Below the pieces are notes generated by a model that did no database searches, was not told the DNA's origin, and worked only from the letters and a program-made list of their open reading frames with translations. Positions 1-64,000 of a DNA stretch of 64,000 nt are shown here, piece by piece. The first letter of the stretch is position 1. Every line of letters starts with the position of its first letter. The position numbers were made by a program, and so were the translations under genes. The stretch is from Planctomycetota bacterium (lineage in GTDB: Bacteria > Planctomycetota > JAFGQW01), in contig JAFGQW010000084.1 of assembly GCA_016935485.1 (NCBI GenBank), positions 1,450-65,449 of the forward strand, in the 5' to 3' direction.

Positions 1-130
1 CGGTCACGAGCGGCCCGCCGGCGCCGTCGAACACGTTGCCGCTCAGGTGGATCTGAGCCGGCGCGATCGGCGCCAAGCTGAACAGAACAAGCAGAACCGA
101 CACCGCTAGCCCGATTCGCGCGGTCGTCAT
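1..130 (-). CDS. 5' portion (N-terminus) of a secreted protein. A signal peptide (MTTARIGLAVSVLLVLFSLAPIAPAQ) is followed by IHLSGNVFDGAGGPL, which resembles a carboxypeptidase-regulatory-like (CarboxypepD_reg) beta-sandwich. The gene continues beyond the window start.
   Basis: Manual translation of the reverse complement of nt 1-130. ATG at 130-128 is preceded by GGGAGAC at -7. Hydrophobic h-region and AxA-like cleavage site. GxVxDxxGxPL motif. Confidence 0.55.
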   Translation of the reverse strand, partial: MTTARIGLAVSVLLVLFSLAPIAPAQIHLSGNVFDGAGGPLVT

Positions 131-321
131 CGGAGAGTCTCCCATCTTGCCGGCAAGGCAACCGCCTCGGATCGACGACCCGGGGCGACACAATCTCACA
201 GATTCACGGATGGTGCAGCAGGCAGACTATCCACGCGGGAGCGGGCGGTCAAGGGGCCGCCCGCGGAGCGCGCGGGCCTCCCGTCCCGGTCCGGGACGCG
301 GAGCGCGTGACGCGCGACTGC

Positions 322-1608
322 CTACCAGGCGAGCGCAATCTGCGCCGGGAACACGAGCCGCGCGTCGCCCCGGGCCGCAAGCGTCTCGAGTAGCGTGGCG
401 AGACGGCGCGCGACAGTAGCGCGGAAGATCTCCTTGCCGTCGCGCTCCACCACGACGGGCTGGTCGAGGTCCGCGAGCGCGTCGCTGAGCCGCAGCGTGA
501 GCCGGTTCGTCCCGGAAGCCCGCTCGATGCGAAAGAGGTTCTGGTCGCGCGAGACCACAATGTCCATCGCCCCGGAAGGGCGCTCCAGCGCGACGTAGTA
601 GAAGGTCCGGACGTGACCGCCCGTCGCGTCCACCGGCTTCCAGACGACTTTGCGGGGATACGGGTCGCGCGTGAACCGCGCGAGCCACCGCGGCGTGTTC
701 GCGTCCGAGATCCCGTGGCCCGCGCCCGGATGCTCCCGGTACTCGAAGAGGTAACCCTCGGGATCGGCGCGATGGAGCTCCTCGAGTCGCGCGCCGTACG
801 CGCGGGACAGCTCGTAGCGCCGGAAGGCATGGTCCGCGGTGCCGATCTGGAGGATCATCGGCGTGTTCCGCAGGTTCTCCGGATGCGCGCGGTCGACGTG
901 CTCGCCCCCCGCCGACGCGCCGACCGCCGCCCAGCGGTCGGCCATAGCCGGTCCCATGAGCAGCGCTCCCCAGCCCCCCATGGAGTAGCCGAGGACGTAG
1001 ACGCGATCGGGGTCCACGTCGCGCAGCAGGAAGCACTCGGCGAGCAGCCGGTCCACGAGCGGCCACATCTCCGGCACCGCCCAGCTCAACGCCACGTCCT
1101 GCGTGGCCCGCGGTGCGATCAAGCTGCCGGCGACGCTGTAGCGCCCCTTCGCCTGCTCCCAGGCCGAATCATTCACGGCCGGGTCGCTGCCGCCGCCGTG
1201 GAAGTTGAGGTAGAGCGGATAGCCGTTCGGACCGCGCTTCGTGCCGCGCCGGTAGTGGTACTTCATCGTCACGCCGGCAGCCGCGACCCGGAAGACCCCG
1301 CCCCGCTTGAAGTCCCGGAAGTCCGCCCCGTTCAGCCGCCTCGCCTCCGCGAGGAGCTGGCGCGCCATCGCCGTCTTGATCTGCGCAAGCCACCGCGTCG
1401 CATCCGTCGCCGACAGCGGGGGCACGGCGTCCAGGCGCCGCGCCAGCTCCGCGCGCGCCGGTGGTGCGGCGGCGAAGTAGTCCGCGATCCACTGGCGAAC
1501 CTCGGCCGCGGCGGGCGCCGCCGGCGTCTGTGCGCGCGCGCTGCCCCCCGCCGGCACGGCAAGCGCAACAGCGAGCAGCAAGACCCGCGGGCAAACCGGC
1601 GCCTCCAT
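322..1608 (-). CDS. Secreted alpha/beta-fold serine hydrolase (esterase/lipase or PHB-depolymerase-like).
   Basis: 428-aa ORF. N-terminal signal peptide (LLLAVALAVPAGGSARAQ). Nucleophile elbow GYSMGG (G-x-S-x-G). Downstream Asp/His candidates (ADH, GAGHG). Confidence 0.7.
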   Translation of the reverse strand: MEAPVCPRVLLLAVALAVPAGGSARAQTPAAPAAAEVRQWIADYFAAAPPARAELARRLDAVPPLSATDATRWLAQIKTAMARQLLAEARRLNGADFRDFKRGGVFRVAAAGVTMKYHYRRGTKRGPNGYPLYLNFHGGGSDPAVNDSAWEQAKGRYSVAGSLIAPRATQDVALSWAVPEMWPLVDRLLAECFLLRDVDPDRVYVLGYSMGGWGALLMGPAMADRWAAVGASAGGEHVDRAHPENLRNTPMILQIGTADHAFRRYELSRAYGARLEELHRADPEGYLFEYREHPGAGHGISDANTPRWLARFTRDPYPRKVVWKPVDATGGHVRTFYYVALERPSGAMDIVVSRDQNLFRIERASGTNRLTLRLSDALADLDQPVVVERDGKEIFRATVARRLATLLETLAARGDARLVFPAQIALAW

Positions 1609-1852
1609 GATGACCTCGATGAGTATTGCCTCCGGCGGCGGGCCGGCTTCCGCCCGAGTTCCGCACCGCCGGACGGGCCTTCCTCGGAAGTCCCGAACTT
1701 CTTCGCACAGCGAGAGGAAGCCCGCAAGCCGATTCGCCAGAACCGGTTACCGGGTGCGCTGTAAACCCAGTCGCGAAGCGCTGCCGGCGCGAGTGCCGCA
1801 GGCGGGATCCCCAAGCTCGGGAAGCGGGAAAACCGGCACCACAGAGTGTACC

Positions 1853-2473
1853 ATGGCTCGTTTGAGGCGGCCCGAAGGAGGGAGCAGGCCCTTGGCGACC
1901 CGGCCCCCGCCCGACCCCTGGCTCGACCACCGCCTGACGGCCGCCGCCCGCGGCGGCGATGCGGAGGCATTCGAGCAGCTCTACACCCGCTACCGCGACT
2001 GGGTGGTCTCGCTCGCCCTGCGGTACACCCGAAACCGGGACGACGCGCTCGACGTGCTCCAGGAGACCTTCCTCTACTTCCTGAGGAAGCTGCCGGAGTT
2101 CAGGCCCCGGGCCGAGCTGACCACGTTTCTCTACCCCGTGGTGAGAAACCTGGCGCTGACCCGCCGGCGCAAGCGCCGGCCCGAGCTGGCGGGCGAGGAG
2201 ATCCTGATCGAGGCGCCGGCGCCCGAGCCCGTCGACCACGATCACTCCCGCCGCGAGCTCGCCGCCGTCCTGCGGGGCCTCGCGGCCGGCCAGCACGAGG
2301 TGCTGCTGCTGCGCTTCGTGGACGGGCTCGCGCTCGAGGAGATCGCCGCCGCGCTCGCCATCCCGCTCGGCACGGTGAAATCGCGGCTCCACCACGCCCT
2401 TCGCACCCTGCGCGAGGACGCCCGGACCCGCGAGTACTTCGACCGCGATACCGGGAAAACCCGCGCCGAGTGA
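1853..2473 (+). CDS. ECF (sigma-70 family, group IV) RNA polymerase sigma factor.
   Basis: Internal Met of ORF 1607..2473. Region 2 motif (FEQLYTRYRDWVVSLALRYTRNRDDALDVLQETFLYFLRK). Region 4 HTH (LEEIAAALAIPLGTVKSRLHHAL). 206 aa. Confidence 0.85.
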   Translation: MARLRRPEGGSRPLATRPPPDPWLDHRLTAAARGGDAEAFEQLYTRYRDWVVSLALRYTRNRDDALDVLQETFLYFLRKLPEFRPRAELTTFLYPVVRNLALTRRRKRRPELAGEEILIEAPAPEPVDHDHSRRELAAVLRGLAAGQHEVLLLRFVDGLALEEIAAALAIPLGTVKSRLHHALRTLREDARTREYFDRDTGKTRAE

Positions 2474-2517
2474 ACCTTGCGCCCGGGCCCGGCGCTCCAC
2501 GAACCGGAGCATTCACC

Positions 2518-2973
2518 ATGACCCGACCCGAGAACGAGGGCTTCCCCGAACCCGAGCTGACCGCCCCGGCGCGGCTCGTGGAGGACCTCCGCCGCCTCCA
2601 CGACCGGACGATCCCGGTGCCCGCCGCCACGGACGCGGCCGTGCTCGGGCCGGCGCGCCGGGTGCTCGGCCGGCGCCGGACCGTGCACCGCGTGCGCTGG
2701 GTCGCCGCGGCCGCCGCCGCCATGCTGCTGCTGGCGCTGAGCCTTCCCGCCGTCCTGCGCCGGGCCGAGCGGCGGCCGGCCCCCGATCGGATCGCCTTCC
2801 GCGGCGACCTCGACGCGAGCGGGCGGATCGACATCCTGGACGCCTTCGTGCTCGCCCGCGGACTCCGCGCCGGCGCCGCGGCGGAAGAGCACTGGGATGT
2901 CACCGGCGACGGTCGCGTCGATGCCGAGGACGTGCACTGGATCGCCCGCCGCGCGGTGAGATTGGATCAGTAG
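2518..2973 (+). CDS. Putative membrane-anchored anti-sigma factor with a C-terminal dockerin-like (EF-hand-like Ca-binding) repeat pair.
   Basis: Starts 45 nt after the sigma-factor stop. Single TM segment (WVAAAAAAMLLLALSLPAVL). C-terminus carries two D-x-[DT]-x-[SD]-G-R-[IV]-D repeats (DLDASGRIDILDAF and DVTGDGRVDAEDV), typical of dockerin type I. 151 aa. Confidence 0.55.
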   Translation: MTRPENEGFPEPELTAPARLVEDLRRLHDRTIPVPAATDAAVLGPARRVLGRRRTVHRVRWVAAAAAAMLLLALSLPAVLRRAERRPAPDRIAFRGDLDASGRIDILDAFVLARGLRAGAAAEEHWDVTGDGRVDAEDVHWIARRAVRLDQ

Positions 2974-2974
2974 C

Positions 2975-3472
2975 ATGAACGGCCAACGTCTCCCCCTCGC
3001 CCGCCGGCACCTTCGACTGGCGACCGGTTTCGCCATCCTGCTTGCGGCGGCGCTGCTGACCTGGGCCGCCGGCGAGGCGCGGGCCATTCCGCAAGCGCCG
3101 ACCCCGTCGCTGTTCGAAGCGGTGGAGATCCACATCGATCCGGGCGGCCGGCCGCTCGCCGCCTTCCAGCTCGAGTTCGTCGACGAGGCCGGAACCGCGC
3201 GGATTGCAGGCATCGAGGGCGGCGAGCATCCCGCGTTCGCCAGGCCCGCCTACTACGACCCGGCGGCACTCGCGCGGAGCCGCGTCATCCTCGCGGCGTT
3301 CAGCACCGACGCCGACCTCCCGGCCGGCCGCACCCGCGTCGCCACGCTTCATCTGATCACGCGCCAGGGGGTGAGTCCCCGCTACCGGATCCATCTCGAG
3401 GTGGCTGCCGATCCCGAAGGACAGGATCTCCGCCCGGCGGCGGTCGTGGAATCGATTCGAAGAAAGGCTTGA
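2975..3472 (+). CDS. Small secreted protein of unknown function. Its size (~140-aa mature domain) is compatible with a cohesin-like beta-sandwich partner for the upstream dockerin.
   Basis: ATG 2 nt after the anti-sigma stop. Signal peptide (FAILLAAALLTWAAGEARA). No recognisable catalytic motif. Same operon as the sigma and anti-sigma genes. Confidence 0.5.
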   Translation: MNGQRLPLARRHLRLATGFAILLAAALLTWAAGEARAIPQAPTPSLFEAVEIHIDPGGRPLAAFQLEFVDEAGTARIAGIEGGEHPAFARPAYYDPAALARSRVILAAFSTDADLPAGRTRVATLHLITRQGVSPRYRIHLEVAADPEGQDLRPAAVVESIRRKA

Positions 3473-3474
3473 CG

Positions 3475-5541
3475 ATGCCCAGAACCTGGTTTCCCCGCCC
3501 CATGCTGGTCCTGGCCGCCCTCGGTCTGCTGGGTTCCTGCCATCCGGGGTCGAGCAGCCTCGACGCAAGAACACCGCCGCTCGGCCGCGCTGCCGGACTC
3601 GCCTTGCAACGGGCCTCCGCGCCGCCCGCGGGCTTCCTGCCGGCCGACGAGATCTGGGTGATCGAGCGCCCGGCGGCAGCTGCGGAGGGCGGCGAGGACG
3701 AAGGCCCCGGCACCGGCTCGCTCGTGGGCAGGCGCCCCGGGGAGACCACGACGGTGCCCGTGCCGCTCCGCCACACCGAGGCGTGCGCGAAGATCAGCGC
3801 CTGGCTGGCCACGGTCTCGGTCAAGCAGCGCTTCGAGAACCCCTTCGACAGGAAGATCGAGGCGGTCTACGTCTTCCCGCTCCCCCACGACGCCTCCGTC
3901 ACCGAGTTCCTGATGACGATCGGCGCCCGCCGGATCCGCGGCATCATCCGCGAACGCGAGGAAGCCCGCGAGATCTACCGGGCGGCGCGCCAGCAGGGCC
4001 ACGTCGCCGCCCTGCTGACGCAGACACGCCCCAACGTCTTCACCCAGTCCGTAGCCAACATCGAGCCCGGCCACGCGATCGACGTGGACATCACCTACTT
4101 CCACACGCTCGCTCTCGTCCGCGACACCTTCGAGTTCGTCTTCCCCATGGTGGTCGGCCCGCGCTTCAACCCTCCCGGCCATCCAGGCGGCATCGGGGCG
4201 GCCGCATACGGCGGCGGGCGCTCGAGCGGCCAGGCCACCGAGGTCACCTACCTCAAGCCGCACGAGCGAAGCGGCCACGACATCGCGCTCGCGGTGGAGC
4301 TCGACGCTGGCGTGCCACTCGAAGCAGTCTCCAGCCCGAGCCACGCCATCACCGTGACCCGCCCTTCGCCGGCGACGGCAACCGTGCAGCTCTGTCCCAA
4401 CGACCGCGTTCCCAACCGCGACTTCGTGCTGCACTACCGCGTGGCCGGGACCGCGATCAAGTCCGGCCTGCTCGCGCACCGTGACGAGCGGGGCGGCTTC
4501 TTCACCCTCGTGCTCCACCCGCCGGCCGACGGCGCCGCGCTCCACCGCCGGCCGGTCGAGATGATCTTCCTCGTGGACTGTTCGGGCAGCATGCAAGGCG
4601 CCCCGCTGGCGAAGGTCAAGACCGCGGTCGCGCGCGCCCTCCGGCGGCTCGAGCCCGGCGACGCCTACCAGATCGTCCGCTTCTCCGACACGGCCCAGGC
4701 GCTGCATGCAGACCTCCGGCCTGCCACCGCCACAAACATCGGCGAGAGCCTCGCCGACCTGGAGCAGCTCCAGGCCGGCGGCGGCACGATGATGGCGGAC
4801 GGCATCCGGGCGGCGCTCACCACCCGCCACGAACCCGACCGCCTCCGGGTCGTCTCGGTGATGACCGACGGCTACATCGGCAACGAGACCGAGGTGCTGG
4901 CGGTGATGCGCCGCCACCTCGGCCCGGCACGCATCTTCTCCTTCGGCGTCGGCTCCGCCGTCAACCGCTACCTCCTGGAGTCGCTGGCGCGGCTGGGGCG
5001 CGGCGCCGTGGCTTACGTCGGGCTCGACGAGAGCGCCGGCCGCGCCGTCGACCGCTTCTACGAGGAGGTATGCCGCCCGGCACTGACGGACGTGGCGATC
5101 GACTGGGCCGGGCTCGCCGTGAGCGAGCTCCAGCCGGCCGTGATCCCGGACCTCCTGGTGGGCCGACCGCTCCTCCTGACCGGCCGCTTCGAGGGCGAGC
5201 TGCCGCCGCGCATCCGGGTGCACGGCAAGACCGGCAGCGAGTCGACCTGGATCGACGTGCCCGCTGCCGATGGAAACGGCACCGCCCATCCCGCCCTGCC
5301 GCTGCTGTGGGCCCGCAGCAAGATCGGCGCACTCACGGACGCGGCGATCGTCGCCGGCGACCCCGGCGAGCTCGGGCCCGCCATCCGGCAGGTCGCGCTC
5401 GAGTTCGGGCTGCTTTCCGCGGAGACCGCCTTCGTCGCTGTCGATTCGCTCACGCGGACCGCAGGCGACCAGGGGATGACGCTGCAAGTGCCCGTGCCGG
5501 TGCCCGCCGGGGTACCCTACGACACGACCGTGCCGCAGTGA
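3475..5541 (+). CDS. Lipoprotein with an N-terminal VIT (vault/inter-alpha-trypsin) domain and a von Willebrand factor A domain.
   Basis: Start overlaps the previous stop (TTGACGATG). Lipobox LLGSC. VIT-like segment (VSVKQRFENPFDRKIEAVYVFPLPHDASVTEF...). vWA MIDAS motif DCSGSM (DxSxS) with downstream T and D residues. 688 aa. Confidence 0.85.
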   Translation: MPRTWFPRPMLVLAALGLLGSCHPGSSSLDARTPPLGRAAGLALQRASAPPAGFLPADEIWVIERPAAAAEGGEDEGPGTGSLVGRRPGETTTVPVPLRHTEACAKISAWLATVSVKQRFENPFDRKIEAVYVFPLPHDASVTEFLMTIGARRIRGIIREREEAREIYRAARQQGHVAALLTQTRPNVFTQSVANIEPGHAIDVDITYFHTLALVRDTFEFVFPMVVGPRFNPPGHPGGIGAAAYGGGRSSGQATEVTYLKPHERSGHDIALAVELDAGVPLEAVSSPSHAITVTRPSPATATVQLCPNDRVPNRDFVLHYRVAGTAIKSGLLAHRDERGGFFTLVLHPPADGAALHRRPVEMIFLVDCSGSMQGAPLAKVKTAVARALRRLEPGDAYQIVRFSDTAQALHADLRPATATNIGESLADLEQLQAGGGTMMADGIRAALTTRHEPDRLRVVSVMTDGYIGNETEVLAVMRRHLGPARIFSFGVGSAVNRYLLESLARLGRGAVAYVGLDESAGRAVDRFYEEVCRPALTDVAIDWAGLAVSELQPAVIPDLLVGRPLLLTGRFEGELPPRIRVHGKTGSESTWIDVPAADGNGTAHPALPLLWARSKIGALTDAAIVAGDPGELGPAIRQVALEFGLLSAETAFVAVDSLTRTAGDQGMTLQVPVPVPAGVPYDTTVPQ

Positions 5542-5629
5542 CGCCGAGCACCGGGGTTCGCGCCGCCCGGCCTCCCGGGGTAGACTGACGCCGTGTTCGC
5601 GCGCCCGTCCGGGCGCGCCGGAGACGGCC

Positions 5630-6700
5630 ATGCTCACGATCAACGGCTCGGCAGGCGAGGGCGGCGGGCAGATTCTGCGCACCTCGCTCGCGCTCGCGCT
5701 CGTCACCGGGACGCCGTTTTGCATCGAGCGGATCCGCGCCGCACGGCCCCGGCCCGGACTGCGGCCGCAGCATCTCACCGCCGTCGAAGCCGCCCGCGCC
5801 GTGAGCGAGGCCCACGTCGCAGGCGCCGTCCTGGGTTCCTGCAAGCTCCTCTTCGTTCCCGGCGCGGTCCGGCCGGGAAGCTACCGCTTCGACGTCGGCA
5901 CCGCGGGGAGCACCTCGCTCGTGCTGCAGACCGTCCTGCCGGCCCTGCTCATGGCCGGCGCCCCGAGCTCGCTCGTCCTCGAGGGCGGCACGCACAACCC
6001 TTTCGCGCCGCCGTTCCCGTTCCTCGAGCGGACCTTCCTGCCACTTCTCGGCCGGATGGGCATGCACGTCGAGACCCGCCTGGATCGCGCCGGCTTCTAC
6101 CCGGCCGGCGGCGGGCGGCTCGGCGTCTCGATCCGACCGGCGGCGCCCCTCGAGCCCCTCGAGCTCCTCGAGCGCGGCCCGATCCGGCGCCGGCGCGCGG
6201 TCGCGCTGGTCTCCCGCCTGCCGCGGAGCATCGCCCGGCGCGAGCTGGATCGCGTGCGCAAGACGCCTGGCTGGAACGAGTCCGCGCTTGAGATCGTCGA
6301 GGTCGCCGACAGCGCGGGGCCGGGCAACGTGCTCCTCCTCGAGGTCGAGAGCGCGGCGCTGACCGAGGTATTCTCCGGATTCGGGCAGCGCGGTATCCCC
6401 GCCGAGAAGGTGGCCGACGGCGTGATCCGGGAGGCGGCCGAGTACCTCGACGCCGGCGTCCCGGTCGGCCGGCACCTGGCCGATCAGCTCCTGATTCCGC
6501 TCGCCCTGGCCGGCGGCGGGGCCTTCCGGACGCTGCCTCTCTCCGACCACGCGACCACCAATATCGGCGTCGTGAAGCGCTTCCTCGCCGTCAACATCGC
6601 GGTGGGCGGCGCGCTGGGCGCGAGCCGGATCGACGTGCGCCTTGGGACGCCGAACGCGGGCGACCCGACGCGGGAACCTCCTTCTCGCGGAGCGACTTGA
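5630..6700 (+). CDS. rtcA: RNA 3'-terminal phosphate cyclase.
   Basis: N-terminal RtcA signature GSAGEGGGQILRTSLALA. 356 aa. Colinear with the RtcA fold along the whole ORF. Confidence 0.88.
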   Translation: MLTINGSAGEGGGQILRTSLALALVTGTPFCIERIRAARPRPGLRPQHLTAVEAARAVSEAHVAGAVLGSCKLLFVPGAVRPGSYRFDVGTAGSTSLVLQTVLPALLMAGAPSSLVLEGGTHNPFAPPFPFLERTFLPLLGRMGMHVETRLDRAGFYPAGGGRLGVSIRPAAPLEPLELLERGPIRRRRAVALVSRLPRSIARRELDRVRKTPGWNESALEIVEVADSAGPGNVLLLEVESAALTEVFSGFGQRGIPAEKVADGVIREAAEYLDAGVPVGRHLADQLLIPLALAGGGAFRTLPLSDHATTNIGVVKRFLAVNIAVGGALGASRIDVRLGTPNAGDPTREPPSRGAT

Positions 6701-6766
6701 CGCTACAATGGCGCCGCCGGAGGAGTCTCTCCGGCCCCATCCGCTGGCCGCCGAAACGGAGGACGC

Positions 6767-7228
6767 ATGAACATCGACATCCGCAAGATCATGGTCACCA
6801 CCGACTTCTCCGAGACTTCCTACGGAGCATTCCCGCTCGCCGCGCGGATCGCCGAGGGCTTCGACGCCAAGCTGTGCTGTGTCTACGTGCTGCGCTCGCC
6901 GGATCCGTTCTGGATCGGCAACCCGGCGATCGGACCCGTGCTGCCCACCCCGGCCGCACTCCGGGCCGAAGCGCTCGAGCACCTCGAGAAAGTCGTCGCG
7001 GACAAGTTCGGCGGCCTGAAGCGGAAAGCTCTTGCCGTGGTCATCAACGGTCAGAGCCACCTGGAGATCGTCGAGTACGCCCGTCAGAACGACATCGACA
7101 TGATCGTCATGGCCACGCACGGCCACACCGGGATCCAGGGCGTCCTGATCGGGAGCACCACGGAGCGGGTGGTGCGGTCGGCGCCCTGCCCGGTGCTCAC
7201 GGTGCGGGCGCCCGAAAAGGCGGACTGA
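6767..7228 (+). CDS. Universal stress protein (UspA family).
   Basis: 153 aa. The N-terminus (KIMVTTDFSETS) and C-terminus (MIVMATHGHTGIQGVLIGSTTERVVRSAPCPVLTV) match the Usp ATP-binding fold. RBS GGAGGA upstream. Confidence 0.85.
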   Translation: MNIDIRKIMVTTDFSETSYGAFPLAARIAEGFDAKLCCVYVLRSPDPFWIGNPAIGPVLPTPAALRAEALEHLEKVVADKFGGLKRKALAVVINGQSHLEIVEYARQNDIDMIVMATHGHTGIQGVLIGSTTERVVRSAPCPVLTVRAPEKAD

Positions 7229-7732
7229 ACGCCGGCGTAAGAGACCGGCGGAGCTGCTCTGCGACAGCGCGCGGAAGCGACGGGCGCCGGCGCGCGTGAA
7301 CGAGCGCCCCGGAGCAACGCAACACCATGTGGCCGTTCGGTGTAGGACACGGCGGCCGGGGTCCGAGGCCGCCCGGCGGGAGCGGCCGGTTGGACGATGC
7401 CGGCAACCTCCCCTGGAACTACGGTCGAGCGTGCCGGTGCGCCGATAGAAGGGCCGGTGCGAAGAAGGTGGTTGATTTTCCGGTCGTGCCGGGACAGAAT
7501 GCCCCGTAAAGGGTGGTCCCGGAACGAGCTTTGGCCTTCACCCCGCACCACGAGCCGGGCGGCAGCACCGAGATCTGCCCGCGAGCGCACGTCGCTCGCG
7601 CGCTGTGCTGATAGATGCGTTGGCGACCCGTCGCCGGTCCGACCCGCGGTCGGAGACGGGATGCGCACGGGGGGGAGCGGCTCCTCTCCCCGCGTCAGGC
7701 GGTGTGACGCAAGACGACAGGGCTCGAGTACC

Positions 7733-8221
7733 ATGAAGACGGGATTCAAGCAAATCCTCTTTCCCACCGATTTTTCCGAATCCGCAGCGCTCGCCGTGCC
7801 TCTCGCCCGCAAGATGGCGGAAGCCTTCGACGCCGAGATCACCTGCCTCCACGTCGCCGAGGACCCGATCCAGGAGTGGATCGGCTCCTGGAGCCTGGTT
7901 CCCGACAGCTCCGAGCCGGCGGCCGAGGGAGAGCCGGTGGCGTGCCGGACCGCCGCCTTGCACCAGCTGCGCACGTTCGTCGGCCAGCACTTCGCCGGTC
8001 TGAAGAAGAAGTGCCGGTTCGAGGTCGTGCGGGGCAAGCCCACCGAGGAGATCGTCCGCTATGCCCGCGAGCACGGCTTCGACCTCATCGTGATGGGCGG
8101 CCACGCCTACGGCGAGGTCGCGCCCGGTCTGCACGAGACCACCCCGGATCGCGTCATGCGCTCGAGCTCCACGCCGGTGCTGGCGGTCTCGGAGCCCGCG
8201 CCCGAATTCATCCGGCTCTGA
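7733..8221 (+). CDS. Universal stress protein (UspA family), paralogue of the previous gene.
   Basis: Internal Met of ORF 7397..8221. KQILFPTDFSESA and LIVMGGHAYGEV...STPVLAV. 162 aa. Confidence 0.8.
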   Translation: MKTGFKQILFPTDFSESAALAVPLARKMAEAFDAEITCLHVAEDPIQEWIGSWSLVPDSSEPAAEGEPVACRTAALHQLRTFVGQHFAGLKKKCRFEVVRGKPTEEIVRYAREHGFDLIVMGGHAYGEVAPGLHETTPDRVMRSSSTPVLAVSEPAPEFIRL

Positions 8222-8444
8222 GGGCCCGCGCGAGAGCCACGACCCGTTCTCGCGGATCCTCCCGCCGAGGTCCGCGCTGCCCGGAAGTCCGTGGCACCTC
8301 GCCGCAGGCGTCGCCGGCACGCCGGAGCGTTCGGCGTTGCCGGCACCGTGGATTCCACCCCGCCGGCCGCCGTTCCCATTCCATTCGGCGCGCCGTCGGG
8401 CATAATGGAGCGGCCGCCCCGGTCGCCCGTGAGAAGGAGTCGCC

Positions 8445-9149
8445 ATGACGGACCCGCTCGATCCCCCGATCAACGAGGAGCTGCTGCTGGAGGCGGCCCG
8501 CAAGGCCGTCGAAGCCGGCACGGACGTGCAGCGCGCCATCCGCGACCTCGCGCTGGAAGCCCTCGGCCAGGGCCGTCTCACGGCCGAGCGCACCAAGGCC
8601 GTGGTCCGCACCGTGGCCGAAGGCGCGGCCCGCGCGGCCGCGGCCGGAGGCGCCGAGCTCCGGGAGGAGCTCCTCAAGGCCATGGCGGGGCTCGAGGAGG
8701 CGCTCGGCATGACCGCCACCGCCACCCGGCTCGCGATCGAGGAGGCGGCCGCCAACCTGAAGGACTTCACCGCCTCGGACCTCAAGCGGGCGCTGGACGA
8801 CCTGCTGGCGCTCGAGCAGCTCTTCCTGGACTCGGTGGCCGAGGTCGGACGGAGCACGAAGAGCCGGGGAGCCGGCATCCTGCACGATCTGGCGGAGCAC
8901 GCCCGGAAGACCGGCACCGCCTTCGGCAGCCGGACGCGCGAGGCCTGCGAGGCCATCCGCAGGAAGCTCGGGCGCTCGGCCGCCACGGGCATGCGCGCCG
9001 GCAAGGAGACGGCGCTCGCCGTGAGCGCCCGGCTGGCGCGCAGCGCGAGCCAGATCCTGAGCGGGCTTGCGGACCGCCTCGAAGCCGAAACCCGGCAGGG
9101 CTCGGAAGAAGGGAACGCGCCGGCAGCGGGCGAGGCGGCGGACGCCTGA
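8445..9149 (+). CDS. Ala-rich, predicted all-alpha-helical hypothetical protein (phasin-like composition), translationally coupled to ubiB.
   Basis: 234-aa ORF with strong coding periodicity. No TM segments or catalytic motifs. Its stop lies 2 nt before the ubiB ATG. Confidence 0.5.
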   Translation: MTDPLDPPINEELLLEAARKAVEAGTDVQRAIRDLALEALGQGRLTAERTKAVVRTVAEGAARAAAAGGAELREELLKAMAGLEEALGMTATATRLAIEEAAANLKDFTASDLKRALDDLLALEQLFLDSVAEVGRSTKSRGAGILHDLAEHARKTGTAFGSRTREACEAIRRKLGRSAATGMRAGKETALAVSARLARSASQILSGLADRLEAETRQGSEEGNAPAAGEAADA

Positions 9150-9151
9150 AC

Positions 9152-10831
9152 ATGCTGTGGGAAACGCTGAGCGCGGCCCGCGACCTGGGGCGGTTGCACG
9201 CCATCGCCTCGGTGCTGGTCCGCTACGGCTTCAGCGACCTGGTGCGCCGCCTGGGCATGAGCCGCGTGCTCGAGAAGGCCGGCCGCGCGCTCCGCTGGAA
9301 GCGCCTGGAGCGCATGGCGCGGCTCACCCCGGCCCAGCGAACGTGCCAGGCTCTCGAGGAGCTCGGCCCCACCTTCGTCAAGCTCGGCCAGCTGCTCGCC
9401 ACCCGGGTCGACATGCTCTCGCCCGAGTGGATCGAGGCGTTCGAGACGCTGCAGGATCGCGTGCCGTTCGTGCCCTTCGACACCCTCCGGCCCCGCATCG
9501 AGGAGGAGCTCGGCACCCCGCCCGACGCCGTGTTCGCGAGGCTGGATGCCGAGCCGGTCGCCGCCGCGTCGCTCGCCCAGGTGCATCGCGCCTGGCTCGC
9601 CGACGGCACGCCGGTGGCCGTCAAGATCCGCCGGCCGGGGGTCACCCAGACGATCGCCGCCGATCTCAGGCTGCTGGAGCGGCTGGCGGAGATCGCCGAG
9701 ACGGAACTGCCCGAGTTCCGGCGGTTCCGGCCGCGCGAGCTCATGCGCCAGTTCGGCCGCGCCATGCGGAAGGAGCTCGATTTCTCCCAGGAATGCCGCC
9801 ACGCCGAGCGCGTGGCCCGGACGTTCCGCGAGGTGCCGTACTTCAAGGTCCCGCGGGTCTACTGGCAGTGGACCACGCCGCGCCTTAACGTGCAGGAGTT
9901 CGTCGAGGGCATCGCCGGACGGGATCTCGCGCGGGCGAAACAGAGCGGGCTCGACCCGAAGGTGCTGGCCGAACGCGGCGCCCGGATCGTGCTGAAGATG
10001 ATCTTCGAGGACGGCTTCTTCCACGCCGACCCGCACCCCGGCAACCTCTTCTACCTGCCCGACAACCGGATCGCGCTCATCGACTTCGGCATGGTCGGCC
10101 GCCTCACCGAGACCCGCCGCCAGGAGGTCGTGCGGCTGCTGACCGCCCTGGTGGATCGCGACGCGTTGGGCGCGGTGGACGTGCTGGCCGACTGGTCGGG
10201 CGAGCGCCCCGTCGAAACCGAGTCCCTGGCGGCGGAGATCGACGAGTTCATCGACGACTACCACGACCTCGCGCTGGGTCAGATCGATCTGGGGGCGATG
10301 CTGTCCGACATGATGCGCGTGGTCCGCGAGCACGGGGTGGCGCTCCCGCACGGGCTGGCGCTGCTGATCCGCGCGCTGATCTCGCTCGACGGCGTCGGCC
10401 GCCGCCTCGACCCGGAGTTCAGCGTCGTCGAGGCGGCACGCCCGTTTCTCCGGCGCACGATGCGGGAGCGCTACCGCCCGGAGGCGATCGTCCGGCGGGC
10501 CCGCCACAACCTGGCCGAGACCGTGGATCTGCTCATCGGTCTGCCGCGCGACGTCCGGCGCCTGGTCAAGGCCGCGCGGCGGGGCGCCATCCAGCTCAAG
10601 CTGGATCTCGGCCGCCTGGACCAGTTCGGCAAGCAGCTCGACCGCGCCGCCAGCCGTCTGACCGTGGGGCTGGTCACCGCCGCCATCATCATCGGCACCG
10701 CCATCGTGATGACCATGGCGAGCGGGCTGACGCTCTACGGCATCCCGCTGCTCGGCTACCTGGGGTTCCTCACGGCGCTGCTCGCCGGCGCCTGGCTGCT
10801 CGTCTCCATCTACCGCAGCGGCCGGGGATGA
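9152..10831 (+). CDS. ubiB: UbiB/ABC1-family atypical kinase (ubiquinone biosynthesis regulator).
   Basis: Internal Met of ORF 8291..10831. ABC1/ADCK motifs (ASLAQVHRA...VAVKIRRPG, FFHADPHPGNLF, DFGMVGRL). Two C-terminal TM helices. 559 aa. Confidence 0.88.
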   Translation: MLWETLSAARDLGRLHAIASVLVRYGFSDLVRRLGMSRVLEKAGRALRWKRLERMARLTPAQRTCQALEELGPTFVKLGQLLATRVDMLSPEWIEAFETLQDRVPFVPFDTLRPRIEEELGTPPDAVFARLDAEPVAAASLAQVHRAWLADGTPVAVKIRRPGVTQTIAADLRLLERLAEIAETELPEFRRFRPRELMRQFGRAMRKELDFSQECRHAERVARTFREVPYFKVPRVYWQWTTPRLNVQEFVEGIAGRDLARAKQSGLDPKVLAERGARIVLKMIFEDGFFHADPHPGNLFYLPDNRIALIDFGMVGRLTETRRQEVVRLLTALVDRDALGAVDVLADWSGERPVETESLAAEIDEFIDDYHDLALGQIDLGAMLSDMMRVVREHGVALPHGLALLIRALISLDGVGRRLDPEFSVVEAARPFLRRTMRERYRPEAIVRRARHNLAETVDLLIGLPRDVRRLVKAARRGAIQLKLDLGRLDQFGKQLDRAASRLTVGLVTAAIIIGTAIVMTMASGLTLYGIPLLGYLGFLTALLAGAWLLVSIYRSGRG

Positions 10832-10843
10832 CCGGCGCCGCCG

Positions 10844-11953
10844 TCACCCCTCGGCCCTTGCCAGCCGGAGCGGGCGCAGCATCTTGTCGCGCTGCGCCTC
10901 GGAGAGGACCACGTTCAGGTAGGTCGGCCGGTGGCCCTCGCGGAACGCCCACACCTGGAGCGCCAGGCCGCGCGGGAGGTGGTCGATCCGGTAGGCGCCG
11001 AGGTTGTCCGTGCGCCCGGTGATCTCGGACATCTCCTTGACGTAGCGGTAGCGGAACCGGCAGCGAACGCTGACCCCCTCGAGCGGCCGGCCGTCAGAAT
11101 CCGTCACCACGCCATGCACCGCCGCTCCGCGATCCAGCCGGATCTCGAGCCGGTGACGCTCGCCCGCGGAGCGGGGCTCCAGCGCGGCATAGCCGGGTGC
11201 GAATCCGTCGGCGGTCGCCTCGATCGGGAAAGGCCGCTCGCCCGCGGGAAGCAGGGGGAAGTGCGCGAACCGGAAGGTGCCGTCCGGCGCGGTCAGCACG
11301 GTCAGGAAGCGGCCGTGGAGTTCCCGGACCAGGGTGACGCGGGCCCCGCCCACCGGACCGCTGCCGTCCGCGGCCAGCACCACCCCCTCCACCTCGACGC
11401 CGGGCTCGAGCACGAGCTCCACCCGCTCGGTGGCGCCGTCGGCCAGGTCGACCCGGAAGCCCTCCGCCCGCGCCACGGCCGGAGCGAAGTCGGGATGGAA
11501 GGCCCCGAGCCGGTAATGCCCGCCGGGCAGGAAAGCGAAGGCGAATGCCCCGGCAGCGTCGGTCGCGACCTCGAGCTCGCCGCGGGGATGGGAGAGGCAC
11601 ACGCGCGCCGCCGCCACCGCGCGCCGCTGCGGATCGAGGACCCGCCCGAGAATCGCGCCGCCGCGCGCCGCGGGCGCCGGCGGCGCCCCGGGTTCAGTCC
11701 GCTCCCGCGCGGCCGCCCCGACCTCCGCCGCCACTGCCTCCTCCTCCTGGCGCGCCGCGGGCCGGACCGGCGGTATCGGGTTGGCGGCCCGCGGAACCGC
11801 TGGCCGCGCGCCACGCACGAGCGGCGCGGACGGGGACGGCGCGGCCGGACGCGGAGATCCCTCCTCCGCGGGGCTCGACAGGACGACCAACCCCGAGGCG
11901 CCCAGCAGCACGGCAAGCGCCGCAGCAATGACGGAAAAGCGGGCCTTGGACAC
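10844..11953 (-). CDS. Secreted or membrane-anchored protein with repeated carboxypeptidase-regulatory-like (CarboxypepD_reg) beta-sandwich domains and a Pro/Ala-rich linker.
   Basis: 369 aa. N-terminal signal anchor (FSVIAAALAVLLGASGLVVL). Three repeats of the pattern G-x-V-x-D-x-x-G-x-P-[LV]-x-G-[AV]-x-V. Confidence 0.6.
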   Translation of the reverse strand: MSKARFSVIAAALAVLLGASGLVVLSSPAEEGSPRPAAPSPSAPLVRGARPAVPRAANPIPPVRPAARQEEEAVAAEVGAAARERTEPGAPPAPAARGGAILGRVLDPQRRAVAAARVCLSHPRGELEVATDAAGAFAFAFLPGGHYRLGAFHPDFAPAVARAEGFRVDLADGATERVELVLEPGVEVEGVVLAADGSGPVGGARVTLVRELHGRFLTVLTAPDGTFRFAHFPLLPAGERPFPIEATADGFAPGYAALEPRSAGERHRLEIRLDRGAAVHGVVTDSDGRPLEGVSVRCRFRYRYVKEMSEITGRTDNLGAYRIDHLPRGLALQVWAFREGHRPTYLNVVLSEAQRDKMLRPLRLARAEG

Positions 11954-12316
11954 GACCTTCTCCCGGGTACGGCGGCTCCGGGCCGACCTCCGCTTTTTTC
12001 GACGCTACGTCCACGCCGCCTGCAGCGCCGCATCGCGACGACGCAAGGGCATCTGGCAGAGCGACTTGGACCGGGTCAACCGGCGCGTCGATCTCCCTGC
12101 GAGAAATCTCCGGCCCGCTGCAACGTCGTGGCCGGCTCGGCGGTTTCTAGCCCCCGGAAAAGGAGACTCGGGGACCGGCGGGAGTCCTTCGGATCGGCAA
12201 CCGGCGGAACGAGGGGAGATCCGGCCCTGATCCTGCTCGCCCGGGCTCGGGGCGCGGATCTCCCGGGGGATTGCCGGTCCGCGCCCGCGACCCCGCATGC
12301 GCCTCTTTCGCGGGCT

Positions 12317-13783
12317 CTACTGCTCCAGGATTGCGGCGCGCTCGGCCTCGACGGCCTGCCGCTCGGCCTCGGACAGCTCGCCGGCGGGATAGTCTCCCGT
12401 GAAGCAAGCGGTGCAGAAGGCCCGGATCTCGCGGTTGCCCGCCCGCGCGGCGTCCACCATGGCGTCGACCTCCTGGTAGAAGACCCGGTCGGCGCCAATC
12501 TCCGCCGCGATCTCCTCCAGGGTGTGGTCGGCCGCGATGAACTCCTTCCGGGTCTGCATGTCGATGCCGTAGTAGCAGGGGAAGCGAATCGGCGCGGAGT
12601 AGGACAGGAAGTAGACCTGGCGCGCCCCGGCTTCGCGCGCCAGCCGGACGATCTGCCGGGAAGTGCTGCCGCGGACGATGGAGTCGTCCACGAGCAGCAC
12701 GCGCTTGTCCTCGAACTCGAAGCGGATGGCGTTGAGCTTGCGGCGGATGTTCTGCTCGCGCTGGAGCCGGCCGGGCATGATGAAGGTCCGGCCGATGTAG
12801 CGGTTCTTCACCAGCCCCTCGGAGTACTTCACCCCTAGCTCGGTCGCCATGGCGGTGGCGGCCGGACGCGCGCTCTCCGGCACCGGGATGATCACGTCCA
12901 CCTCGATGCCGGTCTGCTTCCAGGCGCGCGCCAGGCTGCTGCCCATGCGCGTGCGCGTCTTGTAGACGCTGATGCCGTCGATGACACTGTCGGGGCGTGC
13001 AAAGTAGACCTGCTCGAAGATGCACGGCCGGGGATCGCCGGGCGCCACCTGCCGGGACACCATGCCGCCCATCGCGTCGAGGAACACCGCCTCGCCCGGC
13101 CGGAGGTCGCGGGCGCCCTGGAAACCGAGCAGATCCAGGGTGACCGACTCGCTCGCCACGCAGTGCTCGACGCGCCCGCCGGCCGAACGGCGCTCTCCCA
13201 GGATGCAGGGCCGGATGCCGTGCGGATCGCGGAAGGCGAGGATCCCGTGACCGGCGACGAGCGCCACCACCGAGTAGGCGCCCTTGACCCGCGTGAACAC
13301 GCCGCGCACCGCCCGGAACAGGTCCTCGGCCTTAAACGCGCGATCCGCGCGCGTCACGACGCCCTTGTCGAGCTCGTCGGCCAGCACGTTGAGAATGACC
13401 TCGGCGTCGCAGTCCGAGTTGACGTGGCGGCGATTGTCCCGGAAGAGCTCGGCCTTGAGCTCGCGGAAGTTGGTAACGTTGCCGTTGTGCGCCAGCGCAA
13501 TGCCGTAAGGCGCATTGACGAGAAACGGCTGGGCATCCCGCCCTTTGCCTTGGCCGACCGTCGGATAGCGCACGTGGCCGAGCCCGAGTTGGCCCGTGAG
13601 ACGCCGCATGTGCTTCAGGCCGAAGATGTCGCTCACCAGCCCGAAGCCCTTCTTCAGGTGGAAGCGGTCGTCGAAGGTCACCATGCCCGCCGCATCCTGC
13701 CCCCGGTGCTGGATGGAGATGAGGCCGTTGTAGAGATCGTGCACGACGTGGCCTTCGCCCCGGATCGCGATGATGCCGCACAT
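12317..13783 (-). CDS. purF: Amidophosphoribosyltransferase (purine biosynthesis).
   Basis: N-terminal MCGIIAI (Ntn Cys1). PRTase motif (VLLVDDSIVRGSTSRQIV). Fe-S cysteines (CTACFTGDYP). 488 aa. Confidence 0.96.
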   Translation of the reverse strand: MCGIIAIRGEGHVVHDLYNGLISIQHRGQDAAGMVTFDDRFHLKKGFGLVSDIFGLKHMRRLTGQLGLGHVRYPTVGQGKGRDAQPFLVNAPYGIALAHNGNVTNFRELKAELFRDNRRHVNSDCDAEVILNVLADELDKGVVTRADRAFKAEDLFRAVRGVFTRVKGAYSVVALVAGHGILAFRDPHGIRPCILGERRSAGGRVEHCVASESVTLDLLGFQGARDLRPGEAVFLDAMGGMVSRQVAPGDPRPCIFEQVYFARPDSVIDGISVYKTRTRMGSSLARAWKQTGIEVDVIIPVPESARPAATAMATELGVKYSEGLVKNRYIGRTFIMPGRLQREQNIRRKLNAIRFEFEDKRVLLVDDSIVRGSTSRQIVRLAREAGARQVYFLSYSAPIRFPCYYGIDMQTRKEFIAADHTLEEIAAEIGADRVFYQEVDAMVDAARAGNREIRAFCTACFTGDYPAGELSEAERQAVEAERAAILEQ

Positions 13784-13907
13784 GGAAACCGCACCTCAGG
13801 AGGACGGAGGGGAGGAGAAACCCCTGCGCAAAGGGGATCTATAGCCCAGCGGGCGCGGCCCCATCAAGGCGAGGCGGGCCGGCGGCGCGCGGCCAGGGCC
13901 GGGCCCG

Positions 13908-16553
13908 TCAATGGACGCGCCCCGCGGGAACCAGGTCGAAGCTCGAGCGATCGCCGTCGGCCCAGAAGCCGATCTCGTCCACCGCAGCCTCCCCCGCGCG
14001 AGCGAACGCCACCTCGAGCGTCCGCGCGGCCCCGGCCGCACCGCGGCCGCGGCCCTCCCGCTCCACGTAGCGCCCGCCGGTCGGCGGCAGGGCCAGGCGC
14101 TCGAGCTCCTCGCCCGCGCTCCCGCGCACGACCAGCGCGCCCTCGACCGTCGCGCGGTAGCGGATCGCGCAGCGATAGGGCCCCGGCGCGGCATCGGCGC
14201 ATTCCGCCCGGACCACGACGCCGGTTCGCCCGGCCGCCAGCACCGCGACGTGGAGATCGCGCGCGGCGAGATCGCCCTGCTTCTCGCCGGCGGCGCCAAG
14301 CCATGTCGCGCCCTTGAAGATCGCCCACGGACCGCGGTCGACCCGGCGCACGCCGACCAGGAGCTCGTGGCCGGCCACCCCGGCCGGAAGGACCGCAATC
14401 AGCCCGCCCTGCCACGCCCCCCCCGGCGCCACCGCATCGACCGTCTCCTGCCCGACGAGCGCGCGCAGCGCTCCTTCCGGCGAGCGCGTGAACAGGAACA
14501 GCTCGGGGCGGTGCGCCGCCGCCGGGTCCCGGTTCCTGAGGGTGAGCCGCACCTGCACGCGCTCGCCGGGGCCCGGCGCGGCCGGCGTGACGTCCACGGA
14601 AGTGAGCGCGATCCACGCACGTTCGATCCAGACCTCCGCCACCGCCGCGGCGGCGCCCGCCCGGCAACGGAAGCACAGCTCGAGCTGGCCGTCGTCGGCG
14701 ATCGCGCCGGAGGGCAGCGAATACGCGAGCTCGCGCGGCCGGAACGTCAGCGGCACGGGCCCGTGGAGGCGGTGCGCTCCCGCCCACAGCTCCTGGTAGG
14801 GCACGAGGCCGAACTTCCCCGCTTCGTGCCCGCCGTAGTACGTGACGCGCACCTGGCAGGGCTGACGCAGGTCGAGATCGCGGTAGCGGAAGCGAAGCTC
14901 CGGAGCACCCCACGCCACGTTCATCTCGGGCACCCGCGCCGTGGAGTAGGTGCCCCACGGCTCGTAGTCGCCGCTCCGGCCCGCCTCCCGCACGAGATGG
15001 GGCGCGGTCCGCGGATGGCCGGCGTCGTCGTAGCGCAGCACCTCGCCGCGGCGGAACTTCGCCTTGGCCGGATGGTAGTGCGGCAGCACCTCGAACCGCA
15101 CGACATAGACCGTGGCGAGCAGCGGCAGCGCCGCAAGCACCGGCGCCGCGATGCGGAATGCCGACACTCCCACCACGCGCCGCACCCCGGCCACCCCGAG
15201 CAACGTCGCCGGCAGGAGGACCGCGTGCAGGTCGCGGCCGGACGGCTGCTGGCCGAGGAGGCTCCAGACCAGCAGCGCCGCGAACGTGACGGCCACCGCC
15301 GCCAGGGCGAACAGCAGCGTGCGCCCGTCGAACCAGCTCAGAGCGGCCGCTGCTTCTTCCTCCTCGTCCGCGCCGGCGGCGGGAGGCACCTCGCCGCCCC
15401 TCGAGGCGGCCATCACGCGGGGATCGTCGGAGAGCACGAAATGCTCGGGCGACGCGAGCCGCGCCGGCGGGCGGCGCCCGCGGCACCAGGCGCGCCACCG
15501 GTCGCGCACCAGCAGCAGAACTCCGCCGGCGGCCACGCCTCCCAGCGCGAGGAAGACCAGCAGCAAGGGGCGGGAGAGGGCGAGCTCCCCGCCGCCGAGC
15601 TCCCCGAGATACCCGCGGACCAGACGCGCCGCGCCGTGGCCGAGGGCGCCTTGGTCCATGGCGAACCCAAGTGGCCGCTCCGGCCCGGCCGTCGTCAGCA
15701 GGAACCTCGGCACAAGCCCGTCGCGGGGAGCGAGATCGGCGAAGCACCACCAGCCCGCGACCGCGACGGCCGCGAGCGTGATCAGCGCCACCGCGCCGTT
15801 CCAGACGACGGCCGGGCGCCACGGCCCCACCGCGGCGAGCCCCACGGCGACGGGCAGCAGCAAGGCCGGGACCAGACCGCTCGGCCGGGTCATGACCGCG
15901 GCGCCGAGCACGAGTCCGAGCAGGACGGCGTGCCACGGCTCGGTCAGGAAACGGCCCGCCAGCGTGCGCACGTAGAGGGCGTAGGCCAGCGTGCCGAGTG
16001 CGGCAACGGCGATGGCATCCGACGCCACCGCGGCCGACAGGACCACGCCCGGAAGGAGCGCCCAGCCCACCGACGCGGCCACCGCGCGCCGGTGCACGCC
16101 GAGCGCCCAGCGCGCCCCGAGGCAAAGCCCGGCGAGCAATACCACGCCGAACAGCAGGCTCACCGCCCGCAGGGGATAGATCGGACTCGGCACGAGCTCG
16201 TCGCGGTCCGCGCGGCGCACGTACTCGATGTCCGTGCGGTAGGGACCGGGCAGGAACGAGAGGCGGCGAACCGCCTCGAGCCGCGGGCTCGCGGGGTCCA
16301 GACGGCCCGGCGCAGCGAACCTCAGCGCCGCTGCGCCCACGAGGTGGTACAGCGAGGGCGGACGCGGCGCGGCGAGCGGCGTGGCGGCGGCATCGGAACC
16401 ACCGGGGCTGTGGAGCCGGATGGCCCGGGCGAGGTGGGCGTCCTCATCCGGGCCCGCGCCGGCCGGGATCGCCAGCGCGAGGTAGCCGCCGAGCAGGACC
16501 AGCGCCAGGAGAGCGGCCGCTGCAAGAAGGCGAGAGACAGCGCGTGGGCTCAT
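13908..16553 (-). CDS. Large polytopic membrane protein, GT-C-fold glycosyltransferase-like (ArnT/PMT_2 family-like), with a ~350-aa C-terminal extracytoplasmic domain.
   Basis: 881 aa. About 12 predicted TM helices. First-loop acidic motif (GPDEDAHLARAIRL) resembles the DE/DD motif of ArnT/PMT enzymes. The soluble C-terminal domain has no recognisable family. Confidence 0.6.
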   Translation of the reverse strand: MSPRAVSRLLAAAALLALVLLGGYLALAIPAGAGPDEDAHLARAIRLHSPGGSDAAATPLAAPRPPSLYHLVGAAALRFAAPGRLDPASPRLEAVRRLSFLPGPYRTDIEYVRRADRDELVPSPIYPLRAVSLLFGVVLLAGLCLGARWALGVHRRAVAASVGWALLPGVVLSAAVASDAIAVAALGTLAYALYVRTLAGRFLTEPWHAVLLGLVLGAAVMTRPSGLVPALLLPVAVGLAAVGPWRPAVVWNGAVALITLAAVAVAGWWCFADLAPRDGLVPRFLLTTAGPERPLGFAMDQGALGHGAARLVRGYLGELGGGELALSRPLLLVFLALGGVAAGGVLLLVRDRWRAWCRGRRPPARLASPEHFVLSDDPRVMAASRGGEVPPAAGADEEEEAAAALSWFDGRTLLFALAAVAVTFAALLVWSLLGQQPSGRDLHAVLLPATLLGVAGVRRVVGVSAFRIAAPVLAALPLLATVYVVRFEVLPHYHPAKAKFRRGEVLRYDDAGHPRTAPHLVREAGRSGDYEPWGTYSTARVPEMNVAWGAPELRFRYRDLDLRQPCQVRVTYYGGHEAGKFGLVPYQELWAGAHRLHGPVPLTFRPRELAYSLPSGAIADDGQLELCFRCRAGAAAAVAEVWIERAWIALTSVDVTPAAPGPGERVQVRLTLRNRDPAAAHRPELFLFTRSPEGALRALVGQETVDAVAPGGAWQGGLIAVLPAGVAGHELLVGVRRVDRGPWAIFKGATWLGAAGEKQGDLAARDLHVAVLAAGRTGVVVRAECADAAPGPYRCAIRYRATVEGALVVRGSAGEELERLALPPTGGRYVEREGRGRGAAGAARTLEVAFARAGEAAVDEIGFWADGDRSSFDLVPAGRVH

Positions 16554-16690
16554 GCGATCGGTTCAACCGTCGGGCAGTCCAGGCGCCGCCGCGCGCCCGG
16601 CACCGGTCGGGTCGAAGGGTACGCGGGCCGCGGCCGGAATGCAACCCGCGATCGCGGCGCCCGCCCGCGCCGGCGCGGCGCCCCGCCGGC

Positions 16691-17833
16691 TCATGCCCGC
16701 CGCACCGCCTGGAACCGCTTCGCCATGCGTTTTTTCACCTCGAACCACCGCATGCGCGCCTGGCGGCGGTAGAAGTCGAAGTTGCGCGGCTCCACGGGAT
16801 TCTCGTTCACGAGAAAGCAGTTCTGGCAGAAGACGTTCAGCTTGCCGGTGTGGAACTGGCGGCGAAGCCGCCGCATGGCCGGCCCGTTCCAGATGCGGCG
16901 CATCGGCTCGCGGAGCGCGTCGCCGAGGTAGATGTCCGTCGGGTAGCAGCACGGAAACACCTCGCCGCCGTGGTTGACTCCGATACTCTGGCCCACGAAC
17001 CAGCAGACCCCGTCGTGGCGGAACTGCAGGAGCGGGGGATCCTCCGGCCGCGGCGGCGGATCGGCGATCACGTTGGGGTAGCCGATCTCGTGGAGGATCA
17101 CCGTCTGGTTGAGACGGCGCGCCTCCGCCGCAGTCTCGGCGACGATCGCGTCGAGCTCGGCCCGCGGCATGGCGGTCAGGATGTCCTCGCCTTCGAGGCC
17201 GGCGTGGGTCTTGAAGACGCGCTGCACGTGCAGCAGATCGAAGCCGAGCTCGCGCACGAAACCGACGAAGGCCGGCAGGAACCGCACGGTGCTCTTCAGG
17301 ATCGCCGCCTGACAGTGGTAGACGAAGGACTTGCCCTCCGCGTCCAGGATCGCCTTCATCATGCGCAGGTTGTCCACCACGCGCTCGTAGCTCGAGCGGA
17401 CCCGGATGCGCTCGTAGCCGTCCTTGTCGGGACAGTCCATGGAGACGTGCAGCAGATCGAAGAGCGCGCGGCTCGCCCGGAAGCGCTCCTCGGTCATGTT
17501 GAAGCACGAGGTGAACATATCGATCTTCACCTGGTAGTGCGCCGCGAGTGCCACGATCTCGTCGAAGTCGTTGATCAGCGGCTCGCCCGCGGCGGTCAGC
17601 ACCACCTTCCTGGCGGCCGGAAAGAGCTGGTGGCAGATGCGCTCCACATCGCGCAGCTTGACGGCGTGGATGGGCACCCCGGTGTGGTGCCAGCAGGTCA
17701 CGCACCGCAGGTTGCAAGCATTGGAGTGGTTGAGGTTCACGATCTCCGGCAGGCTCCGGAACACCTCGCGCTTGTCGCGCCAGTCCTGGCGGAGCCGGCG
17801 GCTGTTCTCGGCCTTGTATTCGAGGAGATCCAT
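16691..17833 (-). CDS. Radical SAM enzyme with a C-terminal SPASM/twitch-type auxiliary Cys cluster domain.
   Basis: Cx3Cx2C motif (CNLRCVTCW) about 40 aa from the chosen start. C-terminal Cys-rich segment (FPCCYPTDIYLGD...CQNCFL). Start chosen at the internal ATG (MDLLEYK), which has a GAGGAAG RBS. The ORF-track ATGATG start at 17932 has a poor RBS. 380 aa. Confidence 0.82.
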   Translation of the reverse strand: MDLLEYKAENSRRLRQDWRDKREVFRSLPEIVNLNHSNACNLRCVTCWHHTGVPIHAVKLRDVERICHQLFPAARKVVLTAAGEPLINDFDEIVALAAHYQVKIDMFTSCFNMTEERFRASRALFDLLHVSMDCPDKDGYERIRVRSSYERVVDNLRMMKAILDAEGKSFVYHCQAAILKSTVRFLPAFVGFVRELGFDLLHVQRVFKTHAGLEGEDILTAMPRAELDAIVAETAAEARRLNQTVILHEIGYPNVIADPPPRPEDPPLLQFRHDGVCWFVGQSIGVNHGGEVFPCCYPTDIYLGDALREPMRRIWNGPAMRRLRRQFHTGKLNVFCQNCFLVNENPVEPRNFDFYRRQARMRWFEVKKRMAKRFQAVRRA

Positions 17834-17965
17834 ACGCACTTCCTCGACCCGGGAATCGTCGAGACCGCGGACCGCCGACTCGTCGCCGGGATCGAGGTCT
17901 CCCCGGCGCCGCGGGGCAGGAGGCTCCATCATACTCCCGGTGCCGCGAAAGGGCCAGGACGGGGC

Positions 17966-18015
17966 TGTGCGGGGGTCCGGGGTCAGACCCTGTGCGGGGG
18001 TCCGGGGTCAGACCC
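17966..18015. repeat. Perfect tandem direct repeat, 2 x 25 nt (tgtgcgggggtccggggtcagaccc), in the divergent intergenic region. A third partial copy (cgtcagaccccgggcgg) follows.
   Basis: Read directly at 17966-17990 and 17991-18015. It lies between the radical-SAM start (17833, minus strand) and the GT-C gene start (18201, plus strand). Confidence 0.6.
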
Positions 18016-18056
18016 CGTTCCGAAGCGGAACGGCGTCAGACCCCGGGCGGCCTGAC

Positions 18057-18138
18057 CGCGGGCGCAATCCGCCCGCGCCACGCAGCGCGCGCCCTTCGCG
18101 CGCGACACCCGCACCCCCGCGGGCGCAATCCGCCCGCG
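18057..18138. repeat. Two copies of a 22-nt palindromic element (cgcgggcgcaatccgcccgcgc) about 60 nt apart. They flank a CG-alternating palindrome (gcgcgcgcccttcgcgcgcg).
   Basis: Each copy can form a 7-bp GC stem (cgcgggc/gcccgcg) with a 7-nt loop. Located 60-140 nt upstream of the 18201 start codon. The exact edges are ±2 nt. Confidence 0.5.
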
Positions 18139-18200
18139 CTGTGGTATGCTGGCGCGCCGGAATCCGGGTCGGGGTGATCTCGCTGTGACGGCGGAACGGT

Positions 18201-20039
18201 ATGCGGCGCGCGCTCGCTCTGGTCGCCTTGCTCGTCCTCGTGGCGCTCCCCCTCCGCGGGGCGCTCGACGTCGGTTTCCTGCAGGACGACTACAACGTCG
18301 CCCAACTGCTGGGCTCCGAGCTCGCCCTGGACGGGCCGACCCTCTACCGCCTCTTCCACCCGCCGGCCGACGAGCAGGACGCGCGACTACGGCCGCTGAC
18401 GTACCTGACCCTCGCCCTGGATCTGGCCGTGTTCGGGCTGGACCCGCTGGCGCTGCACTTGAGCGGGCTGCTCTTCCACCTGATCTCGACGGCCCTGGTC
18501 TTCGTCCTGGCAGGCGTGCTTGCCCCTCGGGCGCGCGCCTTCCCGTGGGTAGCCGCCCTGTTCTTCGGGCTGGCACCGGTGCACGCCGACGCAGTGGCCT
18601 GGCTCGCGGCGCGCGCCGATCCGGTCGCAGGCACGTTCGTGCTCGCCACCCTGCTCGCCTACGTGCGCTACCGGCGCACCGCCCGCCCGCTCGCCGCCGC
18701 GGCTTGCCTGCTGCTCTACGCGGCCGCGCTGCTTTCCAAGGAAGCCGCGGTCATCACCCCCGGCCTCGCCCTCCTCCTGGAGCCGGCGCTCCGCCGGCGC
18801 CCCCGGCCCGGCGGCCTCGTGCCCGCCCTGAGCGGGCTGGGCCTGCTCACCGCCGCCTACCTGCTCTACCGCCGTCATCTCTTCGGCGTCTTCCTCGGCC
18901 ACTACGGAGCCCGCGATGCCGCCTCGTGGTCCGTCGCTCCCGGCGACGTGACGTATGCCGGCCGCATGTTCCTCGCGGACGTTCCCGGGTCCGCCCTCGC
19001 GTCGGTGCTGCTCCTCGCGCCGATCGTCTTCGGAGCCGTCTGCCTTGTCATCGCGCGCCGTCCGCTCCGGGCGCGGTCGATCGCCGCCGGAGCGCTGCTC
19101 TTCCTCCTCGCGATCGTCGTGGCCGTGCTCCCGGTCGCGCCGTTTCTCGGCCAGGCCAGCGGCCGGCACTTCTATCTCGCGGCCGCACCGCTCGCCGGCC
19201 TGCTGGCGGCGGCCGTGACGGTACCGCGGCGGCGCGCGGCGGGAGCAGCGCTCCTGCCGGCCGCGCTCGTGCTGCTGTACGGAGCCGCGTCCGTCCTCGG
19301 GCTCCGGACGCGCATCGAGATGTACGTCGAGGCCAGCGCGATCACCGCAGCGGTGGCCCGAGACCTCGGGGCCCTGCGGGCCGCACACCCCGACGTGGCG
19401 GTCTTCGTGGTGGGCGACCTGCGGAGCGCCTGGCGCCGCGCACCGCTGCTGCACTCGGGCGCGGCCGGACTGGCGCAGCCGCCGTTCCAGCGCGAGCCGG
19501 TGCCGATCCGCGCGCACTTCGCCGGCCAGCCTCGGGACTACCGCTGGGAAGCGTACGTGATCCGCAAGCCGGCCGTCTTCCTTCGCCTGCGGACCGCCGC
19601 GCCGCTGCCGGGGCTCGAGCCCGTGTCGCCCATCCTGCGCTCGCTCCCGCCGCGGGAGGAAGACCCGGCCTACGCGTGCCTCTCTCCCGCCGCCGGCGCG
19701 GCGGTCCGCCTCGACGGCGACACCCCGTTTCGCTTCCGCATCCCCGCCGACCTGCCCTGGCCGATCCGCCTGGTGTTCGCGCTGCCGGGAGACCGGGTCG
19801 CGCCCCTGCTGATCGGAGCAACGAACGTCGTGGAGGAGCCCCCCGCTCCGGACCGGTCCCGCACGCTGGTCTGGCGGCCGCGCCAGGGCGCCCTCGGCCT
19901 GGCGGCGGCGCTGCCGCTCGAGGCCCCGCCCGCCGCGCCGGTGGGGGCGGCCTGGTGGATCGAGGAGGCGGACCTCGAGCACGCCGGCGTCCGGACCGTC
20001 CGCGCGAGCCCCGTCGCGCGATTCGTGGTCCAGCCCTGA
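18201..20039 (+). CDS. GT-C-fold glycosyltransferase-like polytopic membrane protein (PMT/TMTC-like), paralogue 1. It has an N-terminal TM bundle and a ~230-aa C-terminal soluble domain.
   Basis: 612 aa. First-loop motif FLQDDYNV. About 10-11 TM helices. The same architecture and motif are shared with the genes at 22140 and 24539. Confidence 0.6.
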   Translation: MRRALALVALLVLVALPLRGALDVGFLQDDYNVAQLLGSELALDGPTLYRLFHPPADEQDARLRPLTYLTLALDLAVFGLDPLALHLSGLLFHLISTALVFVLAGVLAPRARAFPWVAALFFGLAPVHADAVAWLAARADPVAGTFVLATLLAYVRYRRTARPLAAAACLLLYAAALLSKEAAVITPGLALLLEPALRRRPRPGGLVPALSGLGLLTAAYLLYRRHLFGVFLGHYGARDAASWSVAPGDVTYAGRMFLADVPGSALASVLLLAPIVFGAVCLVIARRPLRARSIAAGALLFLLAIVVAVLPVAPFLGQASGRHFYLAAAPLAGLLAAAVTVPRRRAAGAALLPAALVLLYGAASVLGLRTRIEMYVEASAITAAVARDLGALRAAHPDVAVFVVGDLRSAWRRAPLLHSGAAGLAQPPFQREPVPIRAHFAGQPRDYRWEAYVIRKPAVFLRLRTAAPLPGLEPVSPILRSLPPREEDPAYACLSPAAGAAVRLDGDTPFRFRIPADLPWPIRLVFALPGDRVAPLLIGATNVVEEPPAPDRSRTLVWRPRQGALGLAAALPLEAPPAAPVGAAWWIEEADLEHAGVRTVRASPVARFVVQP

Positions 20040-20162
20040 GAGGACCCGCGCCGGCCGGCCCGACCCCCTTGAACCGCCGGGGCGACATGCGAGAATGGCG
20101 CCGCGCACGGAGATCCGCCGCGCTCCGCCGGCGGGTCCGGACGATTCGCGAAGGAGACTGCC

Positions 20163-21236
20163 ATGAAACTGTCGTGTGGCCTCGGGTTCGGCTGCCTGGT
20201 GCTGGCCGCGGTGCTGGCTGCCCTCCCGTCGGCGGGCGCCCAGTCCGCCGGGGAGCGGTACAACCAGATCCTCCAGGAGACCGAGGAAGACTACTACAGC
20301 TGCGCCAAGGTCAAGGACAAGAAGGCGCGCGAGAAGGCCTACATCGAGCACGGCCAGCGCGCCACGGCCCTGTGGGAGGGCTTCCTCCGCGACCATGGTG
20401 AGACCTCCATGGCCTTCAATGCCAGGCTCAACCTGGCGCAGGCGCTCGACATGGCCAAGGAGACGGCGCGCGCCCGCGCGGTGATGGAGGAGGCCGCAGC
20501 CGCCGCGTACACCTTCCGCGAGATCACCCAGGCGGCCGAGATCACGAAGATCGTCTGCCACAGCGTGAAGGACGCCTACGACGTCATCGAGCGCGCCATG
20601 GCGAAGGTGGACGAGCCGGAGATGAAGGGCTCCCTCCACCTGGAGCTGTTCAAGTACCTCGAGATGCCGAAGAACCTGCAGGCGGACGAACAGCCGGCCC
20701 ACCGGAAGAAGATGTACCGCGAGCTCGCCGAGGCCATCGTCAAGCAGTATCCGGACACGAGCGCCGCCAAGGAGGCCGGGCTGATTCTCCGCGGGCTGGA
20801 CCTCAAGGTGGGCGATCCGCTGCTCAATCTCGCCGACTTCACCGACGCCGCGGGCGACCCCATCGATCTTGCCGCCTACTCGGGCAAGGTGGTCCTGCTG
20901 CACTTCTGGACCGGTCCGCGGAACGCCCGGCGCTCTCTCCAGACCCTCGTGAACCTCCACGGCGAGCTCCACCCCAAGGGACTCGAGGTCGTGGGCATCA
21001 ACTGCGACTACGCGGAGGACCACGAGCGCAACATGCTGGCCATGATCGAGGCGCTCGGCATCCCGTGGCGCAACTACCACGACGGCCAGAAGCTGCACAA
21101 CCGGATCGCCCGCATCTTCCACGTGCGCAAGTACCCCAGCAACATCGTGATCGGCCGCGACGGCAAGATCGCCGCCCTCGACGTCCCCACCGCCCAGCTC
21201 GAGGACAAGCTCCGGGAGCTCGTCGGCGGATCGTGA
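20163..21236 (+). CDS. Secreted TlpA/redoxin-like thioredoxin-fold protein with an N-terminal helical domain. The active-site CxxC is replaced (FWTGPRNARR), so it is predicted redox-inactive.
   Basis: Signal peptide (LVLAAVLAALPSAGAQS). The C-terminal ~150 aa are colinear with TlpA/ResA (GKVVLLHFW...LEVVGINCD...YPSNIVIGRDGKI), but both catalytic Cys positions are T and R. Confidence 0.7.
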   Translation: MKLSCGLGFGCLVLAAVLAALPSAGAQSAGERYNQILQETEEDYYSCAKVKDKKAREKAYIEHGQRATALWEGFLRDHGETSMAFNARLNLAQALDMAKETARARAVMEEAAAAAYTFREITQAAEITKIVCHSVKDAYDVIERAMAKVDEPEMKGSLHLELFKYLEMPKNLQADEQPAHRKKMYRELAEAIVKQYPDTSAAKEAGLILRGLDLKVGDPLLNLADFTDAAGDPIDLAAYSGKVVLLHFWTGPRNARRSLQTLVNLHGELHPKGLEVVGINCDYAEDHERNMLAMIEALGIPWRNYHDGQKLHNRIARIFHVRKYPSNIVIGRDGKIAALDVPTAQLEDKLRELVGGS

Positions 21237-21261
21237 CCCGCGCGCGCGAAGGACGCCGTTT

Positions 21262-21846
21262 TTGGCCATGATCGACCGCTTCCAGGTGAAGGGCGCCGGC
21301 TCCTCGGCGCTCGTGGTGATCGACGTGCAGACGCGGATGGTGCAGGCGCTCGCGCCCAAGGTCGTGCGCCGCAACGTCGGCAACATGGCGCTGCTCCTCG
21401 AGGCCGCACGCGCCCTCGCGATCCCGATCCTCGTGACCGAGCACTACCCGCAGGGGCTCGGCCCGACGATCGAGTCCCTCGGGCCGCTGCTCGCGGGCGC
21501 GCGCACCCTGGAGAAGATCGTCTTCAGCGGCACCGGCGCGCCGGGCTTCCGCGAGGCGCTGCGCGCGACCGGCCGGGAGCACATCGTGCTGATCGGCACC
21601 GAGACCCACGTCTGCGTGGCCCAGACCGCGCTCGACCTCCTGGCCGAGGGCTACCACGTGCACGTCCCCTCGGACGCCGTGCTGTCGCGCTTCACGGACG
21701 ACTGGCAGGGCGGGCTGGCCTTCATGCGCCAGGCGGGCGCCGTGGTCACGCGCACCGAGACGCTGGTTTTCCAGTGGCTGGAACGGGCCGGCACGGAGGT
21801 CTTCCGGCGCCTGTCGCCCCGCATCAAGAACCGCAGCGCCGAGTGA
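21262..21846 (+). CDS. Isochorismatase-family (cysteine hydrolase) protein.
   Basis: 194 aa. SALVVIDVQ at the N-terminus. Catalytic Cys context (IGTETHVCVAQTALD). Lys and Asp positions are conserved. Confidence 0.78.
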   Translation: MAMIDRFQVKGAGSSALVVIDVQTRMVQALAPKVVRRNVGNMALLLEAARALAIPILVTEHYPQGLGPTIESLGPLLAGARTLEKIVFSGTGAPGFREALRATGREHIVLIGTETHVCVAQTALDLLAEGYHVHVPSDAVLSRFTDDWQGGLAFMRQAGAVVTRTETLVFQWLERAGTEVFRRLSPRIKNRSAE

Positions 21847-22139
21847 ACGGGCCCGCGCCGGACTGACTTCCCCGGGTTTCGCCGCGAGGTTCGGGTTCGT
21901 GGGGCGCGAAGCCGGCTCCAATCGGCGATGCCACCGACGCTCCGCCGCGCGGACCTCGGCAGGAAGATCCGCGAGAACGGGAAGCGGTTCCGGCACGGGC
22001 CCCAAGGTCCGGGCCGCGCCGTATTGACTCCCCGGCCCCGCCCGCGTACATTCCCCCCCTGACGCGGGGGGACTCGCCGGCGGCGCGAACCGCCCGCGCG
22101 GCCAGACCGGGTCACCCGCCGCCCCAGGAACCCATTGGC

Positions 22140-24542
22140 ATGACCGACAAGCCCCACCCCGCCGGCCGGACGACCGTCGCGCTGGCCGCCATCGCCGTGA
22201 TGATCATAGCCGCCGTCGCCTACCTGCCGGCCCTCGACGACTCGTTCTTGCAGGACGACTTCCTCCTCGTCGGGCAGTTCTTCACGGACACCGGGACCTT
22301 CGAGCTCCCCCGCCAGCCCGCGCTGACCTTTCCCACCGGGTTCCTTCCGTTCTGGACGCACGTTCTCGACAGCTACCTCTGGGGCGCCCACGCCGTCGGC
22401 CACCGCATCACCAGCCTGCTCGTGCACGTGCTCGCCGCGCTGCTGGTCTTCGTGCTGGTCCGCAGAGTCGCCGGCGGCCGGACCCTGGTGGCATTCCTCG
22501 CCGCCGTCTTCTTCGTCCTCTCACCGCTGCACCTCAACGCCGTCCACTGGATCTCGGGACGCTCGCTCACGCTCGCGATCGTCTTCCTGCTCCTCGCCGC
22601 GCTGGCGGCGACCCGCCGCCGGCCCGCGCCGGTGCTTTCCGCCACGGCCTACCTGGCCGCGCTGCTCTGTCACCCCGCCGCCTTCACCGCGCCGCTCGTC
22701 GCGCTGCTGGTCGACGTGGTGGCCGGGCGCGGCGCCTGGCGCGGCCGCCTGCTGACCATCCACCTGCCGCTGCTCGCGCTGATGGCCGCTTACATCGTGT
22801 TCCAGTCCACGACCGGCGAGCGCCTCTGGCACACCCGGAACGTCCGCGCCGCGCTCGCGCCTGCGGTCCTCCTCGACACGCTCGCGCGCCTCATCGTCCC
22901 GCTCAACGAAGCAATCACCAACCCGGCCAAGGCCCCGCTGCTCAAGTGGGGCGTGCTGCTGGGTCTCCTTCCCCTGCAGATCCTGGTGCTGATCGTCCGC
23001 CGGGCAGCGCCGCCGCGTACGTTCTGGGTGGGGCTGATCTGGTTCGTGGTGATGCTGATCCCGATCCTGCCGTCGGCGCGCCTCGGGACGGAGCTGGCCG
23101 ACTCGCGCGTCTTCTACGGCGTGGTGCCCCCCCTTGCTCTGATGCTCGCGGCGCTGTTCCTCGCCGACACAGCGGTCTTCCGCCCCTCCGCCGGACGCGC
23201 CGCGGACCGCCGCGCGCTCGCCCGCGCCACGGTGTTCGCGCTGGTATTCGCGGTCTCGCTTGTCCTGGCGCTGGTCAAGAACGGCCAGGCCTACGCGGGC
23301 GCCGGCCGCCTCGTGCGCCACGTGCAAGACGCTGCGCTCGAAGCCGCGCGCGGGGAATCCGCGGATTCGTGGATCTACCTGATGGAGCCTCCGAGTGCCT
23401 ACGCCGGCGCGCCGGTGTTCGCGACGGGCCTCAAGCGGGCGCTCGCCCCGCCGTTCAGGACCGCCGCCGAAGCCCGCCGGATCGGCGTGGTGCACGTGCG
23501 CGACATGGCGCCGCTGCTCGAGCGCCTGCGCGGGGTCCACCCGCCGCTCGTCGTGCTGTGGATGCACGCCGCCGGGCTGGAGCCGCGCCGTCCGTTCGCG
23601 CGGATCTCGCCGCTGTTCCCGGCAACCGGCGAGCCCGACGAGCCGTTCCTGCCGCCACGGTTCGCCGGCGCGGAGCTCGCCACGTGGCGGCCAGACAGCG
23701 GGCTGGTCGGCGCGGCGGACGAGCGGGGTTTCGTGGGCCAGACCTCGAGCGAGGATCCCTGGCTGCTGTCACCACCGATGGTGATCCCGAGCGACTGGAT
23801 CGAGGCGGTCAGCGTGCGGATGAGCGTGCACGGCAGCCGGGAGCCCGTGCTCCCGGTGGATCTCTTCTGGGCCGAGCTGTCCCGGCCGGACGCCTTTCGC
23901 CCCGAGCGCTCCTGCCGCCAGTTCGTGCCCACGACCGGCGCGATGGAGACCCTGACTTTCGCGCTTTCGCCGCCGGACGGCGCCCGGCCGCCCGAGCGGT
24001 TTCTCGCGCGGCTCCGGCTCGATCCGCCCCCCGGGCCGGCCGCGGTGCACATCGAGTCGATCGCGCTCGTCCCGGGGCCCGGGTGCCCCTGCGCGCAGCG
24101 CGTGGCGGCATCCTGGGAGGGCCCGGAGCTCGCCGGCTGGACGGTCGCGCCGGGCACCACCGGAAGGCTCGAGAATAGCGACCTCGTGCTGCGGACCCAG
24201 GGCGTGGACCCCTACGCCGTCTCTCCGGTTCTCGACCTTCCGGCGGCCGCCCTGCGGGGGATCGAGGTCGCGCTGCGCGTGGACGCCGCGAGCACCGAGG
24301 CGGCGATCTACTGGGCCACGGACACTCCGGAAGGCTTCTGCGAGGAACAGCGCCTGCCCTTCACGGTCGCCGCCGGCGACGGCCAGTTCCACCGCTACAC
24401 GCTGTGGTTCCAGGAACGCGCTCGGCTGGCGCCGGACACGCGGATCCGGGCCATTCGCGTCGATCCGATGGCCGGTCCCGGCACGGCCTGGATCCGGCTC
24501 GTGAAGCTGTACCAGGACGCCCTCGACAGAGCACGACGATGA
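22140..24542 (+). CDS. GT-C-fold glycosyltransferase-like polytopic membrane protein (PMT/TMTC-like), paralogue 2, with a ~290-aa C-terminal soluble domain.
   Basis: 800 aa. First-loop motif SFLQDDFLLV. Multiple TM helices. The C-terminal domain is unrelated in sequence to paralogues 1 and 3. Confidence 0.6.
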   Translation: MTDKPHPAGRTTVALAAIAVMIIAAVAYLPALDDSFLQDDFLLVGQFFTDTGTFELPRQPALTFPTGFLPFWTHVLDSYLWGAHAVGHRITSLLVHVLAALLVFVLVRRVAGGRTLVAFLAAVFFVLSPLHLNAVHWISGRSLTLAIVFLLLAALAATRRRPAPVLSATAYLAALLCHPAAFTAPLVALLVDVVAGRGAWRGRLLTIHLPLLALMAAYIVFQSTTGERLWHTRNVRAALAPAVLLDTLARLIVPLNEAITNPAKAPLLKWGVLLGLLPLQILVLIVRRAAPPRTFWVGLIWFVVMLIPILPSARLGTELADSRVFYGVVPPLALMLAALFLADTAVFRPSAGRAADRRALARATVFALVFAVSLVLALVKNGQAYAGAGRLVRHVQDAALEAARGESADSWIYLMEPPSAYAGAPVFATGLKRALAPPFRTAAEARRIGVVHVRDMAPLLERLRGVHPPLVVLWMHAAGLEPRRPFARISPLFPATGEPDEPFLPPRFAGAELATWRPDSGLVGAADERGFVGQTSSEDPWLLSPPMVIPSDWIEAVSVRMSVHGSREPVLPVDLFWAELSRPDAFRPERSCRQFVPTTGAMETLTFALSPPDGARPPERFLARLRLDPPPGPAAVHIESIALVPGPGCPCAQRVAASWEGPELAGWTVAPGTTGRLENSDLVLRTQGVDPYAVSPVLDLPAAALRGIEVALRVDAASTEAAIYWATDTPEGFCEEQRLPFTVAAGDGQFHRYTLWFQERARLAPDTRIRAIRVDPMAGPGTAWIRLVKLYQDALDRARR

Positions 24543-26863
24543 GCACTGAGCCACCGCGGACCGCGAGCACGACCGTCTACACCGCGCGCTACCTCCTCTA
24601 CTCCACCGCCGGACTGCTCGCTGCGGTGCTCGTCGGCTACGCTCCCGTGCTGGCCAACCCCTTCCTGAGCGACGACCTCAACTTCCGGGTGTTCTTCCGC
24701 GGCGCCGAGCTCGACTGGGCGCGGATCCTCGGCGAGCTGTGGAGCGGCTGGGGCGGCCTGGTGGGCGCCGACTACTACCGGCCGCTGCTCACCGCGTCGG
24801 TGGTCGTGGACTACCTCGCCTGGGGAGCGAACCCGTTCGGCTGTCATCTGACCAACGTGCTGCTTCACACGCTCAACGCCACGCTGGTCGCGCACATCAT
24901 CATGCGGATCGCCGGCCCGGGAAAGCGCTACCCGGCGCTCCTTGGCGCGCTGGTCTTCGCCGTGCATCCCGTACACCCCGAGGCCGTTGCCTGGATTGCC
25001 GGCCGGGTCGATGTGCTCAGCGCCTTGTTCTTCCTGCTCACGGTGCGCTGCTACCTCGCCTATCGCTGGACCGGCCGGCGGCGCCACCTGATCGCCTCCC
25101 TGGTCGCGCTCGGCCTTGGGCTCGGCTCGAAGGAGTCGGCGGTGATGGCGCCGGCGGTGCTCGTCGCGCTCGACCTCGGGCTCAAGCTCGCGCGCGGCAC
25201 GCCGCGCTGGGGTCTCGGCGCCCGGACAGCGGTGCTCGCGCCGCTGGCCCTCGTTGCCGGCTACGTGGTGCTGCGCAAGCTGGTGCTCGGGAGCGTCGCG
25301 GGCAGCCAGGACCTACTGGCCCCCTACGCATCGGCCGGCGCGCTCGTCGCGACCCTCAAGCAGACGAGCATGAAGCTCTTCCTCCTGGTCGCGCCGGCCA
25401 ACCCCGCCGCGACGGGTCGCACGGGCGCCGCACTCTTCCAGGGGGCGGTGATCCTGATGATGCTGCTGCCGTTCCTCGCGCTGCTCACCCACGGCAAGCG
25501 CACCATTCCGGGGCCGCTTCTCGGCGGCGCGCTGATCCTCTTTCCCCTCGCGCTCGTGAGCCACATCCTGGTCGATCCCGACAACCTCGCCAACAGCCGG
25601 GTGCTCTACCTGCCGGCCGCGGGGTTCGTCGTGATGCTCTACTCGGCGCCGTGGGATCCGCGGGTCCGGCACGAGCTCCGCCGCCTCGGAGCGGCGCAGA
25701 TGGCCGTGCTGTCGCTGCTGATCGCCGGCGCCTACTTCGTCATGCTCCGCCTGAATCTCCGCCCGTGGACCGAGGCCGGTCGCATCATGAACACGCTCGT
25801 CCGCGAGGTCGACCGCGTCGAGGCCGACACGCCCGGCCACCGCAAGATCGTGGTGAAGGGGCTGCCCGACGTCCACCAGGGCGCCTACGTGGCGCGCAAC
25901 GGCTTCGTCTTTGCGCTGGTCCGCCCGTTCCACCACCGCGACATCACGCGGGTCTTCCCGGTGCTGGACTACTTCTACGGCCGCGACCCTGGAATGCTGC
26001 GCGCCGTGCACGGGGACCGGACGCGCATCGTGCTCTGGGACCTGGCGCGCCACCGACTGCTCGACCTGCCGCCGCCCCAGGAGGCCACCCACCAGATGAG
26101 CGCAGAGGACGGGCGCGCCTGGGCCGATCTGGCCGGCGGCGCGTGGACGCCGGAGCCCGGGCTCGAGCGGCAGGTGCACCCCGACGGCGGAGTGACGCTC
26201 GTCGCGCGGCGCGAGGGCGCCGGCCTGCGCGGCCCGGTGATGCGCATCTCCCCCGAGGCACTGCCGGCGCTCCGCTTCCGGCAGGCCGGCACGGCGCAGC
26301 TCGCGCTGGGCTGGTCCACGGCCGCCGAGCCCGACGTGTTCCCGACGAGCCCGGTGATGACGTTCCCGCCGCACGCGGGCGAGCGCACGGTGGCCCTGGT
26401 GAACCACGCCACCTGGTACCTGCCGGCCGCCCCGCCGGTGGGCCGACTGCGCCTTTCGGTCTGGCCGCAGAATACACCGCTGGTGCTCACCGACTTCACC
26501 CTCGTCCGGAGACTGCCGCGCCTGCCGCTCGCCATCGAGACCGAACCGCTGCTCCCCGAACCGGGAGCGCCCCTGGTGCTGCCGCTGCTGCGCTGCCCCT
26601 ACACGCACTTCAAGATCGTGATCCTCAACCCGGCCGCCCCGCACGCCGTGGCGATCGCGCGCCCGGCGGAGGCGGACACGCCGCTCGTGGTGCCGGCCGC
26701 CGGGCTCGCGCACCTCCACACCGTGGCCTGGGCGCTCGGAGGCTTCGAGGCCCTGCTGTATGTGGACGCGGTCGAGCCCGACCTGAACCCCCTCACCACC
26801 CGCGCGCGCAGCCGCCTCTTCACGGTGCGCTTCGCGGGCGCGGTGCGCCCCGGGCGGCGGTAA
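24539..26863 (+). CDS. GT-C-fold glycosyltransferase-like polytopic membrane protein (PMT/TMTC-like), paralogue 3. It is translationally coupled to paralogue 2.
   Basis: Internal Met of ORF 24404..26863. Its ATG overlaps the upstream stop (ATGA). First-loop motif PFLSDDLNFRVF. 774 aa. Confidence 0.6.
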   Translation: MSTEPPRTASTTVYTARYLLYSTAGLLAAVLVGYAPVLANPFLSDDLNFRVFFRGAELDWARILGELWSGWGGLVGADYYRPLLTASVVVDYLAWGANPFGCHLTNVLLHTLNATLVAHIIMRIAGPGKRYPALLGALVFAVHPVHPEAVAWIAGRVDVLSALFFLLTVRCYLAYRWTGRRRHLIASLVALGLGLGSKESAVMAPAVLVALDLGLKLARGTPRWGLGARTAVLAPLALVAGYVVLRKLVLGSVAGSQDLLAPYASAGALVATLKQTSMKLFLLVAPANPAATGRTGAALFQGAVILMMLLPFLALLTHGKRTIPGPLLGGALILFPLALVSHILVDPDNLANSRVLYLPAAGFVVMLYSAPWDPRVRHELRRLGAAQMAVLSLLIAGAYFVMLRLNLRPWTEAGRIMNTLVREVDRVEADTPGHRKIVVKGLPDVHQGAYVARNGFVFALVRPFHHRDITRVFPVLDYFYGRDPGMLRAVHGDRTRIVLWDLARHRLLDLPPPQEATHQMSAEDGRAWADLAGGAWTPEPGLERQVHPDGGVTLVARREGAGLRGPVMRISPEALPALRFRQAGTAQLALGWSTAAEPDVFPTSPVMTFPPHAGERTVALVNHATWYLPAAPPVGRLRLSVWPQNTPLVLTDFTLVRRLPRLPLAIETEPLLPEPGAPLVLPLLRCPYTHFKIVILNPAAPHAVAIARPAEADTPLVVPAAGLAHLHTVAWALGGFEALLYVDAVEPDLNPLTTRARSRLFTVRFAGAVRPGRR

Positions 26864-26896
26864 CGGTCCGCCGTGTCGCCGCACGCGGCGGCGGGA

Positions 26897-28216
26897 TCAG
26901 CGCCCGGGCCGCCCCGTCGCGACCAGACGCTCGACGTACGCGAATGCCGCGGCGACGCAGTGGTCGGTGTTGAAGTACTCCATGCGGCCGGTGCGGCCGC
27001 AGGTGTCGAACCCGATCCCGTCGAGGTAGGCGCGCACGCGCGCGATGTTCGCGGGGAAGTCCCGCCCGTGGTAGGCGTAGGCGTGATCCGCGCGGCTCCA
27101 GGCCGTGGCCGCGACCCGGCGGCGGTCGAGGACTTCCGCCTCCTCGAGGCGCGCCAGGAGCGCCGCGAGAGTCGCCTCGGGATCGGGCGGCCGATCGCCC
27201 CGGAACGTCACCTCGCACATCACCGAGGAGTGGCCGGCCGGGCAGTTCCCGGGACTGTAGTTCCCGAGGTGGGTCAGCCGGTTCACGGGGCCGTTCTCGG
27301 GGTGCGGCAGGTAGACCCAGGAGTACGGCACCCGGCCGGGGTGGTCGAGCCCGACCAGAAAGCACAGGACGTGGACGTACTCGAGCGCGCGGGCCGCCGC
27401 CGCCGCCGCGGGGTCCATCCCGTCGAGGAGGTCCGGCACGCCGCGCAGCGGCAGCGTCGAGACGACGCGATCGAAGCGGTCCCCGTTGACCTCCCAGCGG
27501 CCGGCGCGGCCCCGGACGTGCGCGACGGGAGTGGCGAGCCGGATGCGGTCCCGGATCGGCGCCGCGGTGGCGTCGGCCAGCGCCTGCATGCCGCCCCTCA
27601 GCGGGTAGCCGAACTGGAGCTGGTGGGTGTAGCCCTCGGTGCGGATGCCGACCGCGCTGCGGATGACGTCGTCGGGCGGCGCATCGGGCACGCGGTCCGC
27701 CACCCAGTCGAAGGACATGTCCCGCAGATCGGATTTCCAGATCTTCTCGTTGTAGGGGATCATGAACGACTCGGCGATGCCGTCGCCGAACCGCCAGTAG
27801 ATCCACTCGCGCAGGCTCGACGGCCGCGGCGCCGTGCCCTTCTCGCGCGCCAGATACGCGTTCACGTAGCCCCGGAGACACCGGAAGTTGTCCTCCGGCG
27901 AAAGGTCGCCGAGCCCGTTCTCGAAAGGGTAGTTGACGTAGCGGCCGTGATAGTAGATGCGGGTCTGCCGCCGGCTCTCGACCACCGCGCCCCCGAGCCG
28001 GTCCCAGAGGTGGCGCCGGAGCGCCGGATCGCGCGTGTAGAGGATGTGCCCGCCGGCGGTGTCCCAGGTGAAGCCGGCGCGCTGCTCGCTCTTCAGGAGC
28101 CCGCCGACCCGGTCGCTCCGCTCGAAGAGGACGAAGTCCCACTCGGGCGCACGCCGGGCGAGCTGGTAGCCGATCGTGAGGCCGGTGATGCCGGCGCCGA
28201 GAATCGCGATTCTCAA
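26897..28216 (-). CDS. FAD/NAD(P)-binding oxidoreductase of the amine-oxidase / UDP-galactopyranose-mutase / protoporphyrinogen-oxidase-like superfamily.
   Basis: N-terminal Rossmann motif (MRIAILGAGITGLTIGYQLARR, GxGxxG, then acidic ERSDRVGG). 439 aa. Sits beside the glycosyltransferase-like genes, so a UGM-like role is possible but unproven. Confidence 0.65.
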   Translation of the reverse strand: MRIAILGAGITGLTIGYQLARRAPEWDFVLFERSDRVGGLLKSEQRAGFTWDTAGGHILYTRDPALRRHLWDRLGGAVVESRRQTRIYYHGRYVNYPFENGLGDLSPEDNFRCLRGYVNAYLAREKGTAPRPSSLREWIYWRFGDGIAESFMIPYNEKIWKSDLRDMSFDWVADRVPDAPPDDVIRSAVGIRTEGYTHQLQFGYPLRGGMQALADATAAPIRDRIRLATPVAHVRGRAGRWEVNGDRFDRVVSTLPLRGVPDLLDGMDPAAAAAARALEYVHVLCFLVGLDHPGRVPYSWVYLPHPENGPVNRLTHLGNYSPGNCPAGHSSVMCEVTFRGDRPPDPEATLAALLARLEEAEVLDRRRVAATAWSRADHAYAYHGRDFPANIARVRAYLDGIGFDTCGRTGRMEYFNTDHCVAAAFAYVERLVATGRPGR

Positions 28217-28583
28217 GGCGTTCTGGGTCCTCGTGGATGGCTAGGGTCAGCGGCACGGGAAACGCTGCCGCCGGACCGGTCCACCGGTGGAAGGTCCAAC
28301 CCTTGCGACGGCCCAGCCCGGGCCCCAGTCTCCGTCGCTCTCGTGACGCCGAGGATAGCACGTGGCGCGATCGATTGCAACTGCAATCGCACAAGCGAGT
28401 TACCAGGGAGCTCGAGGCCCGGGTTTACAAACCCGCCGGGCCCGCCTACCATGGCGGGCACGGGGCATGCGCGGCCGGCGCCAGTCCCGCCGCGCGCGGC
28501 CGCGTCCGTCGAGGTGCCCCCAGCTCGGAAGGCGGCGCGCTCATGCCCGACCCGAGGCGTCCGGTCCGTACGGGCGCATTCCC

Positions 28584-29765
28584 ATGACCGCTCGCGCTCC
28601 GGTCGTGCTCTTCGGTCTGCTGTTCTTCCTGATCGCGACCGACCAGTTCTGTATCCTGCCGCTCCTCCACGTCATCGGCCGGGACCTGCATCTGAGCACG
28701 CTCGAGCTGTGTCTCCTGGTCACCGCCTACCACGGGTTTGCCGGCGCCTTCGGGCTGTTCGTCGGTCCGATGATCGACCGCCGCCGGCACGGCGGGGTCT
28801 TCCTGATCGGGCTGGTGCTCTTCCTCGGCGCGAGCGTGCTCACCACGGTGGCGCAGTCCCTGGCGGTGCTCCTCACCGTGCGCGCGCTGGCCGGCCTGGG
28901 CACGAGCGGCGTCGGCGTCGGCGTCTCGAGCTTCATCTCGACCCTGGTGCCGCCGGCCCAGCGGCGGGTGGTGAACGGGCGCGTGATGGTCGGCGCGCTG
29001 CTGGGACTGGTGCTGGGACCGCTCGCGTGCGGCGCGATCGCGCTCAAGCAGGACTGGCGGTGGATCTACGCGTTCCTGGCGGCGGTGACCCTGCCCACCG
29101 TCCCGATCGTGGCCGCGCTGGTCCGCAACCTGCCGCTGCCCGCCTACCGCCGCCGCCTGGTGCTGGCCCGCGGCTACGCGAGCCTGATGGTGCGACTCGA
29201 GACCGGCAGCGGCATCCTGGTGATGTTCCTGTTCACCGGGGCCATCGGCGGCATCATGGCCATCCTGGGGCTGTGGCTCTTCCGGTTCCCCGACGTCGAC
29301 GTCTTCGACGTCACCAAGGTGTTCGCCGCCGGCGGCCTCGGGCTCTACGCGGGCGGCAACCTCAGCCAGGGGCTGGCGCACCTGATCGGCCGCAAGCGCC
29401 TCGTGGTGCTGTCGAGCCTGCTGCTGCTGCTCTGCTTCTTCTTTCTCTTCTGCATCGACGAGTGGGTCGGGCTCGTCTACACCGCGTTCTTCTTCACCGC
29501 GCTGGTCGAGTCGGTGCGGCGCGGACCGCTCCAGGGCACGCTGGTCGCCATGGTGAAGACGCGGGAGATGCCGACCTACACGCTGCTCAAGAACGGCGCC
29601 GGCCACGTGGGCACGGCCGTGATGGTGCCGATCATGGGCATCCTGCTCGAGGCGGGAGGCAACATCGAGATGCCCATCCTGCTGGCGGTCGCGCTCACGA
29701 TCTCGGCCACGCTGGCCTACTTCTTCTTCGTGCGCCCACCCGTTCACGAACCGGACCGCACCTGA
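28584..29765 (+). CDS. MFS-type transporter.
   Basis: Internal Met of ORF 28362..29765. Twelve hydrophobic segments. MFS loop 2-3 motif-like (GPMIDRRRHGGVF). 393 aa. Confidence 0.78.
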   Translation: MTARAPVVLFGLLFFLIATDQFCILPLLHVIGRDLHLSTLELCLLVTAYHGFAGAFGLFVGPMIDRRRHGGVFLIGLVLFLGASVLTTVAQSLAVLLTVRALAGLGTSGVGVGVSSFISTLVPPAQRRVVNGRVMVGALLGLVLGPLACGAIALKQDWRWIYAFLAAVTLPTVPIVAALVRNLPLPAYRRRLVLARGYASLMVRLETGSGILVMFLFTGAIGGIMAILGLWLFRFPDVDVFDVTKVFAAGGLGLYAGGNLSQGLAHLIGRKRLVVLSSLLLLLCFFFLFCIDEWVGLVYTAFFFTALVESVRRGPLQGTLVAMVKTREMPTYTLLKNGAGHVGTAVMVPIMGILLEAGGNIEMPILLAVALTISATLAYFFFVRPPVHEPDRT

Positions 29766-30583
29766 CCGCCGGCGCCCCGGACAAACGCCGCCATGCCCTT
29801 GAGCTCCCGGCGAAGCCGCGGCAGCCACCACGCCCGCATCGGCACCGGGCCCACCTCCACGCTGATGTTGCCCGCGTACCGGTCCGCCAACAGCCGCGCC
29901 AGCAGCGCCGCGAGCGGCAGCACGCCGGTGCCGGGCACCTGGTGGTGGACGAAGTGGTTCCGCAGCAGACCGTTGTCGACGAGCGCCGACCCGGGGCGGT
30001 AATCGCTCAGGTGGACGTTCTCCAGACGCGGGCCGAACTGCGCCGCAGCATCGAGGAGATCGTGCCCGAAGGACGCCGCGTGCGAGGTGTCGAGCGTGAG
30101 ACCGAGGTCGTACTCCCGGGCGAAGCGCACGAGCACGGCGAGGTCGGTGAAGGGGTTGCGGTCATCGGCGCGCCGCTTTCGGCCGAGGTTCTCGAGCGCG
30201 ATCCGCACGTCCGCGCCCGCGGCGTGGCGCGCCTCCTCGATGCGGCGCCGGAAGCGGCGCGCCTGCGCGTCCCCGGGGTCGGCGCAGCGCCGGGGCGGGT
30301 GGGCGACCACGCGGGGGGCGCCGAGCGCGCGCGCCAGCCCGACCGCGCGGCAAAGCCCGCCGCGCCGTTCGCGCCACCCGGGAATCCAGACCAGCGGCGG
30401 GTGCACAGCCGCGATCTCGAGCCCGTGGTCGGCCACCAGCGCCCGCACGCGGCCGGGCCCGCGCACGACGACCTCGGGAGCGACCACCAGCTCCAGGCTC
30501 TCGAACCCGGCCTCGGCCGCCAGGCGGCACACCGCCTCGAGCGGCAAGCCGTAGAGCGCGCCGGTCGACAGGCTGATCCTCAT
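29744..30583 (-). CDS. Sugar phosphate isomerase/epimerase (xylose-isomerase-like TIM-barrel, AP-endonuclease-2 fold).
   Basis: Start at the internal ATG (MRISLSTGAL) with a GGGAGGGGAG RBS. Motifs LELV, ALENL and HLSD fit metal-binding TIM-barrel isomerases. 279 aa. The 3' end overlaps the MFS gene by 22 nt (convergent). Confidence 0.68.
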   Translation of the reverse strand: MRISLSTGALYGLPLEAVCRLAAEAGFESLELVVAPEVVVRGPGRVRALVADHGLEIAAVHPPLVWIPGWRERRGGLCRAVGLARALGAPRVVAHPPRRCADPGDAQARRFRRRIEEARHAAGADVRIALENLGRKRRADDRNPFTDLAVLVRFAREYDLGLTLDTSHAASFGHDLLDAAAQFGPRLENVHLSDYRPGSALVDNGLLRNHFVHHQVPGTGVLPLAALLARLLADRYAGNISVEVGPVPMRAWWLPRLRRELKGMAAFVRGAGGQVRSGS

Positions 30584-30660
30584 ACCAGCTCCCCTCCCGG
30601 CGGGAGACGTATTACACTTGGCGCGCCTCGACAACCGTTGCCCCGCGGATCCCCGACAAG

Positions 30661-32382
30661 ATGGCCAGACCCGAGAAGCTCTTGCGTATCCTCGAGACCA
30701 TCGACGGGCGGGGCTACGGCGCGTATCGCGACATCGCCGGGCGCTTCGACTTCGGCGAGTTCATCCTGTTCATCGACCACGTCCAGGCCGATCCCTTCGC
30801 GGCGCCGAGCCGGGTGCGGGTGAACCTCCCGGCCGGCATCGCCGCGCTCCCGCCGGAGCTGTACGCCGATGCGGCGGGCCGCGTGGCGGTGGCGGACTTC
30901 CTCGCGCGCCGCGCCGCCGAGGCGCTCCACCGCCACGGCCGCGGTATCCGCGGCTCGGGATCGAGCGGGCTGATCCGGATCGACGGGCCCGGCCAGGAGA
31001 TCCTCGAGCACACCGCCGTCACCCTGCGCCCCGGCGGCATCGTGGACGCCCGCTTCTTCGTCGGGCTGCCCGCCAAGAACCGGCGGGTGCTCGCGCGCGT
31101 CTGCCGCTCGATGATCGAGTCGGAGCTGGTGGCCGTGCTCGAGGAGGCGCTGCTGTATCGCAACCTCGATGCGGACGCGCTGGCCGCGCACGTGGCCGCC
31201 TACCGGACCCAGGAAGCGCTGCGCGCCCGGCTGCCCGCGCACGGCCTCGTGGCGTTCGTGGGGGACGGCGCCCGCCTGCCGCGCCGCAGCGGCGTCGACG
31301 ACCGGCCCCTCGAGGACGACCGCGTGGTGCCGTTCCGGGCGCCGCCCGAGCACCGCGTCGTCCTCACCCTCGACGACGGCCGCCGGTTCGCCGGCATGGG
31401 CATTCCCGCCGGCATCACGCTCATTGTCGGCGGCGGCTTCCACGGCAAATCGACCCTGCTGCGCGCCATCGAGCGCGGCATCTACAACCATGTGCCGGGC
31501 GACGGCCGCGAGCTCGTGGTGACGGACCCCACGGCCGTGAGGGTCCGGGCCGAGGACGGCCGCAGCGTGGCCGAGGTCGACATCTCCGCCTTCATCCGCA
31601 ACCTGCCCTGCGGGCACGACACGACGGCGTTCTCCACCGAGCTCGCGAGCGGTTCGACCTCCCAGGCCGCCGGCCTCCTGGAGGCCCTGGCGGCGGGCGC
31701 GCGGGTGCTCGTGCTGGACGAGGACACCTCGGCGACCAACTTCCTGATCCGCGACCACCGCATGCAGCGGGTCGTGCCGGCCGCGTGCGAGCCGATCACG
31801 CCGCTACTCGACCGCGCCCGCGAGCTCCACGGCCGGCTGGGCGTCTCGATCCTGCTGGTGCTCGGCGGGTCGGGCGATTACTTCGACGTCGCCGACACCG
31901 TGATCCACATGAACACCTTCCGACCCGAGGACGCGACCGCACGCGCCCGCGAGGCGGCCGCCGCGCTGCCGACGGGCCGCACCTCGGAGGCGCCGCCGCT
32001 TGGCGCCGATCTGTTCCCGCCGCGGCGCCTGCTGCCCGCGACCTTCGCCGACCCGTCGGCGCTGCGGGGCGAGGCGCGGCTCAAGGCGCGGGGCACCAGG
32101 ACGATCCTCCTCGGCAAGCACGCCCTCGATCTCTCGGCGCTCGAGCCGCTCGTCCACCCGGCCCAGGTGACCGCGCTCGCCGAGGGGCTCCGCCTGGCCC
32201 GCGACCACTTCGCCGACGGCCACCGCACGGTCGAGGAGGTCGTGGCATTGGTGATGCAGCGGCTCGACGAGGAGGGCCTCGACGCGCTGACCCGGCGCCC
32301 GAGCGGCGGGCTGGCTCGGTTTCGCGGGCTCGAGCTTGCCGCCGCGATCAACCGCCTGCGGAGCCTGCGCATCGCGCGGTAG
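30661..32382 (+). CDS. Predicted ATPase of the ABC class (COG3044 / ABC_ATPase family), not functionally characterised.
   Basis: 573 aa. Walker A motif (GGGFHGKST). Walker B-like LVLDEDTSATN. The N-terminal region is typical of this uncharacterised P-loop family. Confidence 0.68.
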   Translation: MARPEKLLRILETIDGRGYGAYRDIAGRFDFGEFILFIDHVQADPFAAPSRVRVNLPAGIAALPPELYADAAGRVAVADFLARRAAEALHRHGRGIRGSGSSGLIRIDGPGQEILEHTAVTLRPGGIVDARFFVGLPAKNRRVLARVCRSMIESELVAVLEEALLYRNLDADALAAHVAAYRTQEALRARLPAHGLVAFVGDGARLPRRSGVDDRPLEDDRVVPFRAPPEHRVVLTLDDGRRFAGMGIPAGITLIVGGGFHGKSTLLRAIERGIYNHVPGDGRELVVTDPTAVRVRAEDGRSVAEVDISAFIRNLPCGHDTTAFSTELASGSTSQAAGLLEALAAGARVLVLDEDTSATNFLIRDHRMQRVVPAACEPITPLLDRARELHGRLGVSILLVLGGSGDYFDVADTVIHMNTFRPEDATARAREAAAALPTGRTSEAPPLGADLFPPRRLLPATFADPSALRGEARLKARGTRTILLGKHALDLSALEPLVHPAQVTALAEGLRLARDHFADGHRTVEEVVALVMQRLDEEGLDALTRRPSGGLARFRGLELAAAINRLRSLRIAR

Positions 32383-34599
32383 TCAGGCGGACGCGCCGGG
32401 ATGGGGCCTCGCAGCGACCGGCGCGCCGACGCGCCGGACCCGCTCGAGCCACGCCTCGAACGCCGCCCGCTCGGCGGCTGAGAGCGGGTGGCCGCCGTAA
32501 CAGACCGCGTAGAGCCGCTCCACGATCGGCACGAGCGGCGTCTCGACCAGGGGCTCCACGCGCGCGGCGAACTCGAGCGGCGTCTCGCCCCGGCGCGGCC
32601 GCACGCCGCGGCGCTGCAGCGCGCCGAGGAGCTCGAGAATCGGGTGGCGCACGCGGACCGGCCCGGTCTCCGGCGCGGCGGCGCCGTCCGCGGCACCGGC
32701 GGCAAGCCGCCGGCGGCGGAGCGCAACCATCGCGAGCAGCCCGCCCAGCACGACCAGCAGCACCGGCCAGCCCACCGCCTCCACGATCTCGCGGGCGCGG
32801 GCCAGCAGATCCTGGTAGAGCGTGAGCTGCGCCGCGCCACTGAAGGAGTCCTGCGCGAGCGCGAGCTCGGCATTGGCCGCCTCCAGGGGCAGCGTCTCGA
32901 ACGGAAGCGCGAGCCCGAGCGCCCCGGCGTCGCCCGCCGGCGCAGGATCGACGGCGACCCAGCCCAGCCGCTCGAAGTGGACCTCGACCCAGACGTGGGC
33001 ATCCTGGCGGCGGAAGACGAAGCCGGGAATCGGCCGCTCCCGCCACTCCCCGCCCAGGTATCCCGTCACCACGCGCGCGGCGAGATCGGCGTGGCGGCAC
33101 AGCACGGCCAGGCCGTCGGCGAACCGCTCGCAGTGGCCGGCCCGCGAACGGCACAGGAAATCCTCGGTCGGGTTGGCGCCAAACTGCACCGGCCCGAGCT
33201 CCAGTGTGTAGCGAAACGGCGGACTGCGCAGGTAGCCGACCAGCGCATCAAGCGCTTCCGTGCCGCCGCGGGCGCGCGCCACGAGCGTGCGCGCCAGGCT
33301 CGCCACCTTCTCCCGGCGGGGCCGCTCGGGGACATGGGTGTAGTGGTCCTGCTCCTCGTGCCGGGCGTGAAGCCCGTGGCGCCGCACGAGCTCCCGGACC
33401 TGCTCCCAGCCGTAGATCACCTCGCCCTCGACCCCGTAGCGGGCGCGCGGCCCGAGCGGGCGCGCGAAGACAAGCTCCTCCTCGGGGTGGCCGCGCAGCG
33501 CCCGATCGACCGCCACGCGGACGGGCCGCCCGAGGCTCACCACGTCCGCGCGGCCGTCCGGGTGCAGCGGCCGCACGTCGAGCCGGTAGCCGGCCCGCGG
33601 CCGGGGCGCCGGCCCGGGCAGGTCGACCCGCCCGCGGGCGTCCGGGCGGTGGACGCGCGGGTAGTGGGAGCCGCTCGCGGCCCAGCCCTGCTCCCGGCAC
33701 TCGTCGAGGACGTGCGACCGGAGGTAGAGCCGGCCGCCGTACTCCGGAGGCAGCTCGCGACCGTGCGCCTCGAGCCGGATGCGCACCGAGTGAACGGGCG
33801 CCGGATCCCGCCGGATCCGGCCGTGACGCGTGAGATCGAGCGCGCGGCTCGGCCCGGTCCGGAGCGAGCCGGCGCGGGAATCGCCCGGGGCCGGCTCGGC
33901 ATCGGCCTCGGCCACCGGCGCCGCGGATCCACCGAGCAGATCGAACGCACCGGTCAGCGTCGCGTAGCGCGGCAGCAGGTAGAAGACGGCGGCGCCGAGC
34001 ACCCCCAGGACCGGCATCAGGACCAGCGCGAGCCCGGCCAGCCGAAGCGCGTGGCCGCGCGGCCGCAGCGGGCGGACGCCGACCGCGTCCACCTCGCGCG
34101 CCACGGCGTACTGGAGCAGCGCGAACACCAGAAGCGGGCAGAAGGCAGCGCCGAGCAGCCAGGACGGCGTGCGCGCGAGCGTCATCCCGTAGAGGAACTG
34201 GCAGACGGCCACCAGCCCGAGCAGCATCAGCTCCTGCACGGTGCGCCGGCCCGTCCACAGCGCCGCCTGCGCCGGATACAGGATCACCAGCCCCACGATG
34301 CTCAGGCCGTCGAGCGCCGAGAAGCGGTTTGCGGACGGCTCGAGGTACGGGCGGAGCACGGCCACGAGCACGAAGTAGGCCACGACGAGAACCACCGCCG
34401 CGCCGGCCGAGAGCCGCGGCGCGAGCCACCGGTAGACGAGACAGCCCAGCAGGCTGAGGCCGAGCGGCGCCGTGACCCAGGCCGGACCGCGCACCCGGGA
34501 CAGAGCGGCCAGCGCAACCGCCGTCAGGAGGAACACGCCGACTGCAAGACCGCGCCGCCACCAGGGCGCCCGCCGTTCCTGCGTCCCCGGGGTCGTCAT
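32383..34599 (-). CDS. Transglutaminase-like membrane protein (N-terminal TM bundle, Cys-His-Asp transglutaminase core, C-terminal TM and DUF4129-like tail).
   Basis: Start at MTTPGTQ, overlapping the DUF58 stop (ATGA). Core motif (GHCERFADGLAVLCRHADLAARVVTGYL...DAHVWVEVHF...D). 738 aa. Confidence 0.8.
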   Translation of the reverse strand: MTTPGTQERRAPWWRRGLAVGVFLLTAVALAALSRVRGPAWVTAPLGLSLLGCLVYRWLAPRLSAGAAVVLVVAYFVLVAVLRPYLEPSANRFSALDGLSIVGLVILYPAQAALWTGRRTVQELMLLGLVAVCQFLYGMTLARTPSWLLGAAFCPLLVFALLQYAVAREVDAVGVRPLRPRGHALRLAGLALVLMPVLGVLGAAVFYLLPRYATLTGAFDLLGGSAAPVAEADAEPAPGDSRAGSLRTGPSRALDLTRHGRIRRDPAPVHSVRIRLEAHGRELPPEYGGRLYLRSHVLDECREQGWAASGSHYPRVHRPDARGRVDLPGPAPRPRAGYRLDVRPLHPDGRADVVSLGRPVRVAVDRALRGHPEEELVFARPLGPRARYGVEGEVIYGWEQVRELVRRHGLHARHEEQDHYTHVPERPRREKVASLARTLVARARGGTEALDALVGYLRSPPFRYTLELGPVQFGANPTEDFLCRSRAGHCERFADGLAVLCRHADLAARVVTGYLGGEWRERPIPGFVFRRQDAHVWVEVHFERLGWVAVDPAPAGDAGALGLALPFETLPLEAANAELALAQDSFSGAAQLTLYQDLLARAREIVEAVGWPVLLVVLGGLLAMVALRRRRLAAGAADGAAAPETGPVRVRHPILELLGALQRRGVRPRRGETPLEFAARVEPLVETPLVPIVERLYAVCYGGHPLSAAERAAFEAWLERVRRVGAPVAARPHPGASA

Positions 34600-35744
34600 C
34601 CGCGCCTCCTTTCGATCCAGCGCACCAGGCGCGGATCGTCGGCGCGCACCACGATCTCGTCGGGGTGCACCGGCTCCCGGGGCGGCTCGTCCAGCACGAC
34701 ATGGACCCGGCGCACCGCGTGGCGGCGGCGCCGGCGCCCGCAAGCCCGCGGCAGCGCTCCCGGTCCCGGGCCGTACCGCGCGAGCAGATCCATCGCACGG
34801 ACGAAGGTATGCGGGTGCGCGTCGACCACGGCCATGCCGGGCCGCGCGCCCTGCACCTCGAGCCGGAGCCGCACGCCCGTGCGGCGCGCCTGCTCCAGGA
34901 GCGCGGCGGTGAACGCGACCGCGCGCTCCGCCAGCGCGGCGAGCTGCGGGGTGGCGCGGCCGCGGCCGTGCAGGACGACGTCCGTCTCCCCCTCGGCCTG
35001 GGCGCGCATCTCCCGCACCACGAGCTTTCCGAGGCGCGCCGTGGCCCGCCACGAGATGCGGCGATAGCGATCGCCGGCCCGGTGGTCGCGCAGCCCGTAA
35101 AACTCGTCGTCTCCCGAGCGCACCACCTCCTCGCCGTCGCCGCGCGCGTGCGCCCGATCCGCCGCGACGAAGCGCGGCTCGAGGAAACCGGGCACGGGGT
35201 GGACGATGAGCTCCAGATGGACCGGCAGCACGGCGCGGTGCCGCACGAGGCCGAAGGGAAAGAGCGTCGTGACGCGCACCCACTCCAGCACGTACACGCC
35301 GCGCCGGGGGACCCGGTAGAGCCCCTCCACCCGCCGGCGCACCCCCACGGGGGCGTGGACGACCAGGAGGTGGCGGCCCCGGAGAAAGCCCGGCGCGATC
35401 CGGAGGCCGTGAGCGCCCAGCCAGCCCCGGCGCTTTCGCACATCGACCGTCAGCCGGAAGGGCCGGTTCGCGAGCACCCGCCGCGGCAGGTTCACGCGGA
35501 GCTCGAGCCCCCGGAGCACGGCGCGGCCGAGCGGAATCGACAGGAGCAGCAGCGGCGCCATGAACGCGCTCACGACCACGAAGGCGTTGCGGTCCCCGAG
35601 GAACCCGGCCGCCCAGAACAGCAGCGTGAACGCCAGCATTCCCTGCCCGGGTCGCGTGAGCGACCAGGAGGGCGGCCCCACGGACTCCAGGCCCGGGACC
35701 TCGTCGGGCGGCGCGCGGCGCCGGTGGCTCGCGAGCGCGATCAT
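34596..35744 (-). CDS. DUF58-family protein (vWA-like, the usual partner of MoxR ATPases).
   Basis: DUF58 signature (GDDEFYGLRDHRAGDRYRRISWRATAR). N-terminal TM hairpin. Start chosen at the ATG (MIALASH) with a GAGGAA RBS. The ORF-track start at 35783 is a GTG. 382 aa. Confidence 0.82.
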   Translation of the reverse strand: MIALASHRRRAPPDEVPGLESVGPPSWSLTRPGQGMLAFTLLFWAAGFLGDRNAFVVVSAFMAPLLLLSIPLGRAVLRGLELRVNLPRRVLANRPFRLTVDVRKRRGWLGAHGLRIAPGFLRGRHLLVVHAPVGVRRRVEGLYRVPRRGVYVLEWVRVTTLFPFGLVRHRAVLPVHLELIVHPVPGFLEPRFVAADRAHARGDGEEVVRSGDDEFYGLRDHRAGDRYRRISWRATARLGKLVVREMRAQAEGETDVVLHGRGRATPQLAALAERAVAFTAALLEQARRTGVRLRLEVQGARPGMAVVDAHPHTFVRAMDLLARYGPGPGALPRACGRRRRRHAVRRVHVVLDEPPREPVHPDEIVVRADDPRLVRWIERRRG

Positions 35745-35808
35745 CGTTCCTCGGGGGTGCGGCGGCAACCGCGCGCGCCGCACGGCCGGCCGGGGAATCC
35801 ACGCCGGC

Positions 35809-36789
35809 TCACCGCGGCACCGGCAGGCCTTCCAGCAGCTCGTGCATGCGCCCCTCCGCCGCCAGGGAGTCCAGACCGACCCCGTCCCGGAAGACCACCC
35901 GGTGGGCGCATACGGGCACGGCGAGCACCTTCACGTCGTCGGGAATCACGTAGTCGCGGCTGTGGACCAGCGCCCGCGCCTGCGCCGCGGCGGACAGCGC
36001 CAGCGACGCCCGCGGACTCATGCCCACCTCGATCTCGGGATGATCGCGGGTCGCGGCGGCGATGGCGAGGATGTAGTCCTCGATCGCGGGGTCCACGCGA
36101 ATCTCGCGCACCAGCGCCTGCAGCCGGACCACCTCCTCGGTGGCGAGCACCGGCTCCAGCGCGTGCAGCGGATCGACCCGGCGGCGGGTGCGCAGCACCT
36201 CGCGCTCGCTCTCGCGGTCGGGATAGCCGATCCGGATGCGCATCAGGAAGCGGTCGAGCTGAGACTCGGGCAGCGGGTAGGTGCCGAGGTACTCCTGCGG
36301 GTTCTGCGTGGCCACCACCAGGAACGGCGCGGGGAGCGGCCGCGTGATCCCATCGACGGAGACCTGCCCGTCGTTCATGGCCTCGAGCAGGCACGACTGG
36401 GTGCGGGGCGTCGTCCGGTTGATCTCGTCGGCCAGCACGACGTGAGCGAAGATCGGACCGGGCTGGAAGACGAAGGTCGCGGTCTCGGACTGGTAGACGC
36501 TCACGCCCAGCACGTCGGAAGGCAGCAGGTCCGCGGTGAACTGGATGCGGCGGAACCGGCCGTGCAGGCTCTGCGCGAGCGCCCGGGCCAGGGTCGTCTT
36601 CCCGACGCCCGGGATGTCCTCGAGCAGGAGGTGCCCGCGCGCGAGCAGCGTCACCAGCGCGAGCTCCACCACCTCGGGCTTGCCGAGCAGGATGCCGGCG
36701 ACGTTGTCTCGCATCCGCGCCAGCGCGCGGTGCTCGAACGCGCGCGGCGCCGGGCCCAGCGGCGCGGGCAGGCTTGGTTCATCGGCCAC
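35809..36789 (-). CDS. MoxR-like AAA+ ATPase.
   Basis: Walker A ([15 protein letters not shown]). Walker B (VVLADEINR). Sensor motifs. About 326 aa with the GTG start (VADEPS) preceded by GGAGGA. An ATG 25 codons downstream (MRDNVAG) is the alternative start. Confidence 0.88.
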
Positions 36790-37102
36790 GATCGCAGATC
36801 CTCCTCGGGGTACTGCGCACGCGACGCGCGGGCGCGGCGCGAGCTCGCCGCGCGCGAGCCCTGCATCTGCATGAGGGTACCGGAGATGGCGCGAAGTTGC
36901 AAACCTGTCGTGCGGCGGGCGCGCCGTGGCGCCGCCCCCGGGGCGGCACGCCGCCGGTCGCTCGGTTACCGCCGCCGGGAGGATGTGGTAACCTTTCTCG
37001 CAACGGGGCGCTTGTGCCCGGGGGGGCGGCCGGCAGGGGGTGCGTGGAGCGCCCCCGATCGCTGCGGGCTCGGCCATGGCGTCTGGAACGGGACCGGAGA
37101 GC

Positions 37103-38815
37103 ATGACGGTGTCCCTGACTTCGTGCACGTCGCTCGAACGCGCGGCGCCGTTCCTCCTGCTGCTCGTGCTCCTGGGGGGCTGCGGCGACCGCGACCCGGC
37201 GCCCGCGGCCGGGACTGCGGCGGCGCCCGCGGCCGTGCGGCCGCAGGCCGGCGACCGCCTGAAGCAGCTGCCGGACCGGGCGCAGGCGCCGGTCCCGGAG
37301 GAAGGCCCCTTCCGGTTCCACGATCGCGAGACCCGCCCGACGGCGCGCGACGTGGCCTGGCTGCTGCTCAAGGCGTCCCGCCAGAAGTCGGTCTCCAGGG
37401 AGAAGGTCGGGGTGGAGCTGGTCGGCAGCCTGAAGGGAGTTTCGTTCGGCCACTTGAAGCGCTTCTTCGAGTCGCTCGGGCTGCGGCCGCGCGCGGTCGA
37501 GGAACCGCTCGCGGCGTTCCTGCTGCGTGACACCCCCGGCGTGCTCGCCATGAAGCCCGTGAACCCGGCGCTTCCGGAGTGGGCGTGCAGCTTCCTCCTC
37601 TTCCGCGGCCTCACGCCGGACGGCAAGCTCGAGGTCACCGACCCGCTCACGGGAGCGCACGTGGTGGACGAGGCGGCGCTGGCCGAGCGCTACCTCGGCG
37701 CCGCGTTCTATCTCGAAGAGGACGCGACGGGCCCCCTCCTCGAGGAGGCGGACATCGGCGTGGACGAGATTCACTACAGCTACGACCGCGTCGATGCGGG
37801 CACGCTCGTGCGCAAGACCTTCCGCATCTTCAACCGCGGCGCCGCTCCGCTGAAGATCCTCGGCATCCGCCCGACCTGCGGCTGCCTGGCGACGCCCCTC
37901 CACGAGAAGGGGGCCAAGGTCGCCGATCCCAGGGCCACGTTCAAGCGCAACCCCGACACCGGAGTCTGGGAGATCGACTTCGTGGCCGGGAAGCTCTCCA
38001 CGGTGATCGCGCCGCACGGCGAGGTCTACGTGACCGGCTTCTACGACACGACCAACCGCATCGGACGCCAGCCCACTTCCTTCACCGTCGTGTTCAGCGA
38101 TCCCGACGAGCCCGAGCTCACCTTCGTGGTGGAAGGGTTCGTCACCCAGGTGGCGCAATTCGACCCGCCCGTCCTTCACTGGCCCGAGATCCGGTCGGCC
38201 GAGGGCGCCCGCGCCCACATCTGGCTTCGGAGCACGAAGGGCCGGGACTTCGCGATCGAGCGCATCGAGTTCAAAAACGACCACCTGGCAGTGGCTCTGG
38301 ATCCCGACGCCCCGCGCGAGGCCGCGCCGGTGACGTTCGTGCTGCCGCGCGCCGCGGCGCCGCGGGCGCACCCGGCCGCCGACGGCTGGCAGGCCCTCGA
38401 GGTGCGCGTGAAACCCGGCGCCCCGGTGGGCCCCTTCAACACGGTGATCCAGCTCTCCACCGACCTCACCTCGAGCCCGCTCGCGTTCGGCGCCTGGGGC
38501 ACGGTGAAGGGCAACGTGGTCGTGGAGCCGACGCTCGCGAGCTTCGGCCGCGTGCAGCTCGGCGTGCAGGCAACCGCGCTCGTCCGGATCCACTCGATAG
38601 GCCCGGAGCCCTTCCGGGTCACCGAGGCGGTGGTGAGCCAGCCCCGGCTCATGGACGTGGCGCTCCGCGAAGAGGCGCCGGGCGTCTACGTGGTGGAGCT
38701 TGCCCTAAGGAAGGGCTGGCAGGCGCCCTCGCTGCAGGGTCAGCTCACGGTGCGGACGAACGACTCGCTCGAGCCGGTCGTGCACGTGGAGGTGACGGGA
38801 TTCGTGCAGCGCTGA
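37103..38815 (+). CDS. Lipoprotein with a C-terminal DUF1573 (ASH/Ig-like) domain and an N-terminal domain of unknown function.
   Basis: Lipobox LLGGC. DUF1573 hallmark ([26 protein letters not shown]). Transcribed divergently from the MoxR operon. 570 aa. The start could also be the upstream Met at 37076. Confidence 0.68.
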
Positions 38816-38824
38816 CCGACCCGG

Positions 38825-39487
38825 TCACGCGCGGCGAAAGCGGGCGAGGAAGCGGCGCATCTCCCGGCACTCGTCGTCGCCGCCGGCGCCCTCGAGCGCT
38901 GCGCGAGCGCGCTCCCGGAGCCACACGTCCGGGTTGGTCCCGCCGTGCCGATAACACCAGCGCCTGAGCGCCCAGGCCTCGCCGGGGTTCGCGAACGGCG
39001 GCTCCTCCTCGGGCATGCGCCAGCCAAGGAACGTGAGCGTGCGCGCCGCCTCGACCGCGAAGATGCGCGTGTGCGTGTCCTGCGACGAGAGCAGCTGGCG
39101 AATCCGCGGCATCAGCGTGCCGTCGTAGGAGGCGCCGGCCACCCAGCCGAACAGCGCCGCCGGGTAGCGGGCGGGCCCGAGGGAGTCGGTTTCCGCCAGC
39201 CGCACGATCCGCTGGACGGTCTCGCCGTCCCGCAGCACGACCAGGCAGCGGGCCGCCATGCGGACCGCCGGCCCCTCGCCGTAGAAGAGAATCTCGCGGT
39301 AGGGCGCCGGAGAGCGCTCGACCGCGAGCAGATCCTCGGCGGCGTCGGGATCGAAGTCGAGCGCCTGCATCTCCGCCACCACCGCCGCCGCCGGAGAACC
39401 CAGCCACGGTCCTCGCGGCGGCGCCGCCGGCTCGGCGACCTCCAGGTTGAGGAGGCCGAGCAGCACCAGAGCCATCAGTTCACCCAT
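38825..39487 (-). CDS. Hypothetical secreted protein.
   Basis: Start at the internal ATG (MGELMALVLLGLLNLEVAEP) with an AGGAAA RBS. Signal-peptide-like N-terminus. No recognisable motifs. 220 aa. Confidence 0.5.
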   Translation of the reverse strand: MGELMALVLLGLLNLEVAEPAAPPRGPWLGSPAAAVVAEMQALDFDPDAAEDLLAVERSPAPYREILFYGEGPAVRMAARCLVVLRDGETVQRIVRLAETDSLGPARYPAALFGWVAGASYDGTLMPRIRQLLSSQDTHTRIFAVEAARTLTFLGWRMPEEEPPFANPGEAWALRRWCYRHGGTNPDVWLRERARAALEGAGGDDECREMRRFLARFRRA

Positions 39488-39577
39488 GCCATTTCCTTTT
39501 TTCCCCCCGGTGAATGGCTCTAAGTTACCAAATGGCAAGGGGATAGGCAAGGGTCCCGAAGCACTTTCCGGGTGGAT

Positions 39578-40912
39578 TCAGCAAGATTTTCCGGAGCGCT
39601 CCCGGCCCGGCGCCGCGGGTGGCTCCGGCGGCGTTGCGGGTGGCTCCGGCGGCGTTGCGGGAGCCTCCGGCGGCGTTGCGGGAGCCTCCGGGGGCGCCGC
39701 GGGAGGTGCAGCCGTGACGGCCCGGGTGGCGCGCTTCAGGAACAGCAGCGCGAAGCAGGTGCCGAGCACGTCCGTTGGCGCGCACGACGACGTGTCGTCC
39801 CACCGGCCGGTCTTGGTCTCCTGCTCGGCGAGCAGATACTCGGCGCCCTCGCGGTACCAGGGGTGCGCGCCGATCGTCTCCCGGCCCGAGAGCGAGCCGA
39901 TCCGCTCCAGCGCGTAGAGGTAGCAGTAGAGGTAGTGGTGCGCCTTGGGATTGCGCTGGACCTCCCAGTTCTCGTCCAGCCACTTCTCCGCGTCGCGGAT
40001 CGCCGCCTCGAGCCGGCCGTCCGGAGAAACCCCGAGGCGGCGGCACTCGAGCCGGCACAGGTGGAGGGAGGCCAGCCCCGCCGCGGTCGTGCCGCCGGAG
40101 ACGTGCATCGCGTCGCGGGTGCGGCCCGGCCCATAGGGAAACCCCCGCGCCAGGCCGCCCTCGCCGGTCGTCAGCTCGGGTTGACTCTCCTGGAGGTCGC
40201 AGAGAAAGCGGCTCGCGTCCTGGAAGACGCGGGGCGGCACCGCGTAGCCGGCGCGCGACGCCGTGACCAGGCCGAGCAACGCGAATACCGTCGCCGAAAC
40301 ATCGCGATCGAAGCTGAGTGCGGCGTTGACGGTGTAGTAGCGCCAGCCCCCGCCGGTCTGGGCGCGCTCGAGGAAGCCCACGAGATGCGCGGCCCATTTC
40401 CAGTCGTCCCGGGCGTAGGCGCAGCCGGGCGGCGCCTTGCCCGGGTCGCGGCCCGCCTGCTCTGGCGGGACCGGGTCGCGCGGCGTCCCCGTCACCGTCT
40501 CGGAGTAGCGGGCGTCGATGGCCATCAGCAGCACCGCGGTCTCGTAGGTCGTGGCGGGTCGCGCGTGCCGGCGCGCCAGGCGCTGGTAGATCTCCCGGAG
40601 CGGCGCCGCGGCGGGTTTCTTGCCCGTGGTGAGCAGCGTGTAGTAGGCGAGCGCGGTGAGACCGGACGGGAAATCGTACGTGTTCAGCGCGCCCTCCGCC
40701 GGCAGCGGCCCGTAGTCGGCCTTGCGGCCGCGCTGGCGCACCAGCCAGCTCGCCCCCCGCGCGATGGCCTCGTCCACCCGCTTCTGGAAGGCGGCGGCCT
40801 CGCGCGCCCTGGCGGCCGCCTCTTGCGGCTCGTCCTGCGCGGCACCGACCGCGCCCGCCGCCGCCAGCACGAGCAGCACCGTGACGGATCGGGTCCGTTT
40901 CGAGAACGTCAT
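39578..40912 (-). CDS. Secreted protein with prenyltransferase/squalene-oxidase-type (alpha/alpha-toroid) repeats and a C-terminal Pro-rich heptad-repeat tail.
   Basis: Start at MTFSKRTRSVTVLLVLAAAGAVGAAQ (signal peptide). Recurrent aromatic-rich QW-like repeat segments (GGWRYY, AHHYLYCYLYAL). Tail is (ATPPEAP)n. 444 aa. Confidence 0.5.
   Translation of the reverse strand: MTFSKRTRSVTVLLVLAAAGAVGAAQDEPQEAAARAREAAAFQKRVDEAIARGASWLVRQRGRKADYGPLPAEGALNTYDFPSGLTALAYYTLLTTGKKPAAAPLREIYQRLARRHARPATTYETAVLLMAIDARYSETVTGTPRDPVPPEQAGRDPGKAPPGCAYARDDWKWAAHLVGFLERAQTGGGWRYYTVNAALSFDRDVSATVFALLGLVTASRAGYAVPPRVFQDASRFLCDLQESQPELTTGEGGLARGFPYGPGRTRDAMHVSGGTTAAGLASLHLCRLECRRLGVSPDGRLEAAIRDAEKWLDENWEVQRNPKAHHYLYCYLYALERIGSLSGRETIGAHPWYREGAEYLLAEQETKTGRWDDTSSCAPTDVLGTCFALLFLKRATRAVTAAPPAAPPEAPATPPEAPATPPEPPATPPEPPAAPGRERSGKSC
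39607..39694. repeat. 21-nt tandem repeat, about 4 copies (gggtggctccggcggcgttgc, gggagcctccggcggcgttgc variants). It encodes the 7-aa Pro-rich repeats of the gene above.
   Basis: Read directly: two identical copies at 39607-39627 and 39628-39648, then two diverged copies. Confidence 0.6.
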
Positions 40913-41088
40913 GTCTCCATGGAAAACGATGCGAGGCCGGCGCGCAAGGACGTTGTTCCCGCGCCGGCGCCGGCTGGCGGGAAAACGCTGTGCGAATGCG
41001 AGAATATGGGGTAGGCTCTCCTCCTCCGGCCGGTCCGCTGTCGCCGGGCTTTGCGCCGGGGAACCTGCCGCCACAGGAAGGTCCGTTC

Positions 41089-43026
41089 ATGCTACACGCT
41101 CGCCGCAAGCGCCTGCTGCTCGCGATCGCCGGGGTGCTCGTCGTCCTGGGCGGCGCACTGCTCGTCTGGATGGACCGCCATCCGGTCGATGTGCCGTGGC
41201 TCGATGACCGCGACCCCGAAGCGCCATCGATCGACGCCTTCTCGAACGAGGCGGCCCCGGTCCTGCTCATCAGCTCGCTCGAGGACCTGGCCCGCGCCGC
41301 GCGCGCGCGCGACTTCGACCGCATGGACTGGAGCCTCGCCTGGCGGAACCTCCTCGAACAGGAGGTCGGGTGGTTCGCCCACCGGGAGTACGTCGAGCTC
41401 GGCGCCGAGCCGTGGACCGGACGCGCCCTGGTGATCGTCGCCCACAGCGCCATCGCCCGCTGCACGCCGGCGGAGATCGCGGAGCTCGCGGCGTTCGTCG
41501 CGGCCGGCGGCGTGTTGCTGCTGGACCGCCCCGGCCCCGCGTGGGAAGCGCTCTCCGGGCTCAGGCTCGGGCCGGAGCGCCGGCGCGAGGGCCGGATCAG
41601 CGCCGCTGCGCCGGACGTGCTGGCGCCCGAGGTCCGCGCGGAGCTCCAGCGCGCCGGGATCCCGCTGCCCGTGCGCCTCCACGCCCTGGATTCCCCGCTG
41701 GACGCGGGCCTCGAGACGCTGCTCGCATTCGACGGCGAGCCCGCCCTGGTGGCCCGCCCGGCGGGCCGCGGGGCCGTCGTCAGCGTGCTGTTCGATCTGG
41801 GCTGGCTGCTCGTGACCGTCCAGCAGGGCCGGCCCGAGCCCGACTACCGCGTCGCGAAGCGCTGGGGGTTCTACCGCCACCTGCTGGAATCGCACGACCT
41901 GGTCTGGCACGAGTCGTACCTGCGCAACGCCGTCCCCGCCGCCGACGTCCTCGAGCGCGCCGTCCTCGCCGCGGCGTGCCGCTTCGTATCGCTCCCGGTG
42001 TGGTGGGCCTTCCCCCGCGAGGCCATGGGCCTGCTCCTGATGACGCACGACGAGGACGAGTACGGCGCGGACCGGTGCCGGCTGCTGCTCGATCACGAGG
42101 TCTCAATCGGCGCGCGCTCCACGTTCTTCCTGCTGTCCGGCCGCCGCATGGAGGACGGCTGGCCGGCGGACGCGGTCCGTCACTTCGCCGCTCAGGGCGC
42201 CGATCTCGCGCTCCACTGGAACCGGCTGCCGGCCATCACCGGCCTCTGGAAACTCGAGCCGATCGCGCGTGTGTTCGCGCTCGCCGACCAGGTGGACTTC
42301 TTCCGGGAGACGCAGCGGCGGGGCGGGCTGCCCGCCGGCCCGCTGCTCAACCGCAACCACTACCTGATGTGGGCCTCGCCCGCGGAGTTCCGCGCCGGCG
42401 ACACCCACTACACGCGCACCTTCCGGATCCTCCACCGCCACGGCATCGTGATGGACTCCACCTACGGCCCCAACCGGGAGGGACGCGGCTACCTGTTCGG
42501 GACGGGGCGGCCCTTCCATCCGCTCGACGTCGACGGCAAGCACATCCCGCTGCGAGAGATGCCGTTCTTGAGCCAGGAGGACTGGGGCGGCGAGGACGAG
42601 GCCTGGTTCGGCCGGCTGTTCGCCGAGAGCGAGGCGTGGTACCACAGCGCGATCTGCTGCATCTTCCACCCGCACCTGATCGTCCGGGAGGAGGCCGGAG
42701 AGCGCCTCTGGAAATCGGTCTACGCGAGCGCCGCCCGCCACCGCCATGCGGCCGTGAGCTTCCGCGAGTATCACGACTTCCTGGAGGCGCGGCGCGCCAG
42801 CCCGCTCCGCTTCGCGCGGGCCGACGACGGCGCGCTGCGGATCGAGTGCGAGGCCGAGGGGCCCGACCTGGCCGTGCTGCTGCGCGGCACCGTGCACGCG
42901 GTCGAGCTCGACGGCCAGCCCGTCGACCGACCGGGAACCTTGTCGCTCGACGGCCAGCGCTGCACGCTCGTGGCGGTGCCCGCCGGACGGCACGTCCTCG
43001 TGATCCGGGATGGAAACAGTCGTTGA
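41089..43026 (+). CDS. Hypothetical N-terminally membrane-anchored, two-domain periplasmic protein. The first domain may be class-I glutamine-amidotransferase-like, and the second has acidic His/Asp-rich motifs, possibly hydrolase- or deacetylase-like.
   Basis: Internal Met of ORF 40990..43026 with an AGGAAGG RBS. Single TM segment (LLLAIAGVLVVLGGALLVWM). 645 aa. The domain assignments are weak. Confidence 0.45.
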   Translation: MLHARRKRLLLAIAGVLVVLGGALLVWMDRHPVDVPWLDDRDPEAPSIDAFSNEAAPVLLISSLEDLARAARARDFDRMDWSLAWRNLLEQEVGWFAHREYVELGAEPWTGRALVIVAHSAIARCTPAEIAELAAFVAAGGVLLLDRPGPAWEALSGLRLGPERRREGRISAAAPDVLAPEVRAELQRAGIPLPVRLHALDSPLDAGLETLLAFDGEPALVARPAGRGAVVSVLFDLGWLLVTVQQGRPEPDYRVAKRWGFYRHLLESHDLVWHESYLRNAVPAADVLERAVLAAACRFVSLPVWWAFPREAMGLLLMTHDEDEYGADRCRLLLDHEVSIGARSTFFLLSGRRMEDGWPADAVRHFAAQGADLALHWNRLPAITGLWKLEPIARVFALADQVDFFRETQRRGGLPAGPLLNRNHYLMWASPAEFRAGDTHYTRTFRILHRHGIVMDSTYGPNREGRGYLFGTGRPFHPLDVDGKHIPLREMPFLSQEDWGGEDEAWFGRLFAESEAWYHSAICCIFHPHLIVREEAGERLWKSVYASAARHRHAAVSFREYHDFLEARRASPLRFARADDGALRIECEAEGPDLAVLLRGTVHAVELDGQPVDRPGTLSLDGQRCTLVAVPAGRHVLVIRDGNSR

Positions 43027-43153
43027 CTCGCTTGCCCACACGGCGCCTTCCTCCCCGCTCTGTCCGGGTCCCGCACCGGGATTCGTGCGCGGCCTAAAGG
43101 CCAGCCGTAGGCGCGACGATAGGAACAGCGAAGCGAGGAGCCCTGCTGCGACC

Positions 43154-45490
43154 ATGGAGCCGCATGTACCCGCGCCACCCCCAGCGCCCGATCCCGGGGA
43201 CCGGCTGCCGGCGGTAACCGCCTTCCTCTCCAGCTTGCTCAAGCTGGTGCGTATCCTCCGGCTCTACCCCGCCGGCCATCCGCTGATCGCGACGGCGACG
43301 GCAGAGCTGCGCGGTGCGCGGGCGGCCCTGGACGAGACAACGCACATCGCCGTGGACCACCGGACCGGCTCCCTGGTTCTCGACGGCACGCGGGTCGTGC
43401 CGCTGCCCCGGAGCCTCGGCCTCCTCGACAAGCTCCTCATCGAGCAGAAGGCGGACGTCCTGGCGATCAGCGGCGCCGCCGGCGAGACCGAGATCGTGTC
43501 CCTGGCCGCGCGGCTCGCCCGGCCCGAGGATCCGGCGGCGGCGGACCGCGACCGCGACGACCGTCACCCGGGAGTGCAGCTCGTAGCGGCCGGTGTCATG
43601 CCCGTCCTCGACCCGGCACTCGCCGCGGCCGTGGCGGCCCCGTTCTCGCTTGCGCGACTGCTCGCGGCGGCCTTTCCCTTCCGCACGCCCACCGCAAGCG
43701 TTCCGATCCCGTTCCAGGCCTGGGCGTGCCCTTCCCTGGACGGCTCCTCCTCGGCCCTCGAGCAGGTCCACGACGTGGCGCAGACCCTGCACCGCGATCC
43801 CGCCGGCCTCGCCCGCCGGGTGATCGCCGCCGCCGGAGAGCGGCTCGCAGGCGCCGAGAACGACGCCCCCGAGGACCTGCTGCGCGCGCTCGCGCACGGC
43901 CTCGAGCGGCTGGTCCTGGCGCGCCTGGACGAGGATGGCGGCGGCCTCGCCGAGGCGCGCGACACCGTGAACCGGGTCGTCGCCCCGCTCGCGCCCGGCT
44001 TTCTCCGGCGCCTGCTCCCCACCGGATCGGACGGCGCCTCCCGGGCGGACAGACTCCTCCAGCACTTCTCGCCGCCGACCCGCATCCGCCTCCTCAAGGC
44101 GGCGGTCCGCGACGGCGGGCTGGACCGCACGGAGTTCTCTCGCCTCCTGGAGGCGCTCACCGCCGACGCCGCGGACGAGGAGAACCTGTTGACGCTCCTC
44201 TCCCAGGAACTCGACCGTGACACCGCGCCCGCCGCCGAGCGCGAGCCGTGGCTTGCCGTCATTGGCTCGAGCTGCCCGCGGCGCCGGCGCCGCGCCGTGG
44301 TGCTTCTCCTCGCCGGCGACGCCGAGACCGCCGCGCGGGTCCAGGCCGCGCTCGAGGAGCACGGCCTCACGGTCCACGTGCTGAGCAACGGCGCGCGGCT
44401 GGTGGGCGAGGTGGAACGGCTCGCGCCGGACGTCGTGATCCTGGACCCGCAGCAGCGGGGCACTCCGGGGCTGCCGCTCATCGCCGCCCTGCGCCGGGCG
44501 GGCAGCCGCCGGCGCGCGGTTCCCCTCGTCGTGTTCACCCACGAGGAGTCGTTTCGCCACGACTTCGAGGTCATGAGCTACCCCGGGTGCCGGTTCCTCC
44601 TCGCCGACGAGGGGCTGGATCGACTGCGGGCATGCCTCGACGAGATGCTGGCCGCGGAGCCACCGCCCGTCTCCACCGCCGGGCGCCCCGTGCCGAGCAA
44701 CTACCGGCCGGCTTCCGAGATCGCCCGCGGCCACCTCTACGTGCCCCGGTTCGAAATCCTCACCTTCTTCGAGCCCGGCACCGGCGAGACGACGACCTTC
44801 CTCGACATCGTTCCGCTCACCGCGAGCCGCACGGTGATGCTGCTTGCCGACGGTTTCCGGCCGGACGACGGCCGGGACGACACGGCCGTTGCCGTCCGCG
44901 CGGCAATGCGCGAGCTGATGGACTCGGGAGCCGAGCCCCGGGCGCTCATCGACGCCCTGAACACGCTCTTCCACGAGCACTTCGCCGGCCGGCCGCTCAT
45001 CACGGCGCACGCGGTCCTGGTCGATTCCGAACGGCCGGCGATCACCAGCTGCCTTGCCGGCGGCGTGCGACCGATCCGGATTGACGCGCTCGGGGACAGC
45101 GAGGAGATCGCTCTTCCCACCGGAATCGTGCTCGGTTTCTCACCCGCCGGCGTCTTCAAGCACACGCTGCAGGAGCGCGTGCTGCCGGTCGGCGCGGGCG
45201 ACAGCGTGCTGATCTTCTCGCACGGCCTGGCCCGGACGCTCGGCGAGGGCGAGGAGCAGCGGGCCTTTCGCCGCATTCGCCGCGAGATGGCGCTGGCGTA
45301 CCACGAGACGCGCGCCCCGGCCTCGCCGTTGCTGCTTGCACGTGACCGGATCGCCGCGGCGGTCCAGGGGGCTGGGGAGGCAGCCACCGATCGCGCCGCC
45401 ATCTGGATCCGCAACCTCGAGCGCCGGGCGCCCTCCCGCCCGACGACCCGGCGGCGTCCCGCGCCGGCACGCCGGACAGCGGCGCCATGA
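43154..45490 (+). CDS. Response-regulator receiver domain fused to a PP2C/SpoIIE-type phosphatase (RsbU-like), with a ~350-aa N-terminal region of unknown function.
   Basis: REC segment (AVVLLLAGDAETAARVQAALEEHGLTVHVL...DVVILDPQQRG...PLVVFT). PP2C motifs (TFLDIVPL...MLLADGFRPDDGRDDTAVAVRAAM...GDSVLIFSHGL). The start is uncertain (ATG 43154 versus ATG 43010). Confidence 0.75.
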   Translation: MEPHVPAPPPAPDPGDRLPAVTAFLSSLLKLVRILRLYPAGHPLIATATAELRGARAALDETTHIAVDHRTGSLVLDGTRVVPLPRSLGLLDKLLIEQKADVLAISGAAGETEIVSLAARLARPEDPAAADRDRDDRHPGVQLVAAGVMPVLDPALAAAVAAPFSLARLLAAAFPFRTPTASVPIPFQAWACPSLDGSSSALEQVHDVAQTLHRDPAGLARRVIAAAGERLAGAENDAPEDLLRALAHGLERLVLARLDEDGGGLAEARDTVNRVVAPLAPGFLRRLLPTGSDGASRADRLLQHFSPPTRIRLLKAAVRDGGLDRTEFSRLLEALTADAADEENLLTLLSQELDRDTAPAAEREPWLAVIGSSCPRRRRRAVVLLLAGDAETAARVQAALEEHGLTVHVLSNGARLVGEVERLAPDVVILDPQQRGTPGLPLIAALRRAGSRRRAVPLVVFTHEESFRHDFEVMSYPGCRFLLADEGLDRLRACLDEMLAAEPPPVSTAGRPVPSNYRPASEIARGHLYVPRFEILTFFEPGTGETTTFLDIVPLTASRTVMLLADGFRPDDGRDDTAVAVRAAMRELMDSGAEPRALIDALNTLFHEHFAGRPLITAHAVLVDSERPAITSCLAGGVRPIRIDALGDSEEIALPTGIVLGFSPAGVFKHTLQERVLPVGAGDSVLIFSHGLARTLGEGEEQRAFRRIRREMALAYHETRAPASPLLLARDRIAAAVQGAGEAATDRAAIWIRNLERRAPSRPTTRRRPAPARRTAAP

Positions 45491-45909
45491 GTCTGCGCGC
45501 GGCCGAGCGCCGGCTCCGCGCGCTCTACCGGCGCGTCGATCGGCAGGTCGCCGCCGCCGGACCCGTCTGCACCCGGTCCGGGCGCTGCTGCGATTTTGCC
45601 CGCTCCGGCCTGACGCTCTTCGCCACCGCGCTCGAGACGGACCTGGTCCTCGCCGCGCACGCGCCCCCGGCCCCGGAGCGCGCCGGGGCGTGCCCGTTCC
45701 AGCGGCACGGCCTCTGCACGATGCGCGCGCTCCGGCCGCTGGGGTGTCGGGTCTACTTCTGCGATCCCCGCTACCTCGCGACGGCCATGAGCGGCATCGC
45801 CGAGTCCGCCCAGCGCGCACTCAGGCAGATTCACGAGGAGCACGGCGTCCCCTACCGCTACGCCCCGTTCCTGGAGCTCCTCGCGCGACCGCGGCCGGCA
45901 CCAGCGTGA
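45487..45909 (+). CDS. YkgJ/UPF0153-family protein (putative Zn/Fe-S-binding CxxCxxCC domain).
   Basis: Its ATG overlaps the upstream stop (ATGA). Motifs CTRSGRCC, CPFQRHGLC and GCRVYFCDPRY. 140 aa. Confidence 0.72.
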   Translation: MSLRAAERRLRALYRRVDRQVAAAGPVCTRSGRCCDFARSGLTLFATALETDLVLAAHAPPAPERAGACPFQRHGLCTMRALRPLGCRVYFCDPRYLATAMSGIAESAQRALRQIHEEHGVPYRYAPFLELLARPRPAPA

Positions 45910-46036
45910 GGACGCGCACGGCACGGCGCCTGCGCCCGGCAATCCGCCGCCCGCCGGCGCGCTCCGGGGCGCCTCGGACGTCGGAGCGCGCGCCCGAACG
46001 GTTCGTCCCTCCCCACCGCCGGGTATAATCCGCGGC

Positions 46037-48058
46037 ATGGATCCGCATCGACCGCGCGCGGCCGAGGCCCCGGCTGCCGGACCCGCTCGGGCTCATCTGG
46101 GGTTCGTCTGCCTCACGCTGGCGGTCGTGCTCGCCGCCACGCTGGTCGCATTCGACGAGGCCCCCGGGCTGTGGGGGCTCGGCGGCTGGGGCGATGCGCG
46201 CCTGCCCTTCCTGGTGGCCGCCGCGGCCGCGCTGCTCGTCCTCGTGGTCGTCAGACCGCTCGCCGCGCGGCTCGGCGCGGCGGTGCTGGCCGTTCCGCTG
46301 CCGGTCCGCGGCATCGGCCCCTTCGTGGTCGGGCTCCTCGTCGTGCCCGTCTTCTACGCGCTGCGCACCTCGGTGCTGGTCGGCGACTGGCGTCTCGTGC
46401 TCGAACGTCTCGCGCTCGATCTCTACTATCCCTCCAGCCTCTGGACGGACTACCTGTTCCGGCTGGCCCAGGCGGCCGGCGGCCGGTCCGGGTTCTTCCC
46501 CGACGACGCCATCGCGCTGGTATCCGCGGCGAGCGGCGGCGTGTTCGTCGCCTTCCTGCTCCGCCTCGCCGGCGAGCTGGGGGACACGCCCGGCCGCCGC
46601 CGCTTCCTCTTCTGGTTCCCGCTCGTGAGCGGCGCCACCCTGATCTTTTTCGGCCACCTCGAAGCCTACGGCCCCGTGGCCGCCGGACTGGTCGTGTTCC
46701 TCGATCTGCTGGTGCGCGCCCGCCGCGGCCGCCTGCACCTTGCACTGCCGGGATTCGCGCTGGGCGCCGCGGTCTGCCTCCACGGCGTGGCCCTGCTGTG
46801 GCTCCCCCCGTACCTGGTGGCGGTCGTCCGCTGGAGCGCGACCCACCGCCTGCGCCGCCTGCTCCTCAGCGTGCTCCTGTTCCTGCTGCCCGTGGCGGTC
46901 TCGGCCGCGGTTCTCTTCTTCGTGCACTGGGGCGCCCGCCCGCCCGACGACCCGGCGCTGCGCCACGGGACCTTTCTCGGCGCCGCGGGCCAGGGGCTGA
47001 TCACGCCCCTCACCCGCGCGGCGGCGTCGGAGGCGCACGTCTACGTGCTCGCGGAGGCGCGCCACTGGATCGACCGGTGGAACGTGCTGCTGCGGCTCGC
47101 GCCGATCGCGCTGGTGCTCGCCCTGCCGGCACTGGGGGCGCGCGGCCGGCGGCGCTTTCCGCGCGACCCGATCCGGGCCGACCTCCACGACCACCTCGCC
47201 CTGACGCTGTGCCTCTCGCTGCTGTGGCTGGCGGTGCACAACCTCAGCTACCCCGCCGCCCACGACTGGGACCTCTTCGCCCCGATCGGCTTCCTGCTCG
47301 CGCTGCTCGCCGCGAGCGCGCCGGGCGTCCCCCATCCGGAGCGCACCGCCGGCTGGCTCGCGCTCGCGGCCTTCACGGCGCTGCCCTGGTGGGCGACGGC
47401 GATCGCGCCGCCGGCCTACAAGGCCGCGGCGGCGCACTACGCGCTGGCACGCGTCTACCAGGAGATCGGCGGACCGCAGGCGGAGGCCGCCTTCCTGCAC
47501 CACCTCGACCGGGCCGCCTCCCGCGGCACCCGCCCGCATCGGCTCGCGGTCAAGACGCTCGGCGTGTATTACGCCTCCCGCGGCCAGCCGCAGGCCGAAC
47601 GCTGGCTCCAGCTCGGCGCCGACGCCTACCCCTGCGACGCCGAGATCCGCGCCAATCTCGGGCTTTACCACTACAGCCTGAAGAAGTACGCTCCCGCCCT
47701 GGAGCATCTGCGCGCCGCGGTCGCGCTCGCGCCCGACGCCCCGCTCTTTCACCGCGATCTTGCCCGGCTCCTCTTCGAGATCCAGGACCACGAGGAGGCC
47801 TATGCCCACTTTCGCCGCGCGGTGGAGCTCCGGCCCGACGACCGCGAGCTCGTGGACGACGCGCTGCGGGCGGCCTGGAAGGTGAACCGGCCGCGCGAAG
47901 GCCTGGCCTTCCTTGCCCGGCTGCACGAGCACCACCCCGAGGACCGCGAGATTCTCGAGCGCCTCTTCGAACTCGAGAAGCAGGCGGGCTCGCTCGAGAA
48001 AGCGCGCCACTACCAGCAGAAGCTGATCGAGCTCGCCAGCCGCCGCCGCGACGAGTGA
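46037..48058 (+). CDS. Polytopic membrane protein with C-terminal TPR repeats (O-antigen-polymerase / TMTC-like architecture).
   Basis: 673 aa. About 11 TM helices followed by a ~230-aa TPR-like helical tail (YALARVYQEIGGPQAEAAF...LGLYHYSLKKYAPALEHLRAAVALAPD...). Confidence 0.62.
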   Translation: MDPHRPRAAEAPAAGPARAHLGFVCLTLAVVLAATLVAFDEAPGLWGLGGWGDARLPFLVAAAAALLVLVVVRPLAARLGAAVLAVPLPVRGIGPFVVGLLVVPVFYALRTSVLVGDWRLVLERLALDLYYPSSLWTDYLFRLAQAAGGRSGFFPDDAIALVSAASGGVFVAFLLRLAGELGDTPGRRRFLFWFPLVSGATLIFFGHLEAYGPVAAGLVVFLDLLVRARRGRLHLALPGFALGAAVCLHGVALLWLPPYLVAVVRWSATHRLRRLLLSVLLFLLPVAVSAAVLFFVHWGARPPDDPALRHGTFLGAAGQGLITPLTRAAASEAHVYVLAEARHWIDRWNVLLRLAPIALVLALPALGARGRRRFPRDPIRADLHDHLALTLCLSLLWLAVHNLSYPAAHDWDLFAPIGFLLALLAASAPGVPHPERTAGWLALAAFTALPWWATAIAPPAYKAAAAHYALARVYQEIGGPQAEAAFLHHLDRAASRGTRPHRLAVKTLGVYYASRGQPQAERWLQLGADAYPCDAEIRANLGLYHYSLKKYAPALEHLRAAVALAPDAPLFHRDLARLLFEIQDHEEAYAHFRRAVELRPDDRELVDDALRAAWKVNRPREGLAFLARLHEHHPEDREILERLFELEKQAGSLEKARHYQQKLIELASRRRDE

Positions 48059-48083
48059 CGGCGGCGGCGCCGGCGACCCGCGG

Positions 48084-50858
48084 TCAGGGCACGCCCGCTT
48101 CACCCGCCAGGTAGCGAGCGCAGCGCAGGCCGAGGAACTTCGTGCGCAGGACCGGCGGGTAGCCGACCCGCGTGTTCACGCGCAGAAACTCGGGCGAGTG
48201 GAACCAGGACCCGCCCCGGACCAGGTAGCCGCCGGCCTCGGGATGGGGCTCGAGGCACCACTCCATGACGTTTCCGGCCATGTCGTGGCAGCCGAACGGC
48301 GAGCGCCCTTGCGCCAGGGACATCACCGGAAGGGGTCCGGCCGCGTCGCTCCCGAGGTAGTTGGCGTAGTGCCGCTGGGGCGCGCCGTCGCCCCACGGAT
48401 AGACGGCCTCGGGCACGCCGCGCGCCGCCAGGACCCAGGTGGCGTCGGTCATCAGGCTCTTGCCGGCCCACCGGGCGTAGGCGTAGGCGTCCCACCAGTC
48501 CACCCCGACCACGGGCAGGTCGTCGGCCGCCAGCGCGGGATCTCCCCAGAACGCCGGCGTGCGGTCCTTGCCGGTCGGCTCGGAGGGATGCGAGTAGCGG
48601 CGCGGTTCGGCCGCCTCGCGGCTCCACTCGAGGAAGCGCCGGTACTGCGCGTTGGTGACCTCCGTGACATCCACGAAGAACGGCTCGGTCGTCGAGCGCC
48701 GCGGTCGGCCGCGCCCGTCGCGCACCACGAACTCCACCCCGGGAACGCGCACCATGTAGGACCGGTCCTTCAGCGAGAAGAACTTGTCGCCGCGCGGCTC
48801 GAGCTCGGGCGGCACCCACCCGGGGTGGTGGAGCTGGATCCGGGTGATCTCGCTCCGGTGTCCAGCCCGGTCCTCCACCGCGAAGCTCAGCTCAGGGTGG
48901 AGTCCGCTCACCGGCACCGTGAATGTGAAGCGCCGCTCCTCGAGGGTCACGTCCTGCTTCTCGGGTTCGCACCAGACCGCCGCGATCGGCTCGCTCGCCT
49001 CGCCGCGCACCACGACCTGCGAGGCCTCGAGCACGGCGCCGGACCGCGGCTCGAACGCGGCGATCGTCGGCGGCCGGGTGTCGACGTGCACCGCGAGCTC
49101 GCGCACCAGCAGGTTGTCGCCGTGATCCCGGATCTCGATGCGGAACGTGTGGTCCCCCTCGGCGAGCCCGCGGCAGGCGAACGTGGACACGCCCTCGGCG
49201 TCCGGGGGCGCCACCTCGGCGCCCAGGCGGACCTCCTTGACGGGGTACTGCCCCAGGTGGACCTGGATCTCGCACTCCGCGGCGGTCAGCAGGGGTCCGG
49301 GAGGCGCCAGCGTGATCCGGAGCGCCTGGCCGATGCTCTCGTGAATGCGGTCGCGGATGGCGAGCAGGCGGTCGCGCGATTCCTCGCCGAATCTCAGCCC
49401 CAGGCGATACGTCTCCTGCGCCTCGAGCAGCCGCCCTTGCGCCGCCAGGGCGTCGCCCCAGAGCGCGTAGACGTGGGAGATTCCCTCACTCACCTCGGCG
49501 CGATCGGCGACGAGTTTCCCGGCCTCCTGGTACGCGTCGAGCGCAGCCGCGAATCTTCGCGCGCCGAGCTGCTGCGCCGCGTGCGCAAGCGCCGCGGCGA
49601 AGCGCTCCTCGGGCGTCGGCGCCGCCGGAGGCCCGGGCGGAGACGGTACCTCGGAAGCCGCCGCAGGGGCCGGCGCGGCGGGCGTCGGCGCGACAGCGGC
49701 CGGCGCGACCGGCGCCGCGGCAGGCGTCGCCGCGGCAGGCGGCGCCGGCGGACGCGCCGTCACGGACGCCGGCACCGGCCGCGGCTTATGCCGCGCGGTC
49801 TCGGCCCGGGCCGCAATCGCCCGGTCCGGCGGGGTCTGCCGGCGCTGGTGCTGGTAGAAGAACACTGCCCCCGCCACCGCCACCACCGCCACGGCAGCCG
49901 CCGCCACCAGCCCGAGCGGCCGGGGCCGCCGCGGCGGCCCCGCGCCGACCGCCGCCGCCGGGACCTCCAGGCAGGCGCGCACCTCGGCGGCCGTCTGGAA
50001 ACGCTCGTCGGGGTGCTTGGCCAGGCAGCCGAGGATGACCTGCTCGAGAGGCTCCTCGATGGAGGCGACGAGCTCGGAGGGCGCTTGCGGGACTTGGTGT
50101 ACGTGCGCGTACGCCACGTTGCCCTCGACGAACGGTGGCCGCCCGGTCCGGAGCTCGTAGAGGATGCAGCCCAGCGCGTAGAGATCGCCGCGATGGTCCA
50201 TGCCCTGGTGGAGCAGGTCCTCGGGCGGGGCGTAGGCAACCAGGCGGGCCCGGTTGGTGACCTCGCGATTCAGGGCCGTACGCTGCTCGCGGAGCAGGCG
50301 GGCCAGTCCGAACCCGCGCACCTTGATCGAGCCGTCGTCGAGGATCCAGACGTGCTCCGGACGCAGGTCGCGGTGGATGATCCCCGCCGCGTGCGCGGCA
50401 TCGAGCGCGCGGAGGATCTCGAGGCCGATAGCGTCGGCCTCGGCGGGCGCAAGCTGGCCGCCCTGGGCGAGAAAGGCGGCGAGATCCTGGCCGTCGAAGC
50501 GGTCCTCCACCAGGTAGCCGCACCGCTCGCCGGTCACGTAGTCCAGCACCCGGACGATGGCGTCGTCCCGGAGCTGGGTGAGGATCTCGACCTGCATCAT
50601 GAGCTGCTTCTCGAGTCGCTCGCTGGAGGTCAGCTCGGCCGGCAGGCGCGTGAGCACCACCTCGCGGTTGAGCTCGTGGTCGAAGGCCGGACGGGTCTCT
50701 CCGATGGCGCTCATCCCGACGGGACCGGTGGCCTCGAAACGCCCGAGCAGCAGCGATTCACGCGAGGAGGCCTCGGCGCCCGCTTTCCGCCCCCCGGGAG
50801 AAGACCCGGTCGCTCCACCGGCACCCGCGTTTGCCTCGGACGGTCTTGCTTCGGACAT
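48084..50858 (-). CDS. Membrane-spanning fusion protein. An N-terminal cytoplasmic Ser/Thr-kinase-like domain with degenerate catalytic motifs (a predicted pseudokinase) is followed by a TM helix, a Pro/Ala-rich linker, and a C-terminal FGE-sulfatase (formylglycine-generating-enzyme-like) domain.
   Basis: Start at MSEARPS with an AAGGAG RBS. Kinase subdomains are recognisable, but VAIK becomes VVLTRL, HRDLKPEN becomes HRDLRPEH, and DFG becomes GFG. TM segment LVAAAAVAVVAVAGAVFFY. FGE motifs RGGSWF and LGLRCA. 924 aa. Confidence 0.82.
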   Translation of the reverse strand: MSEARPSEANAGAGGATGSSPGGRKAGAEASSRESLLLGRFEATGPVGMSAIGETRPAFDHELNREVVLTRLPAELTSSERLEKQLMMQVEILTQLRDDAIVRVLDYVTGERCGYLVEDRFDGQDLAAFLAQGGQLAPAEADAIGLEILRALDAAHAAGIIHRDLRPEHVWILDDGSIKVRGFGLARLLREQRTALNREVTNRARLVAYAPPEDLLHQGMDHRGDLYALGCILYELRTGRPPFVEGNVAYAHVHQVPQAPSELVASIEEPLEQVILGCLAKHPDERFQTAAEVRACLEVPAAAVGAGPPRRPRPLGLVAAAAVAVVAVAGAVFFYQHQRRQTPPDRAIAARAETARHKPRPVPASVTARPPAPPAAATPAAAPVAPAAVAPTPAAPAPAAASEVPSPPGPPAAPTPEERFAAALAHAAQQLGARRFAAALDAYQEAGKLVADRAEVSEGISHVYALWGDALAAQGRLLEAQETYRLGLRFGEESRDRLLAIRDRIHESIGQALRITLAPPGPLLTAAECEIQVHLGQYPVKEVRLGAEVAPPDAEGVSTFACRGLAEGDHTFRIEIRDHGDNLLVRELAVHVDTRPPTIAAFEPRSGAVLEASQVVVRGEASEPIAAVWCEPEKQDVTLEERRFTFTVPVSGLHPELSFAVEDRAGHRSEITRIQLHHPGWVPPELEPRGDKFFSLKDRSYMVRVPGVEFVVRDGRGRPRRSTTEPFFVDVTEVTNAQYRRFLEWSREAAEPRRYSHPSEPTGKDRTPAFWGDPALAADDLPVVGVDWWDAYAYARWAGKSLMTDATWVLAARGVPEAVYPWGDGAPQRHYANYLGSDAAGPLPVMSLAQGRSPFGCHDMAGNVMEWCLEPHPEAGGYLVRGGSWFHSPEFLRVNTRVGYPPVLRTKFLGLRCARYLAGEAGVP

Positions 50859-51116
50859 GGAGGGATCTCCTTGCGCATCGCCTGCCAGCATCGGAAGCGC
50901 GGCCACACCGTGGGGCGCGGCCACACCGGAGTTTTTCGGCATGGGCGCCCTCCAGCCTGAGCCCGGCCCGGGTTCCCGCCCCGCGCCGGCCCGGCCGCTT
51001 CCGCCGGCGGGCGCACCTGGTAGAATGCCGCGGCAGTCCGCTTCGAGAGACGGCAGCGATCCGGAGCGCGGCAAGCCCGGGCATGCCGTGACCTTCGGAA
51101 CCGGAGGCGCCAGACG

Positions 51117-51476
51117 ATGCCGCACGTGACGATCGAGGGCGCGCTCGACCTCCGGGCGTTCTCAGGCGAGTTCATCCCCGTCGTCGAGCAGCTCCCCTGG
51201 GGCCTCCTCCGGATCCGCAACGTCTACCTCGACGCCCGCGGTCGCACGCTGCTGTTCGAGGCCCTGGCCATGGAAAGCGGGGCGGGGCGCAGTTTCCTGG
51301 TCCGCGTCGAGACCAAGCGATCCGACCGCCACATGGTGCGCCTCGACCCGATCGTGCCGGTGGACCGGACCCGCGGGGTCCGGTCGGCCGTGGTCTGGGT
51401 GGCGCGGAGGCTCCGCGACCGCAACCCCGGCTGCGCGTTCGGCACCACCAACCTCGCGGAGCTCGCCGGGTCCTGA
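51117..51476 (+). CDS. Hypothetical small protein (119 aa).
   Basis: ORF with coding-like composition, divergent from the kinase-FGE gene. No motifs recognised. Confidence 0.4.
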   Translation: MPHVTIEGALDLRAFSGEFIPVVEQLPWGLLRIRNVYLDARGRTLLFEALAMESGAGRSFLVRVETKRSDRHMVRLDPIVPVDRTRGVRSAVVWVARRLRDRNPGCAFGTTNLAELAGS

Positions 51477-51667
51477 ATCGAGAGCGGCCGGCGGCCGCTC
51501 CGGACGCCGCACCGCGGGGGACCAGGAACCGTTTTCCGGCGCGGCGGCGGCCCGATCACGGCCGCGACTCAACCCCGGGGCGCCGGCTGCCGAAATAGCC
51601 TACAGCAGCGCGCTCCCCGCGGGCCGGCCGCGCGGCGTCGCCCGCTTGCCCCAAGGCGGAGGGATCC

Positions 51668-52936
51668 ATGAGCTCTCGAAGGGTTCGCGCAAGAATAACT
51701 TCCCGGATTTCGCCGCGAGATTCTCGTTCAGGTTCCTGTGGCGGGAAGCCGGTTCGAATCAGAGATTCCACTGGCTTTCCGCCGCGCGGACCTGGGCGAG
51801 AAGAGCCGCGAAAACCGGAAGTCATTCTTGCGCGGGCCCTAAGGCTGTTCGCCTGTCTGCTGGCGCTCGCCCTCGCTCCGGACCCGGCGCTGCCGGCCCA
51901 GACCGGCGCCGACCAGGCCGCCGCTCGCGTGTTCGCCCGGCTGCTCGACGAGTTCGGCCCGGACGCCGAGCTGCGCTTCGTGCGCGCCTACAGCCATCTG
52001 GAACGGACCGAGTTCGCCCGCCTCTCCACCGAATTCCTCCAGAACCGCGAGAGCGCGCTGCGCCGGTTCCTGGCGCAGTTCGACGCCGCGGCGGAGGCCC
52101 ACCGCGCACGGGTGCTGCTCGCCCACACCCTCGGCTACCGCGAAGCCACGGCGGAGGCCGAGTCGCTGCTGAAGATGGTCATCCTCACCACCCCCGACGC
52201 CGAGCTCGGAAACGAGGCGCGTTTCACGCTGACCCAGCTCTACCGCAAGACCGATCCCATCCAGGCCCGCATCCTGCTCCGCGAGATCGCGAGCTCCAGC
52301 CGTCTCGACGACGCCTCAAAGGCGCGGGCGTGCCTCGAGCTGGCCGGTCTCCTCGACCGCAAGGCGGCGGTGCCGGTGCTGCGCGAGGGCGGGGCGCTGG
52401 CGGACAACAGCTTCGCACGCCGCTGCCGCTTGCAGCTCGCGCGGCTCACGCTCCGCGAGGAGGGACGCCTCCAGCCCGGCCAGCCGGCCCGCCCGTTCCG
52501 GGTGAAAGCCGTGGACGGCCGGGTGCTGACCGAGCTCGACTTCGCCGGCAAGGTCTACCTCATCTACTTCTGGAGCCGGCACATGCCGACCGCCGAAGGC
52601 GTCCAGACCTATCTCGGCGCGCTGCGCCAGAACTTCGCCGACGAAGGCTTCGAGATCCTCGGCGTCAACCTCGACGGCGAGCCGCCGCCGCTCGCGGCGG
52701 CGGCGGCCGAGGGGCGGCTGCCGTGGTGCGAGGTGGGCGACCCGTGGGGAGCGCTCACGGAGCTCGTGCTGCGCTATGCGCCCGACCCGCCGCCGTTTTG
52801 CATCCTGATCGACCGCGCCGGGTTGATCCGCTTCGAGGGCGACCCCGAGGCCCCCGAAGCCGCCACGCGCTACGCCGAAACCCCGCTCTGGAAGCGCGTC
52901 CTCCTGTCGGTGCGCACGCTCGAGGGGACCGCCTAG
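51668..52936 (+). CDS. Secreted TlpA/redoxin-like thioredoxin-fold protein with an N-terminal helical domain. The active-site CxxC is absent (FWSRHMPTAE). It is a paralogue of the 20163 gene.
   Basis: The C-terminal ~150 aa are colinear with TlpA (GKVYLIYFW...FEILGVNLD...PPFCILIDRAGLI). The start is uncertain. The only in-frame ATG gives a 56-aa Arg-rich extension before the hydrophobic signal segment (ILARALRLFACLLALALA). Confidence 0.6.
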   Translation: MSSRRVRARITSRISPRDSRSGSCGGKPVRIRDSTGFPPRGPGREEPRKPEVILARALRLFACLLALALAPDPALPAQTGADQAAARVFARLLDEFGPDAELRFVRAYSHLERTEFARLSTEFLQNRESALRRFLAQFDAAAEAHRARVLLAHTLGYREATAEAESLLKMVILTTPDAELGNEARFTLTQLYRKTDPIQARILLREIASSSRLDDASKARACLELAGLLDRKAAVPVLREGGALADNSFARRCRLQLARLTLREEGRLQPGQPARPFRVKAVDGRVLTELDFAGKVYLIYFWSRHMPTAEGVQTYLGALRQNFADEGFEILGVNLDGEPPPLAAAAAEGRLPWCEVGDPWGALTELVLRYAPDPPPFCILIDRAGLIRFEGDPEAPEAATRYAETPLWKRVLLSVRTLEGTA

Positions 52937-52975
52937 CAGCGCCGCCTGCGGGCGCCCGTCGGGCCGCGGTCGCAC

Positions 52976-53452
52976 TCACGCGCCTTCCTCGAACTCCTTC
53001 AAGACGTCGTGGATCTCCGCCTTCTTGCGGGCCTTGCGCATGAACTGACAGTAGAGCTTGTTGCGCACCATCGAGGAGATCTTCTTCAGGATGTCGAGAT
53101 GCACGTCGGCCTGGTCCAGCGGCGCGAAGAAAAGGAAGAACAGGTAGACCGGCTCGCCGTCGACGGCGTTGAAGTCGATGCCCTTCTCGCTGCGCCCGAT
53201 GGCGCCCAGGACGTCGTCGATGAGATCGGTCCGGATGTGCGGGATCGCCACGCCGCCGCCGATTCCCGTCGAGCCCTCCCGCTCGCGCGCCAGCAGCTCC
53301 GCGACCAGGTCATCCACGACCGAGCCGGGGAAGGCCTCGTTCGCCACCAGCAGCTCGACCAGTTCCCGGATCACGCCCTCGGCGTCCGTCGCCTTGAGCT
53401 TCTCGGTGATGACTTTCCGGGAGAATACGTTGTGGAGTTTGTAGTTCTTCAT
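52976..53452 (-). CDS. ptsN: PTS EIIA component of the fructose/nitrogen-regulatory type (PtsN-like).
   Basis: Start at the internal ATG (MKNYKLHNVF). Phosphorylatable His context (GGGVAIPHIRT). 158 aa. Confidence 0.8.
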   Translation of the reverse strand: MKNYKLHNVFSRKVITEKLKATDAEGVIRELVELLVANEAFPGSVVDDLVAELLAREREGSTGIGGGVAIPHIRTDLIDDVLGAIGRSEKGIDFNAVDGEPVYLFFLFFAPLDQADVHLDILKKISSMVRNKLYCQFMRKARKKAEIHDVLKEFEEGA

Positions 53453-53564
53453 CTGCTCCGAGGCCTCTCCACCCAACCGCTCGCCATCCAGGCCGCTCCC
53501 GCCGTGATTCCGGGTCGCACACGCACCGCGCGGTCCGGCCGGCACCGGTGCGGTCCGGCCGGCG

Positions 53565-54011
53565 CTAGTGGTTGTCCAGCAGCTCCCAGAGGTCGTTCAC
53601 CTCCAGGTTGCGAATCGTGACGTGGTTGAACTCCTGCTCCTGGGCCAGCCGCGCGATCCGGGCCAGCATCTCGGTGTGGATCTGGATGCCGATCCTGGGC
53701 GAGATGAACTGGAAGACGAGATGGACCGGCCGGTCGTCCGGCGCCGCCCACGCGATGCCATCCACGCTCCGTCCCAGCACCGCCCGCACGTGCGCGACGC
53801 TCGTCACCCGGGCGTGCGGGATGGCCACGCCGTGGCCGATCGCCGTGGAGGCGAGCCGCTCGCGCTCGAGGATCTCCTCCTCGATCCGACCGGCCTCCGC
53901 GGCATCCATGCCGCCCTGCACCGCAAGTCCGTGCATCAGCTCGCGGATGGCCTCGAACCGATCCGACGCCTTGAGGTCGTGAATCTTCAGCTCGATCTTG
54001 TGGTCCGCCAT
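53565..54011 (-). CDS. Second PTS EIIA(Fru/Ntr-type) paralogue.
   Basis: 148 aa. His context (GHGVAIPHARV). Same fold pattern as the previous gene. Confidence 0.8.
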   Translation of the reverse strand: MADHKIELKIHDLKASDRFEAIRELMHGLAVQGGMDAAEAGRIEEEILERERLASTAIGHGVAIPHARVTSVAHVRAVLGRSVDGIAWAAPDDRPVHLVFQFISPRIGIQIHTEMLARIARLAQEQEFNHVTIRNLEVNDLWELLDNH

Positions 54012-54084
54012 GCCTGGCTCCTGGTTCGCTGGATTCCGGCTCGCCTATCGTGCCGCGTTGCCCCCCCTGCGGGCAGCGATTATG

Positions 54085-54140
54085 ACCGCAAATTAAGCCG
54101 GATCCAGAGACCTTGTTCAACTCCTTTTTCACCCGACCTC
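54085..54140 (-). promoter_or_regulatory. AT-rich island in a >70% GC background, immediately upstream of the EIIA genes. It is a candidate internal promoter or operator.
   Basis: The segment gattatgaccgcaaattaagccggatccagagaccttgttcaactcctttttcacc is visibly AT-rich. It contains TTGAAC and CATAAT hexamers on the minus strand, but their spacing is not canonical. Confidence 0.3.
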
Positions 54141-54174
54141 CAGCCGGCCTCACCGCGTGCCGGCCGCACGCCAC

Positions 54175-55920
54175 TCATGGCACCGGCACCGCGAAGCATC
54201 GGGTATTCTCCGCGTCCAGGAGCGCCGCGATCTCGCGGCGCGAGCCGAGCTTCAGCGCGCGCGCCGCGAGCCGTCGGGCCTCGCTCACGTTCACCTGCTG
54301 GATCCGTCGCCGGAGCGGCGGCAGCAGGAACGGCGAGACGCTCAGCCGCCGGTAGCCCAGCCCTAGCAGCAGCATCGTGTTCTCCAGGTCGGCCGCCATC
54401 TCGCCGCACATCGACAGGGACTTGTTCGCCGCACGCGCTGCGCGCGCCAGCTTCGCCAGCAGCGTGAGCATCGCGGGATGCAGGGGCTGGAAGAGATGCG
54501 CCACCCGCGGGTTACCGCGATCGACGGCCAGGGTGTACTGCGTCAGATCGTTGGTGCCCACGCTGATGAAATCCGCCAGCGCCAGCAGGCTCCGGATGTT
54601 GAGCGCGGCCGCGGGCACCTCCACCAGCACGCCAAGTGGAACGTCGGCGCGGTGCTCGACGCCCTCCGCTTCGAGCTTCGCGCTGGCCTCCCGGAAGATC
54701 TCTCGCGCGCGCTCCAGCTCGCTGCGCGTGGTGATCAGCGGCAGCATCGCCCAGGCGTTGCCGTACACCGCCGCCCGCAGGATGGCGCGGATCTGCGGCA
54801 AGATGATCTCGGGCCGCTGCAGGCACAGCCGGATGGAGCGGCACCCCATCATGGGGTTGTCCTCGTGGCCGGCCTTGAGGTAGCTGATCACCTTGTCCCC
54901 GCCCGCATCCAGGGTGCGGATCACGACCTCCTTGCCGGCCGCCCGCTCGCACAGGTCCCGGTAGATCCGGAACTGCTCCTCCTCGCTCGGCAGCCGGTTC
55001 GAGGTCATGAAGAAGTACTCGGTCCGGAAGAGTCCCACGCCGTCCACCGTCTTGACGATCTCCGCCGTCATGTCCTCCGGCCGGTTGACGTTGGCCAGCA
55101 GCGTGACCCGCACGCCGTCCCGCGTGTGCACCGGACCCGCCTCGTACAGCTCGCAGACATCGGCCCGGATCGTGGCCTGGCGCTGGCGGTACGCCGCGAG
55201 CGTCGCGGGCTTCGGATTGACGATCACCGTGCCCGTGGTGCCGTCGACGATCAGGCGCGCCGCCGGATGCAGCGCCGAGAGCAGGCCCGGAATCCCGCAC
55301 ACCGCCGGAATGCCGTAGGAGCGGGCGAGGATCGCCGTGTGCGACGTCGCCCCGCCCAGCTCCGAGATGACGCCCAGCAGCTTGGCGCGGTCGATCCGGG
55401 CGGTCTGGGACGGCAGGAGCTCGCGGGCCGCCACCACGAACGGCTCCTCCGGGGTGAGGATGGCGCGCTGGTAGCGATCGATGTGCATGTTGAGGAGCTG
55501 TGTGCACACGTCCTTGATGTCGATCGCGCGCTCCCGGATGAGGATCTCCTCGAAGGCGTCGAACTTCTCCTCGTAGCTCTCCATCACCGTGGTGATGGCC
55601 GCGGCCAGCGACCGCTGGTTCTCCGCCACCTGCCGCTCGATCTCCCCGACGAGGCTGGGGTCCTCGAGCAGCATGAGGTGCGTGCGGCGGATCCCCTTCT
55701 CGGGTCCGGTGGCGGAGGCCTGGGCGCGCTCGATCTCCTGCTTCAAGGCCGTGACGGCGGCGCGGAGACTGTCGAGCTCCCGATCGATCTCGCTCGGCTT
55801 GACGGTGGCCGCGTCCCGGTCGACGGCGGGCAGCCCGACCAGGAAGAGCCGCCCGATGGCGATGCCCGGCGAGACGGGCAAACCGCGCAGGACGACCTCG
55901 CCGGCCTTTCTCGGGTTCAT
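54175..55920 (-). CDS. ptsI: Phosphoenolpyruvate-protein phosphotransferase (PTS Enzyme I).
   Basis: Start at the internal ATG (MNPRKAG) with an AAGGAGAG RBS. EI signatures (GGATSHTAILARSYGIPAV active-site His region, PEP-utilising C-terminal domain motifs). 581 aa. Confidence 0.92.
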   Translation of the reverse strand: MNPRKAGEVVLRGLPVSPGIAIGRLFLVGLPAVDRDAATVKPSEIDRELDSLRAAVTALKQEIERAQASATGPEKGIRRTHLMLLEDPSLVGEIERQVAENQRSLAAAITTVMESYEEKFDAFEEILIRERAIDIKDVCTQLLNMHIDRYQRAILTPEEPFVVAARELLPSQTARIDRAKLLGVISELGGATSHTAILARSYGIPAVCGIPGLLSALHPAARLIVDGTTGTVIVNPKPATLAAYRQRQATIRADVCELYEAGPVHTRDGVRVTLLANVNRPEDMTAEIVKTVDGVGLFRTEYFFMTSNRLPSEEEQFRIYRDLCERAAGKEVVIRTLDAGGDKVISYLKAGHEDNPMMGCRSIRLCLQRPEIILPQIRAILRAAVYGNAWAMLPLITTRSELERAREIFREASAKLEAEGVEHRADVPLGVLVEVPAAALNIRSLLALADFISVGTNDLTQYTLAVDRGNPRVAHLFQPLHPAMLTLLAKLARAARAANKSLSMCGEMAADLENTMLLLGLGYRRLSVSPFLLPPLRRRIQQVNVSEARRLAARALKLGSRREIAALLDAENTRCFAVPVP

Positions 55921-56136
55921 GACTCTCCTTGTTGCATCGATCGGGCACGATCTCAAGGGCGGCGTGCGCCCGGCCGTGGAAATGGCGCCGCGTAAAGGTT
56001 CCCGCGCCGGCTTTGACGATGGAAGCCCTGCGGACTACGATGGCCCGGGTCCGGCCCCGCGCTCCCGGTCGGGCCCGCGAGGCGCCGGGTCGGCAGACCG
56101 GAGCCCGATGGACCGCGCTGCCGGCGAAGGCCAGCC

Positions 56137-57768
56137 ATGACGGACGACACGCCGCCCTCCCGCTCCCGGGTCGGCCAGCTCGTGATCAACGTCGTTGCCA
56201 ACTACGGCTACTACGCCGTCGGCATGGTCGTCGGCGTCGTGCTCACGCCTTTTCTGAACAACCGCCTCGGCCGCGAGGTGTTCGGCGAGTGGTTCTTCCT
56301 GATCGGGCTGACGCTCTACTTCTCGCTCGCCGATGCCGGCTTCAATGCGGCCACTGTGAAGTACGTCTCCGAGCACCTGGCGCGCCGGGAGTGGGCGGCG
56401 GCCGGCCGCATCATGGCGGCCAGCCTGCGGTTCTTCGTGGCGATCGCGGCCGCCTTCGCGCTGCTCGCCGTGGGGACCGTGCTCTTCCCCCGTTACCTCG
56501 TGCTCCCCGCCCTCATCGCCGGAGCGCTCCAGTTCCTCTCCGCCCACACCGGGATCGTCGTGCTGGCGATCATCCTCGGCAACTGGGCGGTCGAGATGGC
56601 CTTCGCGCCGTTCAACGCCGCGCTGTTCGGGGCGCAGCGCTACGATCTGGCGCGCGCCGTCGCCGTGCTGGCCCGCCTCGCGAAGTTCGCCGCCATCCTC
56701 GTGCTGATCGGGCTCGGCCATGGCGTGATCGCGCTCGCGCTGGTCACCGTCGGCGAGGCGCTGCTGCGCGGGCTGTTCCAGTGGTGGCTGGTGCGCCGGA
56801 AGATCCCCGAGCTGCCGCTGGGCTTCTCGGGAGCCCAGCCCGAGACCTACCGGAAGTTCTTCCGGTTCAGCGCCTGGATCGTGGTCTCGAACCTTGCGTA
56901 CAAGCTCATCATGCTGTCCGACATCCCGCTCGTGCAGTTCACGCGCGCCGGCGAGCGAGAGAACGTGCTCTACAACGCCGCGATGCAACCGATCCTCGAG
57001 ACGGAGCAGCTGCTCTGGGCGCTGGCGCAGGTCCTCGTCCCGTTCGCCGCCGCCGGTGCCGCTCTGGCCGACCGACGCCTCCTCCAGGAGACGATCGTCC
57101 GCGGCGCCCGGTTCACGCTGCTGATGGCGCTGCCGATCCTCACCTACCTCCTGCTCGGCGGGCGCGGGCTGTACGGCGCCTGGATGTACCACGAGAAAGA
57201 GTTCCCGCTCGAGCATGTGGCCCAGGCGCAGCTGCTGCTGTGGATCCTCGCCCCCGCTTTCCTGCTGCTCTTCCTGCAGCAGCCGGCCATCGCGGTCTTC
57301 GTCGGCAGCGGCCGCGTGCGCGTGCCGGCGCTCCTCAATCTCGTGCAGGGCGTCGTGAAGATCGCCCTCAGCCTCTGGCTCGTCCAGTACTTCGGCCTGG
57401 CCGGAATCGCGCTCGGCACGGTCATTCCGCTGGCCGTGGTGAACGGCCTGGTGTTTCCCCGGTTCGTCCGCCGCGAGCTCGGCGTGGGCTGGGGCGATCT
57501 GTGCCGCGGTGCCCTCCTGCCGGCCGGCGCCACCGCGCTGATCGCCGGCCCGCTCGCCTGGCTGTGGCTCGAGCTGACCGGGGCGGCAGCGATGGACCAG
57601 TGGCGGTTTCGCTACCAGATCCCCATCGCGCTGGGCGTCGCGCTGCTCTTCGCCGCGACCGCATGGTTCACCGGGCTCAAGGCCGACGACCGGCGCTGGA
57701 TCCGGGCGCGTCTGCCGTTTCGCCGCCGCCGACCGGGGCCGCTTTCCCCGGAGCCGCCGGCGAAGTAG
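56137..57768 (+). CDS. Polysaccharide/oligosaccharide flippase (MOP superfamily, Wzx/MurJ-like).
   Basis: 543 aa. About 14 TM helices. Typical N-terminus (VINVVANYGYYAVGMVVGVVLTPFL). Confidence 0.72.
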   Translation: MTDDTPPSRSRVGQLVINVVANYGYYAVGMVVGVVLTPFLNNRLGREVFGEWFFLIGLTLYFSLADAGFNAATVKYVSEHLARREWAAAGRIMAASLRFFVAIAAAFALLAVGTVLFPRYLVLPALIAGALQFLSAHTGIVVLAIILGNWAVEMAFAPFNAALFGAQRYDLARAVAVLARLAKFAAILVLIGLGHGVIALALVTVGEALLRGLFQWWLVRRKIPELPLGFSGAQPETYRKFFRFSAWIVVSNLAYKLIMLSDIPLVQFTRAGERENVLYNAAMQPILETEQLLWALAQVLVPFAAAGAALADRRLLQETIVRGARFTLLMALPILTYLLLGGRGLYGAWMYHEKEFPLEHVAQAQLLLWILAPAFLLLFLQQPAIAVFVGSGRVRVPALLNLVQGVVKIALSLWLVQYFGLAGIALGTVIPLAVVNGLVFPRFVRRELGVGWGDLCRGALLPAGATALIAGPLAWLWLELTGAAAMDQWRFRYQIPIALGVALLFAATAWFTGLKADDRRWIRARLPFRRRRPGPLSPEPPAK

Positions 57769-57860
57769 CGCCCGCACGGCGGGGGCGCGTTTGACTTCTG
57801 CCCACAAACGGCGCTAACTGGTGGAGCAAGCATGCTCGTGCCGCCCAGGGAGTCATATCC

Positions 57861-58925
57861 TTGTCCTTGAGAAACCTCTTCGACGTCGGTCCCGAGGAGC
57901 TCCGGGCGTTCGTCGCCGGGCTGGGCGCGCCGCGATTCTGCGCCGAGCAGGTCCTGCACTGGATCTACCGGCGGCGGGCCGATCGCTTCGGTGCGATGGC
58001 CAATGTCCCCGCGTCCGTGCGGCGCGCGCTTCAAGCCGAGTACCGCTTCGGCGTCCTTGCCCTGCTCGAACGCCAGCAGAGCGGCCGGGATCTCACCACC
58101 AAGTTCCTGCTGGGGCTGCCGGAAGGCGACGGGATCGAAGCGGTCTTCATGCGCGACCGCGACCGCGTCACCGGCTGCCTCTCCGTGCAGGCCGGCTGTC
58201 CGCTCGCCTGCCGGTTCTGCGCCACCGGCTACGCGGGCTTCACCCGCAACCTGAGCGCCGGCGAGATCGTCGAGCAGCTGCACATCATCGCCCGCACCCT
58301 CGATCCGCCCACCCATGTCGTCTACATGGGCATGGGCGAGCCGCTCCTCAACGTGGCCGCGGTGATGGATTCCATCCGGCGGCTGACCGACCCGGCCGCC
58401 TTCGGTCTGTCCCCGCGGCGGATCACGGTCTCGACCGCGGGGATCGTGCCGGGCATCGAGCGCCTCGCCACGCTCGAGCGGCCGGTGAACCTGGCGCTGA
58501 GCCTCCACGCTCCGAACGACGCGCTGCGCGCCGAGCTGATGCCCATCAACCGCCAGTATCCCCTGGACCGGGTGATCCCCGCGCTCAAGCGCTATCTCCG
58601 CGAGACCGGGCGGAGAATCACGCTCGAGTACATCATGATCGCCGGGTGCAACATGGAGGCGGCGCACGCTGCCGAGCTGGCCGCAATCGCGCGCGAGAAC
58701 GCGGCGCGGATCAACCTTGTCGCGTTCAACCCGGTGCGCGAGAGCGGCTTGCGGACCCCCAGCGCCGAGGAGGAAGGCGCGTTTCGCGACCGGCTCCGCG
58801 CGCTGGGCGCGGACGCCATGATCCGGTTTCGGCGCGGCCGCGACATCAACGCTGCCTGCGGTCAGCTCCGCGGCCGGCGCCTCGAGACCCGCAGCGAACC
58901 CGACCGCACAGCGCGGCGGCGCTAG
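57861..58925 (+). CDS. rlmN: 23S rRNA/tRNA (adenine-C2)-methyltransferase, radical SAM.
   Basis: Cx3Cx2C (CPLACRFCATG). RlmN-specific downstream motifs (MGMGEPLLN, Cys in GCN...). 354 aa. Confidence 0.92.
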   Translation: MSLRNLFDVGPEELRAFVAGLGAPRFCAEQVLHWIYRRRADRFGAMANVPASVRRALQAEYRFGVLALLERQQSGRDLTTKFLLGLPEGDGIEAVFMRDRDRVTGCLSVQAGCPLACRFCATGYAGFTRNLSAGEIVEQLHIIARTLDPPTHVVYMGMGEPLLNVAAVMDSIRRLTDPAAFGLSPRRITVSTAGIVPGIERLATLERPVNLALSLHAPNDALRAELMPINRQYPLDRVIPALKRYLRETGRRITLEYIMIAGCNMEAAHAAELAAIARENAARINLVAFNPVRESGLRTPSAEEEGAFRDRLRALGADAMIRFRRGRDINAACGQLRGRRLETRSEPDRTARRR

Positions 58926-59068
58926 CGGTCGTTGAACTTGTCCCAGATCGCCCGACCCCGGCGCCGACGGCGCCTCAGGATCGCCCGGCCGCCCCGGGTC
59001 TTCATCCGGGTGCGGAACCCGAACCGCTTCTTCGCCTTCAAGGTGGACTTGCGTATGCGAACTTTCAT
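58922..59068 (-). CDS. rpmH: 50S ribosomal protein L34.
   Basis: 48-aa product MKVRIRKSTLKAKKRFGFRTRMKTRGGRAILRRRRRRGR... matches the L34 consensus core (HGFRxRMxTxxGRxVLxRRRxKGR). Convergent with rlmN, overlapping by 4 nt. Confidence 0.72.
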   Translation of the reverse strand: MKVRIRKSTLKAKKRFGFRTRMKTRGGRAILRRRRRRGRAIWDKFNDR

Positions 59069-59377
59069 GGGCGCACCCGATCTGAGTGGCGTCACTCCCT
59101 GGGCCGGGCTCGACGGGATCCCGCCCGGTGCTCCGCGCCTCCGGACCGCTCGGCCGGGCGCGGGGAGTGCAAGCATAGCCCGGAATCCCCGCTTGACCAG
59201 CGTTTTCGGCGCGTGCCGCCCCGCCCGGTCGGCGCGCGCCCGCGCCCTGCCCGGGGCATTCCGCTTTCGCCTCGAAGATGCTACGCTGGTCGAGGACTGG
59301 CCGGTCGCGGGGGGCCGGGGGCAGGCGCCCTGTGGCGCGCCTTGAAGAACGACCACGAAGCCGAGGAGAGCGGAATC

Positions 59378-61159
59378 ATGCAGCGTGTGTGTCGCAGCGC
59401 CATCGCCCTGGCGCTCGCCTGCCTGCTGGGCGGGGCCCTTGTGGCCCAAGAGCAGCGCGCCTGGGTGCGCGTGCACCATCCCGCGCCGGCGGCGCTCGCC
59501 GCCGCGCTCGAAGCGGCCGGCTACGACGTGGCCGCGCTGCGCCAGGGGCCGGCCCGGGACGGGGTTGACGTGATCGTCACTGCGCCCCAGCTGAACCGGC
59601 TGATCCAGGCTGGACTCGCGGTGGAGGTGCTGGCGGGCTTCGGCGAGGACGCGCCGCCGGATCCCATGTTCAAGACCGACGCGGAGGTCGTGGAGATTCT
59701 CCAGGCTGCCGCTCATGCCTACCCCGCCATTGCCCGCGCCGTGAACCTCAACGCGGATCTCGGCCTGCCGCTCACGCACGAGAAGCGGGCGCTCTGGGCG
59801 CTGAAGATCTCGGACAACGTCGGCCAGGACGAGGACGAGGAAGCGATCCTCATCTACGCCTGCGAGCACGCCCGCGAGCTGCTCTCGATCGAGGTGGTCC
59901 TCTACGCGCTGGACCAGCTGCTGAAGGGCTACAACCAGGATCCCCAGATCACGCGCTGGATCGACACCAAGGAGATCTGGCTGGTGCCCAACGTGAACCC
60001 GGACGGACTCGCCTATGTCTGGTCCACGAACAACATGTGGCGCAAAAACCGCACGCCCTACGGCAGCTACTTCGGCGTCGATGTGAACCGGAACTTCGGC
60101 ATGGGCTGGTCCTCGACCTGTGCGGGGTCCACGAACCCGGGCAGCGACACCTACAAGGGTCCCGCTCCCTTCAGCGAGGTGGAGACCCAGGTGATCCGCG
60201 ATCTGCACAAGCGCGAGCACTTCGCCAAGGTCTCAAGCAACCACAACTACGGCCGCGAGGTGCTCTACCCCTTGCTCTGCAGCGCGGGCGGGGTGCCCGG
60301 GACCCTCTACACCTACCTCAAGGGACTCGACGCCACGATGGCGGCCACCATGACCTACACGAACCGCAATCCGAGCGCCGAGGGCGAGGGCTACCAGTGG
60401 TGCTTCCAGTGGAACGGCTCGTTCGGCATGGTGATCGAGAGCGGCACCTCCTTCCAGCCTTCCTGGTCGACCGTGGACGCGGAGGTCAAGCGCGTGTGGC
60501 CGGGGCTCCGATGGCTGATCGACCTCCCGATCCCGCTGAGCGGCCACGTCACCAACCGCTACACCGGCGGCCCGGTGCGCGCAGACATCGCCGTCGAAGG
60601 CTATGTCTACGGCAACGGCGAGACGCGCTTCAGCGAAGCCCGGGGCGGGCGCTACCACTACTTCCTGCCGGACGGCAGCTTCAACCTGACGTTTACCGCC
60701 GACGGCTACGTGCCCAAGGTCGTGCCGGCCGTCAAGGTCAGTGCAGCCGGCACCGTGCTCAACGTGGCGCTGGAGCCCTCGGCCACCCTGACCGTCACCG
60801 GCCCGGCGCGGATCGGCACCACGGTGGGGCTCACCCTCGAAGACCCCGGCATGCCGCTCAAGGCCTACGCCATGCACGCTGCGCTGACGACCACGCCGCC
60901 GATCAACCTGGGTCACGGCGACCTCGTGCCGCTGGGTCCCGACTTCCTGTTCTTCCTGTCCCCGCAGCTCACGGGGATCTTCCAGAACTACTACGGCGTG
61001 CTCGACGCGGCGGCCCGCGCCACGGCCCGCGCCGTGCTGCCGCGGGAGCCGGCCTTCGTCGGGCTCACTGTCCATCACGCGTTCGTGAGCATCGACCCCG
61101 CGGCCCCGAACGGCATCGGCCACGTGTCCGGACCGGCGAGCTTCCAGATTGTGCCCTGA
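59378..61159 (+). CDS. Secreted M14-family zinc carboxypeptidase with C-terminal beta-sandwich extension(s).
   Basis: Signal peptide. Zn ligands H-x-x-E (HARE). NPDG, VDVNRNF and the catalytic Glu region. A GAGGAGAG RBS lies 8 nt upstream. 593 aa. Confidence 0.86.
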   Translation: MQRVCRSAIALALACLLGGALVAQEQRAWVRVHHPAPAALAAALEAAGYDVAALRQGPARDGVDVIVTAPQLNRLIQAGLAVEVLAGFGEDAPPDPMFKTDAEVVEILQAAAHAYPAIARAVNLNADLGLPLTHEKRALWALKISDNVGQDEDEEAILIYACEHARELLSIEVVLYALDQLLKGYNQDPQITRWIDTKEIWLVPNVNPDGLAYVWSTNNMWRKNRTPYGSYFGVDVNRNFGMGWSSTCAGSTNPGSDTYKGPAPFSEVETQVIRDLHKREHFAKVSSNHNYGREVLYPLLCSAGGVPGTLYTYLKGLDATMAATMTYTNRNPSAEGEGYQWCFQWNGSFGMVIESGTSFQPSWSTVDAEVKRVWPGLRWLIDLPIPLSGHVTNRYTGGPVRADIAVEGYVYGNGETRFSEARGGRYHYFLPDGSFNLTFTADGYVPKVVPAVKVSAAGTVLNVALEPSATLTVTGPARIGTTVGLTLEDPGMPLKAYAMHAALTTTPPINLGHGDLVPLGPDFLFFLSPQLTGIFQNYYGVLDAAARATARAVLPREPAFVGLTVHHAFVSIDPAAPNGIGHVSGPASFQIVP

Positions 61160-61197
61160 CGCACCGCCACCGGCTGCAAGACGGAACGGGAGAACGC

Positions 61198-61605
61198 ATG
61201 CCCGCGCCACCCGACCTGCCGATCGAGACGATTCCCAACCCCAACCCCGAGCGGCCCTACGACGTGGCGATCGAGTGCCCGGAGTTCACGTGCCTGTGCC
61301 CGCGCACCGGCCAGCCCGACTTCGCCACGATCCGCATCGCCTACGTGCCGGCCGCGCGCCTCGTGGAGCTGAAGAGTCTCAAGCTCTACCTCGGACGCTA
61401 CCGCGAGCAGGGCCTCTTCCACGAGGCAGCCGCAAACCGCGTCCTGGACGACCTGGTGGCAGCGCTCGCACCGCGCCGGCTGGAGGTCGTGGCCGACTTC
61501 AACGTGCGCGGCGGCCTCCACACCGTGGTCACCGTGAAGTACCGGGATCCGGCGGTCGAGGCCGGCGGCCCGGCGGCCGCCGCGCCCTCGCGTCAGAACG
61601 TGTAG
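61198..61605 (+). CDS. queF: NADPH-dependent 7-cyano-7-deazaguanine (preQ0) reductase.
   Basis: QueF motif E(C)PEFTxLCPxTGQPDF with the catalytic Cys. 135 aa. GGGAGAA RBS. Confidence 0.9.
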   Translation: MPAPPDLPIETIPNPNPERPYDVAIECPEFTCLCPRTGQPDFATIRIAYVPAARLVELKSLKLYLGRYREQGLFHEAAANRVLDDLVAALAPRRLEVVADFNVRGGLHTVVTVKYRDPAVEAGGPAAAAPSRQNV

Positions 61606-62858
61606 CCGTCCGGAAGCGTGGTGCGCCGCGGCACCACGATGATCCCCTCCCGCACGCAGATCTCGTCGCTCTCGTAGTGCACGTGACCCGCCGCATTGAC
61701 GAGCTCGACGCCGCGGCCAATGCGGGTGTCCTTGTCGATGATGGCGTTCGTGATGATCGAACCGTCCCCCACCCCCAGCGGGACGGCGTGCGCCGGCCCC
61801 GCCGGCTCGTCGTAGAACTCCGCGCCCATGTGGATCACGTTCTCGAGGACGACGTTCTTGCGGATCACGGAGCGCACGCCGAGCATGGCCCGCACGAGCC
61901 GCGCGCCCTCCACCTGGCCGCCGTCCGCCAGCAACGCGTTGGTGATCTCCGCGCGGAAGACGCGCGCCGGAGGCAGGAACCGCGGCCGCGTGTAGACCGG
62001 CCGGTGCGGGTCGTAGAAGTTGAACGCCGGATCCGTGTCGGTCATGGCTAGGTTGGCGTCGAAGAAGCTGCGGATCGTCCCGATGTCCTCCCAGTAGCCG
62101 CCGTAGACGTAGCCGAAGACCGGCCGGTGGTGGATGGCGAACGGAAAGACGTCGCGGCCGAAATCGTCGCCCGCCACCTCGCGCAGCACCGCCTCGGACG
62201 CCGCCGCCCGGATGGCGTAGATACCCATCGACGCGAGGTAGCAGCGCGCGCCGTCGCCGACCCCGAAGCGGCGGAGCGCCTCGCGGTCCGACGCCATCTC
62301 GTCGAGGACTCGTGCGTCCTTCGGCTTCTCCTCGAAGCGCACCACCCGGCTGTCCCGGTCCAGCTTCACCAGCCCGAAGCGCGGTGCCTCCGCGCGCGCC
62401 ACCGGATGCAGCGCCACCGTCATGTCGGCCTCGGTCTGGCGGTGGAACTGGACCATCTCGACAAAATCCAGGCGGTAGAGCTGGTCGCCCGAGAGGATCA
62501 GCAGGTCGCGCACGTGGGGCAGCGCGAACGCGTCCAGGTTCTGGCGCACGGCGTCGGCGGTGCCCTGGTACCAGTCCTCGCGCGTGAGGCTCTGCTGGGC
62601 GGCCAGGATCTCCACGAAGGAGGCCGAGAACGCGTGCGGCGGGTAGGCCTGGCCGACGTGCCGGTTGAGCGAGCGCGAGTTGAACTGCGTCAGGATGTAG
62701 ACGCGGTCGATGCCGCAGTACAGGCAGTTGGAGATGGGCACGTCCACCAGGCGGTACTTGCACCCGATCGGCACGGCAGGCTTGGCGCGGTAGCGGGTGA
62801 GCGGGTCGAGCCGCGTGCCCCGCCCGCCGCCCAGGATGACGCCCAGCACCTCCATCAT
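61593..62858 (-). CDS. glgC: Glucose-1-phosphate adenylyltransferase (ADP-glucose pyrophosphorylase).
   Basis: Start at MMEVLGVILGGGRGTRL with a GGAGGA RBS. GlgC motifs (AKPAVPIGCKYRLVDVP, left-handed beta-helix C-terminal domain). 421 aa. The 3' end overlaps queF by 13 nt (convergent). Confidence 0.94.
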   Translation of the reverse strand: MMEVLGVILGGGRGTRLDPLTRYRAKPAVPIGCKYRLVDVPISNCLYCGIDRVYILTQFNSRSLNRHVGQAYPPHAFSASFVEILAAQQSLTREDWYQGTADAVRQNLDAFALPHVRDLLILSGDQLYRLDFVEMVQFHRQTEADMTVALHPVARAEAPRFGLVKLDRDSRVVRFEEKPKDARVLDEMASDREALRRFGVGDGARCYLASMGIYAIRAAASEAVLREVAGDDFGRDVFPFAIHHRPVFGYVYGGYWEDIGTIRSFFDANLAMTDTDPAFNFYDPHRPVYTRPRFLPPARVFRAEITNALLADGGQVEGARLVRAMLGVRSVIRKNVVLENVIHMGAEFYDEPAGPAHAVPLGVGDGSIITNAIIDKDTRIGRGVELVNAAGHVHYESDEICVREGIIVVPRRTTLPDGYTF

Positions 62859-63133
62859 CGGTCTCGGTCCTCCCTCGCCTGACGGCGGCCCGCAACGCCC
62901 CGGGGCGGGACCGGCCCCCGCCGTGGCGGCGGCCGCGCGTCGCGGCGAGCATCGTAGCATCCCGGCGGCCGCGCCCCAAATGCGAGCGGGGCGATTTTCC
63001 GGCGGCGGGCCGGCGCACGGTGCTACAATTCGTCCCCGCCGGGCGCGGCCGGCGGCGCGCACCGGCCCGCGCTCGTCCGCGAGCCGAGCGCCGCCGCGAG
63101 CGGCCGGGAGCGGCGCGGACCGCGGCGGGAGAA

Positions 63134-64000
63134 ATGGCGATCGTGGCCGACCCAGCGCCCCCCCGGACCCGGATTCTCTCGGGCATCCAGCCCTCGGGAC
63201 GGCTCCACCTCGGCAACTACTTCGGCGCCATCCGCCAGCACCTCGAGCTCCAGGCCACCAGCGACTGCTTCTATTTCATCGCCAACTACCACGCACTCAC
63301 CACCGTGAAGGAGCCCGCCGCGCTGCGGCGGAACACGCTCGACGTGGCGGCGACCTATCTCGCGCTCGGCCTCGATCCCGACCGGACCGTGTTCTTCCGC
63401 CAGTCCGACGTGCCCGAGGTGTGCGAGCTCACCTGGCTGCTCATGACCGTGACCGGAATGGGCCTGCTCGAGCGCGCCCACTCCTACAAGGACAAGATCG
63501 CCCGCGGCATCAAGCCGTCGGTGGGACTGTTTGCGTACCCCGTGCTCATGGCCTCCGACATTCTCGCCTACCGGCCCCGTCTGGTTCCGGTCGGCAAGGA
63601 CCAGGAGCAGCACGTGGAGATGGCCCAGGACATGGCCGCCTCGTTCCACCACGCCTTCGGGACGGAGGTGTTCGTCCGGCCCGAGCCGCGGTTCACCGAG
63701 ACCGCCCGCGTTCCGGGCACGGACTGGGAGCGCGGCCCCGACGGGAGTTTTCTCCGCGACGAGCGGGGCCGGCGCGTGCCGCAGAAGATGTCCAAGAGCT
63801 ACGGCAACACGCTGGAGATCTTCGCCGAGGGCCGCGCCCTGAAGCGGGCGGTGGGCCGCATCCCGACGGACTCCGTGGCGCTCGAGAATCCGATCGATCC
63901 CGACGACTGCCTGGTCTTCCAGCTGTGCGCGCTGTTCCTGGAGCCCGACGAGCAGGCGGAGCTCCGGGCCCGCTACCGCGCCGGCGGCTTCGGCTACGGG
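63134..64000 (+). CDS. trpS: Tryptophanyl-tRNA synthetase, 5' partial (continues beyond the window).
   Basis: Manual translation: MAIVADPAPPRTRILSGIQPSGRLHLGNYFGA (HIGH-like HLGN), a KMSKS motif (QKMSKSYGNT) about 200 aa in. Not in the ORF track because there is no stop in the window. Start ±1 codon. Confidence 0.9.
   Translation, partial: MAIVADPAPPRTRILSGIQPSGRLHLGNYFGAIRQHLELQATSDCFYFIANYHALTTVKEPAALRRNTLDVAATYLALGLDPDRTVFFRQSDVPEVCELTWLLMTVTGMGLLERAHSYKDKIARGIKPSVGLFAYPVLMASDILAYRPRLVPVGKDQEQHVEMAQDMAASFHHAFGTEVFVRPEPRFTETARVPGTDWERGPDGSFLRDERGRRVPQKMSKSYGNTLEIFAEGRALKRAVGRIPTDSVALENPIDPDDCLVFQLCALFLEPDEQAELRARYRAGGFGYG

Follow-up and report, generated by a model that had tools for sequence, protein, structure and literature searches.

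Predicted GT-C glycosyltransferases, three of them TPR-less relatives of TMTC enzymes, in a clade-specific gene neighbourhood of an uncultured planctomycete

Background

The TMTC enzymes of animals mannosylate proteins. The substrate classes described are cadherin EC domains for TMTC1-4 and IPT domains for TMEM260 (PMC11292533, PMC10214176). Decoration of glycans and glycolipids is exemplified by ArnT, the GtrII-type O-antigen glucosyltransferases, the DUF2142/WpsJ-type cell-wall enzymes of Gram-positive bacteria and the Emb/Aft arabinosyltransferases. Loci for rhamnose-glucose cell-wall polysaccharides have been reported to encode DUF2142 proteins together with GT2 and UGM genes (PMC9746298). 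The locus described here, from an uncultured planctomycete, encodes four large membrane proteins of predicted GT-C type side by side, three of which are unusual relatives of TMTC enzymes.

Results and discussion

The window (the whole 64-kb stretch of DNA analysed) encodes four polytopic proteins (G1, G3, G6 and G7) between 13.9 and 26.9 kb, each with a conserved acidic first-loop motif and a large soluble C-terminal region, as an earlier note on this DNA had described. Gene calls were GC3-based and agree with the NCBI locus-tag spacing from JXQ29_03800 to 03830; the remainder of the window consists of housekeeping genes. The region had been called an island, but it is not a compositional one, as GC content is 0.69 to 0.76 over 13908-30583 and 0.69 to 0.77 across the window. 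Two outlying genes had been associated with it. The membrane and TPR protein at 46 kb could not be related to either of the GT-C profiles, and the supposed Wzx-like flippase at 56.1 kb is really a MurJ-family protein, encoded beside rlmN.

G3 (18201-20039, forward strand, 612 aa), G6 (22140-24542, forward, 800 aa) and G7 (24539-26863, forward, 774 aa) are mutually similar (BLASTP about 1e-10 to 6e-23; 6e-23 for G3 with G7 and 6e-10 for G3 with G6), and the enzymes closest to them, from bacteria and eukaryotes, are of TMTC/PMT_2 type. Homologues of G7 are TMTC/PMT_2/DUF1736 proteins, including bacterial membrane and TPR proteins annotated as 'protein O-mannosyl-transferase' and fish TMTC2 (1.2e-13). 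G1 (13908-16553, reverse, 881 aa) falls in a PMT/ArnT/PMT_2/DUF2142-like branch, and its family is joined to that of G7 at the profile level (hhalign probability 97.1%, E 6.5e-11). Hence the proposed paralogy of all four stands for G3, G6 and G7, while G1 is linked by profile only. Taken singly, none of the four passes a Pfam gathering threshold; the assignment of all of them to the GT-C glycosyltransferases comes from predicted fold combined with transitive profile homology. The top Foldseek matches to an AF2 model of G7 (pLDDT 86.6) were GT-C enzymes, as were 24 of the 26 matches at E ≤ 0.001, among them EmbA/B/C (1.7e-7), AglB, Pmt4, PglB, ArnT, STT3 and DPY19, with TM-scores that are low (0.2-0.36) because the queries are multi-domain.

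The DD motif of the first loop is invariant in G3 (FLQDDY), G6 (FLQDDF) and G7 (FLSDDL) and their orthologues, and D45, D46 and P82 of G7 are invariant among 56 sequences. The loop of G1 reads GAGPDEDAH (G-P-D36-E37-D-A-H40), and its D-E-x-x-H is near-invariant. The division into one ArnT/PMT_2-like and three TMTC/PMT-like proteins, with first-loop acidic residues conserved across orthologues, is thus borne out. On a motif map modelled on the published TMTC set (PMC7801869), G7 has D45-D46, Y80-R81-P82, R156-x-D158, K198-E199 and R354-x-x-Y357, and G3 has FLQDDY, RLRP, ARAD, SKEA and GRHFY, kept in five orthologues. Both proteins retain every catalytic or phosphate-binding residue of TMTC/ArnT/PMT-type enzymes (DD, YRP, RxD, KE and RxxY). 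They are predicted to transfer a single sugar from an undecaprenyl- or polyprenyl-phosphate donor to an envelope acceptor.

G6 keeps DD and RxxY but has FLP in place of YRP, R(S/G/T)(L/V) in place of RxD and (C/S)HP in place of SKE. The donor-site residues of YRP, RxD and KE are lost, by the same kind of substitution, in five of five orthologues, whose overall identity is only about 50%. The start of G7 lies on the stop of G6 (ATGA, 24539-24542), a real overlap that indicates co-translation, as had been noted. G6 is directly upstream of G7 in five contexts (the window, L001, L010, L098 and L099). The L002 cluster has G7 but no G6; partnership between the two cannot therefore be obligatory. By analogy with known dimers, G6, without the Arg of YRP, the Asp of RxD and the KE pair, is most likely a non-catalytic or altered-specificity partner of G7.

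In G1 the membrane domain (about residues 1-493) is followed by beta-sandwich domains (about 494-881) that match CBM6/22/35/36/61 and malectin-like domains. The periplasmic part of G7 has an alpha/beta domain and then a CBM-like beta-sandwich C-terminus, apparently the source of further Foldseek matches to glycoside hydrolases and CBM6/29/61/86 modules. The C-terminal domains had been described as mutually unrelated. They are not wholly so, since the periplasmic stretch that follows the final transmembrane helix is common to G3, G6 and G7, and the G6-G7 alignment extends to about residue 600-614.

The four GT-Cs might decorate a polysaccharide, a peptidoglycan-linked polymer or a lipid A/LPS-like molecule with side-chain sugars at the periplasmic face, in the manner of ArnT and the other enzymes named above, and their CBM-like C-terminal domains would then bind the glycan acceptor. 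This possibility is favoured by EmbA/B/C, which match G7 best in structure over its full length, by the CBM and malectin-like matches of G1, by the reported polysaccharide loci with DUF2142 proteins and by the UGM-like G8 next to G7, which might supply a furanose sugar. We consider this reading rather doubtful, however. Beta-sandwich folds are not specific to carbohydrate binding, and the products of UGM are nucleotide sugars for cytoplasmic glycosyltransferases, not directly for GT-Cs. The polysaccharide-assembly genes looked for in the window (Wzx/Wzy, an ABC exporter and an initiating phosphotransferase) are absent. Neither a polyprenyl-phosphate-sugar synthase (GT2) nor a dedicated flippase is encoded within the 64 kb, so that the donor pathway is not seen here.

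G8 (26897-28216, reverse, 439 aa; convergent with G7) is a UGM/amine-oxidase-family flavoenzyme, as had been proposed. It matches UGM of T. cruzi (phmmer, 1.8e-30) and A. fumigatus (6.9e-30) and has the GGH loop and a C-terminal GR..Y.N.DH. The Arg of 'FMRPYN', a flap residue in the characterised UGMs of eukaryotic type, is Ile in G8, a further point against the glycan-decoration reading. G8 adjoins G7 in four contexts (the window, L010, L098 and L099) and is 5 kb from it in L002, a moderate link to the cluster. G9 (28584-29765, forward, 393 aa) is an MFS transporter (Pfam MFS_1, 1.2e-33) with DHA-type efflux-like matches, all NCBIfam efflux families being far below cut-off, and comes after G8 in three relatives. 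G10 (29744-30583, reverse) is a xylose-isomerase-like TIM-barrel protein (Pfam AP_endonuc_2, 5.3e-28) whose best NCBIfam matches (CbiR, QuiC and IolE) are all far below cut-off. Pfam and NCBIfam agree with the families given for the accessory genes in the earlier note, but its sugar-phosphate isomerase is a generic AP_endonuc_2 barrel with no specific sugar assignment. In L002, G8, G10 and G11 are together, detached from G7, and G10 is probably just a syntenic neighbour.

G4 (20163-21236, forward) is a secreted protein of 357 aa that combines a helical N-terminal domain with one of thioredoxin fold (Pfam AhpC/TSA and Thioredoxin_8). Its active-site stretch reads HFWTGPRNA and has no CxxC; the Cys is missing at this position in five of five orthologues, in line with the earlier description of a redox-dead protein. 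A G4 orthologue is next after G3 in every relative where the downstream side of G3 is visible (the pair is adjacent in the window, L001, L002, L006/7, L010 and a JGI contig). A metagenome scan gave only two more full-length orthologues, both followed by G5, and this narrow family appears to exist only beside G3/G5. G5 (21268-21846, forward, 192 aa) belongs to the isochorismatase (cysteine hydrolase-type) family (Pfam Isochorismatase, 5e-35; closest solved relatives MAR1/ISOC-type proteins, 5e-23). It adjoins G4 in six contexts (the window, L001, L002, L017, L018 and the JGI contig) and is absent in L010. The gap between G5 and G6 (21847-22139, forward, 293 bp) has a promoter-like, sigma-70-like site at 22024-22052. 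The gaps measure 124 to 293 bp, and G3 to G7 may be transcribed as more than one unit.

In L001, L010, L099 and the JGI contig, the gene directly upstream of G6, between it and G4/G5, encodes a membrane-anchored CarboxypepD_reg (transthyretin-like) repeat protein. This long form has no copy in the window and is missing from the L002 cluster. Both the window and L097 have a shorter paralogue, 2 kb away from G1. In the window it is G00 (10844-11953, reverse), a membrane-anchored protein with a Pro-rich linker and three CarboxypepD_reg domains (Pfam, 3.1e-27 over three stretches), 52% identical to the gene beside purF in L097 and 32% to the long form in L001. G00 is a speculative candidate for a glycosylation acceptor.

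These proteins raise the question of domain-specific protein O-glycosylation, in which the TMTC-like enzymes would modify folded beta-sandwich envelope proteins, notably the CarboxypepD_reg repeat protein, with the secreted G4, strictly beside G3, as a putative substrate-holding partner of the Ost3/Ost6 kind. The closest relatives are annotated as protein O-mannosyltransferases, and the EC and IPT domains described as substrates of TMTC1-4 and TMEM260 would be parallels for a transthyretin-like acceptor. We nevertheless think it unlikely: the enzymes lack the TPR domain with which TMTCs presumably bind protein acceptors, their C-terminal domains resemble carbohydrate-binding modules, two clusters have no long CarboxypepD_reg gene, and adjacency is all that connects enzyme and substrate.

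G2 (16691-17833, reverse; 380 aa from the ATG at 17833, or 413 aa from the upstream ATG at 17932) is a radical SAM enzyme with a SPASM/twitch-type C-terminal domain (Pfam Radical_SAM 50 bits, SPASM 45.9 bits). Cys40/44/47 form CX3CX2C. A SPASM domain is a typical feature of radical SAM enzymes that act on peptides, and the best PDB match, a weak one, is SkfB (1.7e-4). The G2 gene and G3 are divergently oriented in the window and L010, and the two lie close to each other in L002, L006 and the JGI contig. A RiPP-like route, in which G2 would mature a peptide or protein for the GT-Cs to glycosylate, is still highly improbable. The 368-bp gap between G2 and G3 has no precursor-peptide ORF, the C-terminal domain has only five Cys, and every NCBIfam model falls well short of its cut-off (best maturase 63 bits against 170). 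There is no GT-C neighbour in L004/L005, and a DinB-type polymerase gene lies between the radical SAM gene and G3 in three relatives. Orthologues form 15 clusters at 62-86% identity, which then falls to 25%, and distant homologues are found in sugar-modification clusters or fused to GT2, not beside peptides. G2 thus has an uncertain link to the GT-C cluster.

Recurrence of this gene order is confined to a narrow clade of uncultured Planctomycetota (about 10 protein clusters, with 2 species representatives in GTDB). G7 orthologues are 55-69% identical and purF 74%. Genes for purF, a dinB-type IMS, ABC_ATPase and TgpA are interleaved with the cluster and equally conserved in position, and G1 co-travels with purF rather than with the other cluster genes (in L097 it is beside purF, without the radical SAM gene). 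As all conserved contexts come from one clade, adjacency may reflect inherited gene order, not selected linkage, and plain synteny is an adequate explanation of co-conservation. There may then be no system, only four independent envelope GT-Cs, three from local tandem duplication, and each association with the radical SAM, thioredoxin-like, hydrolase, UGM-like, MFS and TIM-barrel genes would be synteny by descent. Uniform GC content agrees with this, as do break-points that in some relatives part the core from the radical SAM gene, from G1 and from G8-G11. It too seems to us fairly unlikely, as the G3-G4, G4-G5 and G6-G7 adjacencies hold through every rearrangement seen, even where genes next to them have been inserted or deleted. 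The proteins concerned evolve fastest in the region (G3 and G4 have 44% and 40% identity in L002, against 72% for the radical SAM enzyme and 65% for G8). The G6-G7 overlap and the confinement of full-length G4 also weigh against independence. Part of the neighbourhood, G3-G4-G5 and G6-G7, is co-conserved in relatives. A single module that includes the radical SAM and sugar-metabolism genes is not supported, given the solitary radical SAM genes, G1 with purF, and the lack of a precursor ORF and of GT2. Evidence of functional coupling is weak for G8, G9 and the radical SAM enzyme, and there is none for G10.

Conclusions

The reading that we favour, with some confidence, is a vertically inherited, clade-specific neighbourhood with four periplasm-facing GT-Cs from two PMT/ArnT-type branches and its core in G3-G7. 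The functional core would be G3-G4-G5-(CarboxypepD_reg protein)-G6-G7, with G4 and G5 as the only non-GT genes that track it tightly. G1 would be a separate PMT_2/DUF2142-like GT-C, and the radical SAM/SPASM enzyme, UGM-like G8, MFS G9 and TIM-barrel G10 syntenic neighbours. The donor-site loss in G6, the travelling of G4, usually with G5, alongside G3 and the transthyretin-like gene upstream of G6 in relatives are additions to the earlier description.

Compared with known systems, G3, G6 and G7 differ from TMTC enzymes in being TPR-less. The acceptor-binding TPR solenoid would have been replaced by an alpha/beta and beta-sandwich (CBM-like) periplasmic region, an architecture that in G7 matches the GT-C domain and C-terminal CBMs of EmbA/B/C. 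For the putative G6-G7 partnership, the analogues are the Pmt1-Pmt2 and EmbA-EmbB dimers.

Gene content and setting of the region

Raw ORF lists were useless because the window is 72% GC; genes were called by third-position GC. The four large membrane proteins of the earlier note were all recovered, namely G1 (13908-16553, - strand), G3 (18201-20039, +), G6 (22140-24542, +) and G7 (24539-26863, +), with their first-loop motifs GPDEDAH, FLQDDY, FLQDDF and FLSDDL and the ATGA overlap of G6 and G7 at 24539-24542. Gene calls and Pfam/NCBIfam searches also bore out the interleaved accessory genes. G7 and G1 are 100% identical to the hypothetical proteins JXQ29_03830 and JXQ29_03800 of a 'Planctomycetes bacterium' MAG, and the seven genes G1 to G7, with none intervening, are consistent with the locus-tag spacing JXQ29_03800 to JXQ29_03830.

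The description of the four membrane proteins as paralogues holds for G3, G6 and G7, which are mutually similar (BLASTP, 6e-23 to 1e-10), but G1 is not similar to them at BLASTP level. A supposed fifth membrane+TPR member at 46 kb gave an hhalign probability of < 3% against both GT-C profiles and is not counted, and the 'Wzx-like flippase' at 56.1 kb is a MurJ-family gene (56137-57768; 29.5 bits, cut-off 27.4) with rlmN next to it. The protein at 46037-48058 (+) has C-terminal TPRs, confirmed by Pfam, and a membrane domain that matches no family. At 48084-51125 (-) lies a gene for a 1013-aa fusion protein in which a Ser/Thr protein kinase domain and a TPR-like region are joined to an FGE-sulfatase (formylglycine-generating-enzyme-like) domain at the C-terminus. 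The gene for PTS enzyme I and two for PTS EIIA-2 (within 52976-57768) are divergent from the MurJ-family gene.

The other genes of the window are ordinary chromosome content, encoding an ECF sigma factor, a VIT-VWA protein, RtcA, Usp, an ABC1 kinase, a purF-type amidotransferase, a MoxR ATPase, a TgpA-like transglutaminase, ABC_ATPase, PTS EI, two EIIA, MurJ, RlmN, GlgC, QueF and a class-I tRNA synthetase. GC is 0.69-0.77 along the entire window, so that no compositional island stands out, and horizontal transfer of an 'island' was rejected on this uniform GC and on the conservation of the flanking housekeeping genes. An Rfam search of 10-33 kb gave no match.

G3, G6 and G7 as GT-C proteins

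None of G3, G6 and G7 reached a Pfam or NCBIfam threshold. G7 scored 18.3 bits against PMT_2 (cut-off 26.1), while G3 and G6 had no match to Pfam PMT_2 (PF13231), PMT (PF02366) or DUF2142 (PF09913); membership of these families is only transitive, through homologues. Searching databases with G7 returned nine full-length orthologue clusters (55-69% identity) and, beyond these, hundreds of bacterial 'membrane + TPR' proteins (named protein O-mannosyl-transferase or TPR protein in their sources), many of which carry PF13231 (PMT_2) or PF08409 (DUF1736). The membrane domain of G3, G6 and G7 is directly homologous to those of TMTC proteins and the bacterial membrane+TPR homologues (E 1e-24 to 1e-11; fish TMTC2 1.2e-13).

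The first-loop acidic motif singled out by the earlier note is conserved. Every G3, G6 and G7 orthologue keeps DD, and in 57 sequences of the G1 family E37 and H40 never vary and D36 is conserved in at least 90%. In a 56-sequence alignment D45, D46 and P82 of G7 are invariant, the two aspartates being so in a 29-homologue set as well, and G96, P99, H103, N106, H110, F140, H143, P144, V150, K198, R246, P286 and Y357 (G7 numbering) are at least 90% conserved.

Structure prediction agrees. The AlphaFold2 model of G7 (pLDDT 86.6, pTM 0.86), compared with the PDB by Foldseek, matched GT-C enzymes in 24 of 26 cases at E ≤ 0.001, led by EmbA/B/C (1.7e-7 to 7e-6) together with AglB, Pmt4, PglB, ArnT, STT3, DPY19, AftA and Pmt1/2. 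It also matched glycoside hydrolases and CBM6/29/61/86 modules, apparently through its C-terminus, where an alpha/beta segment (about 431-530) precedes a region of beta-sandwich fold (about 540-770) and TPRs are absent. G3 and G6 are placed in the GT-C superfamily through their paralogy with G7.

Single-sequence phmmer searches of the PDB with G7 and G1 gave nothing useful. A profile search of the PDB with the 56-sequence G7 alignment was discarded, its result being swamped by TPR proteins because the homologues of G7 carry TPRs, and a TPR-free alignment of 29 sequences gave no significant match. The evidence for the GT-C assignment is thus threefold: transitive Pfam matches, hhalign and searches with the predicted fold.

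A conserved paralogue with altered donor-site motifs

The TMTC motif set of Eisenhaber and colleagues (PMC7801869) consists of M1 (DD), M2 (SHKSYRP), M3 (RxD), M4 (KE(T/Q)xxT), DW in EL4 and M7 (ERxxY). When the conserved residues of G7 were mapped onto this set, M1, M2, M3, M4 and M7 were found as DD, YYRP, GRVD, SKES and SRVLY; in G3 they read DD, LRP, ARAD, SKEA and GRHFY. Only DD and RxxY of these five are kept by G6. Alignment showed the DW/DY motif of the DUF1736 loop EL4 to be absent from G3 and G7: the segment reads APANPAA / PLNEAITNP, without D-W/Y, in place of the S(F/A/S)D(W/Y)S found in TMTC2 and in some bacterial homologues. Neither PF08409 (DUF1736) nor a TPR family of Pfam matched G3, G6 or G7.

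Orthologues of G6 occur at four loci besides the window (L001:7593-9989, L010:7578-9989, L098:195-2573 and L099:1617-4010), with about 50% pairwise identity. Throughout this subfamily the Arg of M2 is replaced (YRP to FLP, in GFLPF), HPxHxE has become (C/S)(P/S)LHxN with Asn for Glu, the Asp of M3 is replaced (RxD to GR[S/G/T][L/V]) and so is the Lys-Glu pair of M4 (SKE to (C/S)HP). The replacement residues are themselves conserved in the five orthologues. Residues at the altered positions contact sugar, metal and donor phosphate in TMTC/ArnT-type enzymes (PMC7801869), which would make G6 a conserved but probably non-canonical, possibly non-catalytic, paralogue. That the replacements are conserved points to a pseudo-enzyme or to an enzyme whose chemistry has changed. 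G6 lies immediately upstream of G7 wherever it is found, and is translationally coupled to it in the window; at locus L002 G7 is present and G6 is missing from the cluster.

G1, a divergent enzyme of another branch

A word-indexed search with G1 found only three orthologues, and an exhaustive HMMER profile search found 812 relatives at E ≤ 0.001. G1, its three orthologues and 53 N-terminal profile matches were aligned and scanned with Pfam; 48 of these 57 sequences matched PMT_2, 32 PMT and 23 DUF2142. G1 itself falls under every Pfam threshold, its N-terminal match to DUF2142 being weak (15.7 bits, far under the cut-off of 30.1). By hhalign, the G1-family profile (57 sequences) aligned with that of the G7 family (29 sequences) at a probability of 97.1% (E 6.5e-11); the alignment spans 265 membrane-core columns. 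Comparison figures for G1 were 22.2 for Pmt4, 21.9 for ALG12, 21.5 for ArnT, 21.4 for Pmt2, 19.0 for AglB and 18.3 for both STT3B and AftB. In its C-terminal half, some 390 aa long, G1 matches the malectin-like ectodomains of ANXUR/FERONIA as well as numerous modules of CBM6/22/35/36/61 type. It is a divergent enzyme of the PMT_2/DUF2142-like kind, with tandem beta-sandwiches as an unusual C-terminus.

Accessory genes

In G4 a signal peptide and a helical N-domain precede a thioredoxin fold (AhpC-TSA, 1.3e-11), and its matches to thioredoxin fold families in Pfam are significant. The CxxC of TlpA/ResA-type active sites is absent from G4 and its four orthologues, where the site (HFWT-GPRNA and similar) contains no Cys. 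A second protein of this layout, at 51668-52936 (+), combines a helical N-domain with an AhpC/TSA-Redoxin thioredoxin fold without CxxC ('YFWSRHMPT') and has a thioredoxin domain 28% identical to that of G4 (E 2e-5); in this lineage, periplasmic proteins with such a CxxC-less thioredoxin fold may form a family that recurs. A metagenome scan with the G4 alignment gave 80 loci, with orthologues only in L017 and L018; the other 78, generic TlpA/ResA-like thioredoxin domains without GT-C neighbours, were set aside. In L017:1-10709, G4 is 84% identical and the first 87 codons of G5 are 90% identical, after which similarity ends and the ORF pattern, judged from the ORF list only, looks different. 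Either the contig is a chimeric assembly or a rearrangement has its break-point within G5; L017 was left unused.

G5 belongs to the isochorismatase family (5e-35), closest to MAR1/ISOC-type structures, and by eye retains the Asp/Lys/Cys pattern (VVIDVQ, EKIVFS, THVCV). G8 (26897-28216, -) is homologous to eukaryote-type UDP-galactopyranose mutases (UGM; E 1.8e-30 to T. cruzi TcUGM and 6.9e-30 to A. fumigatus AfUGM) across the FAD and substrate domains, with the GGH loop and the C-terminal GR..Y.N.DH aligned; the segments 'GGHI', 'YPFENG', 'NRLT' and 'GRTGRMEYFNTDH' align with UGM. Where TcUGM and AfUGM have 'FMRPYN', G8 reads 'FMIPYN'. The Arg replaced by Ile is the flap arginine (AfUGM R182), and the substrate of G8 may therefore be other than UDP-galactopyranose. 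G9 is an MFS transporter and G10 an AP_endonuc_2 TIM barrel without specific assignment.

G2 (16691-17932, -) is a radical SAM (rSAM) protein with a CX3CX2C motif at Cys40/44/47 (Radical_SAM 50 bits, cut-off 29.5; SPASM 45.9 bits, cut-off 21.5). With only five Cys in its C-terminal domain, two auxiliary clusters are not assured. Translation probably starts at ATG 17833 (380 aa) rather than at the first in-frame ATG, 17932; 380 aa is the length in the NCBI record and in most orthologue clusters. At 62-86% identity, G2 orthologues are better conserved than any other proteins of the region. Identity then drops to 25% in the next relatives, which are encoded in a multi-rSAM cluster of sugar-modification type (L008, with GT2 and UDP-glucose dehydrogenase) or are fused to GT2 (P0142). 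A RiPP-type reading of the region, centred on this enzyme, is poorly supported: a small-ORF search beside G2 gave no plausible precursor-peptide ORF, and all NCBIfam maturase models were far under cut-off.

Gene order in relatives and a candidate acceptor

Nine independent contexts were compared for gene order (CPDreg, CarboxypepD_reg repeat protein gene; IMS, DinB-type polymerase gene). The JGI contig of 3300042731 reads purF-G1-rSAM / IMS-G3-G4-G5-CPDreg-G6..., the window order except for two inserted genes. L010 has rSAM / G3-G4-CPDreg-G6-G7 / G8 / MFS, and L001 has G3-G4-G5-CPDreg-G6-G7 with unrelated genes after. On the 1.18-Mb contig of L002, G1-transglutaminase-rSAM-x / IMS-G3-G4-G5-G7 is followed by four unrelated genes and G8-G10-G11-TgpA. 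Three loci of ERZ24794672 read G1-purF-CPDreg without rSAM (L097), G4-G3-IMS / rSAM (L007) and G6-G7 / G8 / MFS (L098); L099 has CPDreg-G6-G7 / G8, and in L004/L005 rSAM occurs by itself, surrounded by lipid-A-type and fatty-acid genes. The cluster is repeatedly accompanied by genes for transglutaminase-core proteins: a small one separates G1 from rSAM in L002 (L002:1679-2614), and a TgpA-like one follows the ABC_ATPase gene in the window (32383-35802) as well as in L002.

Co-conservation in relatives holds for the tight pairs G3-G4, G4-G5 and G6-G7, which are not separated in any context where they are visible; linkage is looser for rSAM, G1 and G8-G10. G8 follows G7 in most contexts and rSAM is often, not always, divergent from G3; G1 tracks purF, and G10 and G11 form a different block. 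Identity between the window and L002 is 72% for rSAM, 65% for G8, 63% for G11, 57% for G7, 56% for G10, 50% for G5, 44% for G3 and 40% for G4, and between the window and L097 74% for purF and 53% for G1; all contexts therefore belong to one fairly shallow clade. Gene order within such a clade could persist without selection, and for everything beyond the tight pairs it is plausible that there is no system, only synteny; the claim of a 'system' rests on shallow synteny. A GTDB genome scan found G7 orthologues in only two species representatives; five other loci were rejected as ordinary Acidobacteriota TMTC-like genes without accessory genes.

Upstream of G6, all four relatives with this region visible carry a gene for a 450-497-aa CarboxypepD_reg protein, which is anchored in the membrane at its N-terminus and has a low-complexity linker as well as three to four CarboxypepD_reg (transthyretin-like beta-sandwich) domains. 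It lies directly 5' of G6 at L001:5352-6845, L010:6050-7399 and L099:3-1439. In the window the 293-bp gap between G5 and G6 (21847-22139) has no such gene and holds only a sigma-70-like promoter-like site (22024-22052). The window genome seems to have lost or relocated the gene; the sole related gene in 64 kb is a shorter paralogue, G00 (10844-11953), beside purF. Folded beta-sandwich domains are glycosylated by TMTCs and TMEM260 (PMC11292533, PMC10214176), so the CarboxypepD_reg protein is an attractive lead, a candidate acceptor on the basis of adjacency only.

Function of the gene set

The best reading, which we hold with some confidence, is that the GT-C proteins of the region would act at the periplasmic face as GT-C transferases on polyprenyl-phosphate sugars, donor and extracytoplasmic site being inferred from family membership only. 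The functional core would be G3-G4-G5-(CPDreg)-G6-G7, in which G6 would partner G7 in an altered or non-catalytic role; G1 would be a separate enzyme and the remaining genes loosely associated or unassociated. As to the acceptor, a glycan or glycolipid is a tentative choice, rated slightly above a protein and suggested by the CBM/malectin-like C-termini, the Emb-like architecture, the DUF2142 precedent and the UGM-like neighbour. A protein acceptor is rather unlikely; TMTC-like homology, the CarboxypepD_reg neighbour and the thioredoxin-fold partner argue for it.

Quite improbable, as a whole, is a more specific proposal in which G6 and G7 form a heterodimeric GT-C, with G6 as pseudo-enzyme or acceptor-presenting subunit, and together with G3 and G4 carry out domain-specific O-glycosylation of CarboxypepD_reg beta-sandwich envelope proteins. 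The set would then be a bacterial counterpart of the TMTC/TMEM260 pathways, by which animals mannosylate cadherin and IPT domains, and might share ancestry with them, acceptor recognition having shifted from TPRs to CBM-like domains. A catalytic/pseudo-catalytic G6-G7 heterodimer would extend the principle of Pmt1-Pmt2 and EmbA-EmbB to a new GT-C branch; a merely syntenic set of envelope-decorating enzymes would be ordinary planctomycete envelope biology. Bacterial relatives of animal TMTC O-mannosyltransferases are abundant, and the compact gene set conserved in this clade (two motif-complete enzymes, one paralogue with conserved donor-site loss, the dead-thioredoxin protein as a partner and a candidate beta-sandwich substrate in relatives) could make the question of acceptor and donor testable.

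Comparison with known systems

Multiple GT-C paralogues are common in Planctomycetota. A general literature search, not aimed at these proteins, returned no paper on this subfamily, on a conserved degenerate paralogue or on a dead-thioredoxin partner, and no characterised bacterial TMTC relative; we know of no such relative, nor of an established acceptor or donor.

Thioredoxin-fold proteins also occur as subunits of the eukaryotic oligosaccharyltransferase (Ost3/Ost6; Tusc3/MagT1). G4 resembles these, by analogy only, as an extracytoplasmic-side thioredoxin-fold protein tied to a GT-C enzyme, since it always adjoins G3; unlike them it lacks CxxC and a TM bundle and has an extra helical N-terminal domain.

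Among fungal Pmt1-Pmt2/Pmt4 (GT39) and ArnT (GT83), a first-loop D-E pair like that of G1 is present in ArnT (D55/E56) and Pmt1 (D77/E78) (PMC7801869), but G1 has about 390 aa of CBM/malectin-like C-terminal beta-sandwiches and no MIR domain. The Pmt1-Pmt2 heterodimer is a precedent for pairing of GT-C paralogues, as is EmbA-EmbB, a heterodimer of neighbouring paralogues. The mycobacterial arabinosyltransferases EmbA/EmbB/EmbC and AftD likewise have a GT-C membrane domain followed by periplasmic CBM-like beta-sandwich domains, and the Emb proteins are the top Foldseek matches of full-length G7, yet with 12-14% identity and low TM-scores. They differ in the context of the acidic loop, and no AcpM, DPA-synthesis or arabinogalactan genes lie near G7.

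Polytopic membrane proteins with DUF2142 are reported from streptococcal loci for rhamnose-glucose polysaccharide, and DUF2142/WpsJ-type GT-C proteins of Gram-positive rgp/cwps loci decorate envelope glycans outside the membrane through lipid-linked sugars (PMC9746298). The DUF2142 matches within the G1 set, and the weak one of G1 itself, recall these proteins, but G1 lies outside a polysaccharide locus, with no partner GT2 or flippase nearby. Among the scanned called genes of the 64-kb window there is no GT2 polyprenyl-P-sugar synthase or GtrA-like gene of a three-component set (GtrA/B/X, ArnC/EF/T type), and the sole MOP-family gene is that for MurJ.

Closest are TMTC1-4, the cadherin O-mannosyltransferases of eukaryotes (CAZy family GT105), and their bacterial membrane+TPR homologues. 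They share with G3, G6 and G7 the homologous membrane domain and the DD first loop, and with G7 and G3 the YRP, RxD, KE and RxxY at TMTC positions. They differ in that G3, G6 and G7 lack TPRs, G7 ending in alpha/beta and beta-sandwich regions instead, in that G3 and G7 lack the DW/DY motif and have no DUF1736 match in EL4, and in that G6 lacks three donor-site motifs. Since G3, G6 and G7 have neither the TPR domain nor the DUF1736 DW motif, and all four membrane proteins fall under Pfam thresholds, they are filed within GT-C and not as TMTC members; as judged from sequence, G3, G6 and G7 are homologous to TMTC/PMT_2-type enzymes and would work like them.

Follow-up and report, generated by a model that had tools for sequence, protein, structure and literature searches.

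A predicted Twitch-type radical SAM enzyme encoded between GT-C-like genes in a Planctomycetota bacterium

The gene under study lies on a 64,000-nucleotide stretch of contig JAFGQW010000084.1 from a Planctomycetota bacterium; this whole stretch is called the window, and its GC content is 69–77%. The gene occupies positions 16691..17833 of the minus strand and codes for a protein of 380 residues, here called the rSAM protein. It is backed by the open reading frame, a Shine-Dalgarno sequence, Pfam matches, orthologues and an AF2 model. The minus-strand reading frame runs from 17932 to a stop at 16691 and would yield 413 residues; the GC3 value of the version that starts at this in-frame ATG further upstream (17932) is 0.91. 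The ATG at 17833 has a GAGGA Shine-Dalgarno sequence just ahead of it. The full-length close orthologues P0002, P0003 and P0005–P0009 comprise exactly 380 residues, and those that were aligned open with MD[LF] at the same Met. Based on this shared start and length, 16691–17833 is the likely gene, and the longer frame is possible but improbable. The protein is 100% identical to a database entry annotated as 'MAG: radical SAM protein [Planctomycetes bacterium]'.

Pfam analysis yielded scores of 50.0 bits for Radical_SAM (PF04055; gathering score 29.5) and of 45.9 bits for SPASM (cutoff 21.5). The CX3CX2C motif for the SAM-cleaving [4Fe-4S] cluster is encoded at 17693..17716 (minus strand) and reads C40-N-L-R-C44-V-T-C47. 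In an alignment of 20 homologues, which reaches down to 21% identity, C40, N41, L42, R43, C44 and C47 are invariant. The motif, the PF04055 score and a partial TIM-barrel fold that matches many radical SAM structures place the protein in the radical SAM superfamily, as an earlier note on this DNA had proposed for the same reading frame.

The earlier note had furthermore ascribed a full SPASM domain to the enzyme. The SPASM motif CX9-15GX4C-gap-CX2CX5CX3C-gap-C comprises seven cysteines for two auxiliary clusters, and a Twitch domain represents a shortened version with one auxiliary cluster (PMC6231123). The corresponding core of the rSAM protein is encoded at 16817..17005 (minus strand) and has the pattern C277-X12-G290-X4-C295(C296) ... 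C336-X2-C339. Besides C40, C44 and C47, the residues C277, C295, C336 and C339 are the sole invariant cysteines of the 20-homologue alignment; C296 is likewise invariant within the clade at an identity of at least 28%. These four C-terminal cysteines match SPASM motif positions one to four, are correctly spaced and are accompanied by the conserved glycine G290. The last three cysteines of the motif are missing: no cysteine follows residue 339 in the rSAM protein, and none is conserved there across the family. Because only four C-terminal cysteines are conserved, the domain is assigned as a Twitch domain. Judged by its sequence, the rSAM protein is therefore a Twitch-type enzyme with one predicted, fully Cys-ligated auxiliary Fe-S cluster rather than a SPASM enzyme with two. 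In Pfam, the alignment to the SPASM model breaks off right at the CX2C pair that ends with C339, and this model is thus unable to separate SPASM from Twitch. What stands of the earlier assignment is the membership in the SPASM/Twitch group. Missing auxiliary-cluster cysteines had been named in advance as an argument against it, and this argument applies in part: the AuxII cysteines are absent and the other four are invariant.

At its C-terminus, the protein carries a very basic tail (residues 346–380, encoded at 16694..16798 of the minus strand) with a pI of 11.9 and a predicted helix at residues 358–379. The tail is kept across the close clade. Its interpretation as an amphipathic membrane anchor is unconvincing, as the hydrophobic moment is only 0.2–0.44. 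The gene product is best explained as a soluble radical SAM enzyme of the cytoplasm that belongs to the Twitch type.

Profile comparison with the characterized NCBIfam subfamilies, which the earlier note had recommended, assigned neither the rSAM protein nor any of the 20 family members to a model; all scores were far below the cutoffs, and a best match to a characterized subfamily, which would have spoken against the earlier view, did not appear. The highest-scoring model was NF033640 (N_Twi_rSAM, 'twitch domain-containing radical SAM protein') with 63 bits versus a cutoff of 170, and the match aligns Twitch to Twitch at profile positions 5–98. The Twitch domain is N-terminal in NF033640 and C-terminal in the rSAM protein; with a score below the cutoff and the domain at the opposite end, the protein does not belong to this family.

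A profile search of the PDB sequences ranked BtrN first (E 5e-21); the alignment spans the radical SAM core and also the Twitch domain, in which all four cysteines line up. It was followed by CteB and DesII and then by PqqE, SkfB and BlsE; anSME appeared far lower (E 6e-10). BtrN, the 2-deoxy-scyllo-inosamine dehydrogenase of the butirosin pathway (4M7S/4M7T), is hence the best sequence match among solved structures. Four Cys ligands coordinate its single auxiliary cluster, and the enzyme carries out a two-electron oxidation (PMC9012708). Like the rSAM protein, BtrN possesses the four-Cys auxiliary pattern C-X~17-C ... C-X2-C and lacks a RiPP recognition element (RRE); it acts on a small molecule. 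The identity of the two proteins is about 15% and no 2-deoxystreptamine pathway genes occur among the window ORFs scanned, which argues against a BtrN-type dehydrogenase in the strict sense. The AF2 model of the rSAM protein (pLDDT 86.2, pTM 0.84) was also compared with solved structures. The scores were 21.4 for SkfB, 21.3 for SuiB, 20.1 for BlsE, 19.8 for CteB, 19.0 for DesII, 18.9 for anSME and 14.6 for BtrN, which is a much smaller protein. In the model, a single helix (residues 3–19) precedes the first core strand (residues 31–34), and an RRE is therefore lacking.

The nearest peptide- and protein-modifying systems differ from the rSAM protein in specific features. SkfB, a Twitch-type sactipeptide synthase (6EFN), has an N-terminal RRE, an adjacent skfA precursor gene and a CXC ligand pair, and it can hold a [2Fe-2S] cluster (PMC6231123); the rSAM protein lacks the RRE, the adjacent precursor gene and the CXC pair. 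The enzyme anSME (4K36) has the full seven-Cys SPASM domain with two auxiliary clusters, whereas the rSAM protein lacks the last three cysteines; furthermore, no anSME model occurs among the NCBIfam matches at E≤1e-5. Also listed among the closest systems are DesII, BlsE and SpeY, which are carbohydrate-modifying radical SAM enzymes. The earlier reasoning had led from a full SPASM domain to a probable peptide or protein substrate. With a Twitch pattern of cysteines, no N-terminal RRE and BtrN as the nearest solved relative, this reasoning is unsupported: for a Twitch rather than a SPASM enzyme, the existence of a peptide substrate need no longer be presumed.

The rSAM gene is flanked by genes of GT-C-like membrane proteins. 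On the plus strand, a gene at 18201–20039, which runs divergently from the rSAM gene, codes for a 612-residue protein with a TMTC/PMT-like N-terminal domain and a beta-rich C-terminal domain. Pfam gave no match for this protein. For its AF2 model (pLDDT 82.8), the top 17 Foldseek matches in the PDB are all GT-C enzymes (probability 0.98–1.00, TM 0.30–0.48) and include ArnT, ALG12, STT3, AftA, AftD, Pmt4 and PglB. Two residues of the first loop, D29 and D30, do not vary among its homologues, and the distant homologues are TPR proteins that carry PF08409 (TMTC-DUF1736) or PF13231 (PMT_2). According to the model, the polytopic fold with its acidic first loop is that of a GT-C enzyme, and a transferase role is predicted. 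On the other side, an 881-residue polytopic membrane protein is encoded at 13908..16553 of the minus strand, downstream of the rSAM gene on the same strand and separated from it by 137 bp. It is GT-C-like (DUF2142/PMT-like), with about 13 hydrophobic segments; its first loop contains a PDEDAH motif, and its C-terminal domain is extracytoplasmic and beta-rich. The DUF2142 match is weak (E 0.0065); the orthologue P0210 carries PF02366 (PMT). Two further GT-C-like paralogues are found at 22140–24542 and at about 24536–26863. Direct sequence searches of the PDB with three of the GT-C-like neighbours gave no matches, and a fold search was needed. As both neighbours look GT-C, the position between glycosyltransferase-like genes given in the earlier note is correct.

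The full block comprises genes for an 800-residue GT-C protein, a CarboxypepD_reg protein, an isochorismatase, a TlpA-like protein and the 612-residue GT-C protein, an inserted DinB gene, the divergent rSAM gene, the gene of the 881-residue GT-C-like protein and purF. For the CarboxypepD_reg protein (10844–11953), the candidate model TIGR04134 'radical SAM-associated lipoprotein' was dismissed as fold-level noise (23 bits versus 39.8). The full block was found again in a JGI contig and in locus L011, with a transglutaminase-like gene inserted behind the rSAM gene. Other related loci keep parts of it. L090 has the rSAM gene, the gene of the 881-residue protein and purF; L092 has the first two, and its contig ends inside the latter. 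L003–5 and L010 keep the side of the 612-residue protein and have a Uma2 gene downstream of the rSAM gene. In L093, which stems from the same sample as L004, the gene of the 881-residue protein and purF lack an upstream rSAM gene. The adjacency of the rSAM gene and the gene of the 881-residue protein is hence broken in L003, L010 and L093.

Elsewhere the surroundings are different. In L089 (81% identity), PmbA/TldD genes lie upstream instead. In L091 (61% identity), a GDSL gene lies upstream at a distance of 15 bp, and the gene downstream is GH172-like. L001 and L006 (71% identity) both contain ceramidase-like and class-III aminotransferase genes; in addition, L006 has three rSAM paralogues, NAD-epimerase/dehydratase, GT2 and GDSL/AlgX-like genes, and L001 has ACP, KS, SDR and lipid A-type acyltransferase genes. 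In relatives at 30–40% identity, a GT-C neighbour is absent and the neighbours are heterogeneous. The co-occurrence with the flanking GT-C genes, which the earlier note had proposed to examine, thus exists in the closest orthologues only and not in more distant relatives. The GT-C adjacency is a shallow, lineage-specific synteny, and a functional link is putative. Since the block contains purF and other unrelated housekeeping genes and is interrupted both before and after the rSAM gene, the adjacency is no evidence of function. For the same reasons, the suggestion that the substrate is one of the extracytoplasmic domains encoded nearby is unsupported.

When 1.84 billion cluster representatives were searched with a profile, 10,695 sequences matched at E≤1e-30, many of which are fusions (tandem rSAM-Twitch, TPR, class-III aminotransferase, sulfotransferase, B12-binding rSAM). 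Scanning one genome for each species with a 14-sequence alignment gave 433 relatives; at an identity of at least 30%, nearly all of them stem from Planctomycetota MAGs. The Planctomycetota chromosome OZ245838.1 carries two homologues. A sister clade (34–39% identity) carries a C-terminal domain of about 360 residues, which is propeller-like and has Asp-box-like SxDxGxSW motifs; Pfam gave only a sub-threshold BNR repeat for this fusion domain. A tblastn search with one of these C-terminal domains detected it in 16 further loci; as a separate gene, the domain is absent from the window. The sister clade often occurs beside class-I methyltransferases. When the neighbours of 28 loci were clustered, class-I methyltransferases were present in six and no other partner was common to more than three; these counts are approximate, as a crude GC3-based gene caller missed or over-extended some genes. 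Among the individual contexts, L009 has an epimerase and methyltransferases, and L025 has Acyl_transf_3 and GDSL genes. The rSAM protein is conserved to the same degree as PurF: the identities are 72% versus 71% in L011 and 73% versus 74% in L090, compared with 40–57% for the other neighbours. In summary, the rSAM protein belongs to an uncharacterized subfamily that is almost confined to Planctomycetota and has no conserved operon partner.

A search for a substrate gene confirmed the earlier impression that the flanking gaps contain no precursor. Small ORFs with relaxed start codons were searched for across 16400–18300. A Cys-rich or leader-like small ORF is absent from 16554–16690 and 17834–18200, and the small ORFs near the rSAM gene are only Arg-rich, out-of-frame ones, typical of DNA with 72% GC. 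The divergent intergenic region at 17834..18200 lacks both a credible small ORF and an Rfam family, and is marked by local repeats: a 25-nt tandem pair at 17965–18014, three sites of GGGGTCAGACCCC, and a 21-nt hairpin-forming palindrome that occurs twice, at 18057 and 18118. An Rfam scan of 16400–18400 gave only sub-threshold eukaryotic miRNA and snoRNA noise. Neither an N-terminal nor a stand-alone RRE was found, and no neighbour of the rSAM gene has a PqqD-like Pfam match. Likewise, no small-ORF family is conserved beside the homologues, and the contexts examined around the homologues showed neither a conserved small ORF nor a peptidase or exporter.

The inventory of the window comprised 48 ORFs and covered most of it, apart from 2474–3468, 7229–8290, 51117–51476 and 58926–61592 (the largest part, 2.7 kb). 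Within these 48 ORFs of the window no sulfatase family was matched, in agreement with what had been reported before. The FGE-sulfatase domain described in the earlier note as the aerobic counterpart of anSME does exist, in a protein encoded at 48084–51125 (minus strand); the parallel to anSME fails, because the FGE domain (residues 802–1004) forms the C-terminus of a Ser/Thr kinase (Pkinase, residues 135–378). A link of the rSAM protein to anSME and FGE was accordingly rejected on account of this fusion, the lack of a sulfatase match among the 48 ORFs and the missing AuxII cysteines. The other radical SAM gene of the window is that of RlmN, at 57861–58925.

The substrate of the rSAM protein is most likely something other than a ribosomal peptide. 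We tentatively favour a BtrN-like radical oxidoreductase or epimerase that acts on a non-peptide compound, probably a carbohydrate or glycan, and hold this reading with somewhat less than even confidence. As the Twitch type includes small-molecule enzymes such as BtrN, the absence of a peptide substrate is largely explained. Carbohydrate-type neighbours recur independently in L006, L009, L091 and L025 and, in the lineage of the window, as GT-C genes. A carbohydrate or glycan is the most plausible substrate because of these recurring contexts with GT2, epimerase, GDSL, AT3, aminotransferase and GT-C genes; the most probable candidate is a sugar, a cyclitol or a (lipid-linked) intermediate of a cell-envelope glycan. 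Mechanistically, reductive cleavage of SAM would generate a 5'-deoxyadenosyl radical, to which the substrate would lose a hydrogen atom. The second electron might then be accepted by the auxiliary cluster, and the net result would be a two-electron oxidation of CH-OH to C=O. Alternatively, a conserved cysteine, for which C296 is a candidate, might give back a hydrogen atom and thus bring about an epimerization.

Other substrates have to be weighed against this reading. A RiPP maturase of the sactipeptide, ranthipeptide or cross-link type whose precursor is encoded elsewhere in the genome is unlikely. The rSAM protein has no RRE, and the contexts examined contain no PqqD-like gene, no conserved small ORF and no protease or exporter partner; a 72-residue ORF in L009 is poor in cysteine and is not conserved at other loci. 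The conservation at the level of a housekeeping protein points in the same direction, as a conserved cellular substrate fits the PurF-like identities better than a variable peptide. Such a substrate could also be a lineage-specific lipid, cofactor or RNA with a housekeeping role. This seems distinctly unlikely, given that no similarity above cutoff to radical SAM families of these kinds and no RNA-binding domain were detected and that the hydrophobic moment of the basic tail is modest. A role as a protein or cofactor maturase, in the manner of anSME or of a metalloenzyme maturase, that modifies a folded or unfolded protein prior to export, for example a GT-C neighbour's extracytoplasmic domain, is highly improbable: the AuxII site is absent, anSME is not represented at E≤1e-5 among NCBIfam matches that themselves lie far below their cutoffs, the 48 window ORFs scanned match no sulfatase family and the FGE domain is part of a kinase. 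In addition, the rSAM gene and the gene of the 881-residue protein are apart in L003, L010 and L093.

A direct coupling to the flanking GT-C enzymes would mean that the rSAM protein makes or epimerizes an unusual polyprenyl-phosphate-linked sugar donor at the cytoplasmic face, which the GT-C enzymes then transfer outside the membrane. According to PMC11127046, GT-C enzymes use lipid-phosphate sugar donors, and systems of this kind need cytoplasmic donor-modifying enzymes. Sugar dehydrogenases and epimerases of the Twitch radical SAM type are known (BtrN; SpeY, structure 7wzv), and the neighbours are kept in six related genomes (the window, L003/L004/L005, L010, L011, the JGI contig and, for the gene of the 881-residue protein, L090/L092). 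We nevertheless regard the coupling as very unlikely. The block also holds purF, isochorismatase and the inserted DinB gene, and its order is interrupted on either side of the rSAM gene; the latter is divergent from the gene of the 612-residue protein and not co-transcribed with it; the immediate block contains neither a polyprenyl-phosphate glycosyltransferase nor a flippase; and the relatives at 30–40% identity have no GT-C neighbour. It is comparably doubtful, indeed a long shot, that the rSAM protein is the cytoplasmic donor-modifying part of a Planctomycetota GT-C glycosylation system and oxidizes or epimerizes a polyprenyl-phosphate- or nucleotide-linked sugar that the flanking GT-C paralogues then attach to an envelope glycan or protein. 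If this were true, the enzyme would offer a radical route, independent of oxygen, as a counterpart of DprE1/DprE2-type epimerization.

The rSAM protein is a real but ordinary enzyme, one among tens of thousands of uncharacterized SPASM/Twitch enzymes, and the main value of its analysis is corrective: a Pfam "SPASM" match fails to separate SPASM from Twitch. The preferred reading as a BtrN-like oxidoreductase or epimerase concerns a well-conserved, Planctomycetota-restricted Twitch clade without a characterized member, the paralogues of which are found in clusters with multiple radical SAM, aminotransferase, epimerase and GT2 genes. If an envelope glycan or a lipid-linked sugar is the substrate, a radical step would be added to the little-known envelope biochemistry of Planctomycetota.

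The radical SAM (rSAM) protein encoded at 16691-17833 shares 72–73% identity with its counterparts in L011 and L090, two loci from elsewhere that carry relatives of genes in the window. The corresponding values for PurF (12317-13783), a housekeeping enzyme encoded in the same syntenic block, are 71–74%. In contrast, identity is 40–57% for the GT-C and TlpA-like proteins encoded next to it. The rSAM enzyme thus diverges as slowly as PurF and more slowly than its neighbours, which suggests, at the level of sequence comparison, strong purifying selection. A second radical SAM gene (57861-58925, plus strand; RlmN_N and Radical_SAM domains) codes for an ordinary RlmN-type rRNA/tRNA methyltransferase and is unrelated to this finding.

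The rSAM gene and the 612-aa GT-C gene are transcribed divergently, and the intergenic region that separates them (17834-18200) contains repeats that are unique to it within the 64-kb window. An exact tandem pair of 25 nt occupies 17965-18014. Three sites carry the motif GGGGTCAGACCCC, among them a nearly palindromic one, and the exact 21-nt hairpin-forming sequence CGCGGGCGCAATCCGCCCGCG is present in two copies 61 nt apart; each of these two motifs exceeded 100 of 100 shuffles. A search of the region against Rfam gave no match. The repeats may serve as operators or form structures in a 5'-UTR.

Within 13 kb, the window holds four GT-C-like membrane proteins (13908-16553, 18201-20039, 22140-24542 and approximately 24536-26863). 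It is uncertain where the fourth gene starts, because there is an overlap between its ORF and the third gene (24404 versus 24542). Three of the four proteins have the N-terminal loop motif F-[LQS]-x-DD in common. Whereas distant TMTC-like relatives possess TPR domains, these three contain non-TPR C-terminal domains instead; that of the 612-aa protein is predicted to be beta-rich. The gene adjoining that of the 612-aa protein, a position kept in four related genomes, codes for a secreted thioredoxin-fold protein of the TlpA/AhpC-TSA family (20163-21236, plus strand). Where TlpA-like proteins have WxxWCxxC, this protein reads FWTGPRNARRS. It apparently lacks the CxxC active site and is therefore possibly redox-inactive.

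The product of 48084-51125 (minus strand), which the earlier note had taken for an FGE enzyme, proved to be a Ser/Thr protein kinase of 1013 aa with an FGE-sulfatase-like domain at its C-terminus. This protein has the look of a sensor-kinase fusion, not of a formylglycine-generating enzyme.

A dense gene cluster around an rSAM homologue was found in L006 (ENA ERZ24794676 NODE_18414, 1-13023). Here, a homologue with 71% identity is surrounded by a B12-binding rSAM gene, a GT2 gene, three further rSAM-SPASM/Twitch paralogues, a ceramidase-like gene, a 560-aa class-III aminotransferase, an NAD-epimerase/dehydratase and a GDSL/AlgX-like gene. With its four Twitch/SPASM enzymes, this locus resembles a cluster for the tailoring of glycans or glycolipids.

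In two unrelated loci, a transglutaminase-core gene lies immediately 3' of the rSAM homologue (L011 11143-12078; L088 11971-13062). The sole transglutaminase-like gene of the window is TgpA-like and is located 15 kb away beside MoxR and DUF58 genes (32383-35802, minus strand); the adjacency may be a coincidence. Several loci have a gene for a protein with CarboxypepD_reg (transthyretin-like) repeats no more than a few kb from an rSAM homologue (window 10844-11953, minus strand; L009 1-3039; L087 3310-6981; L010 3827-5179; L093 14212-15324). The window protein scores 23 bits against TIGR04134, "radical SAM-associated putative lipoprotein", which is below the threshold of 39.8. The recurrence probably reflects the background abundance of this domain in Planctomycetota.

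The members of a sister clade of the rSAM enzyme (34–39% identity) carry a fused C-terminal domain of approximately 360 aa (L009 11870-14164; L087 7084-9240; and, with matches from about 10001 onward, L012, L015, L017, L018, L026, L028, L040 and L053). Pfam contains no family for this domain, which displays Asp-box-like SxDxGxSW motifs and conserved GEYGV.PGARC, HVHAV and TTGD motifs. The domain is probably a beta-propeller, and a clue to the substrate could come from its fold.

Follow-up and report, generated by a model that had tools for sequence, protein, structure and literature searches.

Among the described systems closest to the locus reported here, operator and upstream activator arrays between divergent promoters are made up of sites for regulators such as response regulators or enhancer-binding proteins. 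MITEs have terminal inverted repeats and a target-site duplication, and they are present in multiple copies. REP families number tens to hundreds of dispersed copies per genome, the REP consensus carries a GTAG head, and the gene for RAYT, a Y1 transposase, is typically flanked by REPs. REPINs are described in PMC3337134 as two REPs in inverted orientation around a spacer.

Here we describe a tract of about 190 bases (~17951-18139) that consists of GC-rich, duplicated palindromes between two divergent genes of an uncultured planctomycete. It lies in a 64-kb stretch of DNA from an NCBI metagenome-assembled genome (MAG), with a GC content of 72%, which we analysed as a whole and refer to as the window. 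A preliminary description had proposed that the tract was a binding array for a multimeric regulator or, alternatively, a REP-like or miniature mobile element. The explanation we prefer, at about even confidence, is a fast-evolving, REP-like, locally expanded repeat and hairpin tract between back-to-back promoters, with no dedicated regulator and at most a generic structural effect.

Organization of the intergenic tract

The divergent intergenic gap at 17834-18200 is 367 nt long and non-coding. Genes were placed by third-position GC frame analysis and Pfam. To the left of the gap lies a radical SAM/SPASM gene (hereafter rSAM; 16691-17833, minus strand), which encodes 380 aa with Pfam Radical_SAM and SPASM domains. 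Its homologues start with MDLLEY or an equivalent in 14 of 14 cases and have a length of ~380 aa. Because all of them are 380 aa long, the start is placed at 17833, in agreement with the gap limits originally drawn. The exact 380-aa product is already on record, as is the exact product of the gene to the right of the gap, a 612-aa membrane protein (18201-20039, plus strand). The latter had no match when Pfam, NCBIfam and PDB were searched. It does have paralogues of 27-29% identity at 22140-24542 and 24404-26863, the second of which shows a weak PMT_2 match. The gene had been called a GT-C paralogue; the GT-C assignment is indirect. The membrane proteins at 18201, 22140 and 24404 have almost no family signal, their sole matches being weak ones to PMT_2 and Agl23.

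Third-position GC supported no hidden coding frame in the gap, and a six-frame pseudo-protein search of 5.8 billion proteins returned no match to an rSAM precursor peptide or any other coding sequence there. In two assemblies, ORFs of 43 aa had been called downstream of the rSAM gene; we also considered these as precursors, and rejected them on finding that they were mutually unrelated. Elsewhere in the window, a single 1,013-aa ORF at 48084-51125 (minus strand) joins a Ser/Thr protein kinase to a C-terminal FGE-sulfatase (formylglycine-generating enzyme-like) domain, and 52976-55956 (minus strand) holds a cluster of two PTS EIIA-type proteins and a PEP-utilising enzyme I homologue.

The core of the tract is a 13-nt palindrome, GGGGTC-A-GACCCC, present three times within 66 bp at spacings of 25 and 28 nt. 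The first two occurrences belong to the perfect 25-nt tandem direct repeat that had been reported, in which the unit CTGTGCGGGGGTCCGGGGTCAGACC is found at 17965-17989 and, as an identical second copy, at 17990-18014 (both on the plus strand). Copy 1 holds the palindrome GGGGTCAGACCCT at 17979-17991, and copy 2 holds GGGGTCAGACCCC at 18004-18016. The pair obtained a TRF score of 102 with 100% matches, is the only perfect long tandem repeat of the window, and is bounded by the microhomology CTGT/CCGT. A less regular tandem repeat (21 nt x 4.7, 90% matches) is located at 39608-39705, inside an ORF with no Pfam match (39578-41074, minus strand), where it probably encodes a 7-residue protein repeat.

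A diverged, 28-nt third unit follows at 18015-18042 (plus strand), and the third partial copy of the 3' half of the 25-nt unit that had been noticed corresponds to a diverged copy at 18031-18050. Inside the 28-nt unit lies the hairpin CCGTTCCG-AAG-CGGAACGG (18015-18033). The hairpin is perfect as first described, with a stem of 8 bp in place of the 7 bp given to it, and its 3' end is overlapped by the third palindrome, GGCGTCAGACCCC, at 18032-18044. It also forms the centre of an imperfect 45-nt palindrome (18002-18046) with 21-nt arms that are 90% complementary, and a long hairpin is predicted here on both strands.

The remainder of the tract contains two identical hairpin units, B1 (18056-18078) and B2 (18117-18139), both on the plus strand. 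These had been presented as two copies of a 22-nt palindrome; there are indeed two, but the exact unit is 23 nt long, CCGCGGGCGCAATCCGCCCGCGC, with an 8-bp stem and the loop CAATC. The copies are 61 nt apart without flanking similarity. Between them, as had been observed, is a GC-alternating hairpin, GCGCGCG-CCCTT-CGCGCGC, with a 7-bp stem (18085-18103). Both duplicate pairs, the 25-nt and the 23-nt, are 100% identical in the window.

In shuffled sequence, 0.00 copies of the 25-mer and 0.06 copies of the 22-mer were expected, as against two observed of each. Neither has a further copy in the 64 kb, which bears out the claim that nothing comparable occurs elsewhere in the window. More generally, no unit of the tract recurs in the other 63.6 kb, and the 13-mer palindrome has no convincing copy elsewhere in the 64-kb window. 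Perfect stems of at least 8 bp are found at ~27 places in the 64 kb, three of which fall within the 124 nt from 18015 to 18138.

Positions 17930-18031, with the two 25-nt copies, and the sequence from 18110 onward are found again in an independent Logan assembly. The MAG assembly is the only direct support for 18032-18109, and a metagenomic contig described below (L146) is colinear across this stretch. Within the tract, at 18031 and 18110, two of the Logan contigs (SRR13394437) break off, and 18032-18109 is left unassembled there. We considered these breaks as a possible sign of multiple copies and rejected the idea: because the opposite ends of these two contigs lie in ordinary coding genes (~12785 and 36440), the breaks at 18031 and 18110 are attributed to a fragmented assembly.

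A shorter tract in a close relative

A metagenome scan with the 20-mer GGGGGTCCGGGGTCAGACCC found a shorter, homologous tract on L146, a contig of 1,141 nt and 68% GC. By blastn, window positions 17931-17990 align with it at 93% and 18031-18116 at 88.5%, and homology stops at 18116. At the left end of the shared tract, the alignment includes a block of 34 identical nt (17933-17966). L146 has one palindrome GGGGTCAGACCCC versus three in the window, and one 23-nt hairpin, with the loop CAATT, versus two that both have CAATC. It lacks 52-53 nt, made up of one 25-nt copy and the 28-nt unit, and also the second 23-nt hairpin. Accordingly, copy 2 of the 25-nt unit has no counterpart in L146, the 28-nt unit is mostly without one, and B2 is absent. 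The stem of the GC hairpin is conserved in L146 and its loop is different.

Since L146 has a single palindrome and a single 23-nt hairpin, the alignment shows the extra window units to be recent, lineage-specific expansions. These units are the 25-nt duplication, the 28-nt unit with its small hairpin, and the second 23-nt hairpin. The last of them was copied after the lineages split, because both window loops read CAATC and the L146 loop reads CAATT.

Rather than a mobile element inserted a second time, L146 probably represents the orthologous upstream region of a close relative. We read it in this way because it shares two more non-coding blocks, in the same order, with another relative, L150, where they are located upstream of the orthologous membrane-protein gene. 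Block X (L146 317-365, L150 9700-9745) aligned with E = 5e-4, while block Y (L146 496-548, L150 9860-9910) was matched by 0 of 500 shuffles and ends in the AT-rich island TCATAGTAT. Block X holds CAGCTGTCAGC repeats, a further copy of which is found in L150 at 16786-16822, and the terminal AT island of block Y is near-palindromic, TCATAGTATGA. The two blocks together may form a promoter or operator region. The flanks of L146 differ from those of the window: one encodes a toxin-antitoxin pair, and the right one has other tandem repeats. The toxin-antitoxin proteins are two singletons confined to that 1,141-nt contig. At L146 1-180 there are two ~98-nt units containing (CTCGTG)n.

The same position in other lineages

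At nine loci with rSAM orthologues of 71-82% identity, the upstream regions were unrelated, less GC-rich and lacked every motif. No copy of the palindrome exists in L003-L011, L150, L151 or L152; related planctomycete loci without it amount to ~60 kb, and the close relative L146 is the only one to keep a copy.

Gene order across window positions 12317-26863 is conserved in planctomycete relatives despite only 44-59% identity in the 612-aa membrane protein. It comprises a PurF-like amidotransferase, an ~880-aa membrane protein and the rSAM/SPASM gene, followed in the divergent part by the ~612-aa membrane protein, AhpC/TSA-thioredoxin, isochorismatase and an ~800-aa membrane protein. In five lineages, with the order otherwise conserved, dinB stands between the rSAM gene and the membrane-protein orthologue. 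We compared this gene (DNA polymerase IV, IMS family) in L005-L007, L009, L010-L011, L151 and the P0125 contig; in two lineages, L005-L007 and L151, it overlaps the membrane-protein gene, whereas on the P0125 contig (JGI 3300042731) 357 nt separate the two. The window, L152 and L150 do not have dinB, and no remnant of it was found when we looked for one in the window gap.

L152 has the same divergent pair as the window, without dinB. Its gap is 222 nt long, contains no repeats and gave no alignment with the window gap. L150 has a 1.2-kb upstream region with tandem repeats of its own (12-nt x 7.4 and 24-nt x 2.8), located at 8884-8969 and 9919-9984. The 24-nt one, rich in purines, stops 16 nt short of the start codon. 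Homology of the window units with these 24-nt repeats was considered and rejected, as the similarity was not significant. The position upstream of the membrane-protein gene seems to be repeat-prone, with sequences that are unrelated between lineages.

Candidate promoters

Only two spots in the gap are AT-rich (at least 5 A/T in 8 nt), at 17925-17936 and 18140-18150, and the repeat tract fills the space between them. The left island, TCCATCATACTC (17925-17936), reads TATGAT on the minus strand, oriented toward the rSAM gene, and CATACT on the plus strand; it is a candidate -10 element. At the homologous position, L146 has CATAGTATAGT and L150 has CATAGTATGATGG. The right island, TGTGGTATGCT (18140-18150, plus strand), includes an extended -10-like TGnTATGCT (TGgTATGCT), a candidate promoter of the membrane-protein gene, and resembles GCGCTTGGTATCCT, which lies just upstream of the orthologous start codon in L152. 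From these sequences and their placement we infer that the two islands are back-to-back promoters of the rSAM and membrane-protein genes.

A scan for promoters and terminators yielded nothing of the sigma-70 type; its one terminator-like site, within the rSAM gene, is irrelevant. A candidate sigma-54 promoter at 17941-17956 (minus strand) was rejected, having four mismatches and 191 equally good sites in the window. ECF-type (GGAAC...CGT) and LexA-type (CTGT-N8-ACAG) boxes were sought by eye, and none fits.

Alternative explanations

The palindromes could belong to a dispersed REP/BIME- or MITE-like family, that is, a multi-copy element that spreads by means of, for example, a RAYT-type transposase and is clustered here by chance. 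We consider this unlikely. The REP-like or miniature element of the preliminary description agrees with the units in form: those in the extragenic 367-nt gap are discrete, short imperfect palindromes of 13 and 23 nt, rich in GC. It does not agree with their distribution in the 64-kb window, where a family of a few hundred copies should give several and no further copy is found. The exact 23-nt unit does appear again 61 nt away between dissimilar flanks, a point in favour of such a family. Beyond the window, the 20-mer GGGGGTCCGGGGTCAGACCC is present in six other metagenomic loci, and at least two further GGGTCWGACCC palindromes occur in 4 of 5 independent 20-mer loci compared to 4 of 120 control loci picked by 14-mer matching at chance level (Fisher p = 3.5e-5). 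In the 20-mer loci, the palindromes are situated at gene 3' ends, in convergent gaps and beside a tRNA, often as perfect hairpin pairs of the form GGGGTCAGACCCC-N4-5-GGGGTCTGACCCC, and the palindrome is repeated within a few kb. Judged by sequence and setting, the core palindrome is REP-like in these other genomes. However, the other six loci come from unrelated organisms of 50-63% GC, one of them a Gallionella-like betaproteobacterium, and, as REP families are so numerous and the search used this particular motif, the likeness may be coincidental.

Perfect hairpin pairs of the above form are located at L148 322-351, 451-480 and 3723-3752, and at L149 2779-2808 and 9060-9218. On the Gallionella-like contig, hairpin pairs recur every few kb, including at the pgi 3' end and beside a tRNA gene, and look like an undescribed REP family; an IS21 transposase gene is present on the same contig. 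Two short contigs of 53% GC carry several occurrences of a ~215-nt composite repeat that spans AGTCATGGGGGTCAGACCTACACTTTTGACTAAAT to CGAACCGTCAGGGTCTGACCCCGGACCCCC (L143 1-380 and 1990-2260; L144 2500-2720, GenBank JAALLP01).

Further evidence weighs against a dispersed family. L146, the sole extended homologue, appears to be an orthologous site, and the ~60 kb of related planctomycete loci are without the palindrome. When a collection of 185,579 genomes, to which the source genome does not belong, was scanned with a 21-mer of the 23-nt hairpin, we obtained 11 single matches with unrelated flanks, roughly the number estimated for chance. Scans of viral collections with three parts of the tract gave 0 matches, blastn against plasmids and phages gave none, and a literature search for the palindrome retrieved only unrelated primer sequences. 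In a Pfam scan of ~55 ORFs of the window there was no Y1 transposase, RAYT or cas, and the window as a whole has no RAYT or transposase.

The architecture of the tract also departs from that of the described elements. Its repeated units are direct, not inverted, and lack a GTAG head. Unlike the paired REPs of a REPIN, both 23-nt units run in the same direction with the same loop, CAATC, and all three GGGGTC-A-GACCCC palindromes have their central A on the same strand. In comparison with a MITE, the arms near the tract ends are 13-18 nt long and 78-92% complementary, nothing unusual at 79% GC; the tract is not flanked by a direct repeat, and no second copy in a different context is known. Neither does the tract resemble a CRISPR array, in which three or more repeats alternate regularly with unique spacers and cas genes are close by: it has just two 23-nt repeats, the 38 nt that would be their 'spacer' form a palindrome, and no cas domains are encoded in the window.

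It is quite improbable, in our estimate, that the tract is a cis-regulatory array in which the three GGGGTC-A-GACCCC palindromes are operator or upstream-activator sites of a dimeric or oligomeric factor co-regulating both genes. Such an array is what three near-perfect 6-1-6 palindromes within 66 bp look like, whether for an activator or a repressor, and their position between two candidate -10 islands places them upstream of both promoters; this resemblance counts against our preferred explanation. One palindrome and the 34-nt block beside the left island are, moreover, conserved in L146. Nevertheless, two of the three sites are owed to the perfect 25-nt duplication that is absent from L146, and no other region upstream of an orthologous rSAM or membrane-protein gene has the site. 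Spaced by 25 and 28 bp, or 2.4 and 2.7 turns of the helix, the sites are out of phase. Within ~15 kb on either side no regulator is encoded, the nearest sigma factor being an ECF sigma 16 kb off. There is no further site in the window to suggest a regulon, and the sigma-54-like match at the left of the tract is one among many.

The regulator-binding array originally proposed is therefore not upheld, given a multiplicity that is recent (L146 has one palindrome and one 23-nt hairpin), motifs missing from every other related locus, spacings that are not helically phased, and no DNA-binding regulator nearby. The accompanying claim, that the region controls expression of a modification island, is true in the trivial sense that both promoters must lie in the gap; as to control by the repeats themselves, it finds no support.

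A structured 5' leader or sRNA is very unlikely. Under this explanation, plus-strand transcription from the left AT island would produce a ~260-nt hairpin leader that modulates stability or translation of the membrane-protein mRNA. The homologous AT island of L150 is on the same strand, 88 nt upstream of the orthologous start codon, and the plus strand of the window tract folds better than shuffles (z = -3.6). However, the minus strand folds equally well (z = -4.1), as expected of palindromic DNA and not of a strand-specific RNA, and the shorter tract of L146 has no advantage over shuffles (z = -0.5). A comparison of the window with L146 shows conserved stems and variable loops. This pattern hints at constraint on structure and is compatible, weakly, with selection that our preferred explanation does not include, but it comes from two sequences only, among which no compensatory changes can be counted. 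Where dinB overlaps the membrane-protein gene, a leader is absent altogether, and the second -10-like element (18142-18150) is downstream of the tract. Rfam offered no family: across the entire window 0 matches reached a gathering threshold, and a search of the gap by E-value returned only sub-threshold, generic hairpin matches of 16-27 bits versus thresholds of 41-150. A search for tRNA and tmRNA found none.

The least credible alternative is that the copy number of the palindromic units provides tunable, contingency-type control of the rSAM and envelope-modifying membrane-protein genes, in which case gains and losses of 25-28 nt would alter promoter spacing or the number of regulator sites, switch expression within populations, and explain the unrelated tandem repeats at the same position in other lineages.

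Discussion

Our preferred explanation, a locally expanded and fast-evolving tract, builds on what the sequences show: the repeats exist, they expanded recently, other relatives lack them, and they lie between the AT islands. The ancestral tract would have comprised a single copy each of the GGGGTCAGACCCC palindrome, the 23-nt hairpin and the GC hairpin, an arrangement still seen in L146. An older duplication would then have given rise to the 28-nt unit, a very recent slipped-strand duplication to the perfect 25-nt copy, and a second copying event to the additional 23-nt hairpin. Because it lies between the gap's only two -10-like AT islands, the tract would be a spacer between the promoters of the rSAM and membrane-protein genes or, less likely, part of a long 5' leader. 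It would have neither a specific function nor a sequence-specific regulator. Its possible effects would be generic ones, such as those on promoter spacing, on RNA structure, or on supercoiling that is absorbed by a cruciform or hairpin.

Two observations count against purely local growth. The 23-nt hairpin was copied to a place 61 nt off with dissimilar flanks, where simple slippage fails as an account and the behavior resembles that of REPs. In addition, the 20-mer GGGGGTCCGGGGTCAGACCC is found again in unrelated metagenomic contigs amid clusters of the same palindrome, and the core unit may belong to a real repeat family.

If our preferred explanation is right, the tract is an undescribed but ordinary GC-rich palindromic expansion in weakly constrained intergenic DNA of an uncultured planctomycete. 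The case calls for caution, since a conspicuous array of repeats that separates divergent genes is not necessarily an operator. Comparison with one close relative sufficed to show that most of the array is no older than the split of the two lineages. The tract would acquire greater importance if variation in copy number were coupled to expression, or if GGGGTCAGACCCC were a dispersed family across phyla.

When placed in the context of known systems, the tract shares with operator and activator arrays its repeated dyad-symmetric sites between two back-to-back candidate promoters. It differs from them in having sites that are not conserved across orthologous loci, that changed in number very recently and that are unphased, and in having no adjacent regulator gene and no detected promoter of a matching class. 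With REPs, BIMEs and REPINs it has in common clustered, short, GC-rich imperfect extragenic palindromes, one unit of which was copied without its flanks, and the same palindrome makes hairpin pairs at gene 3' ends in other bacteria. In contrast to these elements, the units of the tract are direct and without a GTAG head, the window has no RAYT, the location is between two gene starts and not at 3' ends, and there is no dispersal within the 64 kb.

The likeness to slipped-strand VNTRs lies in the perfect head-to-tail 25-nt duplication bounded by microhomology and in a number of units that differs between close relatives, with three palindrome-bearing units in the window versus one in L146. Other, unrelated tandem repeats at the same position in L150 and L146 add to this likeness. 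The tract differs from such loci in that its 23-nt hairpin was copied to a non-tandem position, and its units are palindromic, which suggests hairpin-mediated template switching beside plain slippage.
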